Source: a virus (Duplodnaviria; Heunggongvirae; Uroviricota; Caudoviricetes). Taken from it: a stretch of DNA of 35,041 nucleotides. Below are positions 1-35,041 of the stretch, in pieces (positions within the stretch are counted from its first letter, which is position 1; the number at the start of each line of letters is the position of its first letter). A program made the position numbers and the translations under genes. The stretch is taken from the IMG/VR virus record IMGVR_UViG_2778261545_000002; one strand, written 5' to 3'. Under the pieces are notes generated by a model. That model was not told the origin of the DNA. It ran no database searches and saw only the letters and a program-made list of their open reading frames with translations.

Positions 1-1362
1 ATGTTTAAACCGGAACTCCTTTCCCCGGCGGGAACGCTGAAAAATATGCGTTACGCTTTCGCTTATGGCGCAGATGCTGTTTATGCGGGCCAGCCGCGTT
101 ATTCCCTGCGTGTGCGCAACAACGAATTCAACCACGAAAATCTTCAGCTCGGCATCAATGAAGCCCACGCGCTGGGGAAAAAGTTTTATGTCGTGGTCAA
201 CATTGCACCGCACAACGCCAAGCTGAAAACCTTTATCCGTGACCTGAAACCGGTGGTGGAAATGGGGCCGGATGCGCTGATTATGTCCGATCCAGGGCTG
301 ATTATGCTGGTGCGTGAGCACTTCCCTGAAATGCCGATCCACCTTTCGGTGCAGGCTAACGCCGTGAACTGGGCGACGGTGAAATTCTGGCAGCAAATGG
401 GCCTGACCCGCGTGATCCTCTCTCGCGAGCTGTCGCTGGAAGAGATTGAAGAGATCCGCAATCAGGTGCCGGATATGGAGATCGAGATCTTCGTTCACGG
501 CGCGCTGTGCATGGCCTACTCCGGTCGCTGCCTGCTCTCTGGCTATATCAACAAGCGCGACCCGAACCAGGGCACCTGCACCAACGCCTGCCGCTGGGAG
601 TACAACGTCCAGGAAGGGAAAGAAGATGATGTTGGCAACATCGTACACAAGTACGAGCCGATTCCGGTGCAAAATGTTGAGCCGACGCTGGGTATCGGCG
701 CACCAACCGACAAAGTGTTTATGATCGAAGAGGCCCAGCGTCCGGGCGAGTATATGACCGCGTTTGAAGATGAGCACGGCACTTACATCATGAACTCGAA
801 AGATCTGCGCGCCATCGCCCATGTAGAACGCCTGACCAAAATGGGCGTGCATTCGCTGAAAATCGAAGGTCGTACCAAATCTTTCTACTATTGTGCACGC
901 ACCGCACAGGTTTACCGCAAAGCTATCGATGACGCCGCTGCGGGAAAACCGTTCGATACCAGCCTGCTGGAAACTCTGGAAGGTCTGGCGCATCGTGGCT
1001 ATACCGAAGGTTTCCTGCGTCGTCATACTCACGACGATTATCAGAACTACGAATACGGTTATTCAGTTTCTGACCGCCAGCAGTTTGTTGGTGAGTTTAC
1101 CGGTGAGCGCAAGGGGGACCTCGCGGCGGTAGCGGTGAAAAATAAATTCTCCGTTGGCGACAGCCTTGAGCTGATGACGCCGCAAGGCAACATTAATTTT
1201 ACCCTTGAGCACATGGAAAACGCCAAAGGCGAAGCTATGCCGATAGCACCAGGCGATGGTTATACTGTGTGGCTCCCGGTCCCGCAGGATCTTGAGCTCA
1301 ATTACGCGCTGCTGATGCGTAATTTCTCCGGGGAAACCACGCGTAATCCCCACGGTAAGTGA
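1..1362 (+). CDS. yegQ: Host peptidase U32-family protein YegQ (TrhP), complete 453 aa
   Basis: ORF starts at ATG at position 1; translation MFKPELLSPAGTLKNMRYAFAYGADAVYAGQPRYSL... matches E. coli YegQ from memory, including length 453 aa. Confidence 0.88.
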   Translation: MFKPELLSPAGTLKNMRYAFAYGADAVYAGQPRYSLRVRNNEFNHENLQLGINEAHALGKKFYVVVNIAPHNAKLKTFIRDLKPVVEMGPDALIMSDPGLIMLVREHFPEMPIHLSVQANAVNWATVKFWQQMGLTRVILSRELSLEEIEEIRNQVPDMEIEIFVHGALCMAYSGRCLLSGYINKRDPNQGTCTNACRWEYNVQEGKEDDVGNIVHKYEPIPVQNVEPTLGIGAPTDKVFMIEEAQRPGEYMTAFEDEHGTYIMNSKDLRAIAHVERLTKMGVHSLKIEGRTKSFYYCARTAQVYRKAIDDAAAGKPFDTSLLETLEGLAHRGYTEGFLRRHTHDDYQNYEYGYSVSDRQQFVGEFTGERKGDLAAVAVKNKFSVGDSLELMTPQGNINFTLEHMENAKGEAMPIAPGDGYTVWLPVPQDLELNYALLMRNFSGETTRNPHGK

Positions 1363-1390
1363 TTAATTTCGATTATTTTTCCCGGATGGA

Positions 1391-1446
1391 AAATTCTTAG
1401 AAACCGATCACATACAGCTGTATTTATTAAGGTTATCATCCGTTTC
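1391..1446 (+). promoter_or_regulatory. Probable cyaR promoter: TCACA half-site at 1408..1412 and -10-like TATCAT at 1434..1439
   Basis: TATCAT lies about 7 nt upstream of the inferred cyaR 5' end (1447). CyaR is known to be CRP-activated, but the CRP site is only a partial match to TGTGA-N6-TCACA. Confidence 0.45.
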
Positions 1447-1533
1447 GCTGAAAAACATAACCCATAAAATGCTAGCTGTACCAGGAACCACCTCCTTAGC
1501 CTGTGTAATCTCCCTTACACGGGCTTATTTTTT
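1447..1533 (+). ncRNA. cyaR: CyaR (RyeE) Hfq-dependent small RNA
   Basis: Sequence GCTGAAAAACATAACCCATAAAATGCTAGCTGTACCAGGAACCACCTCCTTAGCCTGTGTAATCTCCCTTACACGGGCTTATTTTTT matches CyaR as I recall it; ends in a stem-loop plus T6 intrinsic terminator. Confidence 0.85.
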
Positions 1534-1534
1534 A
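1507..1534. repeat. attL core: 28-bp direct repeat AATCTCCCTTACACGGGCTTATTTTTTA (P2-type att core, overlapping the cyaR terminator)
   Basis: Exact 28-bp copy recurs at 34539..34566; its reverse complement matches the remembered 27-bp P2 attP core AAAAAATAAGCCCGTGTAAGGGAGATT. Confidence 0.85.
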
Positions 1535-1597
1535 CGCGTAATACAATGAAATAAAAGGATTTATTTCTGGTCACGTCCACACATTGACCACATCGAC

Positions 1598-1622
1598 AAA
1601 AAAGCCCCTCGACTGAGGGGCT
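1598..1622 (-). terminator. Intrinsic terminator downstream of ogr
   Basis: On the minus strand, an 8-bp GC-rich stem (AGCCCCTC / GAGGGGCT, loop 4 nt) is followed by T6 (plus-strand A-run 1598..1603). Confidence 0.6.
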
Positions 1623-1634
1623 TCCTGTTTGTAA

Positions 1635-1853
1635 TTACATCCACATAATTTGCTGCCCTGACGGCAACGGGTGCGGCCTTACGGCGTGGACTTCTCCCGG
1701 CTTCACGATGTATCGCTGTACCGACTCATAAGTGATGAACGTGGCGCTGCAATTCACGTTCTGGCACTGGTGATAACGCTCTTTTGTCGTGTCAGTGATA
1801 TAGCGACTTGTACGCGCATGTGCGGCATGCTGGCATAAAGGACAATGAAACAT
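1635..1853 (-). CDS. ogr: Ogr late-gene transcription activator, C4 zinc finger (72 aa)
   Basis: MFHCPLCQHAAHARTSRYITDTTKERYHQCQNVNCSATFITYESVQRYIVKPGEVHAVRPHPLPSGQQIMWM matches P2 Ogr; the track ORF (to 1916) has a 21-aa N-terminal extension that I trimmed to the internal Met. Confidence 0.85.
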   Translation of the reverse strand: MFHCPLCQHAAHARTSRYITDTTKERYHQCQNVNCSATFITYESVQRYIVKPGEVHAVRPHPLPSGQQIMWM

Positions 1854-1934
1854 CGCGAGCACCTCTTCCGGTTTTGTTGATGGTGCCATTTTAGTTAATT
1901 TATCCTTATAAAACAAACAGATAAAATAAAAACA

Positions 1935-3098
1935 TCACTCATCATCTTCTGTTTCGTACTCCACATCAGAAAGCCTGACCTCAAGCTCCAAGGACGTCGT
2001 GAAGCCGCTATTATTCAGAAAATGTGTCACCTTAGTGATTGTCCAGTCCTGCTCGTCTATGACGCGCTTAAAGCCTGACACTTTAACCGGTGTTTCCGTG
2101 TAAATATCAGCACGACCGGTAGCCAGACTGATGGAGAACTCCGCAACGCCCCGTTGCAGCTTATCCCACTTCGCCTGAGCGGCGCGCATGGCCTGCGCTT
2201 TCGTGGCATATACCGTGGTCAGGGCAAAAACGTTGTCAGCCTCACCGGCCATGTATTCACCTTCGCGCGCTTCCGGTACTTTTGGCGCTTTCTTCTGCGT
2301 GACCGGTTTCGCTTTCGGGTGCTCCAGTGCGCGCAGGTGTTTTTCTTTCTTTTTGCGTTTCAGTTTTACCTTCTGCTTTTGCGGCTTCGGGTCTTTGGTG
2401 TGTAACCACTTTGCCGTTACGCCGGTGTAAGCTCCACGGTCAGCAATCGCAAAATGATGACGGTCGCCGTCGCTGCGGGTGATGGTAATCTGCGGGATTT
2501 TTTTACCGCTGGCCGTCACCCCCTGCCCCGCTTTGAGAAACAGCAGTTTTCCCATTTTTACCGACACCTCACCGCCGTTGCGTTCTGCAAGACGGGTCAG
2601 AAATTTCGCATCAGACTCCTGCGACTGGTCGATGTGCGGGATTTTAATTCCGGCCAGTGACGGAGCGACACTGGCTTCCAGCCTGTTACGGGAGGCTATC
2701 GCCTCAACAATCGCACCGAGCGTGGTGTCATGCCATGAGCCTTCCCGGCGGGAATTGAGCGTCCCGCGAAAATCTGCACTCCGGGCGCGGATGGTGACCA
2801 CATCCGGTGCGCCCCGGTGTTCAACCTCATCAACGGTAAATTTCCCTTTGCATACCAGGGCAAAACCTTTCCAGCCGATATACACCGTCAGGACAGCGCC
2901 ACGAACCGGCAGCCCGACCTGCCCGTCGGCATCGTTCAGTTCAATATCAAGCTGGTCAGCCTCAAAGCCCCGGTTATCCGTCAGGGTCATGCTCATCAGA
3001 CGGTCGCTGATATTGCCGGTAATATCCCTGCTGTCGAGCATCAGCATGTAATCCGGCGTCAGCGTACTGCCTGCATCAAATGTCAGCGCATCCAGCAT
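1935..3098 (-). CDS. D: Tail protein D (387 aa)
   Basis: Length identical to P2 gpD (387 aa); position between ogr and U; stop/start overlap with U. Confidence 0.85.
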   Translation of the reverse strand: MLDALTFDAGSTLTPDYMLMLDSRDITGNISDRLMSMTLTDNRGFEADQLDIELNDADGQVGLPVRGAVLTVYIGWKGFALVCKGKFTVDEVEHRGAPDVVTIRARSADFRGTLNSRREGSWHDTTLGAIVEAIASRNRLEASVAPSLAGIKIPHIDQSQESDAKFLTRLAERNGGEVSVKMGKLLFLKAGQGVTASGKKIPQITITRSDGDRHHFAIADRGAYTGVTAKWLHTKDPKPQKQKVKLKRKKKEKHLRALEHPKAKPVTQKKAPKVPEAREGEYMAGEADNVFALTTVYATKAQAMRAAQAKWDKLQRGVAEFSISLATGRADIYTETPVKVSGFKRVIDEQDWTITKVTHFLNNSGFTTSLELEVRLSDVEYETEDDE

Positions 3099-3577
3099 TA
3101 TTCCGCCCCCGTCATCCCCGTGAATCTGGTCGCCAGACTGCCAGCCTTACCGATGAGCGACTCCGCCTGTTTACCGATATCGCCATAAAGCGCGGCCAGT
3201 GATTCATCAACGCGGGTGAGTGACAGCGTAAAATCAATTTTCCGGGGTGTGCCGTCTGCAAAGAAAATACTCCCTGTTTCACTCACCCTGCTGATGACAT
3301 ACATGCCGTAAATCATGCCTGTGCCATCCAGCAACGGCCACGCCCGGCCTTCCTCTGCCATCAGCCTGAGCGTGGTCATCGTCAGCTTTCCGCCGGTCAG
3401 TTCAGGATAAAGCACACCGGCAAGCGTGATGTTTTCCTCACCCACACCGAGAAACTGGTAGGCATCCCGTTTACCGATACGGGAATTTGACGGCCAGCGA
3501 TAATCTGATTCACGCTGCATGGTCTGGTGTGGCAGCGTCTGGCGCATAAAAACAAACATACCTAACGCGAGCATCAT
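3098..3577 (-). CDS. U: Tail protein U (159 aa)
   Basis: Length equals P2 gpU; synteny between T and D. Confidence 0.85.
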   Translation of the reverse strand: MMLALGMFVFMRQTLPHQTMQRESDYRWPSNSRIGKRDAYQFLGVGEENITLAGVLYPELTGGKLTMTTLRLMAEEGRAWPLLDGTGMIYGMYVISRVSETGSIFFADGTPRKIDFTLSLTRVDESLAALYGDIGKQAESLIGKAGSLATRFTGMTGAE

Positions 3578-3591
3578 TTTTCGTCACCTCC

Positions 3592-6039
3592 TTAACCGTC
3601 ATGCATCATGCTGGCACGGGCGCGCGCACGTTTATCCCGCTCGTATTTTTCGAGCGCATCCTGTAACTGGCGGTCAAGCTGTGTCTCCGGCGCAGTACCG
3701 CCCGTCAGGCTGATGTGATATTCGTTTTTACTCTGGTCCACATAAGAGCGGCCAGCCGGTGCCGTGACCGGCTGATAAGCCTGATAGCCTGCATAAGAGC
3801 TGGTCGCCGGAATATAACCACCGGTGCCATACGTGGCGGCATTAGTCCTTGCGGCGGTCTGGTCAAGTGTGTCTGACTCTTTGTTGATAACACCGAGTTT
3901 TTCCAGTACCCAGTCAATACCACTGCGCAGTTTGTTGAACGCATTAAGCGGCAGCATCAACGCGTCAGCCAGTGCCTGCCCGAACATGACGCCCGTGTCA
4001 CGGCAACGGTTCAGGGTGTCCTGTGTGGCTTTAACCGGGGCAATCAGGTTTTTAAACCACTGCCACGCGGCCTGTAACTTTTCTCCCAGCCAGTCAAACA
4101 CCGGCTTAAGTGGCGTGAACAGTTCCCCCACCGGCGCAAATGCCGCTTTCAGCCCTTCCACCACACCGCCAAAGAATGCGCTGACAGGCTCCCAGTATTT
4201 ACGGATAAGCAACGCCCCGGCGACAATGGCGGCCACCACAGCCACAACCGGCCAGCTAATCGCCCCGATGGCCGTCATAACGGCACTGCCAACCGTCGTG
4301 AAGATTGCCCCCATTGCGCCTGCTGCCGCGATGATGGCATTGATGCCGGTGATAACCGGCCAGGCTACAAGGCCAATGGCACCGATGATGCCAGTAAGCG
4401 CCAGCGCGCCACCGGCAATGATGCCGATGGTTGACGCCAGTGATTTGTTTTTCTGGATCCAGCCGTCGAGTTTTAACACATACTTTGTGGCTGTCTGCGT
4501 GAGCTTACGCAGCGCGCCTTCCTGCTGGTCAAACAGGTCAGTCCCCACCGCCTCATAAGCGGACTGAAACTCCTTAAAGTCACCGCCGAGGTTATCCTGC
4601 ATGATTTTAACCAGCTCTTCCGTTTTACCGTCCGAGGCTTTCAGCGTGGCGGTCAGCTTATCCAGTTTTCCGCTTGCTGCCGCTGCCAGTAAAACGTTCG
4701 CTGATTTCAGGGCTTCCTCACCAAAAATGGTTTTAAGGTATTCCCCCTTCTGAGACGTTCCCAGCTTGTGTTTATCAAAGCTGGCCTGAATCTCTTTCAG
4801 AATGGTGAATAACGGACGCATATTTCCCTTTTTGTCCGAGGTTTTCACGCCAAGCTCTTTGAGTGCATCCCATGCTTTTCCAGTCGGTGCCTGTAATCGG
4901 GTGACAACGGCACTGCTACCCGTCCCCGCCATTGACCCCCTGATGTTATTGTCATGCAGCACACCTGTCATGGCTGCTGCCTGCTCAAGACTTACACCTG
5001 CCGTCCTCGCAACCGGCCCGAGGTAAGTCAGTGCATCACTGAGTCCCTGAAAATCAGCCGCCGACTTATTCATCGTTGCCGACAACACGTCGCCCACATG
5101 GCTGACATCATCATTTGACAGTTGAAAGGATGCCTTAGTCCCCAGCAACAGTTGCGCGTTTTCTTCCATCGACCGCTGATTCGCCAGTGCCATATTCAGC
5201 GTGACCGGCGTTGCCGCCTGAATAGCCGCAGCATCTCCACCCGCTTTCGCAATGATAATCTGTGCACCGGCTGCATCATCTGCCGAGGCTGCGGTATTGT
5301 CGCCGAGCTGGCGCGCCTGCTTGCGGAGTGCGGTCATTTCGGCGGAGTCTTTTGCCACACCGAGCACAGCCTGTAATTCTGAGTTTTTCTGCGCAAACTC
5401 ATAACCGGGCATCAGCAGCTTAACTCCGGCCATCGTTCCCGCAGCTGCAATCCCCACACCGGCAGCGCCCACTGAGGCCATATTTCCGGCCAGTTCCTTT
5501 CCTGCCTGATAACGCTGTTTGACTGCGTTAAGTTTTACCTGTTGTGCACTGACACGCGCCAGCGCGTCACGCTGACGGTTAAGCTGTGCGGTGGTTTCAC
5601 TGATACGGTTTTTCAGTCCCTGCTCATCATGTGCAAGATTGCGGGTATTAATTCCCACAACGGCCAGTTCCCGCTGCTGGCGTTTAACAGAATCCGTCAG
5701 GCGGTTATATTTCGCCTGTAAGTCCTCCGCCGCACGCTTTGCGGATTCCAGCACTTTCGCCTGAGCACGGGTCGGACGTTCGGTGTTTTTAAACTGTGTG
5801 GCAAGGGCTTCGGCTTCCTGCCGAGCCTTTTCAAGTGCATGACCAGTCACGGCGAGCTGTGCACTGGTCTTGCGAAATCCCTCAATACGGGATGCCTGAC
5901 CGTTCAGCTCGCGCAGTGATTTTTGTGTTTCCCGGATATCCCCCGACAGCGATTTGCTCGCTGTGCGGATGGATTTAAACGGGCGGGATGCCTGGTCAAC
6001 AGCCCTGAGCAATACCTGTAATTTTACATTGTTACTCAT
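3592..6039 (-). CDS. T: Tail tape measure protein T (815 aa)
   Basis: 815 aa as in P2 gpT; Ala/Gly-rich hydrophobic central segment typical of tape measure proteins; synteny. Confidence 0.88.
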   Translation of the reverse strand: MSNNVKLQVLLRAVDQASRPFKSIRTASKSLSGDIRETQKSLRELNGQASRIEGFRKTSAQLAVTGHALEKARQEAEALATQFKNTERPTRAQAKVLESAKRAAEDLQAKYNRLTDSVKRQQRELAVVGINTRNLAHDEQGLKNRISETTAQLNRQRDALARVSAQQVKLNAVKQRYQAGKELAGNMASVGAAGVGIAAAGTMAGVKLLMPGYEFAQKNSELQAVLGVAKDSAEMTALRKQARQLGDNTAASADDAAGAQIIIAKAGGDAAAIQAATPVTLNMALANQRSMEENAQLLLGTKASFQLSNDDVSHVGDVLSATMNKSAADFQGLSDALTYLGPVARTAGVSLEQAAAMTGVLHDNNIRGSMAGTGSSAVVTRLQAPTGKAWDALKELGVKTSDKKGNMRPLFTILKEIQASFDKHKLGTSQKGEYLKTIFGEEALKSANVLLAAAASGKLDKLTATLKASDGKTEELVKIMQDNLGGDFKEFQSAYEAVGTDLFDQQEGALRKLTQTATKYVLKLDGWIQKNKSLASTIGIIAGGALALTGIIGAIGLVAWPVITGINAIIAAAGAMGAIFTTVGSAVMTAIGAISWPVVAVVAAIVAGALLIRKYWEPVSAFFGGVVEGLKAAFAPVGELFTPLKPVFDWLGEKLQAAWQWFKNLIAPVKATQDTLNRCRDTGVMFGQALADALMLPLNAFNKLRSGIDWVLEKLGVINKESDTLDQTAARTNAATYGTGGYIPATSSYAGYQAYQPVTAPAGRSYVDQSKNEYHISLTGGTAPETQLDRQLQDALEKYERDKRARARASMMHDG

Positions 6040-6459
6040 TCGTGTTTCCGCTTCGCCGGAGCGCCTTTTCGCGCCATGTGATGAGTTCGGTCAGGCTCAT
6101 GGGATACAGTTCTGATGGCGGCCAGTGAAATATCACTGCCACATCCGCCATCAGGTCATCGACCGAGAGATTTTTCGGAAACGTCACTGCACCGAGTTCG
6201 GCGACAAAAAACCGACCACCTTACCGGCCAGCGCCACAAGGTCAGGCAGTTCCAGCGCGGCGACCTCCTGTTCGGTCAGCATCGGTGCCGTCATGCGCGG
6301 CAGCACTTTAATCAGTGCATCGACTTCGGAGTTCGCGACCGCAGCCAGACTGACACCGCGCAGCGTCCCGGCATTGGGTTTCATCAGCGTGACCTGTTCG
6401 ATAACCTGCTCACCACGCTTGACCGGATTGTCCAGGGTAATCACATTTTCTTTGTTCAT
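6032..6459 (-). CDS. E: Tail assembly chaperone E (6184..6459, 91 aa) and E+E' fusion made by programmed -1 frameshift at TTTTTTG (plus coords 6205..6211), extending to a stop at 6032..6034
   Basis: E ends ...GKVVGFLSPNSVQ*. The minus-strand heptamer T-TTT-TTG sits in E; the -1 frame continues ...FFVAELGAVTFPKNLSVDDLMADVAVIFHWPPSELYPMSLTELITWREKALRRSGNTNE*, and its stop overlaps the T start (ATGAGTAA), as in P2. Confidence 0.8.
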
Positions 6460-6515
6460 GGTTTTCTCACTTCTGAATCAGGGTTAACCGGTCAGCCAGG
6501 CTGACCGGATGAAAA

Positions 6516-7034
6516 TCACAGGCCGATATTTCGGCGGTGTTGCTCCAGCCGGTCGACGCCGTTCACCTTCTCAATCATGTTGATGGTGTCGATTTCGACC
6601 AGCTCCTTACCGTCCATCGTCAGCCGGAAATAGGTGCAGACCACGGAGATTTTCGACTCGGTGTCTTCTCCCTGTTTACCCTCGCCGGTGTCGATTTCTT
6701 TCTGACGTCCACGCATGACCACTTCGACGGCCACCGTTTCGCCGGTATCGTCGCGCTGGTAAGAGCCTGCAAAACGAATCGGCACGGCATCCACACCGGT
6801 TGCGGCGTAAAGCTCCCAGATAACCGAATCCGGGAAGCCCCCGAGCGACCACTCCATTGACAGCGCATCGTCATCAAGGCCGAGGTCTACCGGTGCGCTG
6901 CCGTTCATCCCCGCACCGCGATAGTTTTCGAGCTTACGGGTCAGTTTTGGCAGCGTGACGGACTTTGCAACGCCCTGATAGCTGTAGCCGTTCAGAAAGA
7001 CGTTCATTAACTTGAGTTTGCGCGGCATTGCCAT
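6516..7034 (-). CDS. FII: Tail tube protein FII (172 aa)
   Basis: Length and position match P2 gpFII. Confidence 0.85.
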   Translation of the reverse strand: MAMPRKLKLMNVFLNGYSYQGVAKSVTLPKLTRKLENYRGAGMNGSAPVDLGLDDDALSMEWSLGGFPDSVIWELYAATGVDAVPIRFAGSYQRDDTGETVAVEVVMRGRQKEIDTGEGKQGEDTESKISVVCTYFRLTMDGKELVEIDTINMIEKVNGVDRLEQHRRNIGL

Positions 7035-7046
7035 CGGTCAGTCTCC

Positions 7047-8237
7047 TTAATTGCTGTTAACCGAAGTGACCAGATTTGCCAGGTATTTATCGGTGATACG
7101 CTGGCGCAGGGTCAGGTTTTCGAGAGGAGGCACCGGGGTATAGTCGTAGTCGATATACAGTTTTCCGGCCTTGAGGGTTTCCGCATCGTTGGATTCTTCG
7201 CTGAACCAGCAGGTCGCATCCACGATATAGCCGTTTGTTTTCAGCTCACGGAATTTGGCATTGATGCCGTCAACGATGTCGCGAATCAGCGTTGCGGTGA
7301 TGGGCTTGTCCACCGCCCACATGTGCGCCTCAGCCATCGTATCGGCCAGCACCTGCGCGGTGCGGGTGTAGTTTTCAAAGAGGAAAAGCGGGTCATCAGA
7401 GCAGGTACGGTTACCCCAGAATCGGAAACCGTCACGGCGAATCAGCGTAGTGACGCCTGACTCGTTAAGCAGGTCAGCATCGGTGCCGGACTCCTGCAAA
7501 TCCCAGAATACAGATGCGCTGATGCCGGTAACACCGTTCACCCCGACATTGGACAGCGTTTTATGCCAGCCCTGCTCCTGGTCGATTCTGGCACGCAGAC
7601 CCAGCGCACGGGCGGTGGCATACGCGGTGGCGGTGGTGCTGGTGACCGTATCCCATGCGAGGAAATCCGGCCAGATGACCATCAGCTCACGCTGGCTGAA
7701 ATTCTGGCGGTAGGCTTTCACCTCGGAAATGGTCTTACAGCCCCATGCGCTGATATACCCGAAAGCGCGCAGCTTCTGACAGACTGATGCCAGTGCAACA
7801 GCCACCTCTTTGGTGTCCAGTCCCGGCACACCGAGAATACGCGGTTTAACACCGGTTACCGACTCCGCCGCCAGCAGGGCTTTCAGTCCGGTGTACTGAC
7901 CGTTTTCGTCGGTGGTGCCGATGATATTGGATACGGTCTGCGCGAGTTTCGTTTCCTCGTCGTCGCCGGTGCCGTCTTCCACACGCACAACAACGGTGAC
8001 CGGTTTTGACTGGTCAGCGATGGCCTGCAACGATGCCGCCAGCGTGCCTTTTTTACCAGCCTTTGCAATTGCACTCTGCACATTGGTAATCAGCACAGGT
8101 TTATTGAGGGGGAAGGTTTCCGCATCCGCATCGCTGGCCGTGCAGACCAAGCCGACAATGGCAGTGGATACGGTGGAAATGACGCGGGTGCCGTCGTTAA
8201 TCTCCAGCACCTGCACGCCGTGATGATAGTCACTCAT
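7047..8237 (-). CDS. FI: Contractile tail sheath protein FI (396 aa)
   Basis: Length and position match P2 gpFI; begins MSDYHHGVQVLEINDGTRVI... Confidence 0.88.
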   Translation of the reverse strand: MSDYHHGVQVLEINDGTRVISTVSTAIVGLVCTASDADAETFPLNKPVLITNVQSAIAKAGKKGTLAASLQAIADQSKPVTVVVRVEDGTGDDEETKLAQTVSNIIGTTDENGQYTGLKALLAAESVTGVKPRILGVPGLDTKEVAVALASVCQKLRAFGYISAWGCKTISEVKAYRQNFSQRELMVIWPDFLAWDTVTSTTATAYATARALGLRARIDQEQGWHKTLSNVGVNGVTGISASVFWDLQESGTDADLLNESGVTTLIRRDGFRFWGNRTCSDDPLFLFENYTRTAQVLADTMAEAHMWAVDKPITATLIRDIVDGINAKFRELKTNGYIVDATCWFSEESNDAETLKAGKLYIDYDYTPVPPLENLTLRQRITDKYLANLVTSVNSN

Positions 8238-8424
8238 CCGTTTAACTCCGTGGTTAATGGGTGCAACTATTTTCTGTTGGGCAGTGCATGAGACGCTATT
8301 TGACCTGGCTGGTCAGTGGATGAAACAACAGACAAAGAAAAAGCGGGTAATCCGCCTGCCTGTCATGATTTGCACTCACTCATTTTCCAACTGACAATTT
8401 ACATAGCCCAAACGCTATCAAATC

Positions 8425-8454
8425 TGACAGTCTGCTTTGAGCGAGGAGCAGACT
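8425..8454. repeat. Hairpin-forming element, left copy (8-bp stem AGTCTGCT/AGCAGACT, 10-nt loop), at the left GC-to-AT boundary of the cargo island
   Basis: Inverted repeat read directly; 23 of 30 positions identical to the copy at 10529..10558, with a compensatory stem change. Confidence 0.6.
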
Positions 8455-8623
8455 TAACCTTTTAGAGTGTAATTTTCCAAGAAATATAGCATTATCAAAT
8501 TAGCAAAAGGCATTAGATGATTTTATATTCATTTCATTAGCCGCAAGTTAGGTATGGACCGATGAGAGATGATTACAGAAATCAGTCGGATCATTTTACA
8601 GTACTTTATGAGTGTGGATTGCT

Positions 8624-10420
8624 ATGAGTAAAACCTACCAAGAAATTATTACAGAACTGATTGATCGCATTTATCAAAAGAAGAATACATCAGAAACTAC
8701 TAAGATCATATTGAAAGCACACTTTACTCAGACATCTTCTAGCAGAAACTTGACCTTAGATACGCTGGGTAAACTACCTGAACTCAAGAAAGAGGTCACG
8801 AGAGAAAGAGCACGTCAGATCATATCAAAATTCTTAAATCAAGACTTGCCGTCAGAACTAAGTCGGCTCAACCGAGGCTTGGTAGCAGGTGATACGATTA
8901 CCCTAGCTGCGAAAACTGACCTTATTCAATTGAAGAAATTGATTGAAATATTAATCGGAAAAATAACGACCACTAAAAAACCAGTATTTTCAAATAAAGT
9001 CCAAAGCACTCTTATAGCAGCAGGTGTAATTGATAGTAACATTTATCTTCCTATAGTTACTCAGTTAGCAAAATCATTCGAAATAAATGCACATTTCAAA
9101 TTTCATGAATATAATGGACATCAAATCATACTGGAAGAAAATCATAATCCCAAATCCATTACTAGCGATTTAATCACATATGCCGGAAAGATATCAACGT
9201 ATTTTGGTGGTTTATTTTCAATAGAAAAACTTGCTGTTTGTTCATGGGAGTCAGACCCTCCTGGTTTTATTAGGGAAATTCCTGATGAAATTAAGGTGCA
9301 ATATATATCTGACTTAATTTCAACTGAAGAAGATTTTTTATCTATTTCTAATGGACGTTTTTATGCTTTCACGTCTCGTGACGAAAGAGTTAGTCGAATT
9401 CTCAAACCAATTTTTATTCATTATAAAAACCCACTAAAAGTTGAAAGAGTTATATCTGCTTTAAAAAGGGCCCTTACACACAACTTCCGTCGTAGTGCAG
9501 ATGCCCGTCAACCCCCCTGCCTAGAGCTTCTAGAAAGCGCCGATGGTGCTCTGGACGATTATTGTTTGAAAACTGGATTACTACAAGAGTCAACACCCGG
9601 TTATAGAATACCTGGAGATAGCCTTTATTCAGAACTCCAATTGGAAGATGTCAGTGGTACTATCCATTATCAAGTTATTGCCTTAAATGCTATAAAATCA
9701 AATGGTGGCCCCTTAGACTCAATGAGCATTGGTAGGGAATTAAAAGGGAAAATCCCGCAAGCTTTCAAATCATTGATTTTTAGTTATCCAACCTTGTATT
9801 ACAAAGAAGGTGGCGGGAGACGAAATGATTACTACAAACCACTTGATGATGAATATATTCCAACCAAGCAAGTGGCTCGGCCTATCGATACCAGAATGGA
9901 AAGAATAGATAGTATAAGAAGAAAAATAACAGACATCATAAGCGAATTGGATTCACTAGATGTGCTGGGAACCTTTTTAAGAAAGACTCGTGCAGAACAA
10001 GCATTACTTCGAGAATACCTGCTCCTTCAACAATCGCTGTTATATAGCAATGAAAATAATGTAGGGGTCTGTGAGATTTGCGGAAATTCATGGCCGCATG
10101 CTATTCTCATTGCTGCGCATGTGAAACCTAGATCTAAATGCACACATGAAGAGCGAGCAGATTTCGATAACATAGCAATGTTGCAATGTGCAATATGTGA
10201 TTCACTTTTCGAAAATGGTTTCATTGCCATTCGTTCAGATGGAAAAGTTGCAATTAGCCGAGATAAAAAAATGACCACACACCTTGCGCAAATGTATTCT
10301 ACAATCGAAAGAAGAACCATTCCTTACGTCAACGGAAACACAAACCGTATGAAATACATACAATACCATTGGGTGAATATATTCAAAGGTGAAAGTTCTT
10401 TATTTGATATTAAATCGTAG
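8624..10420 (+). CDS. Cargo protein in the P2 Z/fun hotspot: N-terminal sigma-70 region-4-like HTH plus C-terminal HNH (4-Cys, AHxxP-type) nuclease motif; candidate anti-phage defence or abortive-infection nuclease
   Basis: AT-rich ORF on the opposite strand to the flanking late genes. N-term ...TLDTLGKLPELKKEVTRERARQIISKFL resembles the sigma-70 r4 HTH; C-term CEICGNSWPHAILIAAHVKPRSKCTHEERADFDNIAMLQCAICDSLFENGF fits a C-x2-C...H...N...C-x2-C HNH. Start is ambiguous between GTG 8612 (track) and ATG 8624; neither has a strong Shine-Dalgarno. Confidence 0.7.
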   Translation: MSKTYQEIITELIDRIYQKKNTSETTKIILKAHFTQTSSSRNLTLDTLGKLPELKKEVTRERARQIISKFLNQDLPSELSRLNRGLVAGDTITLAAKTDLIQLKKLIEILIGKITTTKKPVFSNKVQSTLIAAGVIDSNIYLPIVTQLAKSFEINAHFKFHEYNGHQIILEENHNPKSITSDLITYAGKISTYFGGLFSIEKLAVCSWESDPPGFIREIPDEIKVQYISDLISTEEDFLSISNGRFYAFTSRDERVSRILKPIFIHYKNPLKVERVISALKRALTHNFRRSADARQPPCLELLESADGALDDYCLKTGLLQESTPGYRIPGDSLYSELQLEDVSGTIHYQVIALNAIKSNGGPLDSMSIGRELKGKIPQAFKSLIFSYPTLYYKEGGGRRNDYYKPLDDEYIPTKQVARPIDTRMERIDSIRRKITDIISELDSLDVLGTFLRKTRAEQALLREYLLLQQSLLYSNENNVGVCEICGNSWPHAILIAAHVKPRSKCTHEERADFDNIAMLQCAICDSLFENGFIAIRSDGKVAISRDKKMTTHLAQMYSTIERRTIPYVNGNTNRMKYIQYHWVNIFKGESSLFDIKS

Positions 10421-10524
10421 ATCTGTATCCAGATATAAGTAAGAACTAGGGCTCTAAACCCTTTATAGTATTGAGGGATTATTGAGAAATATTAATAAAC
10501 GTAATATCAATGCTCTTTTGATGC

Positions 10525-10582
10525 AATTTGACAGTCCGCTTTTGGCACAGAGCGGACTGTCAGATTAGGCTTTACTCTGTGC
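10525..10582. promoter_or_regulatory. Two mutually exclusive hairpins between the converging cargo gene and G: A (16-bp stem 10525..10540/10551..10566) and B (9-bp stem GGCACAGAG 10544..10552 / CTCTGTGCC 10574..10582)
   Basis: Inverted repeats read directly; hairpin A contains the right copy of the repeated ~30-bp element (10529..10558). No clear U-tract on either strand, so a classical intrinsic terminator is uncertain. Confidence 0.5.
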
Positions 10583-10618
10583 CATAGATATGTAAGCTCA
10601 CACCAGAGTTCATACAAC

Positions 10619-11146
10619 TTATTGCGGCATTTCCGGCCATTCAGGATTTGCAGGATCCACACGACTGACCACAACGCTGTAGCGTTCCCAAGCCTCCAGC
10701 CGTGTGCGCTCCTCCTCTGTTGCCATGTTCAGCCTGACAGCGCGCTCCAGCGGCAAAATCACGGATTCAGCATCTGCAAGAAGTCTGGCTTTCCGATTTT
10801 CTGCCTGCTGCTGCAATTCCTCTGCCGTATAAATTCGTTTAATCACTGTACCGTCCTTAAACATCCAGCCCCCTGAAATGTCCGCCCGTCGGTTAGCAGT
10901 AATATCCGGCACTTCAACAACACTTAATCCATCCGGTCTGATAGCTGTCACATCCTTTTCCACATAGCGGATAATATTATCTTTGTCGTACGCTATTTTT
11001 ATCGTGTCATCAGCAAAATACTTTTGTTCTTCGTACCAGTTCTTACCATCTTCTGAAAAAAACCAGACAACATCAAAGTCCTTTGTCAATTGATATTGTT
11101 CAACCGTTTTTGGATTACCTGCCGTTATATTTATCAAATGCTGCAT
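10619..11146 (-). CDS. G: Tail fibre assembly chaperone G (175 aa)
   Basis: 175 aa as in P2 gpG; immediately downstream of H. Confidence 0.8.
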
Positions 11147-11149
11147 AAA

Positions 11150-13468
11150 TTATACCTGCGCCACGTTATACCAAGTCCCGTTAATGTATTTCTGCACCGG
11201 TCTGTAATATACGCCACCAATGTTATCGGCAGAGTTTGAGCCGGTATCCTGAACAATAATGCCGGAATATACACACCCGGACGGTGCCTGATGTGTCCAT
11301 GTCATGCCATTGTTCGCAGGTTTGTATGTGGCAGCACCACCAAGCCGGATATCCCGGACATAGCGTGAATCAAAATTACTATAGTTAGATGGTGATACCT
11401 GCCCGTTAACAGCAAAAGTGATGCTGTTATCTGTATTTCTCTGACTGTAAAAATGCCAGCCTGCATCATCACCTAATTCAGCCACCACCGGACGACTTGA
11501 GTTTCCCCACAAATTGAATGCGGCTTCCTTCGTGGATGTATTGCTGCTGCTGACCGTGAACTTTTTCCCGCTACCGGCACGTACTTTGGTACTTGAGACA
11601 ATATCACCTGTAACACTCAGGCCATGCCCCATTGACACTCCGCCATTGGCGTTATTGATAGTCAGCGGCCTTAAACCGTTCCATGTCCCAAATTTATCGC
11701 CAGAGGCCGTCAGCATTAAATATGTGCTGCCGCCATCATTCCTGATAAAGAATCCATAATTGCCATAAGCAATGCGCAGACCATTAGCACTGAGTGATGT
11801 AATCTCACCTCTTGAACGGAGACCATAAGCGGAGCTGAGTGATAATTCTTCCTGAGCATCAGTATTACCAGTCGCCCAGCGAACTACCCCGCCCTGTACT
11901 GTTTCATGCCAGACAGTGTCTCCTTCTCCACCACGAAACTTTCTGAGATATTTTTTGCCGCCTCTGGTGCCTGAACATAAGGCCGTAGACATATAGGCAT
12001 TCTGGCTACCGCCGTCCTGATTAATCGTTCCGGTCATTTCGTCGCCCTGACGATTCCAGTCACGACGCCAGCCGGGGGAGTAGCCGTCCCCATGATTAAT
12101 GTAAGTGAATTGCGCGCTGGTTGTACCGCCACCACTTGATGTTGTCGGCGTGGTCACTCGGATAGTGATTGCAGATTTAATTCCCATGACCTCGACGACA
12201 CAACCAGCCAGGTGGATATCACCACATCCGGTATCCGTAATGATTTTGTTATTTGCATATGACCAGGAGCCTTTGCACATCCAGTACGGATGATTAAATG
12301 CACCACGGGAATCCAGCCATTCAATAAACTGAGCGGTTGTCCAGTTTCCGGCTTCAGTACTCAAAGCGCCGCTATAAGCACGACAGGCACCGATATTTTT
12401 CGTGAAGGTATCCTTTCCCGGAATATCCGCACCATTCTGATCTTTCTGAAGACGTTTTTCAGCATTGTCATAGGCAGACTTCACCGCTTTTGGTGTTGCG
12501 GCCAGTGTTTCAGAATCACTATTGGTGGCGCTACTTAGCTGGACAAGACCTTTTCGCGCGGTGGTGGCATCCTGTGCAGTGTATTTCCCGTTAGCAAGGT
12601 CATACGCAGCCTTTACCGCCTTTAGCGTTGCCGCAAGCGTTTCAGAATCACTGTTGGTGGCGCTACTGAGCTGAACAAGGCCTTTTCGCGTTGTGGTGGC
12701 GTCCTGTGCAGTGTATTTCCCGTTAGCAAGGTCATATGCTGCCTTTACCGCTTTCGGCGTTGCGGCGAGCGTTTCAGACGTGCTGTTGGTGGCACTACTG
12801 AGCTGGACAAGGCCTTTTCGCGCTATGGTGGCGTCCTGTGCGGTATATTTCCCGTTAGCAAGGTCATACGCGGCCTTTACCGCTTTCGGCGTTGCGGCCA
12901 GTGTTTCAGACGTGCTGTTGGTCGCACTGCTTAACTGAGTAAAACCTTTTGCGGTCAGCGAGGCGTCCGGGTGACGTCGTGACTGTTCGTGCTCTGCAAT
13001 TTTGTCATCAACGTAATCCTGCGTCGCCATCACCGTTGTGGTGTCAATGGTCAGCTCCACTGAGGCCACACTGCTGACGATGATGACCATGCGGCAGGTC
13101 TGCGAACGCCCTGAGCCTTCGGCAAGTGCGGGTTTATAACTTTCGGCCATGTTCGCCACGGCAATTAACGTTCCCGCATCATCGTACAGGCCAAGCTCAC
13201 GCATCCAGAAACCGCCCACCTCCGGCGGAATAACCAGCTCTGCGATAATATAATTACTGTTTCGTTTGTCCTGGCTGATTTTGTTCAGCGCATGTCGCCA
13301 GACTTCATGGATAAGCCCGGTCTGTCCGGCATCCGGGACAGGCAATTTACCACCGCCATCCCCGACGGCCATAGTGGTAATGTTGACCTTCCGCCCTCCC
13401 GGTGCGGTTGCCGCTGCCAGCTTTGCTGCACCGGCAGTGGTGATAACGGTTCTGAATTTTGTGCTCAT
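11150..13468 (-). CDS. H: Tail fibre protein H (772 aa) with internal tandem tail-fibre repeats
   Basis: Position between I and G; contains about 3.6 copies of a 44-aa repeat KGLVQLSSATNS[TD]SETLAATPKAVKAAYDLANGKYTAQDAT; longer than P2 gpH (669 aa). Confidence 0.85.
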   Translation of the reverse strand: MSTKFRTVITTAGAAKLAAATAPGGRKVNITTMAVGDGGGKLPVPDAGQTGLIHEVWRHALNKISQDKRNSNYIIAELVIPPEVGGFWMRELGLYDDAGTLIAVANMAESYKPALAEGSGRSQTCRMVIIVSSVASVELTIDTTTVMATQDYVDDKIAEHEQSRRHPDASLTAKGFTQLSSATNSTSETLAATPKAVKAAYDLANGKYTAQDATIARKGLVQLSSATNSTSETLAATPKAVKAAYDLANGKYTAQDATTTRKGLVQLSSATNSDSETLAATLKAVKAAYDLANGKYTAQDATTARKGLVQLSSATNSDSETLAATPKAVKSAYDNAEKRLQKDQNGADIPGKDTFTKNIGACRAYSGALSTEAGNWTTAQFIEWLDSRGAFNHPYWMCKGSWSYANNKIITDTGCGDIHLAGCVVEVMGIKSAITIRVTTPTTSSGGGTTSAQFTYINHGDGYSPGWRRDWNRQGDEMTGTINQDGGSQNAYMSTALCSGTRGGKKYLRKFRGGEGDTVWHETVQGGVVRWATGNTDAQEELSLSSAYGLRSRGEITSLSANGLRIAYGNYGFFIRNDGGSTYLMLTASGDKFGTWNGLRPLTINNANGGVSMGHGLSVTGDIVSSTKVRAGSGKKFTVSSSNTSTKEAAFNLWGNSSRPVVAELGDDAGWHFYSQRNTDNSITFAVNGQVSPSNYSNFDSRYVRDIRLGGAATYKPANNGMTWTHQAPSGCVYSGIIVQDTGSNSADNIGGVYYRPVQKYINGTWYNVAQV
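12470..12949. repeat. Tandem 132-bp repeat array (about 3.6 copies) inside H
   Basis: Near-identical 132-nt units visible in the DNA (e.g. 12550 vs 12682); they encode the 44-aa repeat on the minus strand and a mirrored repeat in the antisense track ORF 12693..12938. Confidence 0.85.
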
Positions 13469-13478
13469 TATTCCTCAC

Positions 13479-14009
13479 TTATCCGGGGTAAACCGTAATT
13501 ACATCGCCGTCGTAAGCCACACCACCGGCGAACAGGTATCCGGGAATGTCCCGGGTAATGTTCAGGCCAATAAGGTGGCGGCTTGCAGGTTTGGCATCAG
13601 CAATCAGCCGTTCCATTTCCTGATACATTGCCTCTGTGATACCGCTTTCCAGTACACCAATATCAAGCCGGAAGGTGCCGGGCGGGTCACAGTTTTCCCA
13701 CCACTCCGTCACGTTGATGAGATAGCCGAGCGGCTCCACCACACGCCGGATTGCACCTATAGTGCCCTTATGACAGTGGATGAAATGGGCATCGCGGATA
13801 ACGGCGCGTTTTGTCGCTTCCGGCCACTTTTCATCCCACCTGTCGACCGAAAACGCCCACGCCAGCCACGGCAGCAGATTTGCCGGACAGGTGTCCGGGT
13901 TCCACAGCTCACGAATACTGACCGGCGTTTTTTCAATTTCCGCACAGGCTTTTGCGGCGGCGACCTCAAGCGGTGATGAGCCGGTCGGCAGCAGTCGCGA
14001 ATCACTCAT
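13479..14009 (-). CDS. I: Baseplate assembly protein I (176 aa)
   Basis: Length and synteny with P2 gpI. Confidence 0.82.
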   Translation of the reverse strand: MSDSRLLPTGSSPLEVAAAKACAEIEKTPVSIRELWNPDTCPANLLPWLAWAFSVDRWDEKWPEATKRAVIRDAHFIHCHKGTIGAIRRVVEPLGYLINVTEWWENCDPPGTFRLDIGVLESGITEAMYQEMERLIADAKPASRHLIGLNITRDIPGYLFAGGVAYDGDVITVYPG

Positions 14010-14910
14010 CCGAGCCTCCGGTCACGACGCGGTATTCGGTACAGAAAGACGCCTGCGTACTGTTGAGCACGATGTCGGCCAGTGGTGCAGCCAGTTCGAC
14101 ACGCTGCACACCTTCCACATGCAAAGCGGCATAAATGGCAGACAGACGGATGTCGCGCCCCAGCCGGTGCTGTGCCGTGATATACGCTTCCAGCTTTTTC
14201 ACAGCGGCAGCGCGGATGGGTTCGCTTTCGGGACCAGGGTAAAGGTAAAGCGTGGCGTTTATCTGGTATTCAACGATGGCGGCAGACTGCACGGTCACGC
14301 GGTCGGCCACCGGCCTGACGTCCTCGCCATTAAGGGCGTTACGCACCACAGCCAGCAGGTCTTCGGATGCGACGCCGTTATTTTCACGTGACAGCACAGA
14401 GAGGGTGACACAGGCAGGAGACGGACTGGTGACAGAAATATCCGCGACACGCCCGTCAGCACTGCGACCATGATACTGATAGGCTCCCACTGACCCGGCG
14501 ACGCTTAAGCCCTCAAAAGCCTGCTGAATACGCAGACGATAATCGGTGTCAGATTCCATCACTGCCGGTGTCGGCGGAATGGTCGAATCATCTGCCGGGG
14601 TGATAGTCAGGCGCGTGGTGTTGTAATTGGCACCAATCACATCAAGGTCATTACCGGCGGCACAGGCCAGCATCACCGCCCGTGCGGCCTCATTCACACG
14701 CTGACGCCAGATAAGCTCACGATAAGCATTTTCTTCCAGCAGTTTGACGAGAGGCTCAGATTCCAGTGTCAGGGTACGGGCGACCGCCTCCTGCTGATCT
14801 TCCGGGTAAAGGGAAATCAGTGTCGCCTTGCGTTCAGCGAGAATGCTTTCAAAGTCCAGCTCCTCAACCACATCCGGTGCGGGTAGCTGGTTCAGGTCAA
14901 TAATCGGCAT
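14002..14910 (-). CDS. J: Baseplate wedge protein J (302 aa)
   Basis: Length and synteny with P2 gpJ. Confidence 0.85.
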   Translation of the reverse strand: MPIIDLNQLPAPDVVEELDFESILAERKATLISLYPEDQQEAVARTLTLESEPLVKLLEENAYRELIWRQRVNEAARAVMLACAAGNDLDVIGANYNTTRLTITPADDSTIPPTPAVMESDTDYRLRIQQAFEGLSVAGSVGAYQYHGRSADGRVADISVTSPSPACVTLSVLSRENNGVASEDLLAVVRNALNGEDVRPVADRVTVQSAAIVEYQINATLYLYPGPESEPIRAAAVKKLEAYITAQHRLGRDIRLSAIYAALHVEGVQRVELAAPLADIVLNSTQASFCTEYRVVTGGSDE

Positions 14911-14914
14911 GGTT

Positions 14915-15262
14915 TCAACTCACAGGGATGGTTAACGAAAGTGGCTGGCCGGTGTCGTTGTGCTGGCCGGTTAACGTGACCGTCATTCGCCCGTCAAAAC
15001 TGCGCTCAGTGGTGACGGATGACAGGGTGACGCGGGGTTCCCATTTCAGCACCGCCATGTAACAGGCGACCTTAATCTGCAACTCAAGCGCCGGGGTCTG
15101 CGGCTGGTCAATCATTGATGCCAGCAACGAGCCGTAATCACGACGCATCACCCGTGAGCCAACCGGCGTGCGCAGGATATCGCCGATACTCTGGCTGATA
15201 TGTTCAAGGTCAGTGACAGTCAGGCCATCACTGCGATTCATTCCGAGATAACGCGCTGTCAT
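14915..15262 (-). CDS. W: Baseplate protein W (115 aa, gp25-like)
   Basis: Length and synteny with P2 gpW. Confidence 0.82.
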   Translation of the reverse strand: MTARYLGMNRSDGLTVTDLEHISQSIGDILRTPVGSRVMRRDYGSLLASMIDQPQTPALELQIKVACYMAVLKWEPRVTLSSVTTERSFDGRMTVTLTGQHNDTGQPLSLTIPVS

Positions 15263-15894
15263 AGAGGTCCCCCTGTTGTGCTGCCACTGTCGCCGGGGTG
15301 TTTATGGGTATGCAGTACCTTACCGTTTGATGAGAGTTCACCGCCGGTGTGTTCAATGTTGCCGCGCATCGTCCCGCCCTTCTGCACTTCCAGCGTGCCG
15401 GTAATCAGTCTGTTGGTGCAGACCACCTCCGGTGTGTCCAGGGTGATGCGGGTTGATGCTTTCACCATAACCACCGGCACCGAGGCAGTAACAGAATCAG
15501 AAGCCGTCACGCTGGCCGTTTTAATTCCGCTTACCGTGAGTGCACTGGTTTCGGGTTCATACTCAATCACCGCCCCGTCAGGGAAACGGATATGCAGGGC
15601 ATCCGCCGACGCAGACGGCGCGGGGTTATCACCGGAATAAATCCCCGGCAGAACAAACGCCGTGTCAAGTTCACCGCCCACGGCCAGAATCAGCACCTGC
15701 TCCCCCACGGAAGGTGCCCACCATGTGCGCGAACGCCCGGCACGACAGGTCAGCCACTGAAGCCAGTCGGTGCACATGCCGCCGGTCTGCACACGGCAGC
15801 GACCGGCGTTAAGGTCGGTTTCAACGATAATGCCGGTGCGGATCATGTTGCGCAGTGCGCGCGCGAGTTCCTGAATATTTGCGAGAGTGTTCAT
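15259..15894 (-). CDS. V: Baseplate spike protein V (211 aa)
   Basis: Length and synteny with P2 gpV. Confidence 0.82.
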   Translation of the reverse strand: MNTLANIQELARALRNMIRTGIIVETDLNAGRCRVQTGGMCTDWLQWLTCRAGRSRTWWAPSVGEQVLILAVGGELDTAFVLPGIYSGDNPAPSASADALHIRFPDGAVIEYEPETSALTVSGIKTASVTASDSVTASVPVVMVKASTRITLDTPEVVCTNRLITGTLEVQKGGTMRGNIEHTGGELSSNGKVLHTHKHPGDSGSTTGGPL

Positions 15895-15905
15895 AACGGG
15901 AAGGA

Positions 15906-15929
15906 TGCCGCCGGGTCATACCGGCGGCA
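15906..15929 (-). terminator. GC-rich hairpin between S and V (9-bp stem, 6-nt loop)
   Basis: Stem TGCCGCCGG / CCGGCGGCA read directly; lies in the S-V intergenic region where P2 has the P_V late promoter, so it may terminate or attenuate read-through from S. Confidence 0.4.
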
Positions 15930-15960
15930 ATGTGACGATGAGGTGTCGGGAATGGCACAA

Positions 15961-16413
15961 CTAACGCTCAAGGTGAGCCAGGATAATCTCTTCAATCATC
16001 TGCACATCCTCACCGGTAAAGCCGAGCAGAGGACGCGCCGGATAATCAATTTTCTTACCGTCTTTCCGGTTTTCTTCCGACAGACCGAACTGATGCACAC
16101 TGGCGATTTTCGGTGACTTCCCGCCGTAAAACTCCATTGATGCCTGTTCCGGGCTGGCGCGGATATGCAAAAAACGACTGGTGATAAGTTTCGCAAACAT
16201 TTTTCGCTTAACGCGACCGGTCTTTTTTCTGGCGCTCTGCTGCTGGCGTGGTGCATAGGGTGTGCCGTCCGGGGCTTTCTGTGCCATCACCCGACGCTGC
16301 TGACTCTGACGCAGACGTTTCGCCAGTTCGGCGCTCAGTCGTCGACGCCCTGACGGTGACAGCGATTCAATAAGTCCGGTCAGCCGGTCTTCAAAACGCT
16401 TAAACTCATTCAT
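15961..16413 (-). CDS. S: Tail completion protein S (150 aa)
   Basis: Length and synteny with P2 gpS. Confidence 0.82.
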   Translation of the reverse strand: MNEFKRFEDRLTGLIESLSPSGRRRLSAELAKRLRQSQQRRVMAQKAPDGTPYAPRQQQSARKKTGRVKRKMFAKLITSRFLHIRASPEQASMEFYGGKSPKIASVHQFGLSEENRKDGKKIDYPARPLLGFTGEDVQMIEEIILAHLER

Positions 16414-16873
16414 CCCACTTGCTCACCAGTTCGCCATTGATATAAAGCTCCATCGGGCGGGTGACCGGCTCCGGCGGCGGGGGTTCCGGGATATTCTTCA
16501 CATGCAGCGCGCCGTCCACCTCACTGACCAGCGTGCGCTCGGTCAGCATCAGGCTGATGCTGATATCAAAGCTGCTGTCATTGTTGATGTCTGCATAAAA
16601 TGTGAAACCTTTTTTCTGGCCTTCGTCGGTGGTCATGATGTCGGGCTGATTTTCCCGCAGCCACGCCAGCACCGGCACGATGAGCAGATCAAAATCACCG
16701 GTAAAGTCGGTCACAATGACATTGAGCGTGTAACGCTTTTCGAATGACAGCGACGTCGCCAGTGTGGAGGCAATACTCCCGTTATCCACGAATATCCGCA
16801 GCATCTCAGGACTGGTTTTCAGCACCGTGACGGCATCAGTCAGCGCCCTGCGCAGGCTGTCGGGTTTGAGCAT
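16406..16873 (-). CDS. R: Tail completion protein R (155 aa)
   Basis: Length and synteny with P2 gpR. Confidence 0.82.
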   Translation of the reverse strand: MLKPDSLRRALTDAVTVLKTSPEMLRIFVDNGSIASTLATSLSFEKRYTLNVIVTDFTGDFDLLIVPVLAWLRENQPDIMTTDEGQKKGFTFYADINNDSSFDISISLMLTERTLVSEVDGALHVKNIPEPPPPEPVTRPMELYINGELVSKWDE

Positions 16874-17126
16874 CGTTTTCGTCCTGACAGTGTTTAATCA
16901 TTTTTACCTGGCTGGCACAGCGTGCCAGCGCGTTCTCAAGCTGCCGGATATCGGCACTTAAATCGCCGTTCGTCTGCGGGTCACTGCCCGGCATCGGGCA
17001 AAGACTCACTTTCGGGCAGGCGTTGTGGACAATCACTGGCGTCGGTGCAGGCGGGGCGCTGGTGCAACCGGCGCACAGCATCAGGCAGGTCAGCGCCGTA
17101 CCAGCGGCGAAAATCTTCGTTTTCAT
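16836..17126 (-). CDS. lysC: LysC, Rz1-like outer-membrane lipoprotein o-spanin (96 aa)
   Basis: Internal start MKTKIFAAGTALTCLMLCAGC carries a lipobox; Pro-rich mature part; overlaps lysB out of frame in the Rz/Rz1 arrangement. Track ORF trimmed to the internal Met. Confidence 0.7.
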   Translation of the reverse strand: MKTKIFAAGTALTCLMLCAGCTSAPPAPTPVIVHNACPKVSLCPMPGSDPQTNGDLSADIRQLENALARCASQVKMIKHCQDENDAQTRQPAQGAD

Positions 17127-17406
17127 TGAGTAACCTCGTGATGGTTTTCTCGCGCTGTGCTTCACGCTTCGCGGCGTTTTCCAGTTCCTGACGCAGTGCC
17201 ACCTGCGCCAGCTCGTTTTTTTCTGCCCTGGTGAGCGCAACATGAAGCTGATTTTTCAGCATGGTGATGATCGTCTGCTGCCCGCTGGCGACGCTGTTCG
17301 CCCTGTCCAGCGAAGCGCGCAGGCTGGCATTTTTGTGTTTCACCAGAAACAGACCCGCCACCGCCAGCGATAACAACACGACCAGCACAATCATCAGCCT
17401 TGACAT
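16981..17406 (-). CDS. lysB: LysB, Rz-like i-spanin (141 aa)
   Basis: N-terminal transmembrane segment MSRLMIVLVVLLSLAVAGLFLV followed by a coiled-coil-like region; length as P2 LysB. Confidence 0.8.
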   Translation of the reverse strand: MSRLMIVLVVLLSLAVAGLFLVKHKNASLRASLDRANSVASGQQTIITMLKNQLHVALTRAEKNELAQVALRQELENAAKREAQREKTITRLLNENEDFRRWYGADLPDAVRRLHQRPACTDASDCPQRLPESESLPDAGQ

Positions 17407-17819
17407 GGTTCCCGCCCCTCAAGACGCTGACGGCAGGCCGTGCGTATCAGCCGGAAAAACAGCGACGCTACGAGATAAATCAGCGCGGTAAAAATCCACC
17501 CGGCAGCGACCAGCGAGATAAATGTCGCCACCATCACAACCAGAGCCGCCGCCCGTCTGCGCCACGGCACCGGCTGCAAAAACAGCGACGTGACAATCTT
17601 CACGGCCAGCGATTCCGGCGGCAGCTCCCGCCCGTAGCGTTCCAGCACATACTCCGTGGCATACACGCCGACACCACCGGCAACCACACAGATAACCGTC
17701 GCCAGAATCGCCCAGGCAGCGACAAAACTGACGGCCACGCTCTGCGGGTAAATCAGGGACAGTGCCAGCATCAGCGCCAGCGACACGTTCAGCATCAGTG
17801 AAAGGGATAATTTCTTCAT
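17394..17819 (-). CDS. lysA: LysA, membrane protein of the lysis cassette (141 aa)
   Basis: Multiple hydrophobic segments; length and position as P2 LysA. Confidence 0.78.
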   Translation of the reverse strand: MKKLSLSLMLNVSLALMLALSLIYPQSVAVSFVAAWAILATVICVVAGGVGVYATEYVLERYGRELPPESLAVKIVTSLFLQPVPWRRRAAALVVMVATFISLVAAGWIFTALIYLVASLFFRLIRTACRQRLEGREPCQG

Positions 17820-17833
17820 GGTGTTTACTCCGT

Positions 17834-18331
17834 TTAAGCCGGTACGCCGCCAGCGGTACGCCAGACGGTGACCAGTTTTTCCAGTGAATGCTCACGCTGA
17901 CCGTAACCGGCACCCGGCAGGGACGCCCAGATATTGCGACAGCGTGAAATGGCGCGCTCAATGCGTCCCGCCCGGATGTCATCCAGCGCACCGCGTTCGC
18001 GGATCAACTGAATGGCGAGTCTGTCCTGTGACAACGGACTGAAATCCGGCAGGGCAAGCTGTTTGCGGTAATGCGGCCAGAACAGGTAAAGCTGCTGATA
18101 GCGACCGGAGGCCGTGGATTTTTCACCGCGACGGTTAAACACCTTCGCCGGTCGGCCATGCGCGAACGGGTGGTCACTGTAGTCGGTGAAAATTTCCGGC
18201 TTCCCGTCCAGTCCGGTGACTATCACGTCATAGCCACGGTTTTTCGTCAGCGGATGGTTCGCCGTCCCTTCGGACACGGCCAGCATGTCGAGAAAGGCGG
18301 CGATATTCTGATGCGTGTTAATTACCGGCAT
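17834..18331 (-). CDS. K: Endolysin K (165 aa)
   Basis: MPVINTHQNIAAFLDMLAVSEGT... matches P2 gpK in sequence and length. Confidence 0.85.
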   Translation of the reverse strand: MPVINTHQNIAAFLDMLAVSEGTANHPLTKNRGYDVIVTGLDGKPEIFTDYSDHPFAHGRPAKVFNRRGEKSTASGRYQQLYLFWPHYRKQLALPDFSPLSQDRLAIQLIRERGALDDIRAGRIERAISRCRNIWASLPGAGYGQREHSLEKLVTVWRTAGGVPA

Positions 18332-18612
18332 TACGGTTTCCCCCTGCCCTTAAAGCGGCGCTGAATGGCAATCTCAATCACCTGATAACCGGCGATACCC
18401 AGCATGGAGCCGATGCCGCACACCGCAGGCAATGACAGGTCAGGAAACTGCACCAGAACAACACCGGCAACCATCGAGACAAAACCACCGAGCAACATGC
18501 GCCCGATAAACAGACGCGGGGTGATGGGTTCACCACCGGCAAGCACCTTGCCGACAACAATCAGCACCCCAATCATGAAAAGCGACAGGACGCTTTTTTC
18601 TTCTGCTGTCAT
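18331..18612 (-). CDS. Y: Holin Y (93 aa)
   Basis: Small protein with transmembrane segments and a charged C-terminus; length and position as P2 gpY. Confidence 0.82.
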   Translation of the reverse strand: MTAEEKSVLSLFMIGVLIVVGKVLAGGEPITPRLFIGRMLLGGFVSMVAGVVLVQFPDLSLPAVCGIGSMLGIAGYQVIEIAIQRRFKGRGKP

Positions 18613-18615
18613 GCG

Positions 18616-18819
18616 TTACTCCCACAGATTGACAGTTTCAGCCACGGGCGCGGTCTGAACGTCGGGCAGTTCGACGGCGGTGCCGTGCGGCAGCACCGCG
18701 CCCAGTTCAGCCAGTCCCGGATTTGCGGCGAGCACGGCTTCGACCACGCCCTCAGTGCGCCCGTAATACCGGACACAAATGGCGTCGAGCGTGTCGCCCT
18801 GTAGCGCAAAGGTCTTCAT
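18616..18819 (-). CDS. X: Tail protein X (67 aa, LysM-like)
   Basis: MKTFALQGDTLDAICVRYYGRTEGVVEAVLAANPGLAELGAVLPHGTAVELPD... matches P2 gpX; track ORF trimmed to the internal Met. Confidence 0.82.
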   Translation of the reverse strand: MKTFALQGDTLDAICVRYYGRTEGVVEAVLAANPGLAELGAVLPHGTAVELPDVQTAPVAETVNLWE

Positions 18820-19328
18820 CAGATTTGACTCACGATGCAGCGTGGCTTGTCCTGGATGCGCGCCACTGCCCAGCGCATATCCCGCCACAGCTCATCAATG
18901 GTGCTGTCAATGCTGTCGGCCTTCTTGTCGCCTTTCGCACTGGCATCCACGCCGCGATAACGCTCATAAAGCGACGCGGTCGCCATCGCACACACGGCGC
19001 GCTCGTAGTAAAAAACTTTGATGCTTTCACCGTCGATGTCGTCCGCCGGGACGTCAGCCAGACGCGTAAAACCGGCGGCAATTTTCTGTTCGCGGTACTC
19101 GTACAGCTCCGCATTCGTTTCAGCCATGCCTGACTTGATGGCCTCACGCAGACGGGTAGGGGCGACGGTCTGCTCAAGGCGCATACGTTCCCGGACGCGC
19201 TTCGGGTCGATATCGGGAAAAAAGAACGTGTTTTTAATCACCGGCTCGTCGCCTGCCGGTTGCGGGATGACCACCGTACCCTCACCGGACACGGGAGCCT
19301 CCTTTCGCGGAATAATCAGCGTCATCAT
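18819..19328 (-). CDS. L: Head completion protein L (169 aa)
   Basis: Begins MMTLIIPRKEAPVSGEG... after trimming the track ORF; length as P2 gpL. Confidence 0.82.
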   Translation of the reverse strand: MMTLIIPRKEAPVSGEGTVVIPQPAGDEPVIKNTFFFPDIDPKRVRERMRLEQTVAPTRLREAIKSGMAETNAELYEYREQKIAAGFTRLADVPADDIDGESIKVFYYERAVCAMATASLYERYRGVDASAKGDKKADSIDSTIDELWRDMRWAVARIQDKPRCIVSQI

Positions 19329-19427
19329 GACTACCTCTGAAAAGTCGGGCGGTGGACGCCGGTACAGTGTCAGGTGATTCACCCTCACTGACCGGCGTGC
19401 CGCCCTGGCGCGGGGCGCATTCGGTTG

Positions 19428-20171
19428 TTAACTGGCTTTCTTTTTCGGGCGTCCACGTTTTGCCGGTGTCGCGCTCCTGGTCTTACGCGGGGCGCAGGTG
19501 GCCGCTTTTGGCTGTGGCTCCGGCTTCGGTTTCAGCTCCCGCTCCAGTCGTTCAATCTCTTTTTTGACGCCTGCCTGACAGTCGAGCTGTGTCGCACGTT
19601 GCAGGTGCGCCAGCGCCCCTGCGGCATCACCAGCGTCACGCAGAAACAGACCGGTGATTTTGTGCAGCTTTGCGCGCACTTCATCAGGCATGTCAGCCGT
19701 GGCGGTCAGTTCGAGGGTGTCCGTCAGCAGGCGGGGATCCACAGACTCACCGGCAGCGTGGGCGCGCATGGCCGCGAGCGCCACCTCCTCGGTGAACATG
19801 TACGGCGGGGTGCGACGGTGTTTACCCGGCATGGTCAGACCGTACTTCAGGGCATAACGGGCAATCTCCAGCGCACCGGCAATATCGCCGGTATCCAGAC
19901 GCCACAGCATGACCGTCATCAGAATGTCATCCTGTGCACCTTTGCCCTGCTCCAGCACGCCGTTCACCCACGGCAACCAGAACGGCAGCAGTTCGCGTTT
20001 TTTCGCGGCCTTCAGCTCTTTTGAATAAATTGCTTTCAGTGTGCGCTGGTCTGCGGCCAGCTTGACCAGCATCTGCTCATAGACAGTTGCATGTCGCAGC
20101 GGGGCGGCTTCCCGCTGCGCGGTCATCGCTGCCGAGACCCGCATCATGTGGCGCTGTGCGGGACTCGTCAT
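19428..20171 (-). CDS. M: Terminase small (endonuclease) subunit M (247 aa)
   Basis: Length and synteny with P2 gpM; basic C-terminal tail. Confidence 0.82.
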   Translation of the reverse strand: MTSPAQRHMMRVSAAMTAQREAAPLRHATVYEQMLVKLAADQRTLKAIYSKELKAAKKRELLPFWLPWVNGVLEQGKGAQDDILMTVMLWRLDTGDIAGALEIARYALKYGLTMPGKHRRTPPYMFTEEVALAAMRAHAAGESVDPRLLTDTLELTATADMPDEVRAKLHKITGLFLRDAGDAAGALAHLQRATQLDCQAGVKKEIERLERELKPKPEPQPKAATCAPRKTRSATPAKRGRPKKKAS

Positions 20172-20174
20172 CGG

Positions 20175-21248
20175 TTACGCTCCCGGCTCTGCGGTCGCCT
20201 TAGCCGGTGTGGAAAAATCACCGACCTTAATTTTTTCCACCAGACAACCGGCGGCGTAGTCTTCCACCACGTAATCAATGTTCATTGACTCGTAGTTCTC
20301 CACGCGGTCGAGTTTCGGGTTTTCCACAATCACGCGGCGATGGCTGTCATCCATGTAGTAGATGGACAGGTTTTCCAGCTTTGTGATGAGCATCGCATCC
20401 GCCGGGAAGTACGGGACGCGTACCGCCGGCAGGTTACCGATGCGTTTCTGGCTGATGATGACGTCAGCGGCCAGCATTTCGCTGTTGTCCTGCTCCTTGT
20501 TGACGATGGGGAAATACTTGTCCGCCAGTAGCTGACGTCCCACAATCACCACCAGGTCAGGGTCTTCCTGATACCACGGCTCAATCAGGTTGTTGGTCGC
20601 ATCCATCACCAGTGCATCAAGGCTGGCATAATCACCGCCCTTACCCACGCGGATGACCTCAGAGGTCGTGTGACCTTCCTCGTCAGTGACCTTGCTCATC
20701 ACGCGCGCCGGGGCTTCATTGCGGTATTTCTGCAGCCAGCCGACCGCCACATCCTGCAGCATCGGATTACTGCTGCGGTCAGAGGTTTCGGCACGCTTCA
20801 CGCCGTTAAAACCGGCCATGATTAAATCAAGGGACTGGCGTTTAATAATGGCGTTACGGATACGGAGCTGGAAATCCTGATAACGCGCCCACAGGTCCAG
20901 CGTTTTGTAGCGGATATAAAAATCGAAGTTAATCTGGTCGCATTCGTACTTGTTGGACGCCAGCTTCGAGAAGTCCTTCGGCTGACGCTCGGTGCCACCG
21001 GCGGTGTCGGTGGTGCTGGCAATGGAGCCGGTGACACCGATACCAATTTTTTCCCCTTTCATTTCGCTGACCGGCACAATGTTGATGCGGGTCAGAAAGT
21101 CAGAGGACTCCTGCATGGTGTTCATCAGGGTCTGGGTGACCGACGGTTCAACGGTGAACTTTTTCGACACATCACCGGCGTCGATGCCGTTCAGTTCGGC
21201 AACACGGGACAGGTAGGCATTAAATTTAAAGCGGGTTTCCTGGCGCAT
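20175..21248 (-). CDS. N: Major capsid protein N (357 aa)
   Basis: Length and synteny with P2 gpN. Confidence 0.88.
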   Translation of the reverse strand: MRQETRFKFNAYLSRVAELNGIDAGDVSKKFTVEPSVTQTLMNTMQESSDFLTRINIVPVSEMKGEKIGIGVTGSIASTTDTAGGTERQPKDFSKLASNKYECDQINFDFYIRYKTLDLWARYQDFQLRIRNAIIKRQSLDLIMAGFNGVKRAETSDRSSNPMLQDVAVGWLQKYRNEAPARVMSKVTDEEGHTTSEVIRVGKGGDYASLDALVMDATNNLIEPWYQEDPDLVVIVGRQLLADKYFPIVNKEQDNSEMLAADVIISQKRIGNLPAVRVPYFPADAMLITKLENLSIYYMDDSHRRVIVENPKLDRVENYESMNIDYVVEDYAAGCLVEKIKVGDFSTPAKATAEPGA

Positions 21249-21306
21249 AGTTTTTCCTGAAATTAAGGGTTAATCGTGAAGGTTTTCCCGGACTGACTGA
21301 CGCCGG

Positions 21307-22161
21307 TCAGCAGTTCGTCATCAGGGCGTCACCGCCACCACCGGTGGCCTTGCTGCGGCGCTGCTGGGTCAGACTTTCGGTGTGGTCGAGACTGTTTTTC
21401 AGGCGGGTGAATGCCTGGCTGGTTTCATCCGCCCTGTCAGTCACCTCCTGCTTAAGTGCGGAAAAGGCGGTTTCCACCTCAGCGAGGCGCTGCTCAGTGG
21501 CGCTCAGTTTTTCCTGCACATGTTCAGCAACAGCGGTCACCGCTTCATGCACGTCATTCAGACGGGCGTCATCGCTGGCCTGTTTGCGGCCAAAAATGGA
21601 TTTCACCTTTTCGGTCAGGGCGGTGAACACGGTTTCAGGCAGGTCTTCAAATTCCAGCTCAACAGGCGTTGCCACTGAAATCAGGTTTTCAGGGCTTAAT
21701 TTGAAGCGATTCAGGGGGTTGTGTTTTGCCGTGCGGCAGAATTCCAGGTATTCCGTGCCGAGGCTTGCCGGGTCATCGGTGACGGCCAGCCCCACCAGAT
21801 AACATTTGCCGGTGTTGGCAAAGTTCGGCTGAATTTCCATTGAGGTGTAGACCTTCTGCGCGGCCTTGTTCATCGCGATAAGGTCATCGGTCGGGGTGAT
21901 TTTCGCAAACAGCGCCCATTTGCCTTTCAGCGCTGAATCATCGTCAATTTTTTCGGCCTTCAGTTCGGCCACATCGCCATAACGCTTAAAAATACCGTCA
22001 GGCAGGATGCCGCGCAGATGTTCCAGGTTAATGCGGCAACCATAGACTCTCGGGTCAAAGGTTTCGGCCATTTCCTGAATATCCTGCGCACTGATGACAC
22101 GCCCGTCACAGGTGTCACCCTCAACGCCGATACGAAAGAATTTTGAGACTTTTTTTGCCAT
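21307..22161 (-). CDS. O: Capsid scaffold protein O (284 aa)
   Basis: Begins MAKKVSKFFRIGVEGDTCDGRVISAQDIQEMAETF... after trimming the track ORF; length as P2 gpO. Confidence 0.85.
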   Translation of the reverse strand: MAKKVSKFFRIGVEGDTCDGRVISAQDIQEMAETFDPRVYGCRINLEHLRGILPDGIFKRYGDVAELKAEKIDDDSALKGKWALFAKITPTDDLIAMNKAAQKVYTSMEIQPNFANTGKCYLVGLAVTDDPASLGTEYLEFCRTAKHNPLNRFKLSPENLISVATPVELEFEDLPETVFTALTEKVKSIFGRKQASDDARLNDVHEAVTAVAEHVQEKLSATEQRLAEVETAFSALKQEVTDRADETSQAFTRLKNSLDHTESLTQQRRSKATGGGGDALMTNC

Positions 22162-22334
22162 TGTCAGGAGTCCTGAATAGTGATTAGAGGAGTCACATGT
22201 CGGCATCAGTTTCCCGACGATGCGCATCCTCCGCCATCAGTCCCGGATGGCTTATCACTGACACAACAGCACCTTAGCGAATCGCGGGGCGCGACTCAGT
22301 AGCCTTGCCGTGTATTCATCACGGCGAGGTATTC

Positions 22335-24107
22335 ATGACCATCACCACAGACACCACTCTTTTACACGACCCGCGTCGTCAGGCGGCGCTGCTGTACTGG
22401 CAGGGATTTTCCGTGCCGCAGATTGCCGCCATGTTGCAGATGAAACGCCCGACGGTGCAGAGCTGGAAACAGCGCGACGGCTGGGACAGCGTTGCCCCCA
22501 TCAGCCGTGTCGAAATGAGTCTGGAAGCGCGGCTGACCCAGCTCATCATCAAACCGCAGAAAACCGGCAGTGACTTCAAGGAAATTGACCTGCTGGGACG
22601 CCAGATTGAACGACTGGCACGGGTCAACCGCTACAGCCAGACCGGCAACGAGGCAGACCTTAATCCGAACGTCGCTAACCGCAACAAAGGCGGGCGTCGC
22701 AAACCGAAAAAGAATTTTTTCAGTGACGAGGCCATCGAAAAGCTGGAGCAGATTTTCTTTGAGCAGTCTTTCGAATATCAGTTGCACTGGTATCGCGCCG
22801 GGCTTGAGCACCGCATCCGCGATATCCTGAAATCCCGTCAGATTGGCGCGACGTTTTATTTTTCCCGCGAGGCGCTGCTGCGCGCCCTGAAAACCGGTCA
22901 TAACCAGATTTTTCTGTCGGCCAGTAAAACGCAGGCGTATGTGTTCCGCGAATACATCATTGCCTTTGCCCGGCTGGTTGACGTTGACCTGACCGGTGAC
23001 CCGATTGTCCTGGGCAATAACGGTGCAAAACTGATTTTTCTCGGCACCAACTCCAACACCGCACAGAGCCATAACGGCGACCTGTACGTCGATGAGATTT
23101 TCTGGATCCCGAATTTTCAGGTACTGCGTAAGGTGGCATCAGGTATGGCCTCACAGAGTCACCTGCGCTCGACCTATTTCTCCACCCCGTCCACGCTGGC
23201 GCACGACGCCTATCCGTTCTGGTCCGGTGAACTGTTTAACCGGGGACGCGCCAGCGCCGCTGAACGCGTGGAAATCGACGTCAGTCATAACGCACTTGCC
23301 GGAGGTCTTCTCTGTGCGGACGGCCAGTGGCGGCAGATTGTCACCATTGAGGACGCGCTGAAAGGCGGCTGCACGCTGTTCGACATTGAGCAGCTCAAAC
23401 GCGAAAACAGCGCCGACGATTTTAAAAACCTGTTCATGTGTGAATTTGTTGACGACAAGGCGTCAGTGTTCCCGTTCGAGGAGCTGCAACGCTGCATGGT
23501 CGACACGCTGGAAGAATGGGAAGACTACGCGCCGTTTGCCACCAATCCGTTCGGCTCCCGCCCGGTATGGATTGGTTACGACCCGTCACACCGTGGCGAC
23601 AGCGCCGGATGCGTGGTGCTGGCACCGCCGGTGGTGGCCGGTGGCAAATTCAGAATACTTGAGCGCCATCAGTGGAAAGGCATGGACTTTGCCACCCAGG
23701 CGGAATCCATCCGCAAACTCACCGAAAAATACAACGTCGAATACATCGGTATTGATGCCACCGGCCTCGGTGTCGGCGTGTTCCAGCTCGTGCGCTCGTT
23801 CTATCCCGCCGCGCGCGACATCCGCTACACGCCGGAAATGAAAACCGCAATGGTACTCAAGGCAAAAGACGTTATCCGCCGTGGCTGTCTGGAATATGAC
23901 GTCAGCGCCACCGACATCACCAGCTCGTTCATGGCTATCCGCAAGACCATGACCAGCAGCGGACGCAGCGCCACCTATGAGGCCAGCCGCAGCGAGGAAG
24001 CCAGCCACGCCGACCTCGCCTGGGCGACCATGCACGCCCTGTTAAATGAGCCACTCACCGCCGGTATCAGCACCCCGCTGACATCCACCATTCTGGAGTT
24101 TTACTGA
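22335..24107 (+). CDS. P: Terminase large (ATPase) subunit P (590 aa)
   Basis: Begins MTITTDTTLLHDPRRQAALLYWQGFSVPQIAAMLQ...; 590 aa from the internal Met; transcribed divergently from O as in P2. Confidence 0.88.
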   Translation: MTITTDTTLLHDPRRQAALLYWQGFSVPQIAAMLQMKRPTVQSWKQRDGWDSVAPISRVEMSLEARLTQLIIKPQKTGSDFKEIDLLGRQIERLARVNRYSQTGNEADLNPNVANRNKGGRRKPKKNFFSDEAIEKLEQIFFEQSFEYQLHWYRAGLEHRIRDILKSRQIGATFYFSREALLRALKTGHNQIFLSASKTQAYVFREYIIAFARLVDVDLTGDPIVLGNNGAKLIFLGTNSNTAQSHNGDLYVDEIFWIPNFQVLRKVASGMASQSHLRSTYFSTPSTLAHDAYPFWSGELFNRGRASAAERVEIDVSHNALAGGLLCADGQWRQIVTIEDALKGGCTLFDIEQLKRENSADDFKNLFMCEFVDDKASVFPFEELQRCMVDTLEEWEDYAPFATNPFGSRPVWIGYDPSHRGDSAGCVVLAPPVVAGGKFRILERHQWKGMDFATQAESIRKLTEKYNVEYIGIDATGLGVGVFQLVRSFYPAARDIRYTPEMKTAMVLKAKDVIRRGCLEYDVSATDITSSFMAIRKTMTSSGRSATYEASRSEEASHADLAWATMHALLNEPLTAGISTPLTSTILEFY

Positions 24108-25141
24108 TGAGCAAGAAAAAAGGGAAAACACCGCGACCTGCGGCAAAAACAATGACCGCCAGCGCCCCGAAAATGGAGGCATTCACCTTTGGTGAGCCGG
24201 TGCCGGTACTCGACCGCCGTGACATTCTGGATTACGTCGAGTGTATCAGTAACGGCAGATGGTATGAGCCACCGGTCAGCTTTACCGGTCTGGCAAAAAG
24301 CCTGCGTGCTGCCGTGCATCACAGCTCACCGATTTACGTCAAACGCAATATTCTGGCCTCGACATTTATCCCGCATCCGTGGCTTTCCCAGCAGGATTTC
24401 AGCCGCTTTGTGCTGGATTTTCTGGTGTTCGGTAATGCGTTTCTGGAAAAGCGTTACAGCACCACCGGTAAGGTCATCAGACTGGAAACCTCACCGGCAA
24501 AATATACCCGCCGTGGCGTGGAGGAGGATATTTACTGGTGGGTGCCGTCCTTCAACGAGCCGACAGCCTTCGCGCCCGGCTCCGTGTTTCATCTGCTGGA
24601 GCCGGATATTAATCAGGAGCTGTACGGCCTGCCGGAATATCTCAGCGCCCTTAACTCTGCCTGGCTGAATGAGTCGGCCACGCTGTTCCGCCGCAAGTAT
24701 TACGAAAACGGCGCGCATGCCGGATACATCATGTACGTCACCGATGCCGTGCAGGATCGCAACGATATCGAAATGCTTCGCGAAAACATGGTGAAGTCGA
24801 AAGGCCGCAATAACTTTAAAAATCTGTTTCTCTATGCCCCACAGGGGAAAGCCGACGGCATTAAAATTATCCCGCTCAGTGAAGTGGCAACGAAGGACGA
24901 TTTTTTTAATATCAAAAAAGCCAGCGCCGCTGACCTGCTGGACGCGCACCGCATCCCCTTTCAGTTGATGGGCGGCAAGCCGGAGAACGTCGGGTCGCTG
25001 GGTGATATTGAGAAAGTGGCAAAGGTCTTTGTCCGCAATGAGCTTATCCCGTTGCAGGACAGGATCCGCGAGATAAACGGCTGGCTCGGTCAGGAGGTCA
25101 TCCGCTTTAAAAACTACTCACTGGACACTGACAACGGCTGA
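24107..25141 (+). CDS. Q: Portal protein Q (344 aa)
   Basis: Length and synteny with P2 gpQ; start overlaps the P stop. Confidence 0.88.
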   Translation: MSKKKGKTPRPAAKTMTASAPKMEAFTFGEPVPVLDRRDILDYVECISNGRWYEPPVSFTGLAKSLRAAVHHSSPIYVKRNILASTFIPHPWLSQQDFSRFVLDFLVFGNAFLEKRYSTTGKVIRLETSPAKYTRRGVEEDIYWWVPSFNEPTAFAPGSVFHLLEPDINQELYGLPEYLSALNSAWLNESATLFRRKYYENGAHAGYIMYVTDAVQDRNDIEMLRENMVKSKGRNNFKNLFLYAPQGKADGIKIIPLSEVATKDDFFNIKKASAADLLDAHRIPFQLMGGKPENVGSLGDIEKVAKVFVRNELIPLQDRIREINGWLGQEVIRFKNYSLDTDNG

Positions 25142-25145
25142 ACAT

Positions 25146-25168
25146 CGCCGCCTGCGGGCGGCTTTTTT
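25146..25168 (+). terminator. Intrinsic terminator downstream of Q
   Basis: Stem GCCGCC / GGCGGC with loop TGCG, followed by T6 (25163..25168). Confidence 0.7.
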
Positions 25169-25311
25169 ACACCCCCGTCATCACGCCCTCACACGCTCAC
25201 CACCGCACAAAACAGCCCGCAGGCAAACCAACGCCCCGGCGCACACTCTAAACGCCATCACGACGCGCTCAGACGCTGAAAAAATAAAATCAGCACCACC
25301 GCCAGCGCGCA

Positions 25312-25330
25312 GTGCTTTCCCCGCCTCGCC
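25312..25330. other. cos site: P2-type 19-nt cohesive end
   Basis: GTGCTTTCCCCGCCTCGCC is the exact reverse complement of the remembered P2 cohesive end GGCGAGGCGGGGAAAGCAC; located downstream of Q as in P2. Confidence 0.8.
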
Positions 25331-25524
25331 CGCCCGCTTCATGAGGCGGTTTTGATGCACCTTAATAAAACTAATGAACCATCAGTTTTTCTAGTCAAAA
25401 GCCAAGCCATATCACAGTTTCCCTTAATGCAATCTCATGCACCCTTGAATGCAACGAGTATAAAATGTAAAAAAACGTTTCGTATGAACTCATTGCATAC
25501 AAATAGCACATTTAAGGAAAAATA

Positions 25525-27285
25525 ATGACTGTACGTCTTGCTTCAGTTTCAATTAGCAACTTTCGTTCTTGTAAGGCAACATCGGCTATTTTGCGCCCCT
25601 TTACTGCTTTAGTTGGTTATAATAACGCAGGAAAATCAAATATCATCTTAGCAATTAAGTGGCTGTTAGATGGCTCTTTGATTTCAGAATCAGATGTGTA
25701 CGATCCTACACACCCCGTATCCGTTGAAGGCGTTATTCAAGGTATAACAGATGATACTCTATCTTTGTTAACAGAAGAGAATCAACAAAAAATAGCTCCG
25801 TTTATAATTGACGGGACTCTTACCTTTGCAAGAAGACAGGAATTTAATAAGGAAACAGGAAAAGTCAAAAAAAGTCTGGATGTATATGATGGCACCACGT
25901 GGAAGAAAAACCCTGGCGGCATAGATGGTGCAATTTCCAATATATTTCCGGAACCAATTCATATCCCTGCAATGTCTGACGCCGTCGAAGACTCAACAAA
26001 ATGTAAAAATACGACCACAATAGGAAAGATACTTTCCGCAATTGTTTCTGAAATAAAGCAAGAGCACGAAGAGAAATTCTCAAAAAATATATCAGAAATA
26101 GGTAAATATCTTTCTCACAACGGTGAGAACAGATTAGAAAGCCTTAATAAAATAGACTCGGGTGTAAATAAAAAAGTAAACCAATTTTTTCCTGACGTAA
26201 GTGTAAAGTTACACTTTCCCACACCGACATTAGATGAAATATTTAAATCCGGAACCCTGAAAGTTTTTGAGTCTCGGGAAGATGAACCAGTAATGAGAGA
26301 TATCAGCCGATTTGGTCACGGAACACAACGTTCCATTCAAATGGCATTAATTCAATACCTGGCCGAAATAAAAAAAGAAAACAGCGAATCAAAAAAATCA
26401 AATACTTTAATTTTCATTGATGAACCTGAGTTATATTTACACCCTTCAGCTATTAATTCTGTCAGAGAATCACTTGTCACATTAAGTGAATCAGGGTATC
26501 AGGTTATAATATCAACTCACTCAGCCAGTATGCTTTCTGCAAAGCACGCAGCAAATGCGATTCAGGTTTGTAAGGATTCTAATGGAACCATAGCAAGGAA
26601 GACCATATCTGAAAAAATCGAAGAATTATATAAGTCTTCATCACCGCAATTGCACTCAGCATTCACACTATCAAATTCATCATATTTCTTATTTTCAGAA
26701 GAAGTTTTGCTTGTTGAAGGAAAAACAGAGACAAACGTCCTATATGCACTTTATAAAAAAATTAACGGACATGAACTCAACCCAAGTAAAATCTGCATTG
26801 TTGCCGTTGACGGTAAGGGTAGTTTATTTAAGATGTCACAAATCATCAATGCCATTGGTATAAGAACAAGAATTCTAGCTGATTGTGATTTCTTATCAAA
26901 CATCCTATTAACAGAGCATAAAGACTTACTTAGTACTGAATGTGATAATCTCTTGACTGCTTTGACTGAATCAATCAACTCAGGCGAGCTTAATTTAAAT
27001 ACAAAAGTCACTACTTTTGAGTCATTCAAAAGCATTTCAAGCAAAGACTTCATCAAAATATGTAATCATGAAAAAACACAAAAACATATACATGAAATCC
27101 ATCAAAAATTGAAAGATAATGGAATCTATATATGGAAATCCGGTGATATAGAAGCTGTTTATGGATTTGGTAAAAAACAAACTGAATGGGATAGTCTTTT
27201 AGATTGTTTATGTGATGAAAGCAAAGATGTTAGAGCAGTAATAAAAAAATATGATGAAATGGAAGATTTCATTAAATGGATTTAA
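25525..27285 (+). CDS. old: OLD-family ATPase/Toprim nuclease (P2 Old-like, 586 aa)
   Basis: Walker A GYNNAGKSN, Walker B-like LIFIDEPELYLHP, Toprim-like LVEGKTE and ADCDF motifs; AT-rich; RBS AAGGA upstream of the ATG; same length and position as P2 old. Confidence 0.8.
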   Translation: MTVRLASVSISNFRSCKATSAILRPFTALVGYNNAGKSNIILAIKWLLDGSLISESDVYDPTHPVSVEGVIQGITDDTLSLLTEENQQKIAPFIIDGTLTFARRQEFNKETGKVKKSLDVYDGTTWKKNPGGIDGAISNIFPEPIHIPAMSDAVEDSTKCKNTTTIGKILSAIVSEIKQEHEEKFSKNISEIGKYLSHNGENRLESLNKIDSGVNKKVNQFFPDVSVKLHFPTPTLDEIFKSGTLKVFESREDEPVMRDISRFGHGTQRSIQMALIQYLAEIKKENSESKKSNTLIFIDEPELYLHPSAINSVRESLVTLSESGYQVIISTHSASMLSAKHAANAIQVCKDSNGTIARKTISEKIEELYKSSSPQLHSAFTLSNSSYFLFSEEVLLVEGKTETNVLYALYKKINGHELNPSKICIVAVDGKGSLFKMSQIINAIGIRTRILADCDFLSNILLTEHKDLLSTECDNLLTALTESINSGELNLNTKVTTFESFKSISSKDFIKICNHEKTQKHIHEIHQKLKDNGIYIWKSGDIEAVYGFGKKQTEWDSLLDCLCDESKDVRAVIKKYDEMEDFIKWI

Positions 27286-27468
27286 TTTAATCTGATACGA
27301 TTACAGCGCAGTACTAAACCAATAGTGATAGGCTGTGCTGTTCCCAAAGATGGTGATCTCAAAATCAGAATGTGTTATAAATTAGCCAATCAAAAAACCT
27401 AAGCACACAAACAAATCAATCATTACGATTTACAATGATGAAAATATTATGATACAAAAGGAGTTGAT

Positions 27469-28230
27469 ATGAATAACATGGAGATTTTGAAAGCCGTAAA
27501 AGCTGGAATGAAAAAGTCAGCCAAAGCTACTTATTTAATGGATTTCAGTTCCGGTGGAAAAATAAACACTGAATATGTAGCTACCGTATCTATAGGTCAA
27601 TCCTTGATTAAAATAACATCTTTTCATCATGGTGATTACAAGATCATATTTGAATACCATACAAATAAATTCATTAATGCAACAGTCCCTTTATCGAAAC
27701 GGCATGACCCCAACAATATATTCTCAAGACACATTATCAGAAAAAATGCAAACACAAAAAGACCAGGCAGAATCGATATTGCCATATTGGACAGTAGATC
27801 ATTTTTCGAGACTCCTATATGTGCAATAGAAGTTAAAGGAAACAACCCTAGTAAAAAACTTTTATTTTCTGACATAAGAAGAAATCTTGAATACTTTAAA
27901 CACACAGGTCCTACGGGGAGTTCAAGCCTTGAACTAGCATTAAACTGTTTATTCCATTCATACAATGATTCAACTAAAAAAAATTACTGCACTACAATCC
28001 ACCATAAGGAAGACATGATAAGGAAATTAAAAAACAAATATAAAAAATACATATCTGAATTAAATAAAGAAATTCCAGATGATATATCTGTTACAATTGA
28101 TGTTTTTACAGCAGCAGAGCATTTACTATCTCCTGATGCTGACCAATATGAATACGAATCACATATAGATGACTTACATTTGACGCTTGGCGTTATGGTT
28201 ATATTCGAACGAAAATCGATACTCAATTGA
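27469..28230 (+). CDS. tin: Tin-like protein (253 aa), assigned by position; possible PD-(D/E)xK-like motif
   Basis: AT-rich ORF directly after old, where P2 carries tin; RBS AAAGGAG; GRIDIAILD...ICAIEVK resembles a D...E-x-K nuclease core, but this is a weak motif-level call. Confidence 0.5.
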   Translation: MNNMEILKAVKAGMKKSAKATYLMDFSSGGKINTEYVATVSIGQSLIKITSFHHGDYKIIFEYHTNKFINATVPLSKRHDPNNIFSRHIIRKNANTKRPGRIDIAILDSRSFFETPICAIEVKGNNPSKKLLFSDIRRNLEYFKHTGPTGSSSLELALNCLFHSYNDSTKKNYCTTIHHKEDMIRKLKNKYKKYISELNKEIPDDISVTIDVFTAAEHLLSPDADQYEYESHIDDLHLTLGVMVIFERKSILN

Positions 28231-28268
28231 TATTATTTGTGGCTTAGAATAATTTGCTTATTTACAAT

Positions 28269-28598
28269 TTAAAGCAAATATATTGCCACCGTTCTTCGCC
28301 TTAGATTTATAAAAAATGTGGAGGATACTGCCAGCTTGACAGTCAGCGGCAGTATCTCACCTAGTATTCTGTGCAGCAAGACATAATCTTCCAGCCAGTC
28401 TGACAGGTCAGTAACATCTGTTATCTGGGCTTCAACCTTTCGCCCCGTAAACACACCCTGCACCCATTCATGCAAAATCAACGTGTCCCCGCGCTCATAA
28501 TTACGGTCATTTTTCCGAAACTCTGCGCGTTTCTTTCCTTCCAGCACAAGGTCAAAATATTTTGCGTGCAGCTTTACCTCGTGAATTTTTGCCATCAT
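28269..28598 (-). CDS. Small protein downstream of A (P2 orf91 position), ASCH/PUA-like
   Basis: Start ATG overlaps the A stop (ATGA); HEVKLHAKYFDLVLEGKKRAEFRKNDRNYERGDTLIL resembles ASCH-type domains. Track ORF trimmed to the internal Met. Confidence 0.5.
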   Translation of the reverse strand: MMAKIHEVKLHAKYFDLVLEGKKRAEFRKNDRNYERGDTLILHEWVQGVFTGRKVEAQITDVTDLSDWLEDYVLLHRILGEILPLTVKLAVSSTFFINLRRRTVAIYLL

Positions 28599-30880
28599 TT
28601 CCACTCCATTACTGTTGAGAATCCCGGCCACTCATCAGCGACCGGATACGTGAATTTTTTCCCGTCATAATTTACGGTCGCGCCACGCGCCAGCGCCTCA
28701 AGCTCCCATCGCTGCGGCCTGATACCGTTCTGAGCAAGGTCAACGCGGATACGGGTAATTTGCATTCTTTCCGACCGGGTCAGTCTGGCCGATGGTGCAA
28801 TTTCATGTGGTTTTAACGGGCTTCCGTTTCTTTGCTGACGGTTTGGCGTTCTCAGGTCGTGTTTTAATGCACCCCTGAGCGCCCTCACGACCTCCGGGTC
28901 ATTCCATTCGATAACACCATCATCAACCAGATTAAGCACTGCTGCGGCGTGTTCAGAAGGCGTGGGAGCCGGTGACGAAGTATCACCACTGGTGAGCTTT
29001 CCACAGTTATTGACAGGACTCCGAGGCGCGGCGATGCCGCTTTTTAAAGTCAAAGGCTCAACGACCGGCACTTTCGGAACAATGCGCCAGTTCGTCGTTC
29101 TGGTGATATGAATATGACGCGCGCCGAGATGCGGCGCGTAAATGCCGACCACTCTCTCGACTTCTTCCTCGTACTCGTTAACTTCATCCGACGGACTACG
29201 GGCGACCCTGACAGTCTGACAATCGCGCGGGACATTTGCCCCACCCTGCGCGCTGATATACAGCGCAAAATCGCCACTGTCTGCGGCAGCGCGTGCAGCC
29301 TCGACGCGTTCGTCAAACTCATCAGCAATGCTGACGCCGCGAGGTAATTTGCGTAGTTCACGGTAAGCCCCCATTGTCGGCAGGCCAACCGTTTTAAATT
29401 GCGGAATGCGCCACGTTGACGCCCATGCGGTAACAGCCGCGGCAGTGTCTTTCAGCGGCCTGCCGGTATCGTTATCGAGCTGACCATCCAGTGCATAGCC
29501 GTCGATGTTTTTTGAAATGTATTTCGCGATATACCCCGCAGCACCGCCCCGGTTAAGGTGTTTTGCCTGAAAACGGTTTCGCGCGGCTCCTCTTTCGTCG
29601 CCATCCTCTTTGAGCGCATAGCGACGCATGATTTCGATAATCTGGTTACGCTGGCGCGGATTACAAAAAAGCATCATATGCCAGTGCGGCGTTCCGTCGT
29701 GGTGTGGCTCGACGACACGCAAACCGTAGACCTGTAAATCATTATCCTTGAATGCCGTGCGCATCAGGCTCCAGATACGGCAGAGATAACGCTGCGCATC
29801 CTTTGGATTAAATGCCTCATCGTTCCAGCCGTGATTTAGCTGGACGGTTTTACTTTCGCCTTTTCTGACCTGACGTGTCGGGTGATACTTTGACGGCGCG
29901 GTCAGCGTGATAAACATCCCCACATCACCCTCTGCTGCGGCGTAACGCTCAATACCGGCAATGGTGTTCATCAGCTCCATCCGGCGAATTTCAGGATTAG
30001 AAATACTGCCCATCACCTTACTGATAAGGTCGATGCGCTCGCCGGTTTCCCTGTTTTCAAGGTCACACGCTTTAAGAAATTCCAGATTTGCCTGGCGGCG
30101 CGCACGCACATCACGAATGGCATGTTTACTGGCATAAGGAGAACGGTCTTTATTGACCTCCCCGACAGCTATCAGTAACGCCTCATGCCAGCGCATACGC
30201 TGGCCTTTAAGCTGATGAGTCCACCACTCATCGTTAAACAGGCGGGCAATGGCAGAATATGCCTGCCTCGTGGTCATCTGTCCTTTACGGTATTTTTTCC
30301 AGTAGAGCGGGGAAATATTGAAAGCACGTGCAGCGCCAGCAACATGACCATAGAGGTGAGCCTGCGCCTCATCCGTAAACAGCGATTCTTTTTCGCCATG
30401 TGCATCAACCCAGGCATCGCAGAGTTCCTCATACATCATGAAAAGCTGCGATGAGATACGGGCAGCAAACTTTTTCAGCTCCTTGTCATTCATTCCCGGC
30501 AGGCGCGCATAGTGGTCACGCTCTGCCAGAAACAGCAACGACGCGTCGGTGTTCATTTCATGGCGCTGATTCACACGCTCAATGCGCGGCCATAAACGAC
30601 GCTGAAAAGTGGATGTGAGGAAATAAAACCCGTGCACCGGGCTTTTATTGCGCCGGATGTAGTCATAACGTGAAGTAAACAGCGAGCGCAAAAAGTAAGG
30701 CAGGCGGTTAATCGTGGATAAAACACCTTGCACCTGACGCATCTCGTCACGTGTAAGGGGTCTTTCGCGCCCGACAGCCTCGCGTGGCGCGTTCCATGCA
30801 TAAGCACCGGTAAACGTCTTACCGGTGCCTGCGGCAAATGCTGACGGAGGGACAAAACGCCCGGAGGCTTTAACGGCCAT
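28595..30880 (-). CDS. A: Replication initiation protein A, rolling-circle nickase (761 aa)
   Basis: From the internal Met MAVKASGRFVPPSAFAAGTG... the length is 761 aa, as P2 gpA; sequence matches my recollection of P2 A over its length. Confidence 0.88.
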   Translation of the reverse strand: MAVKASGRFVPPSAFAAGTGKTFTGAYAWNAPREAVGRERPLTRDEMRQVQGVLSTINRLPYFLRSLFTSRYDYIRRNKSPVHGFYFLTSTFQRRLWPRIERVNQRHEMNTDASLLFLAERDHYARLPGMNDKELKKFAARISSQLFMMYEELCDAWVDAHGEKESLFTDEAQAHLYGHVAGAARAFNISPLYWKKYRKGQMTTRQAYSAIARLFNDEWWTHQLKGQRMRWHEALLIAVGEVNKDRSPYASKHAIRDVRARRQANLEFLKACDLENRETGERIDLISKVMGSISNPEIRRMELMNTIAGIERYAAAEGDVGMFITLTAPSKYHPTRQVRKGESKTVQLNHGWNDEAFNPKDAQRYLCRIWSLMRTAFKDNDLQVYGLRVVEPHHDGTPHWHMMLFCNPRQRNQIIEIMRRYALKEDGDERGAARNRFQAKHLNRGGAAGYIAKYISKNIDGYALDGQLDNDTGRPLKDTAAAVTAWASTWRIPQFKTVGLPTMGAYRELRKLPRGVSIADEFDERVEAARAAADSGDFALYISAQGGANVPRDCQTVRVARSPSDEVNEYEEEVERVVGIYAPHLGARHIHITRTTNWRIVPKVPVVEPLTLKSGIAAPRSPVNNCGKLTSGDTSSPAPTPSEHAAAVLNLVDDGVIEWNDPEVVRALRGALKHDLRTPNRQQRNGSPLKPHEIAPSARLTRSERMQITRIRVDLAQNGIRPQRWELEALARGATVNYDGKKFTYPVADEWPGFSTVMEWK

Positions 30881-31145
30881 ATGAGCCAAAAGCCTCTGAA
30901 CAACGCCTGCTGAGTTGCTCAACCTGCGCGTTTAAATCAGCAAAAGACTTTGCGCTTCCGGTCAGAATATCGTGATGCATCAGGCCGGAAACGAGCTGGC
31001 TTAATTTCGGGTAATAACCAACCACCGCCAGCCATTCCTGACCGGCGTTTTTACCGCTTTCCGCTCTCTTTTTCTCGTGGAGAATAAACTGAAAGCTGTC
31101 ACTGGTAACGACATAACGTTCGCCAATTTCAATACGAATACTCAT
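30870..31145 (-). CDS. Small hypothetical protein (P2 orf83 position)
   Basis: ORF in the B-to-A small-gene cluster; no recognisable motif. Confidence 0.5.
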   Translation of the reverse strand: MSIRIEIGERYVVTSDSFQFILHEKKRAESGKNAGQEWLAVVGYYPKLSQLVSGLMHHDILTGSAKSFADLNAQVEQLSRRCSEAFGSYGR

Positions 31146-31366
31146 GCCGTTCTCCGGTAATGTTTGTTTTTTGCTTCAAAGACTGACTGACAGGAAACAC
31201 AACGCGTGGCTGACGGATAAGCCGCACGACGGGCAGCAGGTATTGGCGCGTCACACTCTTCGCAAACCAGCGCAGAAGCACCGCAATGTTTTACCCTTGC
31301 CGCGTTAATCTGGCGCTCCAGTAATTCAGCCTGTTGTTCCTGAATAAAATCTACGTTGTCCGGCAT
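31142..31366 (-). CDS. TraR/DksA-type C4 zinc-finger protein (P2 orf82 position, 74 aa)
   Basis: C-x2-C...C-x2-C in CEECDAPIPAARRAAYPSATRCVSCQ. Confidence 0.65.
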   Translation of the reverse strand: MPDNVDFIQEQQAELLERQINAARVKHCGASALVCEECDAPIPAARRAAYPSATRCVSCQSVFEAKNKHYRRTA

Positions 31367-31368
31367 TA

Positions 31369-31671
31369 TCAGATCCTTTTATCGTTAAGTTTCCTGGATA
31401 CATCAGCGCAATAACTGGCAAGTTCTGTCGTTAATTTTGTCAGTTCATCCACTGAGGAAATTTGCTTGTGGAATACAGCGCGTTTAACAAGTAAATTGAC
31501 CACATCAGACAGGAGGTTTAATTCATTCTGATAAATCGCGATAACAGATTCAGTTATGTCGCGTTTTTCTTTATCAAGACAAAGTTGAATAAGAGACAAA
31601 TCACCATTTTCCATAACGGCGATTTTTAAGGCGTTATTCAGTAATACAACTGAATGAGAACAGGACATCAA
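31369..31671 (-). CDS. Small hypothetical protein (P2 orf81 position)
   Basis: ORF with stop/start overlaps to both neighbours; synteny only. Confidence 0.5.
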
Positions 31672-31925
31672 AGTACCTCCCCGCGAGACAATCCGATATT
31701 GTGAAATTTTTCCGACTCCTGACTGAGCAGCTCGACTATCTCCACGCGGGATAACTCCGCCTTTGTGATGTGGCGAATCATGGCATCAAGATGAGAAGAA
31801 AAACGCGTCGCAGCGTCGGCCTGTGCTTCGGTTCTGGCCTGTTGCAGCAGTAATGCGTATTTACCGCACTGATTTTCAGAAACTGTATGCATGACTTTCT
31901 CCAGGCAAAAAGAAGCCCCGCACAA
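31668..31925 (-). CDS. Small hypothetical protein (P2 orf80 position)
   Basis: Synteny only. Confidence 0.5.
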
Positions 31926-31955
31926 TTAAGTGCGTTAAAAACTCTGGTTAATTAC

Positions 31956-32456
31956 TTAATGCAGATATTGCTCTGGTTTTACCGACGTCAGAATTGTCGG
32001 TGCATACTCAAACAGGCTGAATAATTCACGTAATGCACGGAATAAAGCATCACGCCAGTAACATGACTCTTCATTAATTCGCCAGTATGGCTGGTTAAAT
32101 TCTTTTTCTGTCAGTCGTGCGTGCATAAATAAAGTACGGCGCTGACTGACTGTTAAAAAACTAATATATGCATACTCACTTGCACCGACCTGACGACGTT
32201 TTGAGAATGCCCCACGCAATTCATCAATTGCACAAACCAGCCGTTCACGTTCGACGTCGTTCATTTCTTCAAAACGCATCGTTGCGTGACGCTGTTTTAA
32301 CTGCGCATGGAAGCAAACCGTTAGCCGTTCGCGTTCCATCATCTGATTATAATAATCGCATGTCTCCTGCCAGCGAGGGACGGCAAGATGCTTACCAATT
32401 ATCCGGCGCATAGCTGCTGGCTGTTTTTCGACGAGATTGAGCGTCATCACTGTCAT
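31956..32456 (-). CDS. B: Replication protein B, helicase-loader-like (166 aa)
   Basis: Length and synteny with P2 gpB. Confidence 0.8.
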   Translation of the reverse strand: MTVMTLNLVEKQPAAMRRIIGKHLAVPRWQETCDYYNQMMERERLTVCFHAQLKQRHATMRFEEMNDVERERLVCAIDELRGAFSKRRQVGASEYAYISFLTVSQRRTLFMHARLTEKEFNQPYWRINEESCYWRDALFRALRELFSLFEYAPTILTSVKPEQYLH

Positions 32457-32647
32457 TTCCAGACCCTCCGGCTTTTCAGAAAGGTCAGAGCCTTTTTTAA
32501 CGGACTCTGTTTTTTGGTGCGGATAATGATTCCCTTGCGACCCTTCCCGTGGGTGATGGTGAAGTCAATCGCCCTGGGGCTTTCGTTACGCAGTAACTGA
32601 GCAATACAACGAGGCTCATTCATACGGTTCTCCTTAACGTGGTTCAC
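32453..32647 (-). CDS. Small basic protein (P2 orf78 position)
   Basis: Synteny between cox and B; true start uncertain. Confidence 0.45.
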   Translation of the reverse strand: MNHVKENRMNEPRCIAQLLRNESPRAIDFTITHGKGRKGIIIRTKKQSPLKKALTFLKSRRVWK

Positions 32648-32909
32648 CGAGACCTAACCACATCAACCAGCCGTCACGAATCTCTTTAGGACGGCTTTCA
32701 TAAGCCAGTTTTAGTCCGTTATTCCATGCCGGAAGGTATACCCAATATTCACCAGCACGCCCCGATACTGACTGAGGGTCAGTAATCTCAATAACTGGTA
32801 ATTTCCCTTTCTCAATCATGCCCCTTACAGCTCTTGGAGTTTTACCAATGAGTTTTGCAAACTCCTGATAAGGCACGGCATCAGTCACGCTTACAAGCTG
32901 TCTATTCAT
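32634..32909 (-). CDS. cox: Cox: excisionase and repressor of the lysogenic promoter (91 aa)
   Basis: 91 aa as P2 Cox; transcribed divergently from C across a short switch region. Confidence 0.78.
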   Translation of the reverse strand: MNRQLVSVTDAVPYQEFAKLIGKTPRAVRGMIEKGKLPVIEITDPQSVSGRAGEYWVYLPAWNNGLKLAYESRPKEIRDGWLMWLGLGEPR

Positions 32910-32933
32910 CTGCTACGATTCTCCCTTAGTGCT

Positions 32934-32953
32934 TCTAATGGCTCCTAATGGCT
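32934..32953. promoter_or_regulatory. Tandem 10-bp direct repeat (TCTAATGGCT / CCTAATGGCT) in the cox-C switch region: candidate operator
   Basis: Two helical-turn-spaced repeats between the divergent cox and C starts; P2-family C repressors bind direct repeats in this region. Confidence 0.4.
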
Positions 32954-33030
32954 AATTATTGCCTAAAAGGATAACTCCAGAAGCACAACATTTCACACCA
33001 TCAGCAAGAAATTACGCAATCGGAGTAATT

Positions 33031-33330
33031 ATGTCAATAGACGTTTCGGAGAAGTTGAAGCTAATCCGTGAATCTGAAAGGTTAAACCGTAAAGAATTCA
33101 GTGAATTAACTGGTGTAGCCTACAGCTCACTTTCGAGCTATGAGAGCCGGTCAAAAAACGCTGGAGTTGAAGCCATAATGAAGGTCTTACAACATCCTAG
33201 ATTTACTAAATATACTTTGTGGTTCATGACTGATCAGGTAGCTCCAGAAGCCGGGCAAATTGCGCCCGCTCTCGCACACTTTGGGCAAAACGAAACAACG
33301 TCGCCCCACTCCGGTCAAAAGACTGGTTAA
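33031..33330 (+). CDS. C: Immunity repressor C (99 aa)
   Basis: C-terminal ...FTKYTLWFMTDQVAPEAGQIAPALAHFGQNETTSPHSGQKTG matches P2 C as I recall it; the N-terminal half appears divergent. Track ORF trimmed to the internal Met. Confidence 0.78.
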   Translation: MSIDVSEKLKLIRESERLNRKEFSELTGVAYSSLSSYESRSKNAGVEAIMKVLQHPRFTKYTLWFMTDQVAPEAGQIAPALAHFGQNETTSPHSGQKTG

Positions 33331-33445
33331 CAATTTATCGTGAATATATTCATCACAAGTGCCTACTATTGGTGGCTAAATTTCAGCCACCACGAAAAAA
33401 GCGATTAGTAGTAGCAAAAAAAAGTACCACTCGGAGGGTTTTCTG

Positions 33446-34459
33446 ATGGCAATCAAAAAACTCGATGATGGTCGATATGAAGTGGACATCCGCCCTACTG
33501 GACGTAACGGAAAACGCATCCGTAGGAAGTTTGATAAGAAAAGCGAAGCTGTCGCTTTCGAAAAATACACGTTGTACAACCACCACAATAAAGAATGGCT
33601 ATCAAAACCAACAGACAAACGACGTCTGTCGGAACTGACACAGATCTGGTGGGATTTAAAGGGTAAACACGAAGAGCATGGGAAATCTAATCTTGGAAAA
33701 ATTGAAATCTTCACAAAAATAACGAATGACCCATGCGCATTTCAAATCACGAAATCCCTTATCAGCCAGTACTGCGCCACCCGAAGAAGTCAGGGTATTA
33801 AACCTTCGAGTATCAATCGTGATTTAACATGTATTAGCGGCATGTTTACAGCCCTGATTGAAGCGGAGTTATTCTTTGGTGAGCACCCTATCAGAGGGAC
33901 AAAGAGGCTTAAGGAGGAAAAACCAGAAACAGGCTATCTCACACAGGAAGAAATTGCCTTACTGCTTGCAGCACTTGACGGCGACAATAAAAAGATTGCG
34001 ATTCTTTGCCTGAGTACAGGAGCACGTTGGGGAGAAGCAGCTCGTTTGAAAGCAGAAAATATCATCCATAACCGCGTCACGTTTGTTAAAACGAAAACAA
34101 ACAAACCACGCACCGTCCCGATCTCAGAGGCTGTTGCCAAAATGATCGCGGATAACAAACGAGGTTTTTTATTCCCTGATGCTGATTACCCTCGCTTCAG
34201 ACGAACAATGAAAGCAATAAAACCGGATTTGCCAACGGGGCAAGCCACACATGCACTAAGGCACAGCTTTGCCACTCATTTCATGATTAATGGAGGAAGT
34301 ATTATCACGCTACAACGGATACTAGGTCACACGCGGATTGAGCAAACTATGGTTTACGCTCATTTTGCGCCAGAGTACCTTCAGGACGCCATTTCTCTTA
34401 ATCCGCTAAGAGGTGGTACTGAGGCCGAGAGTGTCCACACAGTGTCCACAGTAGAGTAA
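33446..34459 (+). CDS. int: Tyrosine integrase (337 aa)
   Basis: Same length as P2 Int; C-terminal R...HxxR...Y catalytic pattern (ALRHSFATHF...GHTRIEQTMVYAHF); adjacent to attR. Confidence 0.9.
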   Translation: MAIKKLDDGRYEVDIRPTGRNGKRIRRKFDKKSEAVAFEKYTLYNHHNKEWLSKPTDKRRLSELTQIWWDLKGKHEEHGKSNLGKIEIFTKITNDPCAFQITKSLISQYCATRRSQGIKPSSINRDLTCISGMFTALIEAELFFGEHPIRGTKRLKEEKPETGYLTQEEIALLLAALDGDNKKIAILCLSTGARWGEAARLKAENIIHNRVTFVKTKTNKPRTVPISEAVAKMIADNKRGFLFPDADYPRFRRTMKAIKPDLPTGQATHALRHSFATHFMINGGSIITLQRILGHTRIEQTMVYAHFAPEYLQDAISLNPLRGGTEAESVHTVSTVE

Positions 34460-34538
34460 CGTTTAAGGGCTTTCAGTGGTAATTTATGCCGCTCAAACCC
34501 GCATTGTACCGTTGAAAGCCCCTACTGGTGACACCCTA

Positions 34539-34566
34539 AATCTCCCTTACACGGGCTTATTTTTTA
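34539..34566. repeat. attR core: 28-bp direct repeat identical to 1507..1534
   Basis: Exact match AATCTCCCTTACACGGGCTTATTTTTTA; the flanking bases differ. Confidence 0.85.
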
Positions 34567-34723
34567 TGCATAAGCCCTATCCCTGGTCACCGTCTTCCAT
34601 TGACCACATCGATAGAATCTCCCTTCATAGCACGATGCCTTTCACGTAACGGCATCGTGCTCGCACAGGTTCCGGCTAAGCACAACCAGAACGCGCATGT
34701 TTGACGCTTACCAAAAAATATTC

Positions 34724-35041
34724 TCACTCTCCACATTTGAATGTCAGACGAGCGACGCCATGTAATCCTGCACCTTCTGTCTTCAGGTCAACTATCTGCA
34801 TTTTTTTGCCCTGAGTAACACAGAAATGGGCTGCATCATTTTTTACTATATTTTCTGCACCAGATATTCTGCCCCTGGCTAAAGAAGCTTCGGCTTCGGT
34901 GTAGTATTGGTTATCGAGTTTACGCTGAATATTACTTTTATATGCAAGACCAAATTTACCGATACTTGTCTCATCATTATGCACAGCACAACCAGACATA
35001 ATAAAAATACTAATTAATGATATAGCAGCTATCTTTTTCAT
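34724..35041 (-). CDS. yegR: Host lipoprotein, YegR-like (105 aa)
   Basis: Signal peptide with lipobox MKKIAAISLISIFIMSGC; the start codon is the last three bases of the window; position matches the yegQ-cyaR-yegR locus of E. coli. Confidence 0.6.
   Translation of the reverse strand: MKKIAAISLISIFIMSGCAVHNDETSIGKFGLAYKSNIQRKLDNQYYTEAEASLARGRISGAENIVKNDAAHFCVTQGKKMQIVDLKTEGAGLHGVARLTFKCGE

Follow-up and report, generated by a model that had tools for sequence, protein, structure and literature searches.

A P2-type prophage at the cyaR locus

The window (the whole 35,041-nucleotide stretch that we analysed) carries a 33-kb P2-type prophage between trhP/yegQ–cyaR and yegR (Table 1). We found the 28-bp sequence AATCTCCCTTACACGGGCTTATTTTTTA exactly twice, on the + strand, once at each end of the element, in agreement with the first-pass annotation, which had described exact direct repeats flanking the prophage. 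No such repeat is expected by chance (0 of 100 shuffles, with up to three mismatches tolerated). The repeat matches the P2 attP core at every position, and the sole difference from P2 in the att regions is a variant IHF box, which phage 10W also carries in its joined attP. A vestigial P-arm-like sequence in the right chromosomal flank scored 38 in local alignment, a value that none of 2000 shuffles reached (highest shuffle score, 25); it is also found in unoccupied sites, such as the empty site of strain MARGA_4.

The match of cyaR to Rfam RF00112 covers the whole model and scores 100.7 bits (gathering score 47). The core starts at A1507, so that in the CyaR terminator stem 9 nt of the 5′ strand are chromosomal and only the final 2 nt of that strand lie within the core. 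cyaR is intact in the lysogen because the 28-bp core carries the terminator loop, the 3′ strand and the U-tract. The proposal that integration regenerates the CyaR 3′ stem-loop and terminator from phage DNA therefore holds for these three parts but not for the entire hairpin.

Virtual excision, in which positions 1–1534 were joined to 34567 and the remainder of the window, reproduced the unoccupied trhP–yegR interval of MARGA_4, except for one T and scattered SNPs; the T-run of the core is one T shorter here than in MARGA_4, the one empty site compared. The ryeE/cyaR gene is a documented phage target (PMC3603311), and an ogr–cyaR junction is present in approximately 1167 of 5426 complete E. 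coli genomes (about 21%). The prophage arrangement at cyaR is ordinary and already known, not new. In K-12, as had been noted, the locus holds only a cryptic remnant (ogrK plus the D fragment yegZ). This remnant shares the junction, matches window positions 1300–2147 at 97.8%, includes the IHF-box variant region and has its right end inside the core, but has kept just ogr plus 213 bp of D, whereas the whole phage is present here.

Table 1. Coordinates of features in the window
Feature	Position	Strand	Remarks
trhP/yegQ, left flank	1–1362	+	U32 peptidase-family tRNA hydroxylase; Pfam Peptidase_U32, E 5e-89; also RefSeq, SBF45 and K-12
cyaR (ryeE) sRNA gene	1445–1530	+	Rfam RF00112, full length
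att core copy 1, cyaR/ogr-side junction	1507–1534		Exact 28-bp repeat; P2 attP core
Phage att arm, ogr side	1535–1624	-	Compared with P2
Variant IHF box	1535–1565	-	5/34 mismatches to P2
Int P-arm site	1569–1596	-	0 mismatches to P2
ogr/F-operon terminator	1601–1624	-	1 mismatch to P2
ogr, late-gene activator	1635–1853	-	72/72 aa identical to P2 Ogr
F operon tail genes	1935–8237	-	92–100% aa identity, full length, no gaps
D	1935–3098	-	F operon
U	3098–3577	-	F operon
T	3592–6039	-	F operon; 92% identical to P2
E and E+E′	6032–6459	-	F operon
E/E′ slippery site	6194–6214	-	Identical to P2
FII	6516–7034	-	F operon
FI	7047–8237	-	F operon
P_F late promoter region, then left inverted repeat of Z/fun cassette	8238–8454	-	Near-identical to Wphi P_F region
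Left inverted repeat, Z/fun cassette	8421–8454	-	I1
Promoter-like site of HNH cargo gene	8500–8529		Predicted
HNH cargo gene, Z/fun position	8624–10420	+	598 aa; HTH/winged-helix N-terminal region, VcaM4I-type HNH domain
Right inverted repeat/hairpin ending Z/fun cassette	10525–10566		I1 34 nt, 79%; I3 16-nt arms, 94%
Tail-fibre module G + H	10619–13468	-	Pfam Caudo_TAP, Phage_tail_fib, Phage_fiber_2 x4, Gp34_trimer
G	10619–11146	-	Tail-fibre module
H	11150–13468	-	772 aa; extra fibre repeats; C-terminus unlike P2
I, J, W, V (baseplate, tail completion), S–V spacer, S, R	13479–16873	-	96–100% aa identity, full length
lysC, lysB, lysA, K, Y (lysis); X, L; M, N, O (head)	16836–22161	-	96–100% aa identity, full length
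Ogr activator site, divergent P_O/P_P promoters	22241–22271		31/31 identical to P2
P, large terminase	22335–24107	+	99.5% aa identity
Q, portal	24107–25141	+	99.1% aa identity
cos cohesive-end sequence	25312–25330		19/19 identical to P2
Q–A hotspot cargo, old + tin	25525–28230	+	Known P2 anti-phage genes; GC 31–36%
old	25525–27285	+	PADLOC Old, E 1e-214; 99% identical to P2
tin	27469–28230	+	PADLOC Tin, E 9e-100; 87% identical to P2
Early operon: orf91, A, orf83, orf82, orf81, orf80, B, orf78, cox	28269–32909	-	88–100% aa identity; Cox lower
A	28595–30880	-	Early operon; contains ori nick region
ori nick region	29007–29037	-	Exact match to P2
cox	32634–32909	-	Pfam Phage_Cox; 83.5% identical to P2 Cox
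C–cox switch spacer	32910–33030	+	121 bp; not alignable to P2 spacer
Immunity repressor C	33031–33330	+	99 aa; HTH_3 only; 64.6% identical to P2 C
int, tyrosine integrase	33446–34459	+	99.7% identical to P2 Int over 337 aa
int-side att arm	34425–34566		Component sites (next three rows) match P2 exactly
P′ arm	34425–34451		Identical to P2
Cox boxes	34449–34522		Identical to P2
att core copy 2	34539–34566		Exact repeat; identical to P2
Vestigial P-arm-like sequence, chromosomal flank	34583–34612		Local alignment
yegR, right flank	34724–35041	-	105-aa ORF; annotated yegR at same position in K-12, MARGA_4 and others

Gene complement and integrity

Searching with the 42 annotated P2 proteins (tblastn) recovered 40, aligned end to end and gapless; the two missing, orf30 and fun(Z), are non-essential. 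All essential genes were among those found, at full length, free of gaps and with 92–100% amino acid identity. There was no frameshift, truncation or internal stop across the 40 P2-matching genes, and dN/dS relative to P2 was 0.096 over 25 core genes, again with internal stops absent. A simulated −1 frameshift gave an E+E′ product identical to that of P2 at 142 of 143 positions. H is conserved over its first 251 residues only, and G is 74% identical to its P2 counterpart. The sequences flanking cos differ from P2 at 2–3 of 54–60 positions. The 'full complement' of P2 genes previously ascribed to the element is thus correct for the essential genes, but orf30 and fun(Z) are absent and the C/cox module differs.

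We conclude that the window most likely contains a complete prophage of the P2 type (Peduovirus), about 33.0 kb long, integrated by P2 Int at the 3′ end of cyaR (ryeE), intact by sequence and probably a viable temperate phage; we put the probability of this reading at roughly 0.85. Viability appears most likely because, by sequence, the components for lysogeny, excision, replication, packaging, morphogenesis and lysis are all intact. Integration would have proceeded by P2 Int site-specific recombination within the 28-bp core common to attP and attB, at the classical P2 primary site between trhP/yegQ and yegR. Every sequence test run supported the original call of an intact P2-like prophage at cyaR, including its statement on the K-12 remnant.

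An element that merely looks complete, carrying a subtle missense, promoter or operator lesion and maintained in the host chiefly as a defence island (old, tin and the HNH gene), is an improbable alternative. The host would have grounds to keep such a cryptic prophage for its three defence or candidate-defence cargo genes, the immunity switch is without an experimentally characterised counterpart, and K-12 exemplifies decay at the same site; defective P2 elements with conserved defence genes have also been described (PMC13586616). However, the 40 genes are free of frameshifts, truncations and internal stops, every tested cis site is intact, the dN/dS value is low and the frameshift-dependent E+E′ product has been kept. 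Moreover, an independent genome shares the left 13 kb at 99.96% identity, which indicates that the sequence is recent rather than decaying.

Immunity module and route of release

The complete prophage that we favour is probably heteroimmune to P2, since its C repressor is only about 65% identical to P2 C. The only close match to the spacer between C and cox (operators, Pe and Pc) is in another prophage record, ON470606, to which the C/cox module is 99.8% identical; we infer from the sequence that this region functions as the C–cox switch. The prophage record vB_EcoM-720R8 has a C/cox/int-proximal module with 99.8% identity and occupies the same yegR site, but differs in its split N gene and its cargo.

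P2-type lysogens are classically not SOS-inducible. We detected no S24 peptidase domain in the 99-aa C protein and no Tum-like antirepressor ORF in the window. SOS induction is not expected because C lacks a peptidase (autocleavage) domain and a Tum-like antirepressor gene is absent; only spontaneous or P4-satellite-driven release is likely. To call the element 'potentially inducible', as was done at first, is misleading, the realistic routes being spontaneous release or P4 derepression. In the lysogen, C would repress the early promoter, and old, tin and probably the HNH gene would be expressed as lysogenic-conversion (anti-phage) genes, with release occurring spontaneously or through a satellite and not by SOS induction.

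Relatives and mosaic structure

The prophage is a recombinant mosaic on a P2 backbone. Its other parts are P_V and P_F regions of the Wphi type, lacking orf30, a C/cox immunity module that differs from that of P2, a tail-fibre module resembling those found in P2-like phages propagated on Yersinia pestis, the old–tin defence cassette of P2 itself at the Q–A hotspot and a rare HNH-nuclease cassette at the Z/fun hotspot. P2 (NC_001895), whose preferred site is locI as in E. coli C, has the same gene order and shares the 40 proteins, mostly at 96–100% identity, together with identical cos, ori, attP core, Int arms and Cox boxes and the old–tin cassette; orf30 and fun(Z) are present only in P2, and the H C-terminus, G, C, Cox and the IHF box (5 nt) differ. 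Wphi, a viable phage that is also without orf30, has P_V and P_F regions near-identical to those of the window. The S–V spacer of the window (66 bp), which holds P_V and no orf30, shows two mismatches to Wphi in the aligned region, whereas integrase, att site, immunity module and hotspot cargo all differ from those of Wphi. The tail-fibre module is nearest to those of Yersinia phages P37 and vB_YpM_46.

The prophage of E. coli SBF45 (NZ_CP067232) lies at the same site with the same HNH cargo and has only 5 mismatches to window positions 1–13,000 (99.96% identical). Past 13 kb it is 2–4% divergent, and its Q–A hotspot, about 1 kb long, carries no annotated gene, in contrast to old–tin here. This abrupt shift near position 13,000 could reflect an assembly chimera, in which two different P2-like prophages were collapsed into one contig, and P2-like prophages are multi-copy in some genomes, at up to 4–6 places per genome. 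We consider a chimera very improbable, as both junctions belong to the same chromosomal locus and virtual excision yields a real empty site, the gene order is fully P2-like with essential genes neither duplicated nor missing, and the unit length of about 33.0 kb suits P2 packaging. Recombination breakpoints of this kind are normal in P2-like phages (PMC3448106; PMC13586616).

An HNH cargo gene at the Z/fun hotspot

The HNH cargo is the sole uncommon feature of the prophage. An unrelated 598-aa HNH protein, encoded by a gene of low GC content (about 35–38%), takes the place of fun(Z); RefSeq lists the identical SBF45 gene as an 'HNH endonuclease signature motif containing protein'. The annotation of P2-EC58/EC67 also has a left and a right inverted repeat at the Z/fun locus. 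Homologues of the cargo are very rare and always solitary, and are found in defence islands and integron cassettes. The protein is a candidate single-gene anti-phage nuclease. Compared with VcaM4I/TagI-type modification-dependent (type IV) HNH endonucleases, it is without their EVE/SRA/PUA reader domain, having instead about 470 aa of HTH/winged-helix-like units and a long helical hairpin without a Pfam match. It is also unlike the wH-HNH (224–283 aa) and PUA-wH-HNH (375–496 aa) enzymes described previously (PMC11037411).

A role outside defence, as a selfish homing HNH endonuclease, an orphan type II restriction enzyme or a DNA-binding regulator, is possible but rather unlikely. Phages commonly carry HNH homing endonucleases, weak PADLOC matches to type II restriction enzyme HNH models were obtained (E 2e-7 to 5e-6), and the N-terminal region contains a sigma-70 region 4.2-like HTH (hhalign E 2.9e-4, probability 40%). 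On the other hand, the gene lies in a known P2 moron/defence hotspot flanked by the hotspot inverted repeats, and its homologues occur in defence islands beside a type I R-M system or TerB/BrxC-like/helicase genes, or as single superintegron cassettes, and not within conserved phage genes. A methyltransferase partner is never present, so an orphan type II enzyme would be lethal. The HNH domain shares homology with the one in VcaM4I, a modification-dependent enzyme, and at 598 aa the protein is much larger than typical homing HNH enzymes.

Integration at the cyaR attachment site

The element is bounded by exactly two copies of a 28-bp sequence, AATCTCCCTTACACGGGCTTATTTTTTA, both on the + strand, and no third copy occurs in the window even with three mismatches allowed (chance expectation, none). 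The first-pass annotation had described exact 28-bp repeats at these positions, and both the repeat and its coordinates are correct. The core is identical at the two junctions, equals the core of P2 attP and overlaps the 3′ end of the gene for the CyaR (RyeE) sRNA, which is present at full length on the left (Rfam score of 100.7 bits, gathering score of 47). CyaR is the only Rfam family detected in the window, and searches for tRNA and tmRNA genes gave no hits. On the basis of the Rfam structure line and the sequence, the core starts at A1507; of the terminator stem it contains the final two bases of the 5′ strand and all of the 3′ strand, together with the loop and the U-tract. The claim that integration regenerates the CyaR 3′ stem-loop from phage sequence is thus right in spirit, with the qualification that the core supplies the 3′ half, the remaining nine bases of the 5′ strand being chromosomal. 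cyaR stays intact after integration because these 28 bp are also part of attP, and, since the two core copies are identical, bases of phage and of host origin are indistinguishable. The junction is a clean natural example of an sRNA terminator kept by a matching sequence in attP.

Int is a P2-type tyrosine integrase (99.7% identical to P2 Int), and the arm-type Int sites, IHF site and Cox boxes are placed correctly on the two att arms. The reconstructed attP differs from that of P2 solely in five clustered bases in the core-adjacent IHF box, and this variant is found, identical, in the joined (int–core–ogr) attP of Escherichia phage 10W. Virtual excision, joining window 1–1534 to 34567–end, recreated the empty trhP–yegR interval of the E. 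coli strain MARGA_4, minus one T and with scattered SNPs. The T-run of the core (1525–1534 and 34557–34566) holds six Ts in both copies and seven in the attB of MARGA_4, the one empty site examined, a difference that may stem from variation between strains or from the phage copy having taken the place of the host one.

Coordinates of features in the window
Feature	Coordinates	Strand	Remarks
trhP/yegQ	1-1362		left flank
CyaR/RyeE sRNA	1445-1530	+	full length
28-bp core, left copy	1507-1534	+	
Int P arm	1569-1596		identical to P2
Hairpin repeat, left	8421-8454		inverted relative to 10533-10566
Cargo cassette	8455-10532		
Promoter-like site	8500-8529		before cargo gene
HNH cargo gene	8624-10420	+	598 aa; in place of fun(Z); opposite to tail operons
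Hairpin repeat, right	10533-10566		inverted relative to 8421-8454
H (tail fibre)	11150-13468		772 aa (P2, 669 aa); longer, different C-terminus after residue 251
P_O/P_P activator site	22241-22271		identical to P2
cos (19 nt)	25312-25330		exact P2 match; between Q and Q–A hotspot
old + tin cassette	25525-28230		low GC; known P2 cargo position
tin	27469-28230		
ori nick region in A	29007-29037		identical to P2
C–cox spacer	32910-33030		121 bp
Int P′ arm	34425-34451		identical to P2
Cox-binding region (74 bp)	34449-34522		identical to P2
28-bp core, right copy	34539-34566	+	
yegR	34724-35041	-	right flank

The site corresponds to P2 locI. A 401-bp cyaR–core–ogr probe found matches covering 80% or more of it in 1,167 of 5,426 complete E. 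coli genomes, a count that takes in K-12-type remnants; in the other genomes of the listed spread the match ended at window positions 1533–1541 (the core end) or earlier. What K-12 MG1655 has at this locus is ogrK plus a D fragment of 213 bp, the remnant ending inside the right-hand core, which agrees with the earlier statement that K-12 retains only a cryptic remnant there. This K-12 remnant at locI was reportedly described by Barreiro and Haggard-Ljungquist in 1992. ryeE is called 'previously known to be targeted by phages' in E. coli by Bobay, Rocha and Touchon, citing Wassarman 2001 (PMC3603311). The arrangement of a prophage at cyaR is already textbook.

The chromosomal flank to the right of the core, at 34583–34612 (CTGGTCACCGTCTTCCATTGACCACATCGA), is similar to the Int P-arm region of the phage (1567–1596), with a local alignment score of 38 that was reached by none of 2,000 shuffles (maximum of 25). 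The same P-arm-like flank is present in the prophage-free site of MARGA_4, and the 'empty' attB seems to carry the scar of an older P2-type integration, judging from this similarity. A vestige of a P2-type arm beside the core even in 'empty' sites is of small side interest. Outside the window, a ParD/ParE toxin–antitoxin pair lies between yegP and yegQ in MARGA_4 and in E. coli SBF45 (NZ_CP067232), and K-12 is without it.

A complete set of essential P2 genes

The 42 annotated proteins of P2 (NC_001895) were compared with the window by tblastn. Forty of them are present from first to last residue without gaps, with H matching over its first 251 residues only. Identity to P2 is mostly 96–100%, with lower values for T (92%), Orf81 (89%), Tin (87%), Cox (83.5%), G (74%) and C (64.6%). 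The window lacks Orf30 and Fun(Z), both of them non-essential according to the P2 annotation. The essential set is complete and in P2 order (Q, P, O, N, M, L, X, Y, K, R, S, V, W, J, I, H, G, FI, FII, E, E′, T, U, D, ogr, int, C, cox, B and A), and from ogr to int the gene order is exactly that of the P2 prophage. The 'full complement' of P2 genes proposed at first reading therefore stands for the essential genes, with Orf30 and Fun(Z) as the exceptions. A −1 frameshift simulated at the conserved TTTTTTG gave an E+E′ product identical to that of P2 at 142 of 143 positions.

Regulatory and cis-acting sequences are preserved as well. Ogr is 100% identical to the P2 protein. The P_V and P_F promoter regions differ from those of P2 but are nearly identical to their counterparts in Wphi, a viable phage that shares with the element both the absence of orf30 and a 66-bp S–V spacer. 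We considered whether the 10, 10 and 5 differences from P2 in P_V, P_F and the IHF box, respectively, represent damage, and rejected this reading because the promoters match those of Wphi and the IHF box matches the 10W attP. Across 25 core genes compared with P2, dS was 0.11 and dN was 0.0105 (dN/dS of 0.096), and none of these genes contains an internal stop, a combination characteristic of a lineage that evolves as a functioning phage. By sequence we found no lesion, in agreement with the first-pass annotation of an apparently intact P2-like prophage. By sequence, the element has all that P2 needs for Int/IHF integration, Cox-directed excision, rolling-circle replication from the nick site in A, cos packaging, Ogr-activated late transcription and lysis.

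Immunity and release

We next considered how the prophage would be maintained and released. The repressor C has 99 residues and contains an HTH_3 domain only, with no S24 autocleavage domain; both C and Cox (Pfam Phage_Cox, E = 2e-42) are intact. The spacer between C and cox cannot be aligned to the 114 bp of P2 and contains no P2 O1/O2 operator sequence. PMC3448106 gives at least ten immunity classes among P2-like coliphages, with at least 95% identity within a class. Given this rule, the 64.6% identity of C and the unalignable spacer, the element is almost certainly heteroimmune to P2. Near the cox end of the spacer, a 9-bp direct repeat (AGCCATTAG) occurs twice, 10 bp apart, and may be a binding site for Cox or C.

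The immunity module is 99.8% identical to that of vB_EcoM-720R8 (ON470606), which is itself the record of a prophage region, located at the same yegR site, and the only match to the operator spacer. We rejected this record as proof that the module works in a free phage, because it covers a stretch of prophage with yegR, yegS and gatR in it and has a split N gene.

P2-type lysogens are classically not SOS-inducible. SOS-inducible prophages of the lambda or 186 type have either a repressor with an S24/LexA-like autocleavage domain or a LexA-controlled Tum antirepressor, and the element has neither: C lacks the S24 domain, and no Tum-like open reading frame was found, every reading frame in the window being covered by P2 homologues plus the cargo gene. 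For these reasons the initial description of the prophage as 'potentially inducible' is not upheld and should read 'potentially excisable and viable', with release potentially occurring spontaneously or through derepression by a P4 satellite. In the lysogen, C would repress Pe, and old, tin and the HNH gene would be expressed as conversion genes.

Mosaic structure and tail fibre

The element departs from P2 in three regions: the immunity region, the tail fibre, and two low-GC islands at both known P2 cargo positions. As a P2-like temperate phage (Peduovirus) in the usual site of its kind, it is an unremarkable new mosaic within a very well-studied family, and the prophage itself offers little new biology. 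A relative at the same cyaR site in SBF45 matches the left junction and the HNH cargo at 100%. This prophage differs from the window by 5 mismatches over the initial 13 kb, from the flank through H (99.96%), and has 96–98% identity thereafter, with the break at window position ~13,000 (the I/H boundary). At the Q–A hotspot (25,140–28,600), the window has old–tin, whereas SBF45 has ~1 kb without an annotated gene. The contrast points clearly to a recombination breakpoint together with a hotspot cassette swap, and swaps of this kind are described for P2 hotspots in PMC9122126 and PMC13586616. We rejected the SBF45 prophage as the same element on the grounds of its different Q–A hotspot and the 2–4% divergence beyond 13 kb; it is a relative. 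The pair is a clean natural example of near-identical P2 prophages whose main difference lies in exchanged hotspot cassettes. The exact mosaic of the window occurs in none of the complete E. coli genomes and phage records searched.

H, the tail-fibre gene, exceeds its P2 counterpart by 103 codons and contains several copies of a ~132-bp unit, especially at 12450–12950. The protein has four Phage_fiber_2 stretches, and P2 13252–13459 matches at four offsets; a T4 gp34-like trimerisation domain is also present. The nearest relatives of the H C-terminus and of G are those of P37 (90.8% identity over 90% of the query) and vB_YpM_46 (97% over 63%), P2-like phages propagated on Yersinia pestis EV76. 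These matches suggest a functional tail-fibre module whose receptor specificity differs from that of P2.

Cargo at the two P2 hotspots

Both P2 hotspots are loaded at once, with three defence or candidate-defence genes between them. At the Q–A hotspot, old is 99% identical to the P2 gene (PADLOC Old, E = 1e-214; Pfam AAA_15 and OLD-like_TOPRIM domains) and tin is 87% identical (PADLOC Tin, E = 9e-100). The activity of P2 old–tin is confirmed in PMC9122126. The pN/pS of tin relative to P2 is 0.46 (against 0.10 across the 25 core genes and 0.03 in old next to it), which is consistent with diversifying or relaxed selection on an exclusion gene.

The uncommon part of the element is the HNH cargo gene at the Z/fun hotspot, a compact and easily cloned candidate for a single-protein anti-phage nuclease. 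Equivalents of the inverted hairpin repeats that flank its cassette are annotated at the Z/fun locus in the records of P2-EC58 and P2-EC67. Of 5,426 complete E. coli genomes only 1 has the cargo DNA, and 50,697 phage records contain no copy of it. In a set of 5.8 billion proteins clustered at 90%, the protein has only 24 relatives; all are ~600 residues long, their hosts are E. coli, Pantoea, Pseudomonas and Vibrio, and none bears a name more specific than 'HNH endonuclease'. An exhaustive profile search of 1.84 billion representatives gave 20 matches at E ≤ 1e-30, about 8 of which are full-length clusters (50% identity), and the C-terminal ~150 residues proved common to more than 1,500 shorter proteins.

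We put at roughly even odds (about 0.5) the reading that the cargo is a new family of single-gene anti-phage nucleases, in which an array of HTH and winged-helix units steers a VcaM4I-type HNH domain in a type IV-like or trigger-activated manner by way of a new reader. Pfam found only a borderline HNH_2 match (residues 483–536), and neither PADLOC nor Pfam assigned a named defence system, giving only weak matches to HNH or type II restriction endonuclease models. The family profile aligned with residues 202–308 of VcaM4I (E = 1.6e-11), including the terminal Y-x-x-Y-H-R-x-N motif. The domain is a ββα-Me nuclease domain of the VcaM4I type. The protein shares this HNH domain and its solitary occurrence, without a cognate methyltransferase, with the type IV modification-dependent restriction endonucleases of the VcaM4I/TagI class, but no modified-base reader of the PUA superfamily (EVE or SRA) was found in it; we therefore propose that it would operate in the manner of those enzymes and do not count it as one of that class.

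Residues 1–470 have no Pfam match and comprise a helix–turn–helix, about four helix–helix–strand–strand units and a long helical hairpin. The helix–turn–helix shows a weakly supported resemblance to sigma-70 region 4.2 (hhalign E = 2.9e-4, probability 40%, 29 columns, in comparison with RpoD). Because the same N-terminal module is joined in one relative, P0117, to another HNH domain, a canonical one (PF01844), the module appears portable and the nucleases exchangeable, which suggests that the N-terminal region serves in sensing or targeting. Its HTH and winged-helix units would sense or target invading DNA and direct the HNH nuclease.

Genomic neighbourhoods were compared across homologues. 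The gene is always solitary, and no cognate methyltransferase occurs in the window, in SBF45 or in the integron cassettes of V. cholerae. At one homologue locus, in a CP4-like island, a separate type I restriction–modification system lies ~3 kb away across other genes. The homologue in a Pantoea island sits beside genes for TerB, a BrxC-like ATPase and a helicase, with no adjacent methyltransferase. In V. cholerae superintegrons, homologues are single cassettes at varying positions, once beside a SIR2 protein. The family would travel as a lone cassette among P2 hotspots, defence islands and Vibrio superintegrons.

Follow-up and report, generated by a model that had tools for sequence, protein, structure and literature searches.

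A -1 ribosomal frameshift in the tail genes of phage P2 is said to have been shown experimentally by Christie, Temple, Bartlett, and Goodwin in 2002 (J Bacteriol 184:6522), who reportedly used fusion polypeptides for verifying the shift and found E' to be essential in P2. The frameshift in the lambda G/GT genes was reportedly the subject of studies by Levin, Hendrix, and Casjens (1993) and by Xu, Hendrix, and Duda (2004, 2013, 2014). In P2, a 91-aa E protein is produced together with a 142-aa E+E' protein, the latter by a -1 shift at TTTTTTG (PMC3091744; PMC3931495). The E' frame reaches 37 nt back into E, has no ribosome-binding site of its own, and overlaps gene T at its start (PMC3931495; PMC3091744). 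The efficiency of the P2 shift is given as 2-3 times that of lambda G-T (PMC5009743), and a fusion level of about 7-10% is quoted from Christie 2002 in PMC3091744, PMC3931495, and PMC5009743. Stimulators of -1 shifts that resemble Shine-Dalgarno (SD) sequences lie 9-14 nt upstream of the slippery site, and 3' stimulators follow it with a spacer of 5-9 nt (PMC5009743). No structure is reported downstream of the P2 site (PMC3091744).

Here, we analyze a 35,041-nucleotide stretch of viral DNA (IMG/VR record IMGVR_UViG_2778261545_000002; hereafter, the window). We conclude with high confidence that the site under study is a P2-type programmed -1 ribosomal frameshift in the tail operon FI-FII-E-E'-T-U-D of an E. 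coli P2-like prophage. This feature is already known: it has been established since 2002, it is annotated in the P2 reference, and it is a standard example of a tail-chaperone frameshift. The frameshift finding as stated adds nothing new. We focus, in addition, on the annotation of the two genes and on a frozen sequence block that surrounds the slip site.

The E/E' Cassette and Its Match to Phage P2

The window carries a P2-type (Peduovirus) prophage that shares ~94-98% identity with P2 across most of the phage genome. Its tail block is collinear with P2 17433-24382 at 94.4% identity, and genes E and T each align with their P2 namesakes. The sequence matches P2 and phage pro483 without a single difference (100% identity) over a stretch that starts 60 nt upstream of the slippery heptamer and continues past the T start. 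Nine substitutions separate the E region from that of P2, all within the first 206 aligned positions, and the sole amino-acid change among them turns S29 in P2 into N29 in the window. The two phages are alike in gene order (FI-FII-E-E'-T), in the 91-aa E and 142-aa E+E' products, in a T-TTT-TTG in the same codon phase, in the 37-nt overlap, and in the ATGAGTAA junction with T. The P2 RefSeq record NC_001895 (P2p25/P2p26) contains a joined CDS described as "E+E'; -1 frameshift; essential tail protein" as well as a frameshift-site feature. Unlike P2, the window copy is a prophage in an E. coli chromosome with different accessory genes.

All genes of the cassette are encoded on the minus strand, and E/E' lies where expected, flanked by FII (tail tube) and T (tape measure). 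The first gene of the F operon, FI (8237..7047), specifies the tail sheath protein (Pfam PF04984, PF17482, and PF22671). FII (7034..6516), directly upstream of E, specifies the tail tube protein (PF04985 Phage_tube, 2.3e-60). Gene E (6459..6184) runs from ATG to TGA as an open reading frame whose translation, the 91-aa 0-frame product, matches the tail assembly chaperone family PF10109 Phage_TAC_7 (2.6e-12; score 47 bits, cut-off 25). Gene T (6039..3592) encodes the 815-aa tail tape measure protein (PF10145 PhageMin_Tail, 2.1e-44).

An initial annotation, made from the letters alone, had placed a T-TTT-TTG heptamer near the 3' end of E. The heptamer indeed lies there, at 6211..6205 on the minus strand, six codons before the E stop, and it is read directly in the codons GGT TTT TTG (6213..6205). 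Its first T is the third base of a codon, so the heptamer is in the X-XXY-YYZ phase that tandem -1 slippage requires. The -1 frame, closed upstream by a TAA at 6223..6221, is open from 6220, and it therefore overlaps the E frame over 37 nt (6184..6220) with the heptamer inside. The open run of about 58 codons described earlier comes to 57 sense codons when counted from the slip point, the G at 6205, to the TAA at 6034..6032; the E' extension thus spans 6205..6032. As had also been noted, this TAA falls within the sequence at the tape-measure start: it is part of ATGAGTAA (6039..6032), in which the T start ATG occupies 6039..6037. The -1-frame peptide matches PF06528 Phage_P2_GpE (1.2e-21). The whole E+E' coding span, 6459..6032, measures 428 nt and encodes a 142-aa fusion with one base read twice; the P2 join 19430..19685,19685..19857 has the same length. 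The proposed identity with the P2 E/E' tail-chaperone frameshift is borne out by the 100% identical cassette, the join in the P2 record, and the PF10109 and PF06528 matches.

By itself, the heptamer is not significant, with TTTTTTG occurring 21 times in the window versus 12 +/- 3.9 expected. Among window ORFs of at least 90 aa, there are 69 in-phase X-XXY-YYZ heptamers, and the median -1 open run that follows them is 10 codons. The E site alone among these 69 combines at least 57 open codons with at most 10 codons to the 0-frame stop. This combination of heptamer, long -1 run, and closeness to the stop is significant.

How the site would function can be proposed from the P2 system. Most ribosomes would read E to its TGA and release the 91-aa chaperone gpE. 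In a minority, the P-site tRNA-Phe on UUU and the A-site tRNA-Leu on UUG would both slip one base backward on U-UUU-UUG. Translation would then continue in the -1 frame with GUC GCC GAA for 57 further codons, yielding the 142-aa gpE+E', with an expected junction of ...KVVGFL-VAELG... and an end at the TAA overlapping the T start AUG. On the analogy of lambda gpG/gpGT, the two proteins gpE and gpE+E' would work jointly as tail assembly chaperones in a ratio fixed by the shift frequency. The same analogy suggests that the shared E part could bind the tape measure and that the E' domain could link the tape measure to the tail tube. That the prophage in the window produces the fusion is a presumption taken over from the P2 literature.

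The deposited gpE+E' of phage Wphi has a junction that reads GFLVAELG, as tandem slippage predicts. Junction residues vary among records: databases hold both GFLV and GFFV, and the P2 join coordinates imply GFLF. The predicted tryptic junction peptides likewise differ, with VVGFLVAELGAVTFPK corresponding to tandem slippage after Leu decoding and VVGFFVAELGAVTFPK corresponding either to a P-site slip before Leu decoding or to an mRNA with an extra U.

Conservation of the Frameshift Arrangement

We assembled 81 relatives by spread sampling of phage records combined with a scan of GTDB genomes: 14 phage records, 66 bacterial genome contigs (GTDB species representatives), and the window. This set replaced an earlier scan of viral contigs in which 79 of 80 loci were near-identical, at 99%, and thus uninformative on conservation. 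Of the 81 relatives, whose E proteins are 33-100% identical, 80 have E' in the -1 frame. A T-TTT-TTN heptamer is present at the homologous position in 78 of the 81. Other canonical heptamers occur in one relative each, namely, C-CCT-TTC and G-GGA-AAG, the latter seen in no relative but the distant Mannheimia phage PHL101. A run of seven Ts forms the slip site of Smp131 and Zymomonas pZM36. Along a tree of 46 sequences, the third positions of the heptamer underwent zero to one changes.

Downstream of E, in the part encoded by E' only, variability at the three codon positions of the -1 frame is 0.37, 0.20, and 0.84 bits, a pattern that points to a translated -1 frame. At the far end of the cassette, 47 of the 81 relatives begin T 5 nt upstream of the E' stop codon, as ATGAGTAA or ATGAGTGA, and most of the remaining relatives have other short overlaps between the E' stop and the T start.

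Alternative Explanations

Could E' instead be an independent small gene that requires no frameshift? Under this explanation, a free 51-aa protein would be made from a GTG at 6187..6185, which does lie 18 nt beyond the heptamer in the -1 frame and from which the NCBI pipeline PGAP calls a 156-nt CDS. That GTG, however, is found in just 3 of 46 relatives, and most have GTA, ATA, or TTA in its place. In 37 of the 46, moreover, the -1 frame contains no ATG, GTG, or TTG from the heptamer up to the conserved domain. Where relatives are compared, similarity in the -1 frame begins right at the heptamer, upstream of the GTG, and E' of P2 is reported to have no ribosome-binding site (PMC3931495). We consider an independent E' gene very improbable. 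A functionless open frame that happens to lie beside a chance T-run can be dismissed outright: while TTTTTTG is common in this DNA, chance accounts neither for the Pfam match in the -1 frame nor for an arrangement retained down to 33% identity, and both the codon-position variability and the experimental P2 literature oppose it.

Transcriptional slippage would deliver the same protein by another route. Specifically, stuttering of RNA polymerase on the T6 run would add one extra U to some mRNAs, and standard translation would carry ribosomes into E'. The slip site is a homopolymer, T6 here and T7 in Smp131 and Zymomonas pZM36, and the existence of in-frame 142-aa and 141-aa database versions suggests that run length varies in assemblies. 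Nonetheless, for E. coli RNA polymerase to slip appreciably, runs longer than T6 are needed. The codon phase X-XXY-YYZ is always kept, although polymerase slippage needs none, and the relatives with G-GGA-AAG and C-CCT-TTC, which are not homopolymers, support ribosomal rather than polymerase slippage. The P2 literature, too, ascribes the event to translational frameshifting (PMC3091744, PMC3931495, PMC5009743). We regard polymerase slippage, like a free E', as a highly unlikely source of the fusion and retain programmed ribosomal frameshifting, against which we found no evidence, as the explanation for the site.

Sequence Context of the Heptamer

U-UUU-UUG has a low intrinsic tendency to shift in E. 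coli, where reporters gave 0.12% frameshifting without a stimulator and 0.77% with the strong IS3 pseudoknot (PMC4066793 supplement), so the heptamer alone is insufficient for the efficiency reported in P2. The P2 level is reported at 2-3 times lambda's roughly 1-in-30, and the bare heptamer shifts at <1% in published reporters.

A candidate context element exists immediately upstream. The SD-like sequence AAGGTG (6222..6217, minus strand) comprises the codons K80 AAG and V81 GTG and ends 5 nt before the heptamer. Its synonymous sites are frozen across relatives, AAG being used in 43 of 43 and GTG in 48 of 49. By parsimony, the two codons underwent 0 (AAG) and 1 (GTG) changes versus a median of 6, and other Lys codons underwent 7-10. 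In the tail genes of the window, Lys is encoded by AAA 61 times and by AAG 29 times. Predicted pairing of AAGGUG with the 3' end of 16S rRNA has an energy of -10 to -17 kcal/mol. The freeze extends beyond the SD-like sequence: the block AAG GUG NNN GGU UUU UUG UC is synonymously frozen across Enterobacterales prophages, and its 5' part, AGGUGRUY, is predicted to be capable of pairing with the 16S rRNA 3' end (GAUCACCU). No canonical stimulator was found at the E site; AAGGUG, at 5 nt, lies outside the 9-14 nt range.

The weakness of U-UUU-UUG relative to the P2 efficiency, together with the frozen AAGGUG, suggests an uncharacterized context element. We tentatively propose that the P2-type frameshift signal is larger than the heptamer and that AAGGUG may raise the output of the weak U-UUU-UUG, a proposal that we hold to be possible but more probably wrong than right. 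If it is true, AAGGUG would be a noncanonical upstream element that stimulates or tunes -1 frameshifting from a short spacer.

Downstream RNA structure is a second place to look for a stimulator. Folding of the 100 nt that follow the heptamer gives an unusually low energy of -38.9 kcal/mol (z = -3.3). Folds of the window reveal no stable hairpin at a 5-9 nt spacer; a hairpin of just 3-4 bp begins ~2-3 nt past the heptamer. Farther away, inside E', a hairpin is weakly predicted at 6154..6112 (minus strand), in which a 10-bp stem located 51 nt downstream of the heptamer pairs 6154..6145 with 6121..6112. In the RNAalifold prediction for 46 sequences, this stem is 95% paired and shows a single compensatory event, G:C to C:G. 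The synonymous sites in the stem are no more conserved than neighboring ones. We rejected the stem as a stimulator given the single compensatory event, the lack of synonymous excess, and a distance too great for a classical stimulator. Two further pairings were considered. A long-range helix between upstream AGGU.GUCG and downstream CGAU.GACCU is 96.5% paired in 47 sequences and was not adopted. All of its variation is G:C to G:U, because GAY and YTG codons give such variation automatically, and the third base of V81 is frozen yet unpaired in this helix, so the anti-SD reading fits better. Finally, in the RNAalifold output the U-run is joined by weak U-A and U-G pairs to GCGGAAA close to the T start, a pairing that we treated as chance.

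Annotation of E and E'

The initial annotation had further stated that standard annotation would miss E+E'. This expectation holds in part. In the matching E. coli chromosome record, PGAP annotates E and E' as two genes and does not join them. E' itself is not missed: it is called separately as a 51-aa "GpE family phage tail protein," a 156-nt CDS with an internal GTG start, the codon (6187..6185) that most relatives are without. Moreover, the join is present in the P2, L-413C, and Smp131 records, and the phage Wphi "gpE+E'" protein is deposited in NCBI. A search of NCBIfam retrieved no family for the E+E' fusion, and a PDB sequence search for structural homologs returned nothing significant. 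The practical value of the finding is in annotation: PGAP still splits E/E' in the matching chromosome record.

Comparison with Known Systems

The E. coli dnaX gene, which has an A-AAA-AAG heptamer, an SD-like sequence upstream, and a hairpin downstream, resembles the window locus in its tandem -1 slippage on an X-XXY-YYZ heptamer, and both sites have a conserved SD-like sequence upstream. The two differ in layout. In the window, the SD-like AAGGUG is 5 nt away rather than 9-14 nt, and there is no stable hairpin at 5-9 nt. They also differ in outcome, as the shifted product in the window is longer, not shorter.

The lambda G/GT genes are like E/E' in that two overlapping ORFs lie between the major tail gene and the tape-measure gene (PMC5009743). 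In both, moreover, ribosomes shift by -1 shortly before the first ORF ends, so that an abundant short protein is accompanied by a less common one with a C-terminal extension (PMC5009743). The slippery sites are not the same, G-GGA-AAG in lambda and T-TTT-TTG in the window, and neither are the tails: lambda has a siphovirus tail, whereas the window encodes a contractile tail with a sheath. A Pfam scan of E/E' found only PF10109 and PF06528 and no homology to lambda gpG/gpT, and the literature likewise reports that amino-acid similarity to the lambda proteins is absent (PMC3931495). The relation of E/E' to lambda G/GT is one of analogy and position.

The E/E' frameshift site

Both strands of the region were read. 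The minus strand carries FI (tail sheath, 8237..7047), FII (tail tube, 7034..6516), the 91-aa chaperone gene E (6459..6184), and the gene for the 815-aa tape measure T (6039..3592). E ends in ...AAG GTG GTC GGT TTT TTG TCG CCG AAC TCG GTG CAG TGA, a reading that places the heptamer TTTTTTG at 6211..6205 with its first T third in a codon. This is the X-XXY-YYZ phase needed for tandem -1 slippage. Upstream, a TAA at 6223..6221 closes the -1 frame, which is open from 6220 onward and so shares 37 nt with E. From the G of the heptamer, it continues for 57 codons (VAELGAVTFPKNLSVDDLMADVAVIFHWPPSELYPMSLTELITWREKALRRSGNTNE) to a TAA at 6034..6032, which falls within ATGAGTAA, whose ATG is the T start. 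Pfam assigns PF06528 (Phage_P2_GpE, 1.2e-21) to the -1 extension, E', and PF10109 (Phage_TAC_7) to E. The initial annotation had placed T-TTT-TTG near the 3' end of E, followed by a long open -1 frame ending in TAA at the tape-measure start; every statement in that observation is confirmed, including the codon phase.

A 701-nt stretch around the site has matches in 82 phage records, mostly Peduovirus and P2 relatives (95-99% identity), and in 1,587 of 5,426 complete E. coli genomes. Apart from a few accessory regions, the whole window aligns collinearly with P2 (NC_001895) at about 94-98% identity, which marks it as a P2-type prophage. Window, P2, and phage pro483 show no differences over the stretch that starts 60 nt before the heptamer and extends past the T start, and therefore the signal is the same as that of P2, not just a similar one. 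Christie et al. (2002) reportedly put shifting at about 10% and used complementation to establish that E' is essential. The P2 record presents E+E' as a joined CDS (19430..19685,19685..19857) with a frameshift-site feature, and its note describes a shared gpE amino terminus, a -1 frameshift, and an essential tail protein. Published descriptions state that the 91-aa E and 142-aa E+E' of P2 share one start, with a -1 shift at TTTTTTG (PMC3091744), and that shifting in P2 and its relatives is 2-3 times as efficient as at lambda G-T, where the product ratio is about 30:1 (PMC5009743). P2 identity and the E+E' join thus support the initial assignment to the P2 E/E' tail-chaperone arrangement. Because this frameshift is already known and experimentally characterised, the feature is of low interest.

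Conservation and alternative origins of E'

The comparison set of 81 sequences includes the window, 14 divergent phage records from spread sampling of a tblastn search, and 66 usable loci found on contigs of bacterial genomes chosen as species representatives; E identity ranges from 33% to 100%. In 80 of the 81, E' occupies the -1 frame. The sole exception, Enterobacter sp. EA-1 (L148, CP025776.1), has T5 in place of T6, by its sequence a single-base loss in the run, and its E' is beyond reach of a -1 shift. The homologous heptamer is T-TTT-TTG in 68 sequences, TTTTTTA in 6, TTTTTTC in 2, TTTTTTT in 2, C-CCT-TTC in Klebsiella phage Kp4861-1 (L095, 643-649), and lambda's G-GGA-AAG in Mannheimia phage PHL101 (L098, 682-688). 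In the latter two, both distant relatives, the slippery sequence is swapped and the E/E' -1 arrangement kept. Where E' overlaps no other gene, -1 frame variability by codon position (0.37/0.20/0.84 bits) bears the signature of a translated frame. T starts 5 nt upstream of the E' stop codon in 47/81, as ATGAGTAA or ATGAGTGA; most remaining sequences have other short E'/T overlaps.

We note that T-run length varies in public sequences. Database proteins P0001 (GFFV, 142 aa) and P0007 (GFV, 141 aa) have E and E' fused in frame, as T7 or T4 runs would give. Such variants may reflect either genuine mutation or sequencing error in a homopolymer. In locus L005, E stops prematurely at codon 55.

Could a chance open frame lie beside a chance T-run? 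The heptamer by itself is not unusual (TTTTTTG count 21 in the window vs 12 +/- 3.9 expected); its combination with an open -1 frame and this position is. The window's ORFs of 90 aa or more contain 69 in-phase X-XXY-YYZ heptamers, whose -1 frame stays open for a median of 10 codons, and only the E/E' site combines at least 57 open -1 codons with at most 10 codons to the 0-frame stop. That solitary site, the recognised Pfam domain of the -1 peptide, the near-universal -1 arrangement, and the codon-position variability together exclude chance. Alternatively, E' could be initiated from its own start with no frameshift, and PGAP indeed calls a 51-aa "GpE family phage tail protein" from a GTG at 6187. 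Of 46 relatives, however, only 3 have this GTG and 37 possess no in-frame start between the heptamer and the conserved domain, and -1 frame similarity starts right at the heptamer, all of which contradict independent initiation. Transcriptional slippage on the T-run could likewise yield a fusion, but it is unlikely given a run just six bases long, its strictly conserved codon phase, and the non-homopolymer heptamers of two relatives.

Candidate signals around the heptamer

In E. coli reporters (PMC4066793), U-UUU-UUG is a poor shifter: the unstimulated heptamer shifts at 0.12%, a rate that rises to 0.25% when the IS911 stimulator is added and to 0.77% for the IS3 pseudoknot. These values are far below the level reported for P2. 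Neither folds of the region nor the literature on P2 reveal a canonical stimulator at the E/E' site. Synonymous sites are frozen across Enterobacterales relatives in a Shine-Dalgarno-like AAGGTG (6217-6222, minus strand) and in 6205-6216. Specifically, among 49 enterobacterial-type E genes, conserved residues show 0.4-1.9 bits of codon variability each, save K80 (AAG in 43/43), V81 (GTG in 48/49), and the heptamer codons. Parsimony over a neighbour-joining tree (46 sequences) gives a median of 6 changes per third position, vs 0 at K80, G83, F84, and the first E' codon, and 1 at V81 and L85. Other Lys codons changed 7-10 times, and the window's tail genes prefer AAA (61) to AAG (29). AGGUGRUY is able to pair with the 16S 3' end at a predicted -10 to -17 kcal/mol. 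The AAGGUG lies 5 nt from the heptamer, closer than the 9-14 nt reported for -1 stimulation (PMC5009743), and may act as a short-spacer stimulator or tuner. In Vibrio phage MAR (L097), GGAGGUGAUG ends 14 nt upstream of TTTTTTC, the canonical -1 stimulatory distance. A candidate long-range helix of the upstream block with CGAUGACCU is 96.5% paired; it was rejected, as its variation is only wobble-type and the frozen V81 third base is left unpaired.

Within E', 51 nt after the heptamer, a hairpin is predicted at 6112-6154 (minus strand; 10-bp stem CUGAUGGCGG / CCGCCAUCAG). Among 46 relatives its pairing reaches 95%, and there is a single compensatory event (G:C to C:G), tied to a Pro-to-Gly change. 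Across these relatives the stem has no excess synonymous conservation, and thus the hairpin may be no more than a by-product of the conserved DDLMAD...HWPPSE peptide. Synonymous change is low in a second block, GCG..CAG CGA AGC GGA, which lies in the last E' codons (about 6047-6067, minus strand) directly upstream of the T start and keeps the rare codons CGA and GGA in 39-44/46. This block probably marks where, inside E', ribosomes bind for translation of the tape-measure gene.

Regions that differ from P2

A 2.08-kb insert absent from P2 (8453-10533) occupies P2's fun(Z) accessory-gene site, between the F operon and the tail-fibre genes. Its single 602-aa ORF (8612-10420, plus strand) has a C-terminal HNH nuclease domain, detected by Pfam HNH_2 right at cut-off (21 bits) and by PADLOC HNH and type II restriction models (down to 5.6e-9), and weakly matches a phosphorothioate-DNA restriction endonuclease family. 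The ORF has no tblastn match among 50,697 phage records, and of 5,426 complete E. coli genomes just one carries the insert DNA, that of strain SBF45, at 100% identity, from which the window probably derives. The ORF may represent an uncommon cargo gene with anti-phage function. At 12467-12968, in the region of tail-fibre gene H, a 132-bp unit is tandemly repeated in 3.4-3.8 copies (85-88% matches), whereas P2 has a single copy. P2 orf30 is missing at 15894-15959. Finally, alignment with P2 fails over roughly 300 bp at 32887-33201, where P2 has its C repressor and early promoters, suggesting that immunity type differs between the two.

Predicted products of the shift

The notion is that tRNA-Phe (P site, UUU) and tRNA-Leu (A site, UUG) would slip back one base in tandem, giving a predicted junction of ...GFL-VAELG.... 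The deposited gpE+E' of phage Wphi (P0005) reads GFL-V-AELG, matching this prediction. In-frame 142-aa database entries such as P0001 have GFFV, as expected from seven T in the DNA, and the P2 RefSeq join (L004, NC_001895) reads T19685 twice, implying GFL-F-AELG. Deposited annotations thus disagree (GFLV, GFFV, GFLF), so that the residue given for the junction reflects annotation convention and not measurement. Lambda gpG/gpGT, as described in PMC5009743, is the model for a functional reading. By analogy, E and E+E' would be tail assembly chaperones made at a fixed ratio, with E binding the tape measure and E' connecting the tape measure to the tube.

Follow-up and report, generated by a model that had tools for sequence, protein, structure and literature searches.

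Hairpin pairs around the swappable cargo of P2-like phages are probably the inner segments of long, inverted ends of an IS481-related cargo transposon

Introduction

P2-like prophages are described as a major reservoir of anti-phage systems (PMC9122126). According to PMC8987985 and PMC9122126, inverted repeats flanking P2 Z/fun were described by Nilsson et al. 2004, and the same citing papers credit that study with reporting the repeats in bacterial genomes as well. The repeats themselves have thus been on record since 2004; their link to transposition, which we develop here, may be new. How genes are acquired and exchanged at this hotspot has so far been left open or put down to 'site-specific recombination'.

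Certain transposons have ends with several subterminal repeats to which the transposase binds. In the Mu, Tn7, Tn552 and IS21 families such ends have a TG... tip and binding-type repeats over ~90 nt, and the left end differs from the right one; these families produce target duplications of 4-8 bp (5 bp for Mu and Tn7) and employ MuA/TnsB-type transposases together with an ATPase partner.

We analysed a P2-like locus in a window of 35,041 nucleotides, the whole stretch of viral DNA studied here (Caudoviricetes; IMG/VR record IMGVR_UViG_2778261545_000002). A sequence-only reading of this DNA had recognised a cargo island bracketed by paired hairpins and had taken these for directly repeated recombination sites or insulating terminators, with stems kept by selection on the structure. 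The bracketing of a swappable cargo stands, while the orientation, the compensatory stem change, the terminator function and the stand-alone site do not. Our data indicate instead that the paired hairpins are probably the inner 36 bp of the inverted ~86-bp left (L) and right (R) ends of a non-autonomous, IS481-related cargo transposon.

Results

Two hairpin elements at the borders of an AT-rich cargo

The cargo of the window lies between two tail genes, with the following features:

7047..8237, minus strand: gene FI (tail sheath), flanking backbone
8341..8357, minus strand: canonical intrinsic terminator, AGGCGGATTACCCGCTT + TTTCTTTG, called by the terminator scan just outside the L end
8457..10530, no strand assigned: AT-rich cargo, GC 0.31-0.42
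8624..10420, plus strand: cargo gene for a 598-aa protein whose only domain is a C-terminal HNH nuclease (Pfam HNH_2)
10619..11146, minus strand: gene G (tail fibre assembly), flanking backbone of the P2-like locus

Two elements of ~30 bp mark the borders of this cargo, copy A (TGACAGTCTGCTTTGAGCGAGGAGCAGACT, 8425-8454) and copy B (TGACAGTCCGCTTTTGGCACAGAGCGGACT, 10529-10558), and a direct count confirmed that they are identical at 23 of 30 positions, as had been claimed. A degenerate pattern derived from both copies matched the window at A and B only, with 0.00 matches expected from 100 shuffles. The earlier placement of the copies at composition boundaries likewise held, for GC drops from about 0.55 to the low values of the cargo between the copies and rises again in gene G.

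Beyond its HNH domain, the 598-aa protein gave weak matches to the HNH and type II REase models of PADLOC, to the HNH of PDB 6yex and to an NCBIfam model of phosphorothioate-DNA restriction HNH proteins. The window cargo bore no homology to what other P2-like phages carry at this place, and of 5426 complete E. coli genomes a single one contains it. It encodes no transposase, there being no rve/DDE IS481-type ORF between 8371 and 10616, and inspection of the ends revealed no convincing sigma-70 match for a promoter driving the cargo. The nearest integrase in P2-like phages, which is the sole one there, is located ~23 kb from the element.

The same two ends enclose about 45 different cargoes

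Both elements were present at both cargo junctions in 16 annotated P2-like phages and in about 70 more viral contigs. Between these same two ends reside ~45 different cargoes of 0.9-5.9 kb, and conservation stops at one fixed nucleotide. The expectation, drawn from the window by itself, that related prophages would keep the elements at the junctions while the cargo varied was therefore borne out; the elements indeed delimit swappable cargo, and known defence genes are among the cargoes. Cargo of other phages, of integrative elements and of genomic islands likewise lies between this L/R pair, there bordered by 7-bp duplications. Among the cargoes other than that of the window are CBASS, a pPIWI-associated nuclease, a PARIS-like fusion, DarT and metabolic genes.

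Apart from secondary IS insertions in locus L104, no transposase was found in the cargoes examined, and an IS481-type transposase ORF was absent from these as it is from the window cargo. The cargoes show no preferred orientation (22 versus 32), which fits symmetric ends and speaks against a promoter inside the ends that drives the cargo. No whole cargo in the sample was common to P2-type and non-P2-type elements, which had only cargo-proximal stretches of 40-65 nt in common.

The hairpins belong to inverted ends of ~86 nt

The hairpins correspond to the innermost 36 nt of two longer ends, each of ~86 nt, which are inverted rather than direct:

8371..8456, plus strand: left (L-type) end, ~86 nt, TGCACTCACTCATTTTCCAACTGACAATTT...AATCTGACAGTCTGCTTTGAGCGAGGAGCAGACTTA, from a fixed-length alignment of ends over 52 flank contexts
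8421..8456, plus strand: conserved 36 nt on the inner side of the L end, including hairpin A (8425-8454)
10525..10566, minus strand: inner conserved R segment (10531-10566) with a window-specific cargo-side extension, including hairpin B
10531..10616, minus strand: right (R-type) end, ~86 nt, minus-strand reading TGTATGAACTCTGGTGTGAGCTTACATATCTATGGCACAGAGTAAAGCCTAATCTGACAGTCCGCTCTGTGCCAAAAGCGGACTGT, from the same alignment

The outer boundaries were defined by the end alignment and the target duplications, the inner ones by the loss of information content. Over the 52 flank contexts the alignment needs no indels, and each element has one L-type and one R-type end. The FI-side copy on the plus strand matches the G-side copy on the minus strand, and the conserved loop is specific to each side, so the direct repeat assumed in the earlier reading gives way to an inverted one. 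Within the window, the repeat search extended the A/B match to 34 nt (8421-8454 and 10525-10558) and found the inverted orientation to be equally good or better (79%); the reason is that copy B on its own forms an almost perfect palindrome (10525-10566, arms of 16 nt).

TGTA... opens each end, and the motif (G/A)ATCTGACAG occurs in it twice, first at about +18 and then at +51. The 5' arm of hairpin A, AATCTGACAG, is the second copy of this end-repeat motif, and it is the short inverted partial copy AGCRGAC following the second motif that creates the stem. After the stem only 'nTT' is conserved, with zero information beyond. Just past position 35, on both sides, the information content is down to about 0.1 bits, from 1.2-1.4 bits before; outward, homology runs on for ~50 nt and then reaches a sharp boundary at TGTATTAGCTCAGAC. 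In the inner segment, the 5' arm and the proximal loop are constant, and the 3' arm and the two spacer positions preceding it vary with cargo class. An extended 3' arm, AGCGGACTGTCA, occurs in three loci only, namely the window and L071 (R side) and L067 (L side).

P2-type and non-P2-type ends are 62-74% identical over the outer 50 nt and 92-97% identical over the inner 36 nt; for the L consensus the figures are 31/50 and 35/36. In P2-like phages the extreme termini have decayed, and the inner 36 bp have stayed nearly identical to intact copies elsewhere. Given its decayed termini, the element in P2-like phages is probably immobile. In two cases (L034/L050 and L116/L085), loci have the hairpin and the cargo-proximal sequence in common next to unrelated outer ends, so that the breakpoints of these mosaics fall where the hairpin ends on its outer side.

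Target duplications and empty sites

Immediately outside the two ends, the window contains a degenerate 7-bp repeat:

8364..8370, no strand assigned: left copy of the target duplication, CATGATT (CCTGATT in most P2-like phages)
10617..10623, no strand assigned: right copy, ACTTATT, which holds the gene G stop codon

These two copies match at only 4/7 positions, and the P2 locus overall at 4-5/7. Better-preserved direct repeats border the element at independent sites, with complete identity for AATAATT, GCTAACT, CATTAAT and CATAAAT and a single mismatch (6/7) for GGTTATT/GTTTATT, TATTAAC/TGTTAAC and TATGAAA/CATGAAA. Duplications of 7 bp with 6-7/7 identity are thus present at at least seven independent sites.

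Empty P2-like loci contain a single 7-mer, ATTTATT, where occupied loci consist of 7 nt, the element and another 7 nt. Of 1700 matching E. coli genomes, 10 showed the empty P2 site, in which gene G adjoins the terminator; FY26, EC556 and M45 are among the P2-like prophages that have it. Similarly, an integrative element of isolate F719 reads GAGGCTAACTGGATG where the occupied locus L098 has the element between two copies of GCTAACT. A search in E. coli for the empty site of L065 gave no match.

Termini in common with an IS481-family insertion sequence

An IS of 1201 bp (e.g. L256:4554-5754) has an ORF for an IS481-family transposase (NCBIfam, 1e-85). Found in E. coli, Salmonella, Klebsiella and Serratia, it has the host range of the cargo elements and is a candidate for mobilising them. 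The outer 30 nt of the non-P2 consensus match the IS inverted repeat at 28/30 (L) and 26/30 (R) positions, of which the first 15 were imposed by the search seed, so that the independent evidence resides in positions 16-30 (13/15). The IS makes 7-bp duplications (TTTAAGT and CTTACTG at 7/7, two more at 6/7), and its insertions as well as those of the cargo elements target nnTWAnn. The termini of the window lineage match the IS inverted repeat at 18-20/30 positions. Since the window itself offers only this match and a duplication of 4/7, it is the empty sites and the better-preserved relatives that carry the case for transposition at the P2 locus.

Beyond ~30 nt, the ends of the IS and of the cargo elements are unrelated (7-11/56), and the second motif copy is inverted in the IS and direct in the cargo-element ends. 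For these reasons the true mobilising transposase may be a different relative. None of about 260 loci contained an autonomous element whose 86-nt ends bear the hairpin.

A probable transposon-derived cargo slot

On this account the element probably inserted, in an ancestor of P2-like phages, between the gene G stop codon and the terminator preceding the FI operon, and this ancestral insertion duplicated 7 bp. An IS481-type DDE transposase provided in trans is predicted to bind the end repeats and would have mobilised the element. At present, the inner 36-bp repeats may provide shared homology for cargo swapping among phages, integrative elements and islands.

Homologous recombination alone leaves unexplained the single-nucleotide precision with which new cargo enters. 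It is conceivable, if doubtful, that the inner 36-bp segments are dedicated cassette-exchange sites, recognised by the IS481-type transposase or by another recombination function. If so, transposon-derived 'cargo slots' would constitute one integron-like network of defence-gene exchange across Enterobacterales, spanning P2-like phages, other myoviruses, integrative elements and tRNA-linked islands, and would offer a mechanistic account of how the P2 defence hotspot diversifies.

Site-specific recombination and RNA function as alternatives

In the interpretation attributed to Nilsson et al. 2004, the hairpins would be core-type sites at which a tyrosine or serine recombinase swaps cassettes; with strand exchange in the ~10-bp spacer between two inverted arms, the 3' arm would travel with the cargo. 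The elements do resemble a core site in having inverted arms of 7-16 bp around a ~10-nt spacer, and the dependence of the 3' arm and the two spacer positions on cargo class, next to a constant 5' arm and proximal loop, agrees with such an exchange, as do the nucleotide-precise junctions of the ~45 cargoes and the integrase genes that adjoin some island copies. A review states that the inverted repeats flanking fun 'enable site-specific recombination' (PMC8987985). However, no recombinase gene travels with the element, the only P2-like integrase being ~23 kb off, and recombination between inverted sites would invert the cargo instead of excising or exchanging it. The 5' arm repeats a motif that is found also at the terminus and in the IS481-family inverted repeat, and neither an integron-type core motif nor an associated IntI was seen. 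Moreover, 86-nt ends, variable 7-bp duplications and empty sites are together what DDE transposition leaves behind, unlike site-specific integration. We consider a recombinase core site unlikely; the free-standing recombination sites of the sequence-only reading turn out to form the inner third of longer ends, ~86 nt in length and bordered by target duplications of 7 bp.

Other sequences were compared with the elements as well. Action of the P2 replication initiator A, an HUH nuclease, on the hairpins was discarded, as the ori nick sequence at 29010-29029 shares only CTGTCAA with them, without any longer stretch of similarity. The similarities to ERIC, shufflon sfx (GTGCCAA), gix/hix, dif and Tn3 or Mu ends we take to be short motif coincidences only.

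The hairpins might also act as RNA, either as terminators or as 3'-end stabilisers that insulate the late tail operons against the cargo and, conversely, the cargo against late transcription, which we regard as very improbable. Copy B folds strongly, at -28.8 kcal/mol on the plus strand (z = -7.0) and -22.6 kcal/mol on the minus strand (z about -6 to -7 over both strands), and the elements come downstream of gene G, ahead of the FI promoter region. In contrast, copy A (-14.1 kcal/mol, z = -1.3) stays within the range of its shuffles, and the long stem of copy B is confined to the three surveyed loci named above. Neither hairpin is followed by a T-tract or was called by the terminator scan, which did detect the canonical terminator at 8341-8357, 14 nt outside the L end and directly after gene G in empty sites; the hairpins are not the insulating terminators that had been proposed. 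A search of Rfam with the elements returned sub-threshold noise and no family match, the arms are conserved as sequence though flanks and hosts differ, and the unbiased cargo orientation also speaks against a role in RNA.

The sole stem difference between the copies in the window, T-A versus C-G, had been read as a compensatory change and hence as selection on the hairpin. Among 136 distinct hairpins, the 5'-arm base is fixed (T left, C right), and the 3'-arm base is G or A at about 3:1 on both sides. The resulting counts at position 12/29 (T-G 52, T-A 15, C-G 42, C-A 17) reveal no covariation (Fisher p = 0.42), and mismatches are frequent, with C-A in 17 and G-A in 26 of the 136. The seemingly compensatory change is a coincidence; what is conserved is the sequence, not the pairing. 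Nor does G-U wobble mark one strand as RNA, since T-G in L lies on the plus strand, R has C-A on its own strand and no consistent strand emerges.

A further pairing, between the upstream 9-mer GGCACAGAG and the R loop CTCTGTGCC, has one apparently compensated variant (L011), which would favour an RNA. A second helix or pseudoknot formed by it in R, and by CGCTATCAAA with TTTGAGCG in L, was rejected on account of uncompensated double mismatches in L078 and the weakness of the L version, and an H-type pseudoknot because the loops are too short. Both pairings more likely reflect repeated DNA motifs. Finally, chance similarity of two AT/GC boundary sequences, for which one might cite the presence of only two window copies and the weak hairpin of copy A, has practically no probability, with 0.00 matches expected in shuffles and the same sequences at the same junctions in >100 independent loci.

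Discussion

An origin of the slot as a fossil IS481-type cargo transposon provides a concrete and testable mechanism for the FI-G slot, DDE transposition with 7-bp duplication, and makes a defined 36-bp sequence the proposed point of cargo exchange. It also supplies a practical handle in the search for new defence genes, which is to look at the content between an L-type and an R-type end. A literature search for the end sequence strings and for IS481 cassettes returned nothing relevant.

The repeats flanking P2 Z/fun, as the citing papers describe them, occupy the same G-FI locus, bracket a non-essential lysogenic-conversion or defence gene in inverted orientation and occur beyond phages, as the ends studied here do in islands and integrative elements; they differ in interpretation, for the cited one is site-specific recombination, whereas our data point to transposition.

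The attC sites of integrons resemble the ends described here in that they are imperfect palindromes, border cassettes that can be exchanged and have a single function, and form precise junctions. However, attC sites are direct, depend on IntI and possess RYYYAAC/GTTRRRY core sites, none of which applies to the ends here. The ends of Mu, Tn7, Tn552 and IS21 resemble ours in tip, repeats and asymmetry, but their genes for a MuA/TnsB-type transposase and an ATPase partner have no linked counterpart in this element.

With MICs, transporter IS and MITEs the element shares IS-related terminal inverted repeats, the lack of an internal transposase, passenger genes, target-site duplication, several insertion sites and a low copy number. 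It differs from them in the unusual length (~86 nt) and the asymmetry of its ends, which are of distinct L and R types, have only ~30 nt in common with the IS and are more conserved in the inner third than at the tip; furthermore, one fixed copy in P2-like phages has had its cargo exchanged dozens of times. The 1201-bp IS encodes its own rve/DDE transposase, which the cargo element does without, and is similar in its terminal ~30 nt (TGTATTAGCTCAGACyTGATCTGACAGTT, 26-28/30 identical to the cargo-element ends), its 7-bp duplication, its nnTWAnn targets and the subterminal palindromic arrangement of the TCTGACAG motif.

A transposon-like element in the FI-G slot

The window is a P2-like prophage. 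Its cargo island lies between tail genes FI and G, where phage P2 classically has Z/fun, and is probably bounded by the ends of a fossil, non-autonomous cargo transposon of the IS481 type. The features concerned are these.

1-1362: host gene trhP, at the left edge; prophage limit
7047-8237, minus: tail gene FI (T, E, FII, FI, G and H are all on the minus strand)
8341-8357, minus: canonical intrinsic terminator (AGGCGGATTACCCGCTT then TTTCTTTG) called by the terminator scan, 14 nt outside the left end
8364-8370 and 10617-10623: degenerate 7-bp duplication, the latter holding the gene G stop codon
8371-10616: the element, with hairpins at 8425-8454 (copy A) and 10529-10558 (copy B)
8624-10420, plus: cargo gene, the single ORF of the AT-rich FI-G interval
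10619-11146, minus: tail gene G
33446-34459: tyrosine integrase near the right end; prophage limit

The sequence-only reading had placed two 30-nt hairpins, 23 of 30 positions identical, at the GC shifts bordering the cargo, and position, identity and coincidence with the composition boundaries were all confirmed; shuffled sequences gave no match to the joint pattern of the two copies. The 598-aa cargo protein has a C-terminal HNH nuclease as its sole recognisable domain, which weak matches place closest to the HNH nucleases of phosphorothioate- or modification-dependent restriction enzymes, and nothing could be assigned in its N-terminal ~450 aa. Its gene is present in one of 5426 complete E. 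coli genomes, and the whole region matched at 100% identity in only one of 5426 complete genomes (E. coli SBF45).

Other parts of the window were also inspected. A second GC dip (0.365-0.37) lies outside the island at 10900-11100, around the 5' part of G and near the 3' end of H, and suggests mosaic tail-fibre sequence; tail fibre protein H (11150-13468, minus) contains about four tandem units of ~42 aa at about 12500-12950 (...TAQDATxARKGLVQLSSATNSxSETLAATPKAVKAAYDLANGKY...). The second P2 variable locus (old/tin region), at 25525-28230 (plus) beside replication gene A, encodes an OLD/ABC-ATPase-like protein (weak match to a retron Eco8 effector model) and a 253-aa ORF without a family match, and carries neither the hairpin nor a transposon tip. 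An exact copy of the P2 origin nick site (GCGCCTCGGAGTCCTGTCAA) lies inside gene A (29010-29029, minus) and has only CTGTCAA in common with the hairpin arms.

Conserved, inverted borders around variable cargo

We compared FI-G regions from 16 annotated P2-like phages with differing cargoes (hypothetical proteins, HAD and NUDIX hydrolases, SMEK and others) and 120 further loci from a pattern scan of viral contigs, 88 of them with both flanks. In nearly all loci of the P2-like set a conserved element stands at each junction, reading AATCTGACAGTCTGCT-TTGAGCGA-nn-AGCGGAC-nTT on the FI side (plus) and AATCTGACAGTCCGCT-CTGTGCCA-nn-AGCGGAC-nTT on the G side (minus). Some 45 distinct cargoes of 0.9-5.9 kb begin immediately after ...AGCGGAC-nTT, and on both sides information content falls within two positions from 1.2-1.4 to ~0.1 bits. 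Cargo orientation shows no bias (22 versus 32). The elements are thus conserved borders of swappable cargo, as had been proposed, but their homologous orientation is inverted, not direct. In the window, the similarity of the copies reaches 34 nt and is equal or better (79%) in inverted orientation, owing to the palindromic nature of copy B, whose arms are 16 nt long. The largest P2-type cargo (L104, 5.9 kb) includes a DDE_Tnp_1 transposase and an HTH-only transposase fragment (8321-9514 and 11950-12690), which are secondary IS insertions.

The sequence-only reading had explained the hairpins by selection on hairpin structure, citing one compensatory pair, and had proposed a terminator role as one option; neither was supported. 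Among 136 distinct hairpins the pair in question occurred as T-G 52, T-A 15, C-G 42 and C-A 17 times (Fisher p = 0.42): at its 5' position left hairpins have T and right hairpins C, and at its 3' position G outnumbers A about 3:1 on either side. Mismatches G-A and C-A are common, and the stem is kept through conservation of both arms. Copy B folds exceptionally well (-28.8 kcal/mol, z = -7), its long stem being owed to a cargo-side extension found in only three loci; copy A does not (-14.1 kcal/mol, z = -1.3). No T-run follows either hairpin, the terminator scan called neither, and an Rfam search returned no matching family. Three left ends (L056, L092, L179) have the common sequence ...GCTTTGAGCTGTGAGTTCAACGGGTCGATGCAAC in place of the 3' arm, so not every member needs the hairpin.

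Relatives outside P2-like phages

The pattern also occurred downstream of a tail-fibre gene in another myovirus (L026, CBASS-type cargo), after a tail-fibre assembly gene (L116), in an integrative element (L098, pPIWI-nuclease cargo) and next to the integrases of tRNA-linked islands, the leuX island of O157:H7 among them. Each of these has one left-type and one right-type element facing across the cargo. The elements are larger than the hairpins: homology continues another ~50 nt outward and stops sharply at TGTATTAGCTCAGAC. Over ~86 nt, ends drawn from 52 flank contexts can be aligned free of indels, and the motif (G/A)ATCTGACAG recurs at about +18 and +51, the second copy being the hairpin 5' arm. 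When the 15-nt tip was used to scan species-representative genomes, further cargo elements turned up in Erwinia, Pectobacterium, Pantoea, Rahnella, Budvicia and other genera.

Some unusual arrangements were seen. An extra end, its tip intact (TGTATTAGCTCAGACCTTATCTGACAGG...), lies only 240 bp inside a P2-type right end and faces it (L031 2332-2571; also L058, L119); a nested insertion or a solo end could explain it. Facing tips only ~520 bp (L220 2452-2972, Phytobacter) or ~990 bp apart (L208 1100-2090, Budvicia) might mark MITE-like members that have hardly any cargo or none; the conserved hairpin segment follows neither tip in L220.

Target duplications and empty sites

The ~86-nt ends bear the mark of transposition, being flanked by 7-bp direct repeats whose sequence varies between sites: perfect for AATAATT, GCTAACT, CATTAAT and CATAAAT, 6/7 at three more sites and 4-5/7 at the P2 locus. 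A synthetic empty site (FI flank, one 7-mer, G flank) found a contiguous match in 10 of 1700 E. coli genomes carrying such a locus. Empty P2-like loci read ...terminator-TGT-ATTTATT-(G stop), and occupied ones ...TGT-CCTGATT, element, ACTTATT-(G stop). Since the terminator at 8341-8357 directly follows gene G in empty loci, insertion was between the G stop codon and G's own terminator. The L098 element inserted into a terminator hairpin, the empty site being GAGGCTAACTGGATGTTAGCC and the occupied one GAGGCTAACT, 4.15 kb, GCTAACTGGATGTTAGCC. Sites repeatedly lie in or adjoin intrinsic-terminator hairpins 3' of genes (L098 207-213; L116 about 8346-8352; L128/L026; the P2 locus), for example the loop or stem of AGAGGCTAAC-TGGAT-GTTAGCCTTTTTT; these may reflect targeting or merely tolerated sites.

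Proposed cargo exchange and probable relation to IS481

Outer and inner parts of the ends have diverged differently: between P2 and non-P2 copies the outer 50 nt are 62-74% identical, versus 92-97% for the inner 36 nt. The P2-specific outer halves accompany all ~45 cargoes, so in these phages the crossovers that replaced cargo must lie in the inner segment that all share, or farther inward. In the pairs L034/L050 and L116/L085, homology runs from the hairpin outer edge 40-65 nt into the cargo, and the outer ends are unrelated. The inner segment would have arisen as a subterminal transposase-binding repeat and may now be retained as a homology anchor in cargo exchange.

That inverted repeats exist at the Z/fun locus is already known, Nilsson et al. 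2004 having reported them around fun, as cited in PMC8987985. Where Rousset et al. 2022 (PMC9122126) treat the variable P2 loci, they cite Nilsson et al. 2004 for them without a mechanism. In the open-access literature we found no text on the 86-nt ends, 7-bp duplications, empty sites or IS481 relationship, which the 2004 paper may contain. Our analysis corrects a partly known feature and offers, for a well-known defence hotspot, a mechanism that can be tested.

The 15-nt tip scan also returned many copies, some at contig ends, of a 1201-bp element present in E. coli, Salmonella, Klebsiella and Serratia, whose ends begin TGTATTAGCTCAGACCTGATCTGACAGTTACC and whose ORF encodes a transposase of the IS481 family (NCBIfam 1e-85) with rve and HTH domains. 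Its ends match those of the cargo elements at 28/30 (left) and 26/30 (right) positions overall, of which positions 1-15 were imposed by the search seed and the seed-free positions 16-30 match at 13/15; the tips of the P2 lineage are decayed, with only 18-20/30 positions still agreeing with the IS repeat. An IS481-type transposase gene was absent from every cargo examined. The IS and the cargo elements differ in that their ends are unrelated past ~30 nt, so a different relative may be the true mobilising enzyme. They are alike in their targets, nnTWAnn in both, and the IS too is flanked by 7-bp duplications (TTTAAGT and CTTACTG 7/7; two others 6/7).

Follow-up and report, generated by a model that had tools for sequence, protein, structure and literature searches.

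A solitary HNH nuclease gene with a predicted array of four winged helices in the Z/fun slot of a P2-like prophage: a candidate single-gene defence on a hairpin-bounded cassette

The 35,041-nt stretch of DNA analyzed here (the window) contains a P2-like prophage, whose site of integration is next to yegQ/ogrK. Between its tail sheath gene FI (7047-8237, minus strand) and its tail-fibre assembly gene G, the fibre chaperone (10619-11146, minus strand), there is only one long open reading frame (8612/8624-10420), which lies on the plus strand, antisense to the late operons, and is the only cargo there. Its GC content is approximately 37% (0.33–0.40 along its length) as compared to about 55% in the late genes. 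The map of open reading frames and the GC profile thus agree with the original prediction, made from the letters alone, of a lone AT-rich gene on the opposite strand. Both the N-termini of homologues and RefSeq support the ATG at 8624 as the start, with which the coding sequence (8624..10420, plus strand, stop included) specifies a protein of 598 amino acids.

The Z/fun gene of phage P2 is non-essential, and its slot had been proposed as the site of the open reading frame. Indeed, the GenBank records named "P2-EC58/EC67 proviral Z-region" align with both flanks. The alignment to other P2 Z-regions is lost near 8458 and comes back near 10530, and therefore about 2.07 kb are slot-specific cargo; DNA matches to P2-like phages are confined to the flanks of the open reading frame. 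With Z/fun the gene shares the slot, the orientation antisense to the late genes and its non-essential status, but no sequence similarity. A tblastn search of 50,697 phage records (E<=1e-3) yielded no relative, by which Fun/Z or any other phage protein of that collection is excluded as its identity. A defence hotspot inside the P2 late/tail genes has been reported by a recent survey. Other cargo of the same slot in Escherichia coli comprises an HTH protein plus acetyltransferase, a DUF6615 protein, an S1 peptidase, a SMEK-domain protein and several hypotheticals, and GenBank labels other Z-slot ORFs as "putative lysogenic conversion proteins." Also among these cargoes, in E. coli SRY157 (L017, 1876-2910), is a protein of 344 aa that bears its HNH_2 domain at the N-terminus and is unrelated to the 598-aa protein; its HNH resembles that of CBASS SAVED-HNH effectors and the PADLOC candidate PDC-M68A (E 4e-31), the SAVED domain being absent.

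The C-terminus of the 598-aa protein (aa 480–590; 10061..10393, plus strand) is a nuclease domain of the HNH_2 (beta-beta-alpha-Me) type, as judged by a profile match at threshold (PF13391), by its fold and by its invariant residues, which is in line with the 4-Cys HNH motif first read there. A Cys4 zinc site (C483, C486, C522, and C525) and the catalytic residues H499, N516, and D526, the last being a metal ligand within a CxxCD motif, are invariant in 25 of 25 sequences. By sequence the domain is intact and is presumably active as a nuclease. In PADLOC-DB v2.0.0 only three models (HNH/REase_II) match, at residues 425–591 with a best E of 5.7e-9, and there are further weak C-terminal matches to Type II/PT-restriction HNH models. 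The PDB sequence match of the C-terminus is VcaM4I, and among solved structures the HNH is closest to VcaM4I and TagI, both of which are modification-dependent. No entry in Pfam, NCBIfam, PHROG, PADLOC, or PDB covers more than the HNH. A known defence family is therefore excluded, and the earlier statement that no named one fits holds for PADLOC 2023, Pfam, NCBIfam, and PHROGs, all of which match the C-terminal HNH only. Two other identities were considered and rejected: a colicin or contact-dependent toxin HNH, because there is neither an immunity gene nor a delivery domain, and a terminase-associated HNH, because the terminase genes are distant and the gene is missing from 1,038 of 1,039 slot-bearing E. 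coli genomes and is found outside phages.

Residues 1–475 have no match in Pfam, NCBIfam, or among PDB sequences, so that the middle is as blank in the sequence libraries as it had appeared by eye. Structure prediction with AlphaFold2 (full length pLDDT 83; residues 1–415 pLDDT 87.5, pTM 0.77) gave a confident model in which an N-domain with an HTH is followed by four tandem winged helices, a helical hairpin and the HNH. The N-terminal helical domain (aa 1–116; 8624..8971, plus strand) contains the HTH (aa about 24–88), which had been described as sigma-70 region-4-like. This likeness is genuine but weak. The motif VTRERARQI is invariant (V58, R60, E61, R62, R64, Q65) and resembles sigma-70 region 4.2; at the sequence level, the sigma-4 likeness scores below every curated cut-off, and neither phmmer against the PDB with the N-terminal 116 amino acids nor the N-terminal profile found a match. 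In the model the winged-helix array (8981..9841, plus strand) consists of wH1 (aa 120–171), wH2 (about 176–249), wH3 (255–330), and wH4 (345–406), with the invariant motifs SRDERxS (aa 251–257) and, in the wing of wH4, YPTLYYKEGGGRRNDYYKPLDD (aa 388–408); the basic wing GGGRRND of wH4 is conserved. Fold searches with the array retrieved only generic winged-helix matches, including JetA, MukF, and ScpB, and Foldseek a weak resemblance to the FokI recognition domain (E 0.15). Directly before the nuclease there is a long helical hairpin (aa 423–474; 9890..10045, plus strand), which by analogy to the linker helix of VcaM4I is a candidate dimerization or auto-inhibitory element (PMC7897488). It is in the sensor module that the novelty of the protein lies.

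The sensor module could recognize a phage protein instead of DNA, upon which the HNH would degrade DNA indiscriminately and thereby kill or arrest the infected cell. For example, phage factors that bind region 4 of the host sigma factor could be lured by the sigma-70 region-4-like domain, which would serve as a decoy. Such abortive infection would be consistent with the invariance of VTRERARQI, which in a distant subgroup of the family reads SRERIRQII, with the absence of a methyltransferase and with the finding that an HNH of this subtype, taken by itself, cuts DNA non-specifically and is toxic (PMC7897488). We consider it unlikely, however, since the similarity to sigma region 4 is weak and the four winged helices with their conserved basic wing look more like a nucleic-acid binder.

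The protein resembles Type IV enzymes of the VcaM4I/TagI/ScoMcrA type, which are likewise single polypeptides with a C-terminal HNH of the same subtype behind a helical linker and have no cognate methyltransferase adjoining. Thus, HNH subtype, linker-HNH order and lack of a methyltransferase mirror the Type IV reader-HNH enzymes. The HNH of VcaM4I dimerizes and is toxic alone, and its linker auto-inhibits until the reader engages DNA (PMC7897488). The protein differs from these enzymes in being twice as long, in having as last metal ligand the Asp within CxxCD where VcaM4I has His residues, and in its sensor, where four winged helices and a sigma-4-like HTH take the place of a PUA/EVE/SRA/SBD reader. 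A recognized modification reader (PUA/EVE/SRA, SBD, or DpnI-like wH) was not found in residues 1–475 by Pfam, NCBIfam, or PDB sequence search; a novel one may reside there. DpnI, HhiV4I, and HtuIII also have a winged-helix DNA sensor fused to a nuclease (HNH included) and no methyltransferase (PMC11037411), but one winged helix instead of four, and they do not match in sequence. The target of these enzymes is GATC methylated by Dam, and in Dam+ E. coli they prove toxic (PMC11037411). Because the gene lives in Dam+ hosts, this specificity cannot be shared, and a Dam-GATC-reading wH-HNH enzyme is excluded.

The Type IIS enzymes FokI and BpuJI have a PD-(D/E)XK or PLD nuclease rather than an HNH and no sequence homology to the protein, the fold matches being weak and generic; in contrast to FokI-like Type IIS restriction-modification, no methyltransferase is encoded with the nuclease. 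Dam is present in enterics and Vibrio and is not known from Pseudomonas. This bears on the interpretation of the gene as an orphan Type II/IIS enzyme that cuts a specific unmodified sequence, the host being shielded by a methyltransferase elsewhere such as Dam or Dcm. The PADLOC "Type II restriction enzyme" HNH models that match the C-terminus (E 2e-7 to 5e-6) and the likeness of the array to the FokI recognition domain could be read in this way. It is nevertheless extremely improbable: a methyltransferase adjoins the gene in no context read, and a single-gene cassette or phage cargo that needs a resident methyltransferase would kill new hosts, whose resident methylation varies. The orphan Type IIS-like "END" nucleases, finally, have an iEndoIII sensor (PMC12191111), which is absent here.

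Relatives of the protein are few. Word-indexed searches revealed 24–28 clusters of 549–620 aa from Escherichia, Pantoea, Pseudomonas, and Vibrio cholerae, and an exhaustive profile search with the N-terminal 415 residues only 25 proteins among 1.84 billion representatives; on plasmids there are relatives of the 110-residue HNH core only. Among 5,426 complete E. coli genomes just one, that of strain SBF45, has the gene. The survey of the slot that had been proposed found its flanks in 1,039 E. coli genomes, all others of which (1,038) have other cargo between them. A distant subgroup of about 500 aa retains the HTH, the array, the wing motif of wH4 and the Cys4 HNH. Since this subgroup keeps sensor and nuclease together, the two form an obligate pair; a search for another effector on the same sensor module found none. 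The gene is under purifying selection throughout (dN/dS about 0.2 overall and 0.11–0.33 by region), the HNH being the most constrained region (0.11). It should be mentioned that on one short contig (L023) a distant member of 502 aa is adjoined by a faint match to Y1_Tnp, the IS200/REP-associated transposase (2882-3478), which may be relevant as such enzymes act on hairpin ends.

In every context read the gene is solitary, without a conserved partner, as had been expected of a single-gene system, and no DNA methyltransferase adjoins it. In V. cholerae it is a single-ORF cassette in an integron array of DUF645, toxin-antitoxin and acetyltransferase cassettes. For example, in L002 it is flanked by 122-nt attC/VCR-like repeats (9835-9956 and 11801-11922); 136-nt repeats flank neighboring cassettes of the array, and the neighbors differ among four strains. 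SIR2_2 domains are common in defence systems, and in one V. cholerae strain (L004, 8193-9779) a 528-aa SIR2_2 protein is encoded by the cassette immediately upstream of the one with the HNH homologue. In Pantoea vagans (L014) the gene lies between a trio (1839-7663) for a TerB_N/TerB_C protein, a BrxC/BrxD-like ATPase and a DEAD helicase and the gene for a 1,209-aa AAA_11/AAA_12 helicase (10009-13638), surroundings that look like a defence island. A further enterobacterial copy has DUF2971, an integrase and Type I restriction-modification for neighbors and lies within the variable end of a CP4-like element; the Pseudomonas copy is in an island bordered by an integrase. The Type I restriction-modification near the gene in L016 is a separate, complete system.

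A sequenced V. cholerae strain, N16961, has in its chromosomal integron two HNH-related single-gene defence cassettes, Sirona and Nemetona (bioRxiv 10.1101/2024.07.02.601686), with which the V. cholerae copies have in common a distant HNH similarity and their nature as single-gene cassettes of the chromosomal integron. Judging from rarity, identity with either is unlikely: the homologues are on about 10 V. cholerae contigs. A cassette of N16961 would be expected in very many sequenced pandemic V. cholerae genomes.

The contexts also bear on a role outside defence, in which the protein would be a DNA-binding regulator or a lysogenic-conversion factor with an HNH that acts on host or prophage DNA, e.g., in repair, recombination or transcription control. 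HTH and winged-helix arrays are typical of regulators and chromosome-organizing proteins, as the matches to JetA, MukF, and ScpB illustrate, and the GenBank label given to other ORFs of the slot points in the same direction. Such a role is improbable, however, considering that no residue of the catalytic and zinc sites varies, that these sites are the most strongly constrained, and that unrelated hosts and elements carry the gene as a lone cassette beside defence genes.

The coding sequence is preceded by a non-coding region of its own (8455..8623, plus strand), which by alignment is conserved in L011, L014, and L016 and hence moves with the gene between genomes. A promoter scan revealed there a candidate sigma-70 promoter, TTAGCA-18-TATATT (8500-8529), with a 9/12 match, the number of such matches not being above chance. 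The 3′ non-coding region (10421..10524, plus strand), which contains a weak stem-loop (10447-10462), is conserved in other copies as well. Outside of these regions there are two boundary elements, revealed by repeat search together with alignment and folding. The left one (8421..8454) is a 34-nt inverted-repeat arm with a hairpin at 8429-8454 (AGTCTGC-N12-GCAGACT), which as DNA is moderately stable (−7.1 kcal/mol, z −2.25). The right one (10525..10566) is a hairpin with a 16-bp stem and a 10-nt loop, whose 3′ arm supplies the second arm of the 34-nt inverted repeat and which is very stable (−15.1 kcal/mol, z −6.1). Compensatory changes in the hairpin of Pantoea were considered and downgraded, because shuffled sequence folds as well as this copy does (z −1.1).

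Homology to the copies outside P2 begins at 8417-8434 and ends, in L011 and L016, at 10557. L011 to L013 match the window from hairpin to hairpin (8430-10557) with 95% identity and L016 (8417-10557) with 82%, the cassettes spanning 41-2167 in L011 and 7751-9934 in L016, and extra copies of the hairpin bracket neighboring genes (L011 3219-3263; L016 10897-10981). The hairpin element has 2,916 occurrences, spread over 2,060 of the 5,426 E. coli genomes and including the edge of the variable region in CP4-like islands (L019/L020, about 4001-4042). On the evidence of these alignments, the enterobacterial gene moves as a hairpin-bounded 2.1-kb cassette. Because the homology extends from hairpin to hairpin and hairpins are found round other genes and islands, cargo seems to be swapped at them, which points to a recombination junction shared by P2-like phages and integrative islands and suggests a concrete route for the exchange of defence cargo between prophage hotspots and chromosomal islands.

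Some HNH enzymes are homing endonucleases, and it is conceivable that the HNH and the DNA-binding array target the boundary hairpins or the empty slot and thus spread the cassette in the manner of such an enzyme. This would agree with a discrete hairpin-bounded unit that moves between P2-like prophages and other islands and with a hairpin element as widespread as this one. The S1 peptidase, acetyltransferase, SMEK, and DUF6615 cargoes, however, are in the same hairpin-bounded slot without a nuclease, and therefore the hairpins are independent of this gene; in V. cholerae there are attC-like repeats instead of hairpins. Nor is there an intron, an intein or a target gene that is split: the gene stands free, in a slot of many cargoes and in an integron and islands as well, which speaks against the homing endonuclease that the original prediction had allowed for. 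Carriage by 1 in 1,039 slot-bearing genomes fits poorly with an efficient homing element, and to our knowledge a protein of 598 aa with four winged helices is unlike the known HNH homing enzymes. A selfish nuclease is thus very improbable.

Taken together, we favor the interpretation, with a probability of roughly 0.55, that the P2-like prophage carries the gene as cargo expressed in the lysogen and that its product is a stand-alone, restriction-like nuclease that serves defence. Judging from its context, the gene probably makes up, by itself, a new anti-phage weapon. The five unrelated mobile-element settings in which the gene is found, a single-gene integron cassette and defence islands among them, strengthen this interpretation. 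The protein would be made in the lysogen from its own promoter and would dimerize through the HNH/linker region, linker and sensor keeping the nuclease inactive. Cutting would occur only once the winged-helix array engages a feature absent from the host chromosome, the likeliest candidates being a DNA modification foreign to the host and an unusual structure in the DNA of the infecting phage, and the invader would be destroyed without the need for a methyltransferase. Nuclease activity, auto-inhibition, trigger and anti-phage phenotype are all proposed here by inference.

Single-gene nuclease defences are now common. Of the original proposal of a candidate new single-gene system, the single gene and the lack of a family match hold, but "categorically new" would be too strong, because sensor-linker-HNH without a methyltransferase is a known Type IV or orphan Type IIS-like design; the new elements are the sensor module and the cassette vehicle. 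A more far-reaching proposal, which we regard as distinctly unlikely, is that the HTH with the four winged helices represents a hitherto unknown class of invader sensor, which either reads phage DNA that is hypermodified or of unusual structure or mimics region 4 of sigma-70 and so detects phage factors aimed at the host sigma factor, that this sensor licenses an auto-inhibited HNH, and that the hairpin cassette system is a non-integron analogue of attC through which P2-like phages and CP4-like islands exchange cargo.

If the restriction-like nuclease protects against phages, the defence catalogue would gain a compact system of one gene whose sensing module is unexplored, and the P2 Z slot would have a second functional example besides fun. 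An array able to tell foreign DNA from that of the host with no methyltransferase involved could bring to light a new principle of recognition, and such a winged-helix array might serve as a reagent for modified DNA.

Old and Tin are the classic exclusion genes of P2, and the same prophage carries both in the portal-gpA hotspot: old, which is full-length (25525-27285; PADLOC E 1e-214), and tin (27469-28230; E 9e-100). The prophage of strain SBF45, which is 98.7% identical to the window over 1-25222, has at this hotspot only a 993-bp gap and neither old nor tin, and the window thus stems from a genome other than that of SBF45. In BLAST against SBF45 the tail-fibre gene H gives offset self-matches (12461-12928), which reflect internal repeats of about 132 nt that encode 'TAKGFTQLSSATNSTSETLAATPKAVKAAYDLANGKYTAQDAT' peptide units.

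Follow-up and report, generated by a model that had tools for sequence, protein, structure and literature searches.

Gene H of a P2-like prophage codes for a tail fibre protein with a tandem 132-bp repeat array, and lies in a 35,041-nt stretch of viral DNA (IMG/VR record IMGVR_UViG_2778261545_000002, hereafter the window). This locus raises the question whether the array is a recent, readily changing element that switches fibre length and host range, as an earlier note on this DNA had proposed, or an old and stable part of the fibre. The relevant features, given in window coordinates, are:

11150-13468, minus strand: gene H, tail fibre protein of 772 amino acids, P2-like prophage (ORF with PF12571, four PF03406 and PF21446 matches)
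12962-13468, minus strand: N-terminal baseplate-anchoring domain, H residues 1-169 (PF12571)
12830-12961, minus strand: repeat unit 1, residues 170-213, of a 'first-unit' type opening with SLTAKGFTQ (unit HMM)
12698-12829, minus strand: repeat unit 2, residues 214-257, internal (unit HMM)
12566-12697, minus strand: repeat unit 3, residues 258-301, internal, with a rare Pro-to-Leu exchange at residue 282 (unit HMM)
12434-12565, minus strand: repeat unit 4, residues 302-345, terminal transition unit (unit HMM)
12389-12436, minus strand: conserved junction motif NGADIPGKDTFTKNIG, residues 345-360 (similarity break at H nt 1040-1048)
12005-12469, minus strand: segment resembling the variable part of Mu S', residues 334-488 (PDB 8ju3 residues 177-333, 236.8 bits)
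11153-11851, minus strand: putative distal receptor-binding region, residues 540-772, comprising a Gp34_trimer-like domain and a Mu S-like C terminus
10619-11146, minus strand: gene G, tail fibre assembly chaperone partnering the distal part of H (PF02413 Caudo_TAP, E = 9.2e-34)

The gene order V-W-J-I-H-G at the H locus is that of a P2-like prophage, and a 99.8% identical prophage of E. coli SBF45 has the order I-H-G, with H annotated as 'tail fiber protein' and gene G, directly downstream of it, as 'tail fiber assembly protein'. In a Pfam search PF12571 spans H residues 1-151 (E = 1.6e-58) and PF21446 residues 540-604, and PDB entry 5yvq matches residues 545-771, the E value of 5e-61 referring to the whole chain. 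The N-terminal domain is conserved in all relatives, with an amino acid identity of at least 99% in 80 viral contigs. With a tail-collar fibre domain (PF12571) at its N terminus that is homologous to that of P2 gpH and the order J-I-H-G with a Caudo_TAP chaperone gene downstream, H is a P2-type gpH. Homology to P2 H and Mu S, together with the literature (PMC7460101, PMC11915804), suggests that H makes up the six trimeric virion fibres and would bind the receptor via its C-terminal part.

Tandem Repeats Finder reported a period of 132 at 12467-12910/12968 with 3.4-3.8 copies, 85-88% matches and a score of 612-671. The 132-bp array is real, and the coordinates given for it in the earlier note, 12470-12949, fall inside its true extent, 12434-12961; the quoted peptide motif was correct as well. 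In the protein register there are four in-frame 44-residue units (H residues 170-345, window 12961-12434, minus strand). The 44-residue period is strict across genera. Searching the six-frame translation of the whole window with the unit HMM revealed no further copies beyond these four. The Pfam family PF03406, 'Phage tail fibre repeat', matches four stretches in H with 252.9 bits, compared to a cut-off of 22, and an E value of 8.6e-77, demonstrating that the repeat is far beyond chance, and each unit covers about 41 of the 42 model positions. H thus belongs to the family both by passing the gathering score and by carrying units of about 40 residues repeated within a tail-fibre protein. The Ser/Thr/Asn-rich loop SSATNSxSE of the repeat is highly conserved. 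At the position of residue 282 within the unit Pro is found in 293 of 301 units, and Leu occurs only in unit 3 of this array and in one further locus, L031. Unit 4 departs from the repeat consensus near residue 333 and continues as ...SAYDNAEKRLQKDQN.

An AlphaFold2 monomer model of H residues 150-360, calculated from a 30-sequence alignment, had a mean pLDDT of 43.6 and a pTM of 0.21, too low to be of use. In a sequence search of the PDB with the repeat region, the Mu S entries were the only ones to contain a unit, a single one in the deposited sequence. PF03406 was listed in 2021 among the families without known structure (PMC8078820), and cryo-EM work on Mu built only 'the N-terminus' of gp49 (PMC11915804). 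Our literature search yielded nothing specific on the structure of the repeat or on copy-number effects, and no description of a fixed order of distinct units (first, two internal, terminal) was found in the accessible literature. On the plus strand, two ORFs run antisense to the array (12290-12538 and 12693-12938); both are short and without evidence of being genes, and they look repetitive only because the underlying DNA is repetitive.

The units had been described as near-identical, which holds for their protein sequences but not for their DNA, as units 1-3 are 76.5-87.9% identical. Unit 4 shares 61-70% identity with the others over 132 nt and 71-84% over the first 96 nt. Nor are these near-perfect DNA repeats, the longest in-register exact run between units being 35 nt; runs of 26-35 nt, which are present, are about the minimum for RecA-dependent exchange. 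Unit-versus-unit comparison gave a dS of 0.41-1.23 and a dN/dS of 0.06-0.18, most differences being synonymous, as compared to a median dS of 0.077 (maximum 0.114) between the orthologous N-terminal domains of 81 related phages. The supposed recent expansion, deduced from few substitutions between units, is contradicted by these values. Units at the same position are 92.6-95.2% identical across phages, versus 59-90% for units at other positions: unit 1 has a mean identity of 95.2% to unit 1 elsewhere and of 59-80% to other positions, and unit 2 is 92.6% identical to unit 2 of other phages and 89.5% identical to unit 3, within and between phages alike. As the units are closer to same-position units elsewhere than to their neighbours the duplication must be old, and the agreement of within-phage and between-phage identities indicates that there is no concerted evolution. 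The array is ancient, every unit has its own positional identity (first, two internal, terminal transition), and purifying selection acts on the protein sequence of each of them.

We then determined the number of units among relatives, using loci collected through the N-terminal domain alone so that the census was unbiased by the repeat. Among 76 close relatives 16 arrays contain two units, two contain three, 48 contain four and ten contain five; in other genera of the Enterobacterales we counted one unit (n = 7), two (n = 8), three (n = 6) and four (n = 1). Some E. coli H proteins carry six units, so that P2-type H overall ranges from one to six, and the invariance across relatives that the earlier note had named beforehand as evidence against its proposal was not found. 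In other fibre proteins a nearly identical unit reaches 11-12 copies; in the PF03406 family at large 2059 cluster representatives match one unit, and the 150 best-scoring representatives listed have 2 to 17 matched stretches per protein. In five-unit arrays unit 2 or unit 3 is duplicated, and neighbouring copies reach 96-98% identity; unit 3 is missing from three-unit arrays, and one array has identical units 2 and 3 (adjacent-unit identity is 98% in locus L030, 96% in L026 and 100% in L052). Locus L048, with five units and 816 residues, shares its backbone with this H (94-99% identity in most 132-nt bins, 74-78% in three), and in a Buttiauxella array an internal unit was duplicated independently. 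Internal units have thus occasionally been gained and lost in several lineages, and E. coli P2-like prophages most often have four units.

Within an allele class, however, the length is constant. Each of the best 60 E. coli genome matches to H is a single ungapped alignment of 2319 nt with 97-99.8% identity, the array with its flanks measures 801 nt in all eight sampled full-length matches, and the 12 members of the 772-residue class all have the same length and the pattern first-internal-internal-terminal. The four types of post-array module have typical copy numbers of 4 (34 of 35 loci), 2 (17 of 17), 4 (15 of 15) and 5 (9 of 10), only two of 77 loci departing from the number typical of their distal module. 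Since copy number follows the distal module type, its change must be rare, arguing against a fast switch: the anticipated variation does exist among relatives, but it is infrequent and the number is stable within an allele class. The four-unit arrangement is stably inherited along with its distal module, an association that could result from common descent alone.

The position of the array within H is that of a mosaic joint. The main mosaic boundary between H classes lies at residues 347-350, in agreement with a map of 132-nt bins, and in the P2 class similarity collapses at residue 237, within unit 2. A break in similarity between P2 and L-413C at residue 207, also within the array, is mentioned in PMC7460101, citing Garcia 2008. 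The N-terminal domains of the 77 loci form one sequence cluster and the post-array parts four; the array lies exactly where the one N-terminal module, which is conserved, gives way to several distal modules unrelated to one another. Nucleotide diversity is higher in the array (0.061) than in the distal part (0.031) or the N-terminal domain (0.015), and seven of the eight differences to the nearest viral relative fall in the array, five of them within 34 nt. Polymorphism is significantly concentrated at sites that differ between paralogous units, suggesting that gene conversion within the array may be a source of the raised diversity, a signal that is confounded because sites under weak constraint will differ between paralogues and will also stay polymorphic. 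Unit matches occur in 1816 of 5426 E. coli genomes, at a median of two and up to 11 places per genome, and include lambdoid 'prophage tail fiber N-terminal domain' proteins. The idea that a former invertase crossover site persists at this junction was rejected, as a search with gix/hix site sequences gave no match there above the window-wide background. The gene order of the window contains no invertase-like ORF; thus neither the crossover site nor the invertase gene of an invertible segment of the Mu G or P1 C type was found.

P2 gpH (NP_046775) occupies the same place in the order I-H-G, shares the N-terminal domain and the first unit with this H and has a downstream chaperone of the same family, and the DNA of P2 H is 94-99% identical in 132-nt bins over nt 1-660, with a megablast match to nt 726 at 96.8%. 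It contains, however, only two units, the first and a P2-type terminal one, and its distal region has little DNA similarity to H, being identical only in the last eight residues, TWYNVAQV. The lengths of 772 residues for H and 669 for P2 gpH given in the earlier note are right, and since P2 has two units the two extra units account for 88 of the 103 additional residues of H, the remaining 15 coming from the different, non-homologous distal region. The same four-unit H allele is found in the E. coli SBF45 prophage (99.8% over the whole gene) and in the Yersinia phages vB_YpM_46, vB_YpM_115 and vB_YpM_117, H of vB_YpM_46 being 97.2% identical over nt 1-2129, with the last ~190 nt of the Yersinia phages outside the match. 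In the Mu fibres S and S' (PDB 5yvq, 8ju3, 9ki1) the same KD(Q/R)NGADIP junction motif is found, in Mu S directly behind its one PF03406 unit and in Mu S' at the start. H also resembles Mu in its distal part, with residues 334-488 matching Mu S' and residues 545-771 matching Mu S, but Mu has only one unit and possesses an invertible G segment. Other proteins of the PF03406 family (Phage_fiber_2), which comprises lambda Stf, E. coli K-12 StfR, P2 gpH and Mu S, likewise carry the repeat in a tail-fibre protein in variable copy number, so that there is no essential difference to the family at large, the H array having a fixed order of positionally distinct units.

Based on these data the most likely role of the array is that of a shaft spacer and recombination joint. 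The four PF03406 units would constitute the proximal shaft of the trimeric P2-type fibre, between the N-terminal baseplate anchor and the receptor-binding distal half. Each unit would add a fixed length to the shaft, and the number of units would thereby set the reach of the receptor-binding tip. The conserved repeat DNA, which further prophage fibre genes in these genomes also contain, may provide the homology for swapping distal modules, and rare out-of-register exchange at this DNA would add or remove a unit. We consider this account as a whole, with old, stable shaft repeats acting as spacer at a mosaic joint, probable.

An extension of this account, that the number of units is selected to fit the distal module (2, 4, 4 and 5 units) and that synonymous divergence between units is maintained as a guard against deletion, appears rather unlikely; if true, the array would be a tuned, recombination-proofed spacer with homology still sufficient for the exchange of P2-, Mu- and lambda-type modules. 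Alternatively, the array might be kept mainly as DNA homology, as a recombination linker whose encoded peptide has little structural role. Its location at the mosaic boundary, the homologous units in several prophage fibre genes per genome and the raised, patchy nucleotide diversity are compatible with this idea, but the peptide has hardly changed despite free divergence at synonymous sites, whereas selection for DNA identity would produce the reverse, and with the strict period across genera this makes a pure linker improbable. Strong purifying selection and the highly conserved loop would suit adhesin-like, ligand-binding modules whose copies increase avidity for a surface sugar beyond any effect of length. 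Fibres with four unrelated distal modules, Mu S and proteins with other N-terminal domains all contain almost the same unit, and an element so conserved is unlikely to set specificity; moreover, it is the C-terminal part that is held to confer specificity on P2-type fibres (PMC7460101), and the units adjoin the baseplate anchor, distant from the tip, rendering binding modules quite improbable.

The recent, near-perfect array that readily changes copy number by slippage or unequal crossing-over, and thus switches fibre length and host range, is very improbable and largely refuted for this array. Relatives do vary between one and six units, the near-identical adjacent units in L030, L026 and L052 demonstrate that duplication or conversion does occur, and in-register exact runs are present. 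Against this stand the divergence of the units, their positional orthology without concerted evolution, the prevalence of four copies, the constant length in the best 60 E. coli genome matches and the 12 class members, and the rarity of departures from the module-typical number. Contingency repeats varying by slippage are likewise tandem and in frame with copy numbers differing among relatives, but the H units, at 132 bp, are long, with an identity of 76-88% they are not near-identical as in hypervariable repeats, and their number is stable within the allele class. Finally, although short-read assemblers can collapse or expand 132-bp tandem repeats, a mis-assembled unit number is hardly credible, as units differing by 12-24% can be placed individually and the same four-unit gene is carried by one complete E. 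coli chromosome with 99.8% identity and, with at least 97%, by dozens of further complete genomes and by isolated Yersinia and E. coli phages.

Being old, stable and common among related prophages, the four-copy array is ordinary, and it is already known biology: the repeat is a curated Pfam family, and many complete E. coli genomes as well as isolated phages carry the H allele with an annotation as tail fibre protein. That P2 H is a mosaic shaped by horizontal exchange was reportedly described in 1992 by Haggard-Ljungquist et al. (J Bacteriol 174:1462), a paper in the reference list of PMC13100340. What our analysis adds is the correction to an old four-unit arrangement of position-specific, conserved units inherited with the distal module, and the finding that the array marks the joint where distal modules are exchanged. 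For the engineering of P2/P4 or pyocin fibres this could guide the choice of fusion points and shaft lengths.

The minus-strand ORF at 11150-13468 (772 aa) is the H gene in a P2-like prophage. E. coli SBF45 has a prophage of 99.8% identity in which the genes follow the P2 order V-W-J-I-H-G, succeeded by the sheath, tube and tape-measure genes, and many complete genomes and isolated phages carry the H allele annotated as 'tail fibre protein'. Tandem Repeats Finder detected a period of 132 at 12467-12910/12968 (3.4-3.8 copies, 85-88% matches, score 612-671), which lies in frame within H and resolves in protein register into four 44-aa units, with unit 4 departing from the repeat consensus beyond about aa 333. 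An HMM derived from the units matched exactly these four in a six-frame translation of the window, and no further copies. The tandem repeat reported in the earlier note is genuine, and the peptide motif quoted there is right.

Features of H and of the gene after it
H aa 1-151, minus strand: PF12571, tail-collar fibre N-terminal domain (Pfam)
H aa 170-213, 214-257, 258-301 and 302-345 (window 12961-12434), minus strand: units 1 to 4, all PF03406 (Pfam)
H aa 345-360 (window 12389-12436), minus strand: conserved motif NGADIPGKDTFTKNIG after the last unit, marking the chief mosaic boundary among H classes
H aa 540-604, minus strand: PF21446, Gp34_trimer (Pfam)
10619-11146: gene after H, Caudo_TAP assembly chaperone (Pfam)

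The array had been described as near-perfect DNA repeats, but units 1-3 are just 76.5-87.9% identical in DNA, near-identity being limited to the protein. Unit 4 shares 61-70% with the others when compared in full and 71-84% in its first 96 nt, and the longest in-register exact run is 35 nt (units 2 vs 3). Differences between units are mostly synonymous (dS 0.41-1.23, dN/dS 0.06-0.18, Nei-Gojobori); the units, members of PF03406, are under strong purifying selection.

Relatives were gathered via the N-terminal domain of H alone, so that the sample is unbiased as to repeat number; it comprised 80 IMG/VR contigs whose aa identity in this domain is 99% or higher, 23 loci from other Enterobacterales genomes, and P2. 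In the orthologous N-terminal domain the dS between the window H and 81 phages is 0.077 at the median and at most 0.114, 5-15 times below the dS between units of the window's array. Among 42 distinct four-unit arrays same-position units average 92.6-95.2% identity across phages and different-position units only 59-89.5%, and the identity matrices within phages equal those between phages. The units are therefore positional orthologues without concerted evolution. Their duplication took place before these E. coli P2-like phages spread, and the recent expansion proposed for this array is refuted by both the dS values and the positional orthology.

Copy number differs among relatives, as had been suggested, and the 44-aa period is kept without exception among the best 120 protein matches.

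Units per array
P2 H (669 aa): 2 units
76 complete close relatives: 2 units (n=16), 3 (n=2), 4 (n=48), 5 (n=10)
22 loci from other genera: 1 unit (n=7), 2 (n=8), 3 (n=6), 4 (n=1)
Best 120 protein matches, a set skewed towards the four-unit query: 3 units (n=37), 4 (n=52), 5 (n=28), 6 (n=4)

Four units is thus the commonest state and no unusual expansion. The array keeps a fixed plan, with a 'first' unit, then n internal units, and at the end a 'terminal' transition unit that is of one of two types; gains and losses fall on internal units: five-unit arrays have unit 2 or unit 3 duplicated (up to 96-98% identity between adjacent copies), three-unit arrays are without unit 3, and in one four-unit array units 2 and 3 are identical. 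A Buttiauxella prophage has two internal units that are 92% identical to each other and 76-79% to E. coli internal units, a duplication independent of the E. coli arrays. The related locus L048 encodes five units (816 aa) on an H backbone shared with the window, with 94-99% identity in most 132-nt bins and 74-78% in three. Such change happens, but rarely. Sorted by post-array sequence type, the arrays have four (34/35), two (17/17), four (15/15) and five units (9/10), and all 12 members of the window's 772-aa class have four. Each of the best 60 matches in complete E. coli genomes (97.0-99.8%) is one ungapped 2319-nt alignment. In a search with the array plus its flanks, 8/8 sampled full-length matches measure 801 nt. 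The constant length in these matches and in the class speaks against a fast copy-number switch.

The array is flanked by a conserved anchor on one side and by exchangeable distal modules on the other. In 77 loci, a single cluster (≥80% identity) takes in all the N-terminal sequences (507 nt); the 300 nt beyond the array separate into four clusters unrelated to one another, and the 3' ends into six. The window H loses its similarity to other classes at H nt 1040-1048 (aa 347-350), directly past KDQNGADIP, the motif after the last unit, and to the P2 class within unit 2 (aa 237). In Mu, NGADIPGKDTFTKNIG likewise ends the constant part of S and opens S'. A search with gix and hix sequences showed no such DNA site at this junction (H aa 345-360), with no match above the window-wide background. 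The distal half is a mosaic related to Mu fibres: the S' part of PDB 8ju3 aligns with residues 334-488 (236.8 bits), and residues 545-771 correspond to Mu S (5yvq), which carries a single PF03406 unit followed by NGADIP as in the window H. P2 tail-fibre segments are reportedly swapped horizontally with Mu, P1 and lambda, as recognised since 1992. For phage L-413C, a passage in PMC7460101, citing Garcia et al. 2008, places the break with P2 H at aa 207, also within the array.

Signs of exchange are found in the array itself. In the 772-aa class the array has a nucleotide diversity of 0.061, as against 0.015 for the N-terminal domain and 0.031 for the distal portion. Of the viral relatives L031 is nearest, with 8 differences in the 2319 nt of H; 7/8 fall inside the array and 5/8 are packed into 34 nt of unit 4 (window 12488-12521, minus strand; H nt 948-981), a cluster resembling a short patch recombined in from a different unit-4 allele. 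At H aa 282 in unit 3 (window 12623-12625, minus strand) Leu replaces the Pro of LAATPKAVK, which is present in 293/301 units examined; Leu at that site is limited to the window and L031. Array polymorphism reaches 50% at offsets where paralogous units differ vs 9% elsewhere, and at four-fold degenerate sites 78% vs 36% (p = 4e-5), with minor alleles there equal to the major allele of a paralogous unit in 35/43 cases. This pattern, confounded by differences in site constraint, suggests inter-unit exchange or out-of-register exchange between phages. Homologous units occur in 1816/5426 complete E. coli genomes (median of 2 places per genome, maximum 11), lambdoid side-tail-fibre genes among them.

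Other genes of the window were assigned as follows.

1-1362, plus strand: gene of the peptidase U32 family, at the left window edge and adjoining the tail gene cluster
8612-10420, plus strand: ORF of 602 aa whose C terminus has an HNH nuclease motif
25525-27285, plus strand: homologue of the P2 defence gene old (PADLOC Old, E 1e-214)
27469-28230, plus strand: homologue of the P2 defence gene tin (E 8.7e-100)

Both old and tin are carried by P2 as well, and the peptidase gene presumably belongs to the host chromosome beside the prophage. The 602-aa ORF has a Pfam HNH_2 match at the cut-off and weak ones to PADLOC HNH and type II restriction-enzyme models; its SBF45 counterpart is annotated just 'HNH endonuclease signature motif containing protein'. 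As it lies between G and the sheath gene, the position that fun(Z) occupies in P2, it may be an anti-phage cargo gene.

A single unit used as query matched 2059 cluster representatives in a library of 1.84 billion proteins, and some fibre proteins hold 11-12 nearly identical units. In proteins P0121-P0124, fibres with up to 11-12 copies, 44-aa units alternate with 58-aa units containing a APSSHTHPWNQITGVPTA insert with a His-x-His motif. Two loci labelled Vagococcus sp. (L011) and Chryseobacterium sp. (L017) carry a typical enterobacterial P2-type H (75-79% identity in the N-terminal domain), and these assemblies are probably contaminated or mislabelled. An AlphaFold2 monomer model of the array region gave a pLDDT of 43.6; two papers describe PF03406 as little known (2012, PMC3368898) and among families without known structure (2021, PMC8078820).

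The array belongs to a curated repeat family, lies in a well-studied gene and is as such already known. Its units are old and positionally distinct, with internal ones gained or lost now and then. Each unit would be a fixed added stretch of trimeric shaft, so that unit number would set the reach of the fibre tip, while the conserved repeat DNA may provide homology for distal-module swaps and its out-of-register pairing may cause the rare changes in copy number.

Follow-up and report, generated by a model that had tools for sequence, protein, structure and literature searches.

The AT-rich block directly past the P2 cos site in the window (the whole 35,041-nucleotide stretch of viral DNA analysed here) is, by homology at the DNA and protein levels, the lysogenic-conversion operon old-tin; the prophage is of the P2 type (Peduovirus), and the operon lies in its gpQ/cos-gpA hotspot. 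The best joint explanation of the evidence, which we consider very probable, is a P2-type old-tin operon whose two products, Old and Tin, would each act alone; within it, Tin is proposed to be a catalytic PD-(D/E)xK enzyme. The locus itself is already known and ordinary: earlier work has described old-tin, cloned it, and demonstrated its activity. Few prophage-encoded exclusion genes have been known for as long as old and tin, and maps of the hotspot already cover thousands of P2-like prophages. What is new is confined to Tin, which resembles a nuclease of the restriction-enzyme type and has a strictly conserved active site.

Architecture and borders of the locus

The block spans ca. 3 kb and encodes two proteins of 586 and 253 amino acids (Table 1). 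Its composition departs sharply from that of the surrounding DNA, with a GC content of 0.29-0.38 in each 500-nt window across 25501-28500 versus 0.51-0.60 (ca. 0.55) on both sides; together with the alignment of the cohesive end to the annotated cosR of P2, these values bear out the sequence-only reading, which had placed an AT-rich block immediately after cos. The order and spacing of old and tin, as well as their promoter context, are those of phage P2, and the DNA comprising old, tin, orf91, and gene A is 95.2% identical to that of P2. At the left border, the position equivalent to gpQ in E. coli VL7S7 is annotated as a phage portal protein. On the right side, orf91 occurs in many P2-like phages lacking old-tin, as a conserved neighbour outside the cargo.

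Table 1. Features of the old-tin locus and of the additional AT-rich cargo; positions refer to the window
Feature	Position	Strand	Description
HNH cargo	8612..10420	+	602-aa protein with a C-terminal HNH motif; AT-rich cargo (GC 0.33-0.40) in the Z/fun slot, between the tail-fibre assembly gene and the sheath gene FI
gpQ	24107..25141	+	Portal gene (ORF, 344 aa); left hotspot border
cos	25312..25330		19-nt P2 right cohesive end, GTGCTTTCCCCGCCTCGCC on the + strand; base-for-base match to the annotated cosR of P2 (AF063097)
old-tin promoter	25445..25481	+	Putative; -35 TTGAAT (25445-25450), 17-nt spacer, -10 TAAAAA (25468-25473); hexamers read from the sequence
old	25525..27285	+	Intact ORF, 586 aa; ABC-ATPase + TOPRIM nuclease
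old-tin spacer	27286..27468	+	Intergenic; the divergent mosaic segment (27300-28000) begins here
tin	27469..28230	+	Intact ORF, 253 aa; T-even exclusion protein with a predicted PD-(D/E)xK fold
orf91	28269..28598	-	DUF3850/ASCH (Pfam DUF3850 5.6e-17, ASCH 2e-10); position of P2 orf91
gene A	28595..30880	-	Replication endonuclease, P2 gpA by alignment and annotation; right hotspot border

The gpA-gpQ defence hotspot of P2-like prophages was defined by Rousset et al. 2022 (PMC9122126); in the same study, old-tin cloned from this site conferred protection. The locus in the window shows no structural difference from that description: it has the same borders, a variable and compositionally atypical AT-rich cargo adjacent to cos, conserved gpQ/cos and orf91/gpA flanks, and, as its occupant, old-tin, the reference cargo of the hotspot. 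This cargo is rare, present in 17 of 5426 complete E. coli genomes and, among 50,697 phage records, in P2 only, though about 78-80 records carry the same flanks. A repeat search over the locus returned short, chance-level repeats and no flanking recombination sites.

By homology with P2, old-tin would be transcribed in the lysogen from its own promoter. The transcript starts, at 25479 and 25481, are transferred through the alignment from the P2 annotation ("transcript start 1/2; old-tin mRNA"), and from this correspondence we infer the promoter and the starts in the window. A promoter and terminator scan gave counts no higher than those of shuffled sequences and missed the old-tin promoter, because its -10 hexamer lacks the final T. 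A 57-aa ORF at 25352-25525 was rejected as a gene: its span runs into the promoter and leader, no family matches it, and the P2 annotation lacks it.

Old

The 586-aa protein is identical to P2 Old (AAD03309, a Class 1 OLD-family protein) at 580 of 586 positions (99%), and the PADLOC Old model matches it over its full length (1e-214, residues 3-586). Pfam matches above their cut-offs comprise (i) AAA_15 (3e-28), (ii) AAA_21 (9e-20), and (iii) OLD-like_TOPRIM (2.3e-17, residues 389-455), in addition to a match to SMC_N (3e-10). The ATPase motifs are intact, including the Walker A GKS with K37, the Walker B D299/E300, and the H-loop H332, and all TOPRIM residues (E398, E402, D453, and D455) are present. 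The assignment first made from the letters alone, an OLD-family protein of 586 residues combining a Walker A/B ATPase with Toprim motifs, is thus upheld by families, motifs, and identity to P2 Old. Compared to P2 Old, the protein has the same length, is likewise encoded by the first gene past cos downstream of the same promoter region, and retains the catalytic residues; the six substitutions (S18A, A114V, L388F, K447R, I481T, and S490N) fall at none of the known catalytic positions, and the dN/dS of old relative to P2 is 0.03.

P2 Old alone defends, and mutation of H332 or E402 (E402A) abolishes this defence; a tRNase/tetramer model has also been proposed for the P2 protein (10.64898/2026.07.10.737580). 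Both residues are present in the window Old. Following that model, Old, in which an ABC-ATPase sensor is joined to a TOPRIM nuclease, would act by itself, resting as an inactive tetramer that would open into dimers on aberrant DNA or ssDNA hairpins at the replicating phage origin, or on DNA defects in recB cells; the dimers would then cut tRNAs and the infection would be aborted. Lambda exclusion, lethality in recB/recC hosts, and tRNA cleavage are properties of the P2 protein that would carry over to the window Old by homology.

Allelic variation and mosaicism of Tin

The 253-aa protein aligns without gaps to P2 Tin (AAD03308), with 221 of 253 identical residues (87%), and the PADLOC Tin model covers its full length (8.7e-100, residues 2-249). 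It has the same length as its P2 counterpart and lies in the same place, between old and orf91, and the homology search against P2 confirms, as it does for Old, the sequence-only reading of a Tin-like protein at the tin position. Of the 32 substitutions relative to P2 Tin, 31 lie within residues 1-161, and the protein is a chimera: residues 1-165 resemble another E. coli allele (cluster P0001, seven differences), and residues 166-253 resemble P2 Tin (one difference). At the DNA level, the divergent segment starts in the old-tin spacer, with 11-13 mismatches per 100 nt and a 9-nt indel relative to P2, versus ca. 2.5 per 100 nt inside old; the dN/dS of tin codons 1-165 is 0.47. Many of the substitutions are located in the segment 79-99, a low-confidence region of the structural model.

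All Tevenvirinae tested, and no other phages, were sensitive to Tin (PMC8594841), and escape mutations map to gp32, the ssDNA-binding protein, according to papers citing Mosig 1997. By homology with P2 Tin, gp32-dependent exclusion of T-even phages would extend to the window Tin. With 32 residues changed relative to the P2 allele that was assayed, this protein could act on a different range of phages.

Predicted fold and active site of Tin

The D...E-x-K motif noticed in the sequence-only reading is real and corresponds to D103 ... E121-V-K123. The loose form of the pattern is not above chance, occurring in 90% of shuffled Tin sequences, and a stricter form with hydrophobic context occurs in 4%; the motif is significant because of its conservation and fold only, and not because of the pattern itself. 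E35, E62, D103, E121, K123, D135, and R138 are invariant in 65 of 65 Tin homologues of 19-47% identity, in a family with a mean column identity of 24% and 195 cluster representatives.

An AF2 model based on a multiple sequence alignment (pLDDT 84.8, pTM 0.85) replaced a single-sequence AlphaFold prediction (pLDDT 39). In this model, the helix 34-47 carries E35, D103 begins the strand 101-108, and E121 and K123 are placed in the next strand, 115-125. The structure prediction, envisaged from the start as a check on the motif, places D103, E121, and K123 in the canonical PD-(D/E)xK layout: the model comprises the alpha-beta-beta-beta-alpha-beta core fold of the superfamily, with its characteristic residues, namely an Asp on strand 2, a (D/E)xK on strand 3, and an upstream acidic residue.

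The window Tin has no Pfam match, and no Pfam nuclease family reached threshold in sets of 23 and 65 members of the family. Among the 65 members, HSDR_N and HSDR_N_2, which we take to be nuclease domains of the PD-(D/E)xK fold, match in 2-3 members below threshold, being the sole Pfam families with more than two members matching, or with two at E < 0.1. Foldseek searches retrieved nothing significant from the PDB, where the best match had an E of 0.06 and methyltransferases and Schlafens ranked high, and only weak, non-significant matches from BFVD, and family profile searches against PDB sequences produced only chance matches. The species-representative genomes of GTDB, scanned with Tin peptide patterns, yielded no relative; the broader Tin alignment contains no stretch conserved enough for such a pattern scan. 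Compared to restriction endonucleases of the BamHI/OkrAI/BglII type and to NucC, all PD-(D/E)xK enzymes, Tin shows ca. 10% identity with no sequence-level relationship, and it is accompanied by neither a methyltransferase nor a cyclic-nucleotide synthase partner. In the literature searched, no paper calls Tin a nuclease or gives it a fold.

The invariance of E35, E62, D103, E121, and K123 down to 19% identity, with nearly all else varying, weighs against a non-catalytic poison, in which stoichiometric binding of T-even gp32 or gp32-ssDNA filaments would block replication and the fold would serve as a DNA-binding or oligomerising scaffold: in nuclease folds that have become inactive, the catalytic residues are normally lost. 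Inactive PD-(D/E)xK scaffolds do exist in other families, a precedent that speaks for the poison, as does the fact that no nuclease family is significant by sequence; the classical account of stoichiometric gp32 "poisoning" with no need for catalysis, which Mosig et al. 1997, as relayed by citing papers, put forward in their title and conclusion, points the same way. On balance, we find a non-catalytic Tin conceivable but rather unlikely. That the nuclease-fold assignment is an artefact, with a generic alpha/beta sandwich carrying a D...ExK by chance, appears improbable. Tin is probably a catalytic PD-(D/E)xK nuclease and not a passive gp32 poison.

Tin would act alone, as a single 253-aa protein blocking T-even phages in a gp32-dependent manner. 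As a catalytic PD-(D/E)xK (restriction-endonuclease-fold) enzyme, with E35/E62, D103, E121, and K123 as putative catalytic residues, it would act on, or be switched on by, gp32-coated replication intermediates, and not just sequester gp32. A fuller proposal has, in our judgement, an even chance of being right: Tin would be a stand-alone PD-(D/E)xK nuclease founding a family of ca. 250-aa single-gene morons, T-even exclusion would depend on its E35/E62/D103/E121/K123 catalytic site, gp32-coated ssDNA would recruit or activate it, and the variable segment 79-99 would determine which phage ssDNA-binding proteins it recognises.

Phages also escape DARNA, Hna, AbpAB, and retron-Eco8 through mutations in ssDNA-binding proteins, and in DARNA, ssDNA bound to the phage protein activates the effector, a nuclease (10.64898/2026.02.22.705581). 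Tin shares with these systems the link between escape and the ssDNA-binding protein, whereas the domains are unrelated, DARNA being a HEPN RNase; activation of Tin by gp32-ssDNA is put forward as a hypothesis. If true, Tin, whose mechanism has so far rested on the 1997 "poisoning" model, would become one of a rising number of defence systems keyed to the ssDNA-binding proteins of phages.

Independence of Old and Tin

Tin homologues occur in five different contexts without an old neighbour, including P4-like/AlpA islands, positions beside an integrase, and the interior of P2-like tail modules, and Tin is considered independent of Old because its homologues lie without old; a dependence of Tin on Old was rejected from these gene contexts. 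Were Old and Tin mutually dependent parts of a single two-component system, this would account for their joint promoter and mRNA in P2 (annotation), their cloning together (PMC9122126), and the listing of "Old-tin" as one entry (PMC10952713). This arrangement is nonetheless very improbable, given that, assayed separately, Old and Tin acted on different ranges of phages (PMC8594841), that Old by itself is sufficient for defence (10.64898/2026.07.10.737580), and that the two genes diverge differently, with the contrasting dN/dS of old and tin codons 1-165 and a mosaic tin.

Additional cargo

The 602-aa HNH protein matches Pfam HNH_2 at the cut-off (E 3e-4) and PADLOC HNH models partially (5.6e-9), and is found in one of 5426 complete E. 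coli genomes. The recombinant tin allele and this very rare cargo illustrate the modular swapping of defence cargo, a phenomenon already described. P2 itself has also been described with three defence loci (fun, tin, and old); in the window, the fun/Z slot is occupied by the HNH cargo, a candidate third defence locus.

The old-tin operon

The prophage is of P2 type (Peduovirus), oriented opposite to the standard P2 map, and beyond cos it carries an AT-rich block, with a GC content of 0.29-0.38 in each 500-nt segment of 25501-28500 and 0.51-0.60 in both flanks, that comprises two ORFs of 586 and 253 amino acids. This GC drop and ORF layout match the description given by the sequence-only reading, which had proposed an OLD-family protein of the same length as P2 Old and a Tin-like protein at the tin position; homology search bears out both assignments. 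The first product is identical to P2 Old at 580/586 positions and the second to P2 Tin at 221/253 without gaps, and both match the corresponding PADLOC models over their full length (Old, 1e-214; Tin, 8.7e-100). A megablast search of 25150-28700 against 50,697 phage records returned phage P2 (AF063097/NC_001895) as the sole match to the whole cargo, with 95.2% DNA identity across old, tin, orf91 and A, whereas the flanks alone are common to another 76 records. Old comprises the Pfam domains AAA_15, AAA_21 and OLD-like_TOPRIM and retains K37, D299/E300, H332, E398/E402 and D453/D455; in P2 Old, mutation of H332 or E402 abolishes defence (10.64898/2026.07.10.737580). By sequence comparison, the region is the classical old-tin operon of P2, lying in a hotspot that was already known, in support of the earlier interpretation.

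Features of the old-tin region and of the Z/fun slot
Feature	Coordinates	Strand	Remarks
HNH protein, 602 aa	8612-10420	+	C-terminal HNH motif; long unannotated N-terminal part
Terminase P	22305-24107		
Portal Q	24107-25141		followed by cos
cos	25312-25330		19-nt P2 cohesive end; P2 annotation carried over by alignment
old-tin mRNA starts	25479 and 25481		two, mapped in P2; P2 annotation carried over by alignment
Promoter hexamers	just upstream of mRNA starts		-35 TTGAAT/-10 TAAAAA, 17 nt apart; read from the sequence
old	25525-27285	+	586-aa ORF
tin	27469-28230	+	253-aa ORF
orf91	28269-28598	-	DUF3850/ASCH-domain protein
Replication gene A	28595-30880	-	

At 25352-25525 (+), a 57-aa ORF overlaps the promoter and leader of old-tin; as it matches no family and is absent from the P2 annotation, it most likely does not represent a gene. 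The orf91 gene is kept beside gene A across many P2-like phages, regardless of cargo.

P2-like prophages have a defence hotspot in the gpA-gpQ region beside cos; it is filled by old and tin in the reference genome, and cloned old-tin confers broad protection (Rousset et al. 2022, PMC9122126). Old, Tin and Fun/Z were assayed as separate systems in the BASEL study, in which the Tin-sensitive phages comprise all Tevenvirinae, and Tevenvirinae only (PMC8594841), and a review lists three such genes in P2, namely fun, tin and old (PMC8987985). According to a 2026 preprint, Old is triggered by aberrant DNA in recB cells or by hairpins that ssDNA forms at the lambda origin; the inactive tetramer is then destabilised to dimers, opening the TOPRIM site for tRNA cleavage (10.64898/2026.07.10.737580). 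From these four sources, the locus with its position and role is already established, as is the idea that a single P2 prophage bears several defence loci; the value left to the locus lies in a prediction open to test, namely that Tin is a catalytic PD-(D/E)xK nuclease.

Predicted fold and active site of Tin

The D...E-x-K motif that the sequence-only reading had noted as possible corresponds to D103 ... E121-V-K123. The loose pattern is meaningless by itself, as it turns up in 90% of shuffled Tin sequences; its weight comes from conservation. Close relatives are few: a set of 5.8 billion proteins contains 23 clusters of them, whose named members belong to E. coli, Klebsiella, Morganella, Pectobacterium and Musicola. 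When 1.84 billion cluster representatives were searched with a profile, 195 proteins were recovered, nearly all single-domain and of 240-270 aa. Across an alignment of 65 full-length members, 19-47% identical to the prophage protein, invariance is confined to seven columns: E35, E62, D103, E121, K123, D135 and R138.

The AlphaFold model computed with the family alignment (pLDDT 84.8, pTM 0.85) predicts for five of these residues the arrangement that is canonical in the restriction-endonuclease fold: helix 34-47 begins with E35, strand 57-64 contains E62, D103 stands at the start of strand 101-108, and E121 and K123 share the next strand, 115-125, followed by helix 129-144. Fold comparison scored OkrAI highest (8.2), followed by BglII and a 'restriction endonuclease-like fold' protein (both 7.2), BamHI (6.9), and NucC, NgoMIV and BpuSI (6.5 each), with BstYI, Bse634I, PfoI, AgeI, Cfr10I and Cas4 below. 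Foldseek returned no significant match to the model in the PDB and only weak matches in BFVD, many annotated PD-(D/E)XK; family profile searches against PDB sequences gave no match, and no Pfam nuclease family exceeded threshold. No families other than HSDR_N_2 (three members) and HSDR_N (two) were matched by as many as three members, or by a pair at E < 0.1; both matches are sub-threshold, and the two families are nuclease domains of type I restriction enzymes. On balance, Tin very probably adopts a PD-(D/E)xK fold and is probably an active enzyme; that catalysis is needed for exclusion seems only slightly favoured. A description of Tin as a PD-(D/E)xK nuclease was not found in the literature searched, which lay mostly outside subscription journals, and priority is not claimed.

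Independence of old and tin, and proposed mechanism

Tin homologues occur (i) alone in AlpA/P4-like islands of Pectobacterium and Klebsiella; (ii) in Morganella, beside the integrase of a siphophage-type prophage without old; (iii) on the opposite strand, with the P2-type tail genes S and V to either side; and (iv) where a P2-type tail module ends, again without old. Because homologues stand alone in such varied slots and the proteins have been tested separately (PMC8594841), Tin is independent of Old, and the operon represents two single-gene systems on one promoter. The homologues in P4-like/AlpA islands adjoin H-NS-like or HTH genes, another slot is bordered by an integrase and a tail-fibre gene, and P2-like prophages have in the S-V slot one more cargo site.

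In a lysogen, the operon would be transcribed from its own promoter. Old would survey DNA and, on lambdoid replication or disabled RecBCD, cleave tRNA and abort infection, a step supported by published work and by 99% identity to P2 Old. Tin would block T-even replication in a gp32-dependent manner, as described in the literature, and we infer that it may do so through nuclease activity, being either drawn to gp32-coated ssDNA or activated by it. A parallel is proposed with other defences that have nuclease effectors and that phages escape via SSB mutations, such as DARNA, whose HEPN domain is unrelated to Tin. Tin substitutions cluster in segment 79-99, which the model renders with low confidence as a hairpin linking the first core strand to the second; this cluster could, speculatively, be a recognition element.

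Rarity and mosaic structure of the tin allele

The old-tin cargo is present in 17 of 5426 complete E. coli genomes, always in single copy and always chromosomal. Its closest relative, in E. coli VL7S7 (NZ_CM177009), shares 99.9% DNA identity; there the annotation splits tin (5090-5850 of locus L008) into two CDS (182 and 71 aa), apparently through a frameshift or an assembly error, whereas tin of the present prophage is intact. The ASCH gene adjoining the VL7S7 tin is also marked partial.

Mismatches to P2 per 100 nt number about 2.5 inside old, 8-17 in 27300-28000 and about 1 in 28000-28500; the middle segment, spanning the spacer and the first two thirds of tin, also has a 9-nt indel, compared with a flanking divergence of 1-3%. 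Segment 27300-28000 (the spacer plus tin codons 1-165) is thus mosaic. Relative to P2, dN/dS is 0.03 for old, indicative of strong purifying selection, and 0.47 for tin codons 1-165. Within Tin, 31 of the 32 substitutions fall in residues 1-161; the N-terminal 165 residues differ at seven positions from another E. coli allele (cluster P0001) and the C-terminal 88 at one from P2, so that the protein is a chimera of two alleles, P0001-like at the N-terminus and P2-like at the C-terminus.

A further AT-rich block in the Z/fun slot

The other AT-rich block (8500-10500, GC 0.33-0.40) lies between a tail-fibre assembly gene and the sheath gene FI, the Z/fun slot. Its 602-aa product matches Pfam HNH_2 exactly at the cut-off (E 3e-4) and the PADLOC HNH models partially (5.6e-9). 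The whole gene is found at 100% in one of the 5426 genomes, SBF45, which is not among the 17 with old-tin, so that the combination of old-tin with the HNH gene is absent from that collection. From its position, a defence role for the HNH protein is plausible.

Follow-up and report, generated by a model that had tools for sequence, protein, structure and literature searches.

The locus studied here raises the question of what the host DNA directly to the right of a P2-like prophage is made of, and where its likeness to a phage arm comes from. The window, by which we mean the whole stretch of 35,041 nucleotides that was analysed, reads from yegQ through cyaR into a P2-like prophage of about 33 kb, which lies with ogr on its left and int on its right side, and finishes at the start codon of yegR (Table 1). 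In an earlier note on this DNA, the interval 34567-34630 just outside attR was taken for the scar of an earlier integration. It has long been known that P2 integrates at the cyaR site and that K-12 carries a remnant there, and the attB at cyaR is the classical P2 locI. As a P2 insertion site, cyaR contains Wphi2 in strain W, 'ogr-D'' in K-12 and P2*B in strain B, and is empty in Crooks (PMC3032704, Table 2). On the evidence given below, 34567-34630 is quite probably the left (attL-side) junction, now decayed, of an ancient P2-like element, which was inserted at the 3' end of cyaR and became fixed in E. coli.

Table 1 Features of the window around the two attachment cores, from left to right
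Feature	Position	Strand	Basis
yegQ/trhP, host gene left of the att site	1..1362	+	annotation in matching E. coli records
cyaR, small RNA gene, terminator overlapping the att core	1445..1530	+	Rfam RF00112, 100.7 bits, full length
attL core (core1), 27 nt, AATCTCCCTTACACGGGCTTATTTTTT	1507..1533	+	identical to the attP core of P2 AF063097
ogr-side arm, stretch matching the P2 IHF-protected region	1535..1566	+	aligns with IHF protein_bind of AF063097 (L008 1535-1568)
ogr-side Int arm-type site ('P arm')	1567..1597	+	identical to P2 L008 1570-1600
ogr, late-gene activator of the present prophage	1635..1853	-	ORF and translation; position as in P2
int, integrase of the present prophage	33446..34459	+	337-aa ORF; length and position as P2 int
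int-side arm, GTGTCCACA twice, 11 nt apart	34426..34452	+	identical to P2 Int "P' arm" (L008 1396-1422)
attR core of the present prophage	34539..34565	+	27/27 against 1507-1533, direct repeat
Relic, left part, 16 nt against 32 nt in the phage arm (IHF-site region lost)	34567..34582	+	alignments; seen at empty sites
Relic of Int arm-type site	34583..34613	+	BLASTN, alignments, unique 15-mer; 17-mer identity to EC11 arm
Core-like 13-mer, GAATCTCCCTTCA	34615..34627	+	exact 10-mer; 15/27 as 27-mer
10-bp hairpin GCACGATGCC / GGCATCGTGC, yegR 3' untranslated region	34630..34660		minus-strand fold
yegR, small lipoprotein gene within the relic island	34724..35041	-	105-aa ORF, annotated YegR

The host-side 31-mer CTGGTCACCGTCTTCCATTGACCACATCGAT (34583-34613) and the phage-side 31-mer next to ogr, CTGGTCACGTCCACACATTGACCACATCGAC (1567-1597), agree at 24 of 31 positions without gaps and in 27 of 31 columns when two 1-nt gaps are admitted; the earlier note had the coordinates and the exact 15-mer right, and its 'about 27 of 31' is thus the gapped count. 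The two sequences have in common an exact 8-mer and the exact 15-mer CATTGACCACATCGA, which starts in the window at positions 1582 and 34598 only (0.01 expected by chance). When the host flank was compared with the whole window by BLASTN, a self-comparison which that note had proposed, the pair formed by relic and arm was the sole significant non-self match (E = 0.002). The global alignment of arm 1535-1600 with flank 34567-34616 scored 20.5, against 6.0 +/- 1.8 for dinucleotide shuffles, and none of the 2000 shuffles reached the observed score. Furthermore, a 17-mer is common to the relic and the arm of the P2-like prophage in E. coli EC11. It could be argued that the flank is ordinary host sequence which resembles a phage arm by chance, as the profile HMM score of the relic was marginal (E = 0.099; seven phage arms against 80 outgroup loci and E. 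coli, unrestricted) and the core-like 13-mer that follows is weak as a 27-mer, but a chance likeness would have to explain the unique 15-mer and the shuffle result, the correct position and orientation relative to the core, and a matching decayed right junction at the predicted place, which makes it extremely unlikely.

The phage counterpart of the relic is known from P2 itself. The P2 record AF063097 labels 1572-1599 as the Int 'P arm', within the sequence identical to window 1567-1597, and the order in this record is IHF-protected region, Int 'P arm' and ogr terminator. Arm sites of the P2 type are direct repeats with the consensus tgTGGaCa (PMC3448106). On the plus strand of the window, the ogr-side repeats read GTCCACA and GACCACA, 11 nt apart, and the same motif recurs on the int side at 34431-34450. 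An identical arm architecture was found in the P2-like prophages at cyaR of other E. coli, Citrobacter, Buttiauxella and another enterobacterium. The relic is like the P2 'P arm' in that it adjoins the core, on the same side and in the same orientation as in a real attL, in containing CTGGTCAC and CATTGACCACATCGA, and in one intact repeat, the second one (GACCACA at 34602-34608), which together with its surroundings is identical to the second repeat of the phage. Unlike the P2 'P arm', it has lost the first repeat, with GTCTTCC where the phage has GTCCACA, so that one survives of the two tgTGGaCa direct repeats which lie about 11 nt apart in a P2-type arm; the 32 nt of the IHF-protected region are represented by a 16-nt spacer without clear similarity to them, and neither an ogr terminator nor an ogr gene follows. 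Since the first repeat was lost and 16 nt replace the 32-nt IHF region, the flank at 34583-34613 is, judged from its sequence, a real but degenerate derivative of a P2-type phage arm. Homology to the ogr-side attP arm in turn points to descent from an older P2-like element, and the phage origin proposed in the earlier note is thereby upheld, with an Int arm-type site as the counterpart.

The direction of transfer might also be reversed, an aberrant excision having passed the E. coli flank on to P2-type phages as their ogr-side arm, as the arm and the host flank are equivalently placed 3' of the core, which is what such an event would give. We consider this very unlikely, because P2-like prophages of several genera conserve an arm with IHF site and paired repeats in hosts that are without the flank, because the repeat motif is also present on the other phage arm, and because it is the host copy that is degenerate, with one repeat broken and the IHF region gone. 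As a separate feature of the left part of the relic (34567-34582), it holds ATAAGCCC, which repeats the GGGCTTAT of the core in inverted form; the two form an 8-bp inverted repeat around TTTTTATGC (window 34558-34582), which is seen at every empty site.

The 13-mer to the right of the arm relic (34615-34627) had been described as a degenerate partial att core. The 13-mer does occur at this position, and with its 10-mer AATCTCCCTT the start of the core is present for a third time in the window (0.06 expected in the window), 77 nt from the core, but its status as a core is doubtful, as the 27-mer obtained by extension matches the core at 15/27, a level also reached by background. There is better support for an old attR core about 540 nt to the right of it, past the window end. 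The 13-mer is polymorphic and reads AATCCTCCTT in K-12 and UTI89; in these two strains the 9-mer GAATCCTCC at the 13-mer site recurs where the old attR core has its left edge, and the chance of such sharing within 830 nt is about 0.003. Both the third copy of AATCTCCCTT and the shared 9-mer would be accounted for by two ancient layers, in which the 13-mer is a true decayed core, the segment from core1 to this second core is a nearly deleted prophage, and the segment from the second core to the old attR, with yegR, is an older one. This possibility is tentatively retained as a doubtful one: the core similarity past the first 10 nt is at chance level, no arm relic follows the 13-mer, its likely ancestral form matches the core at only 8/10, and it may instead be the decayed A-run and terminator stem that follow the phage arm. 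The single ancient element is preferred in what follows.

The age of the relic was judged from its distribution. The 64-nt interval is present as a single copy in 5327 of the 5426 complete E. coli genomes (about 98%), with 1456 exact matches, and the two flanks lie at most 0.9 kb apart in 4563 of the 5426 genomes. With an empty-site probe made by joining window 1200-1534 to 34567-35041, the prophage-free junction was recovered in one piece, at 96-100% identity, from many E. coli genomes, and at three unoccupied loci (L002, L003 and L004) the relic stands directly 3' of the cyaR terminator. In K-12, the cyaR core is followed by a modern-looking ogr-side arm, ogrK, a D fragment, the right 17 nt of the core and then the relic. 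Since the relic lies to the right of ogrK-D', it is older than the K-12 remnant and distinct from it; they are different DNA, present in K-12 as separate adjacent segments. The K-12 ogrK-D' (yegZ; 'ogr-D'' in PMC3032704, Table 2) and the relic are alike in att site and orientation, and both are deletion derivatives of P2-like prophages, but the former is young, with an arm identical to that of modern phages and with ogr and part of D retained, and is lineage-specific and placed to the left, whereas the relic is species-wide and also present in K-12. Two relic-bearing 'phage' records, ON470606 and AY639599 ('phage TP', a K-12-type locus), are prophage or chromosomal sequence which includes host flank.

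These data bear directly on a strain-specific recent scar, left by a P2-like prophage that resided here shortly before the present one. Its geometry would fit a tandem integration, in which a new attR is followed by the old ogr-side arm, but the identical sequence at sites without a prophage, its occurrence in 98% of the complete genomes of E. coli (phylogroups A, B2 and the window type), and the position of K-12's own remnant to the left of the relic, speak against it. The recent scar is thus refuted by the empty-site junctions and the distribution over 5327 of 5426 genomes, and is almost certainly wrong. The earlier note fared accordingly: its remnant particular to this strain, beside which the prophage had landed, did not hold up, the relic being carried by 5327 of 5426 genomes including prophage-free ones, while the serial use of the cyaR site was supported by three occupants, namely the ancient relic, the K-12 ogrK-D' remnant and the present prophage. 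The comparisons with prophage-free loci and with the K-12 ogrK remnant which it had recommended returned the same relic, directly after the cyaR terminator in the former and to the right of the remnant, as a separate segment, in the latter. It had also envisaged that the same sequence might occupy empty sites as ordinary host DNA unrelated to phage arms; the first half of this is true, and the second half is contradicted by the arm homology.

The ancestral state of the site was read from related species. In Escherichia sp. E1V33, whose yegQ is 93% identical in nucleotide sequence to that of the window, and in about 30 other species of Enterobacteriaceae, yegS begins 75-145 nt after cyaR, with neither relic nor yegR in between, so that the relic is absent where the ancestral junction is kept. 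E1V33 is the only close Escherichia outgroup in this comparison, and the insertion may be older and have been lost in the E1V33 lineage. A megablast search of E. coli genomes for the ancestral cyaR-yegS junction left the diverged yegS part unaligned. The cyaR-yegS spacer of E. coli measures 0.8-1.0 kb, strains differing by an indel of 170 bp; phylogroups A and B2 and the window type all conserve it, and it is intact in 5317 of 5426 genomes. The GC content of this island is atypical, 0.40 against 0.50-0.54 in its neighbours.

The other end of the island carries a decayed right junction, about 330 nt past the window end. Homology of the E. coli sequence to the ancestral flank restarts 87 nt before yegS, and immediately to the left of it, at the place expected for the ancestral cyaR end, a stretch of 27 nt, AATCCTCCATACTTGAACTGACTTTTT, agrees with the core at 18/27 and in exact register, a level reached by 2 of 70,055 background 27-mers. 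The 30 nt which precede this decayed core agree with the present prophage's int-side arm at 20/30 when offset by 1 nt, where the null maximum was 19 in 69,494. In a local alignment without positional prior, 9 of 500 shuffles reached the score of this right arm, and sensitive BLASTN of the island against the window did not recover the right-arm similarity and found the arm relic alone. The island is therefore flanked by direct repeats, of which the left core is 27/27 and the right copy 18/27. Within the island there is no recognisable phage gene, and tblastn with all stop-to-stop prophage ORFs for phage protein remnants gave noise only, so that the evidence for phage origin is limited to the two ends, with about 50 nt on the left and about 57 nt on the right.

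As an alternative account of the right-hand side, we considered that the old attR core had received the yegR segment by an insertion which duplicated 9 bp (GAATCCTCC). This was rejected as the main model, because the int-side arm similarity reaches the right-hand copy and terminal inverted repeats were not seen. Members of the YegR family occur almost exclusively in E. coli and Shigella, and a comparison of YegR with phage genomes gave matches only in records that include host flank (ON470606 and AY639599); its distant homologues are few and occur in unrelated non-phage contexts. Two sequences (L101 and L102) were tried as diverged YegR outgroups and rejected, as they are E. coli assemblies with frameshifted neighbour genes and altered T-runs, both of which are probably assembly errors. 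The 170-bp segment that differs between strains is present in UTI89 and in L005 (3190-3360) and absent from K-12 and from the window, in which it would fall between 34718 and 34719; it lies just downstream of the yegR stop codon, and a 41-aa hypothetical protein is annotated there in ON470606. The minus strand of 34600-34726 folds into two hairpins (z = -3.0); a terminator scan of the flank found no T-run terminator, and an Rfam search detected CyaR alone.

From these observations we infer the following order of events for the ancient element. In an E. coli ancestor, a P2-type Int would have recombined the phage attP with the cyaR terminator, by which the ogr-side arm, with its IHF site and Int arm-type repeats, would have been placed directly 3' of the rebuilt cyaR end, and the native cyaR end and the int-side arm would have been displaced together to the opposite end, beside yegS. 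Deletions would then have stripped the recognisable phage genes and left about 0.8-1.0 kb, consisting of the arm relic, the hairpin, yegR, an AT-rich spacer, and the decayed int-side arm and core. The left core would have stayed intact because it doubles as the CyaR terminator, and the right core would have decayed to 18/27. Being intact, the left core would still be usable as attB, and later P2-like phages, such as the present one and the source of the K-12 ogrK-D', would have entered it; their attR would thus always abut the old arm relic. Stacked remnants at attachment sites in RNA genes are a familiar pattern. The prophage and island remnants stacked at tRNA and tmRNA genes are similar to the present case in that the 3' end of an RNA gene serves as a reusable attB; selection on the RNA preserves the intact copy, and the displaced one decays. 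The cyaR relic differs from them in that the target is the terminator of a small RNA, and in that the relic has no remaining phage gene and is fixed throughout the species.

A question that follows is whether the fossil repeat still does anything. It would be compatible with a phage origin that the surviving repeat still binds the N-terminal domain of P2 Int and thereby alters integration preference or excision efficiency, tuning the site preference or the integration/excision balance of successor phages. CCGTCTTCCATTGACCACATCGATAGAATC is invariant in four divergent haplotypes in which neighbouring positions vary, and the repeat is identical to the second repeat of the phage; but the invariance rests on four haplotypes, which carry no statistical power, only one of the two repeats survives, the IHF region is missing, and the core lies at half the distance. 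A natural 13-nt deletion, found in one strain, moreover takes away part of the relic, which is consistent with continuing neutral decay. Such a function is thus improbable, and the relic would be inert at present. Experiments on P2 Int with the natural attB should still reckon with an arm-type repeat 45 nt from the core.

The cyaR terminator has received insertions in other species as well. In the expanded spacers of Enterobacter, Pseudescherichia and others, a second core copy occurs 79-83 nt before yegS and matches the core at up to 23/27; across five loci (L036, L070, L039, L031 and L106), the second copy lies 79-87 nt before yegS. The islands at these loci and at L052 are like the E. coli relic island in being enclosed between the cyaR core and a second core copy, and some of them have clear P2-type arms, but they differ from it in their cargo and in that their arms or cores are better preserved. 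They are independent events. The cyaR terminator can thus be seen as a recurrent landing pad which gathers small cargo islands, such as cdtABC beside a P2-type arm in an Escherichia-like contig, an sseK2-type island upstream of yegS in Salmonella, and others in Enterobacter and Kluyvera.

Several of these loci were looked at individually. In L039 (3634-6300) and L052 (3633-5580), a good P2-type ogr-side arm is followed by yegS at a distance of 2.7 and 1.9 kb, respectively; no match to Ogr was found in either, and the second core is decayed. These two are small P2-like remnants and younger analogues of the E. coli fossil. In L106 (2168-2500), a P2-type int-side arm that is nearly intact comes directly after cdtABC, with a 22/27 core 87 nt before yegS, and YegS is 90% identical to that of E. 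coli; the contig probably belongs to E. albertii, as judged from the cdtABC genes, and has the look of a toxin-carrying P2-like remnant at the cyaR site. Upstream of yegS in Salmonella enterica (L107, 1-2500), there are an effector gene of the SseK/NleB family (sseK2-type) and a CesT-like gene, and a core-like copy before yegS was not found there. A record titled Enterobacter hormaechei B56 (L070, 3607-5610) has a yegQ 98.4% identical in nucleotide sequence to that of E. coli, a 2-kb island after cyaR with two ORFs (321 and 199 aa) without assigned identity, and at the end of the island the 23/27 core copy and an Enterobacter-like yegS flank. E. coli EC11 (L090, 2568-3700) carries a different P2-like prophage at cyaR, with the variant core ACGCAGGC; an AT-rich cargo ORF lies between its arm and terminator and an ogr-like gene, in the position that yegR has in the fossil. 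In a metagenome-assembled enterobacterium (L040, 3634-3700), the start of a 284-nt spacer matches the P2-type arm at about 27/39 (nhmmer E = 0.5), and may be an independent, more decayed relic in the equivalent position.

The older, species-wide fossil at cyaR was not described in the literature searched, the scope of which did not include the 1992 P2 attachment-site paper. Under the preferred reading, the 'empty' P2 site of E. coli is not pristine, as it holds two decayed ends of an older P2-like element, and the cyaR-yegS spacer with yegR would be redefined as a fixed prophage fossil. If this is true, the last cargo of the fossil would be yegR, a gene regarded as part of the E. coli core. 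For annotation, prophage-boundary callers should stop P2-like prophages short of the relic flank.

Two further observations concern the terminator and the present prophage. In the E. coli cyaR terminator (window 1490-1533), the left half GCCTGTGT pairs with the right half ACACGGGC with a U.G wobble, and this right half equals the P2 core. In Kluyvera, the two halves are GCCCGTGT and ACACGGGC and are perfectly paired, and in the Escherichia outgroup the right half is ACGCAGGC (loci compared: L009, L013 and L021 around 3590-3633). The present 3' end of E. coli cyaR may therefore have been supplied by a phage. Finally, the 772-aa ORF of the present prophage (11150-13468, minus strand) contains a tandem array at window 12467-12968, which is built of a 132-nt unit in about 3.8 copies (85-88% matches).
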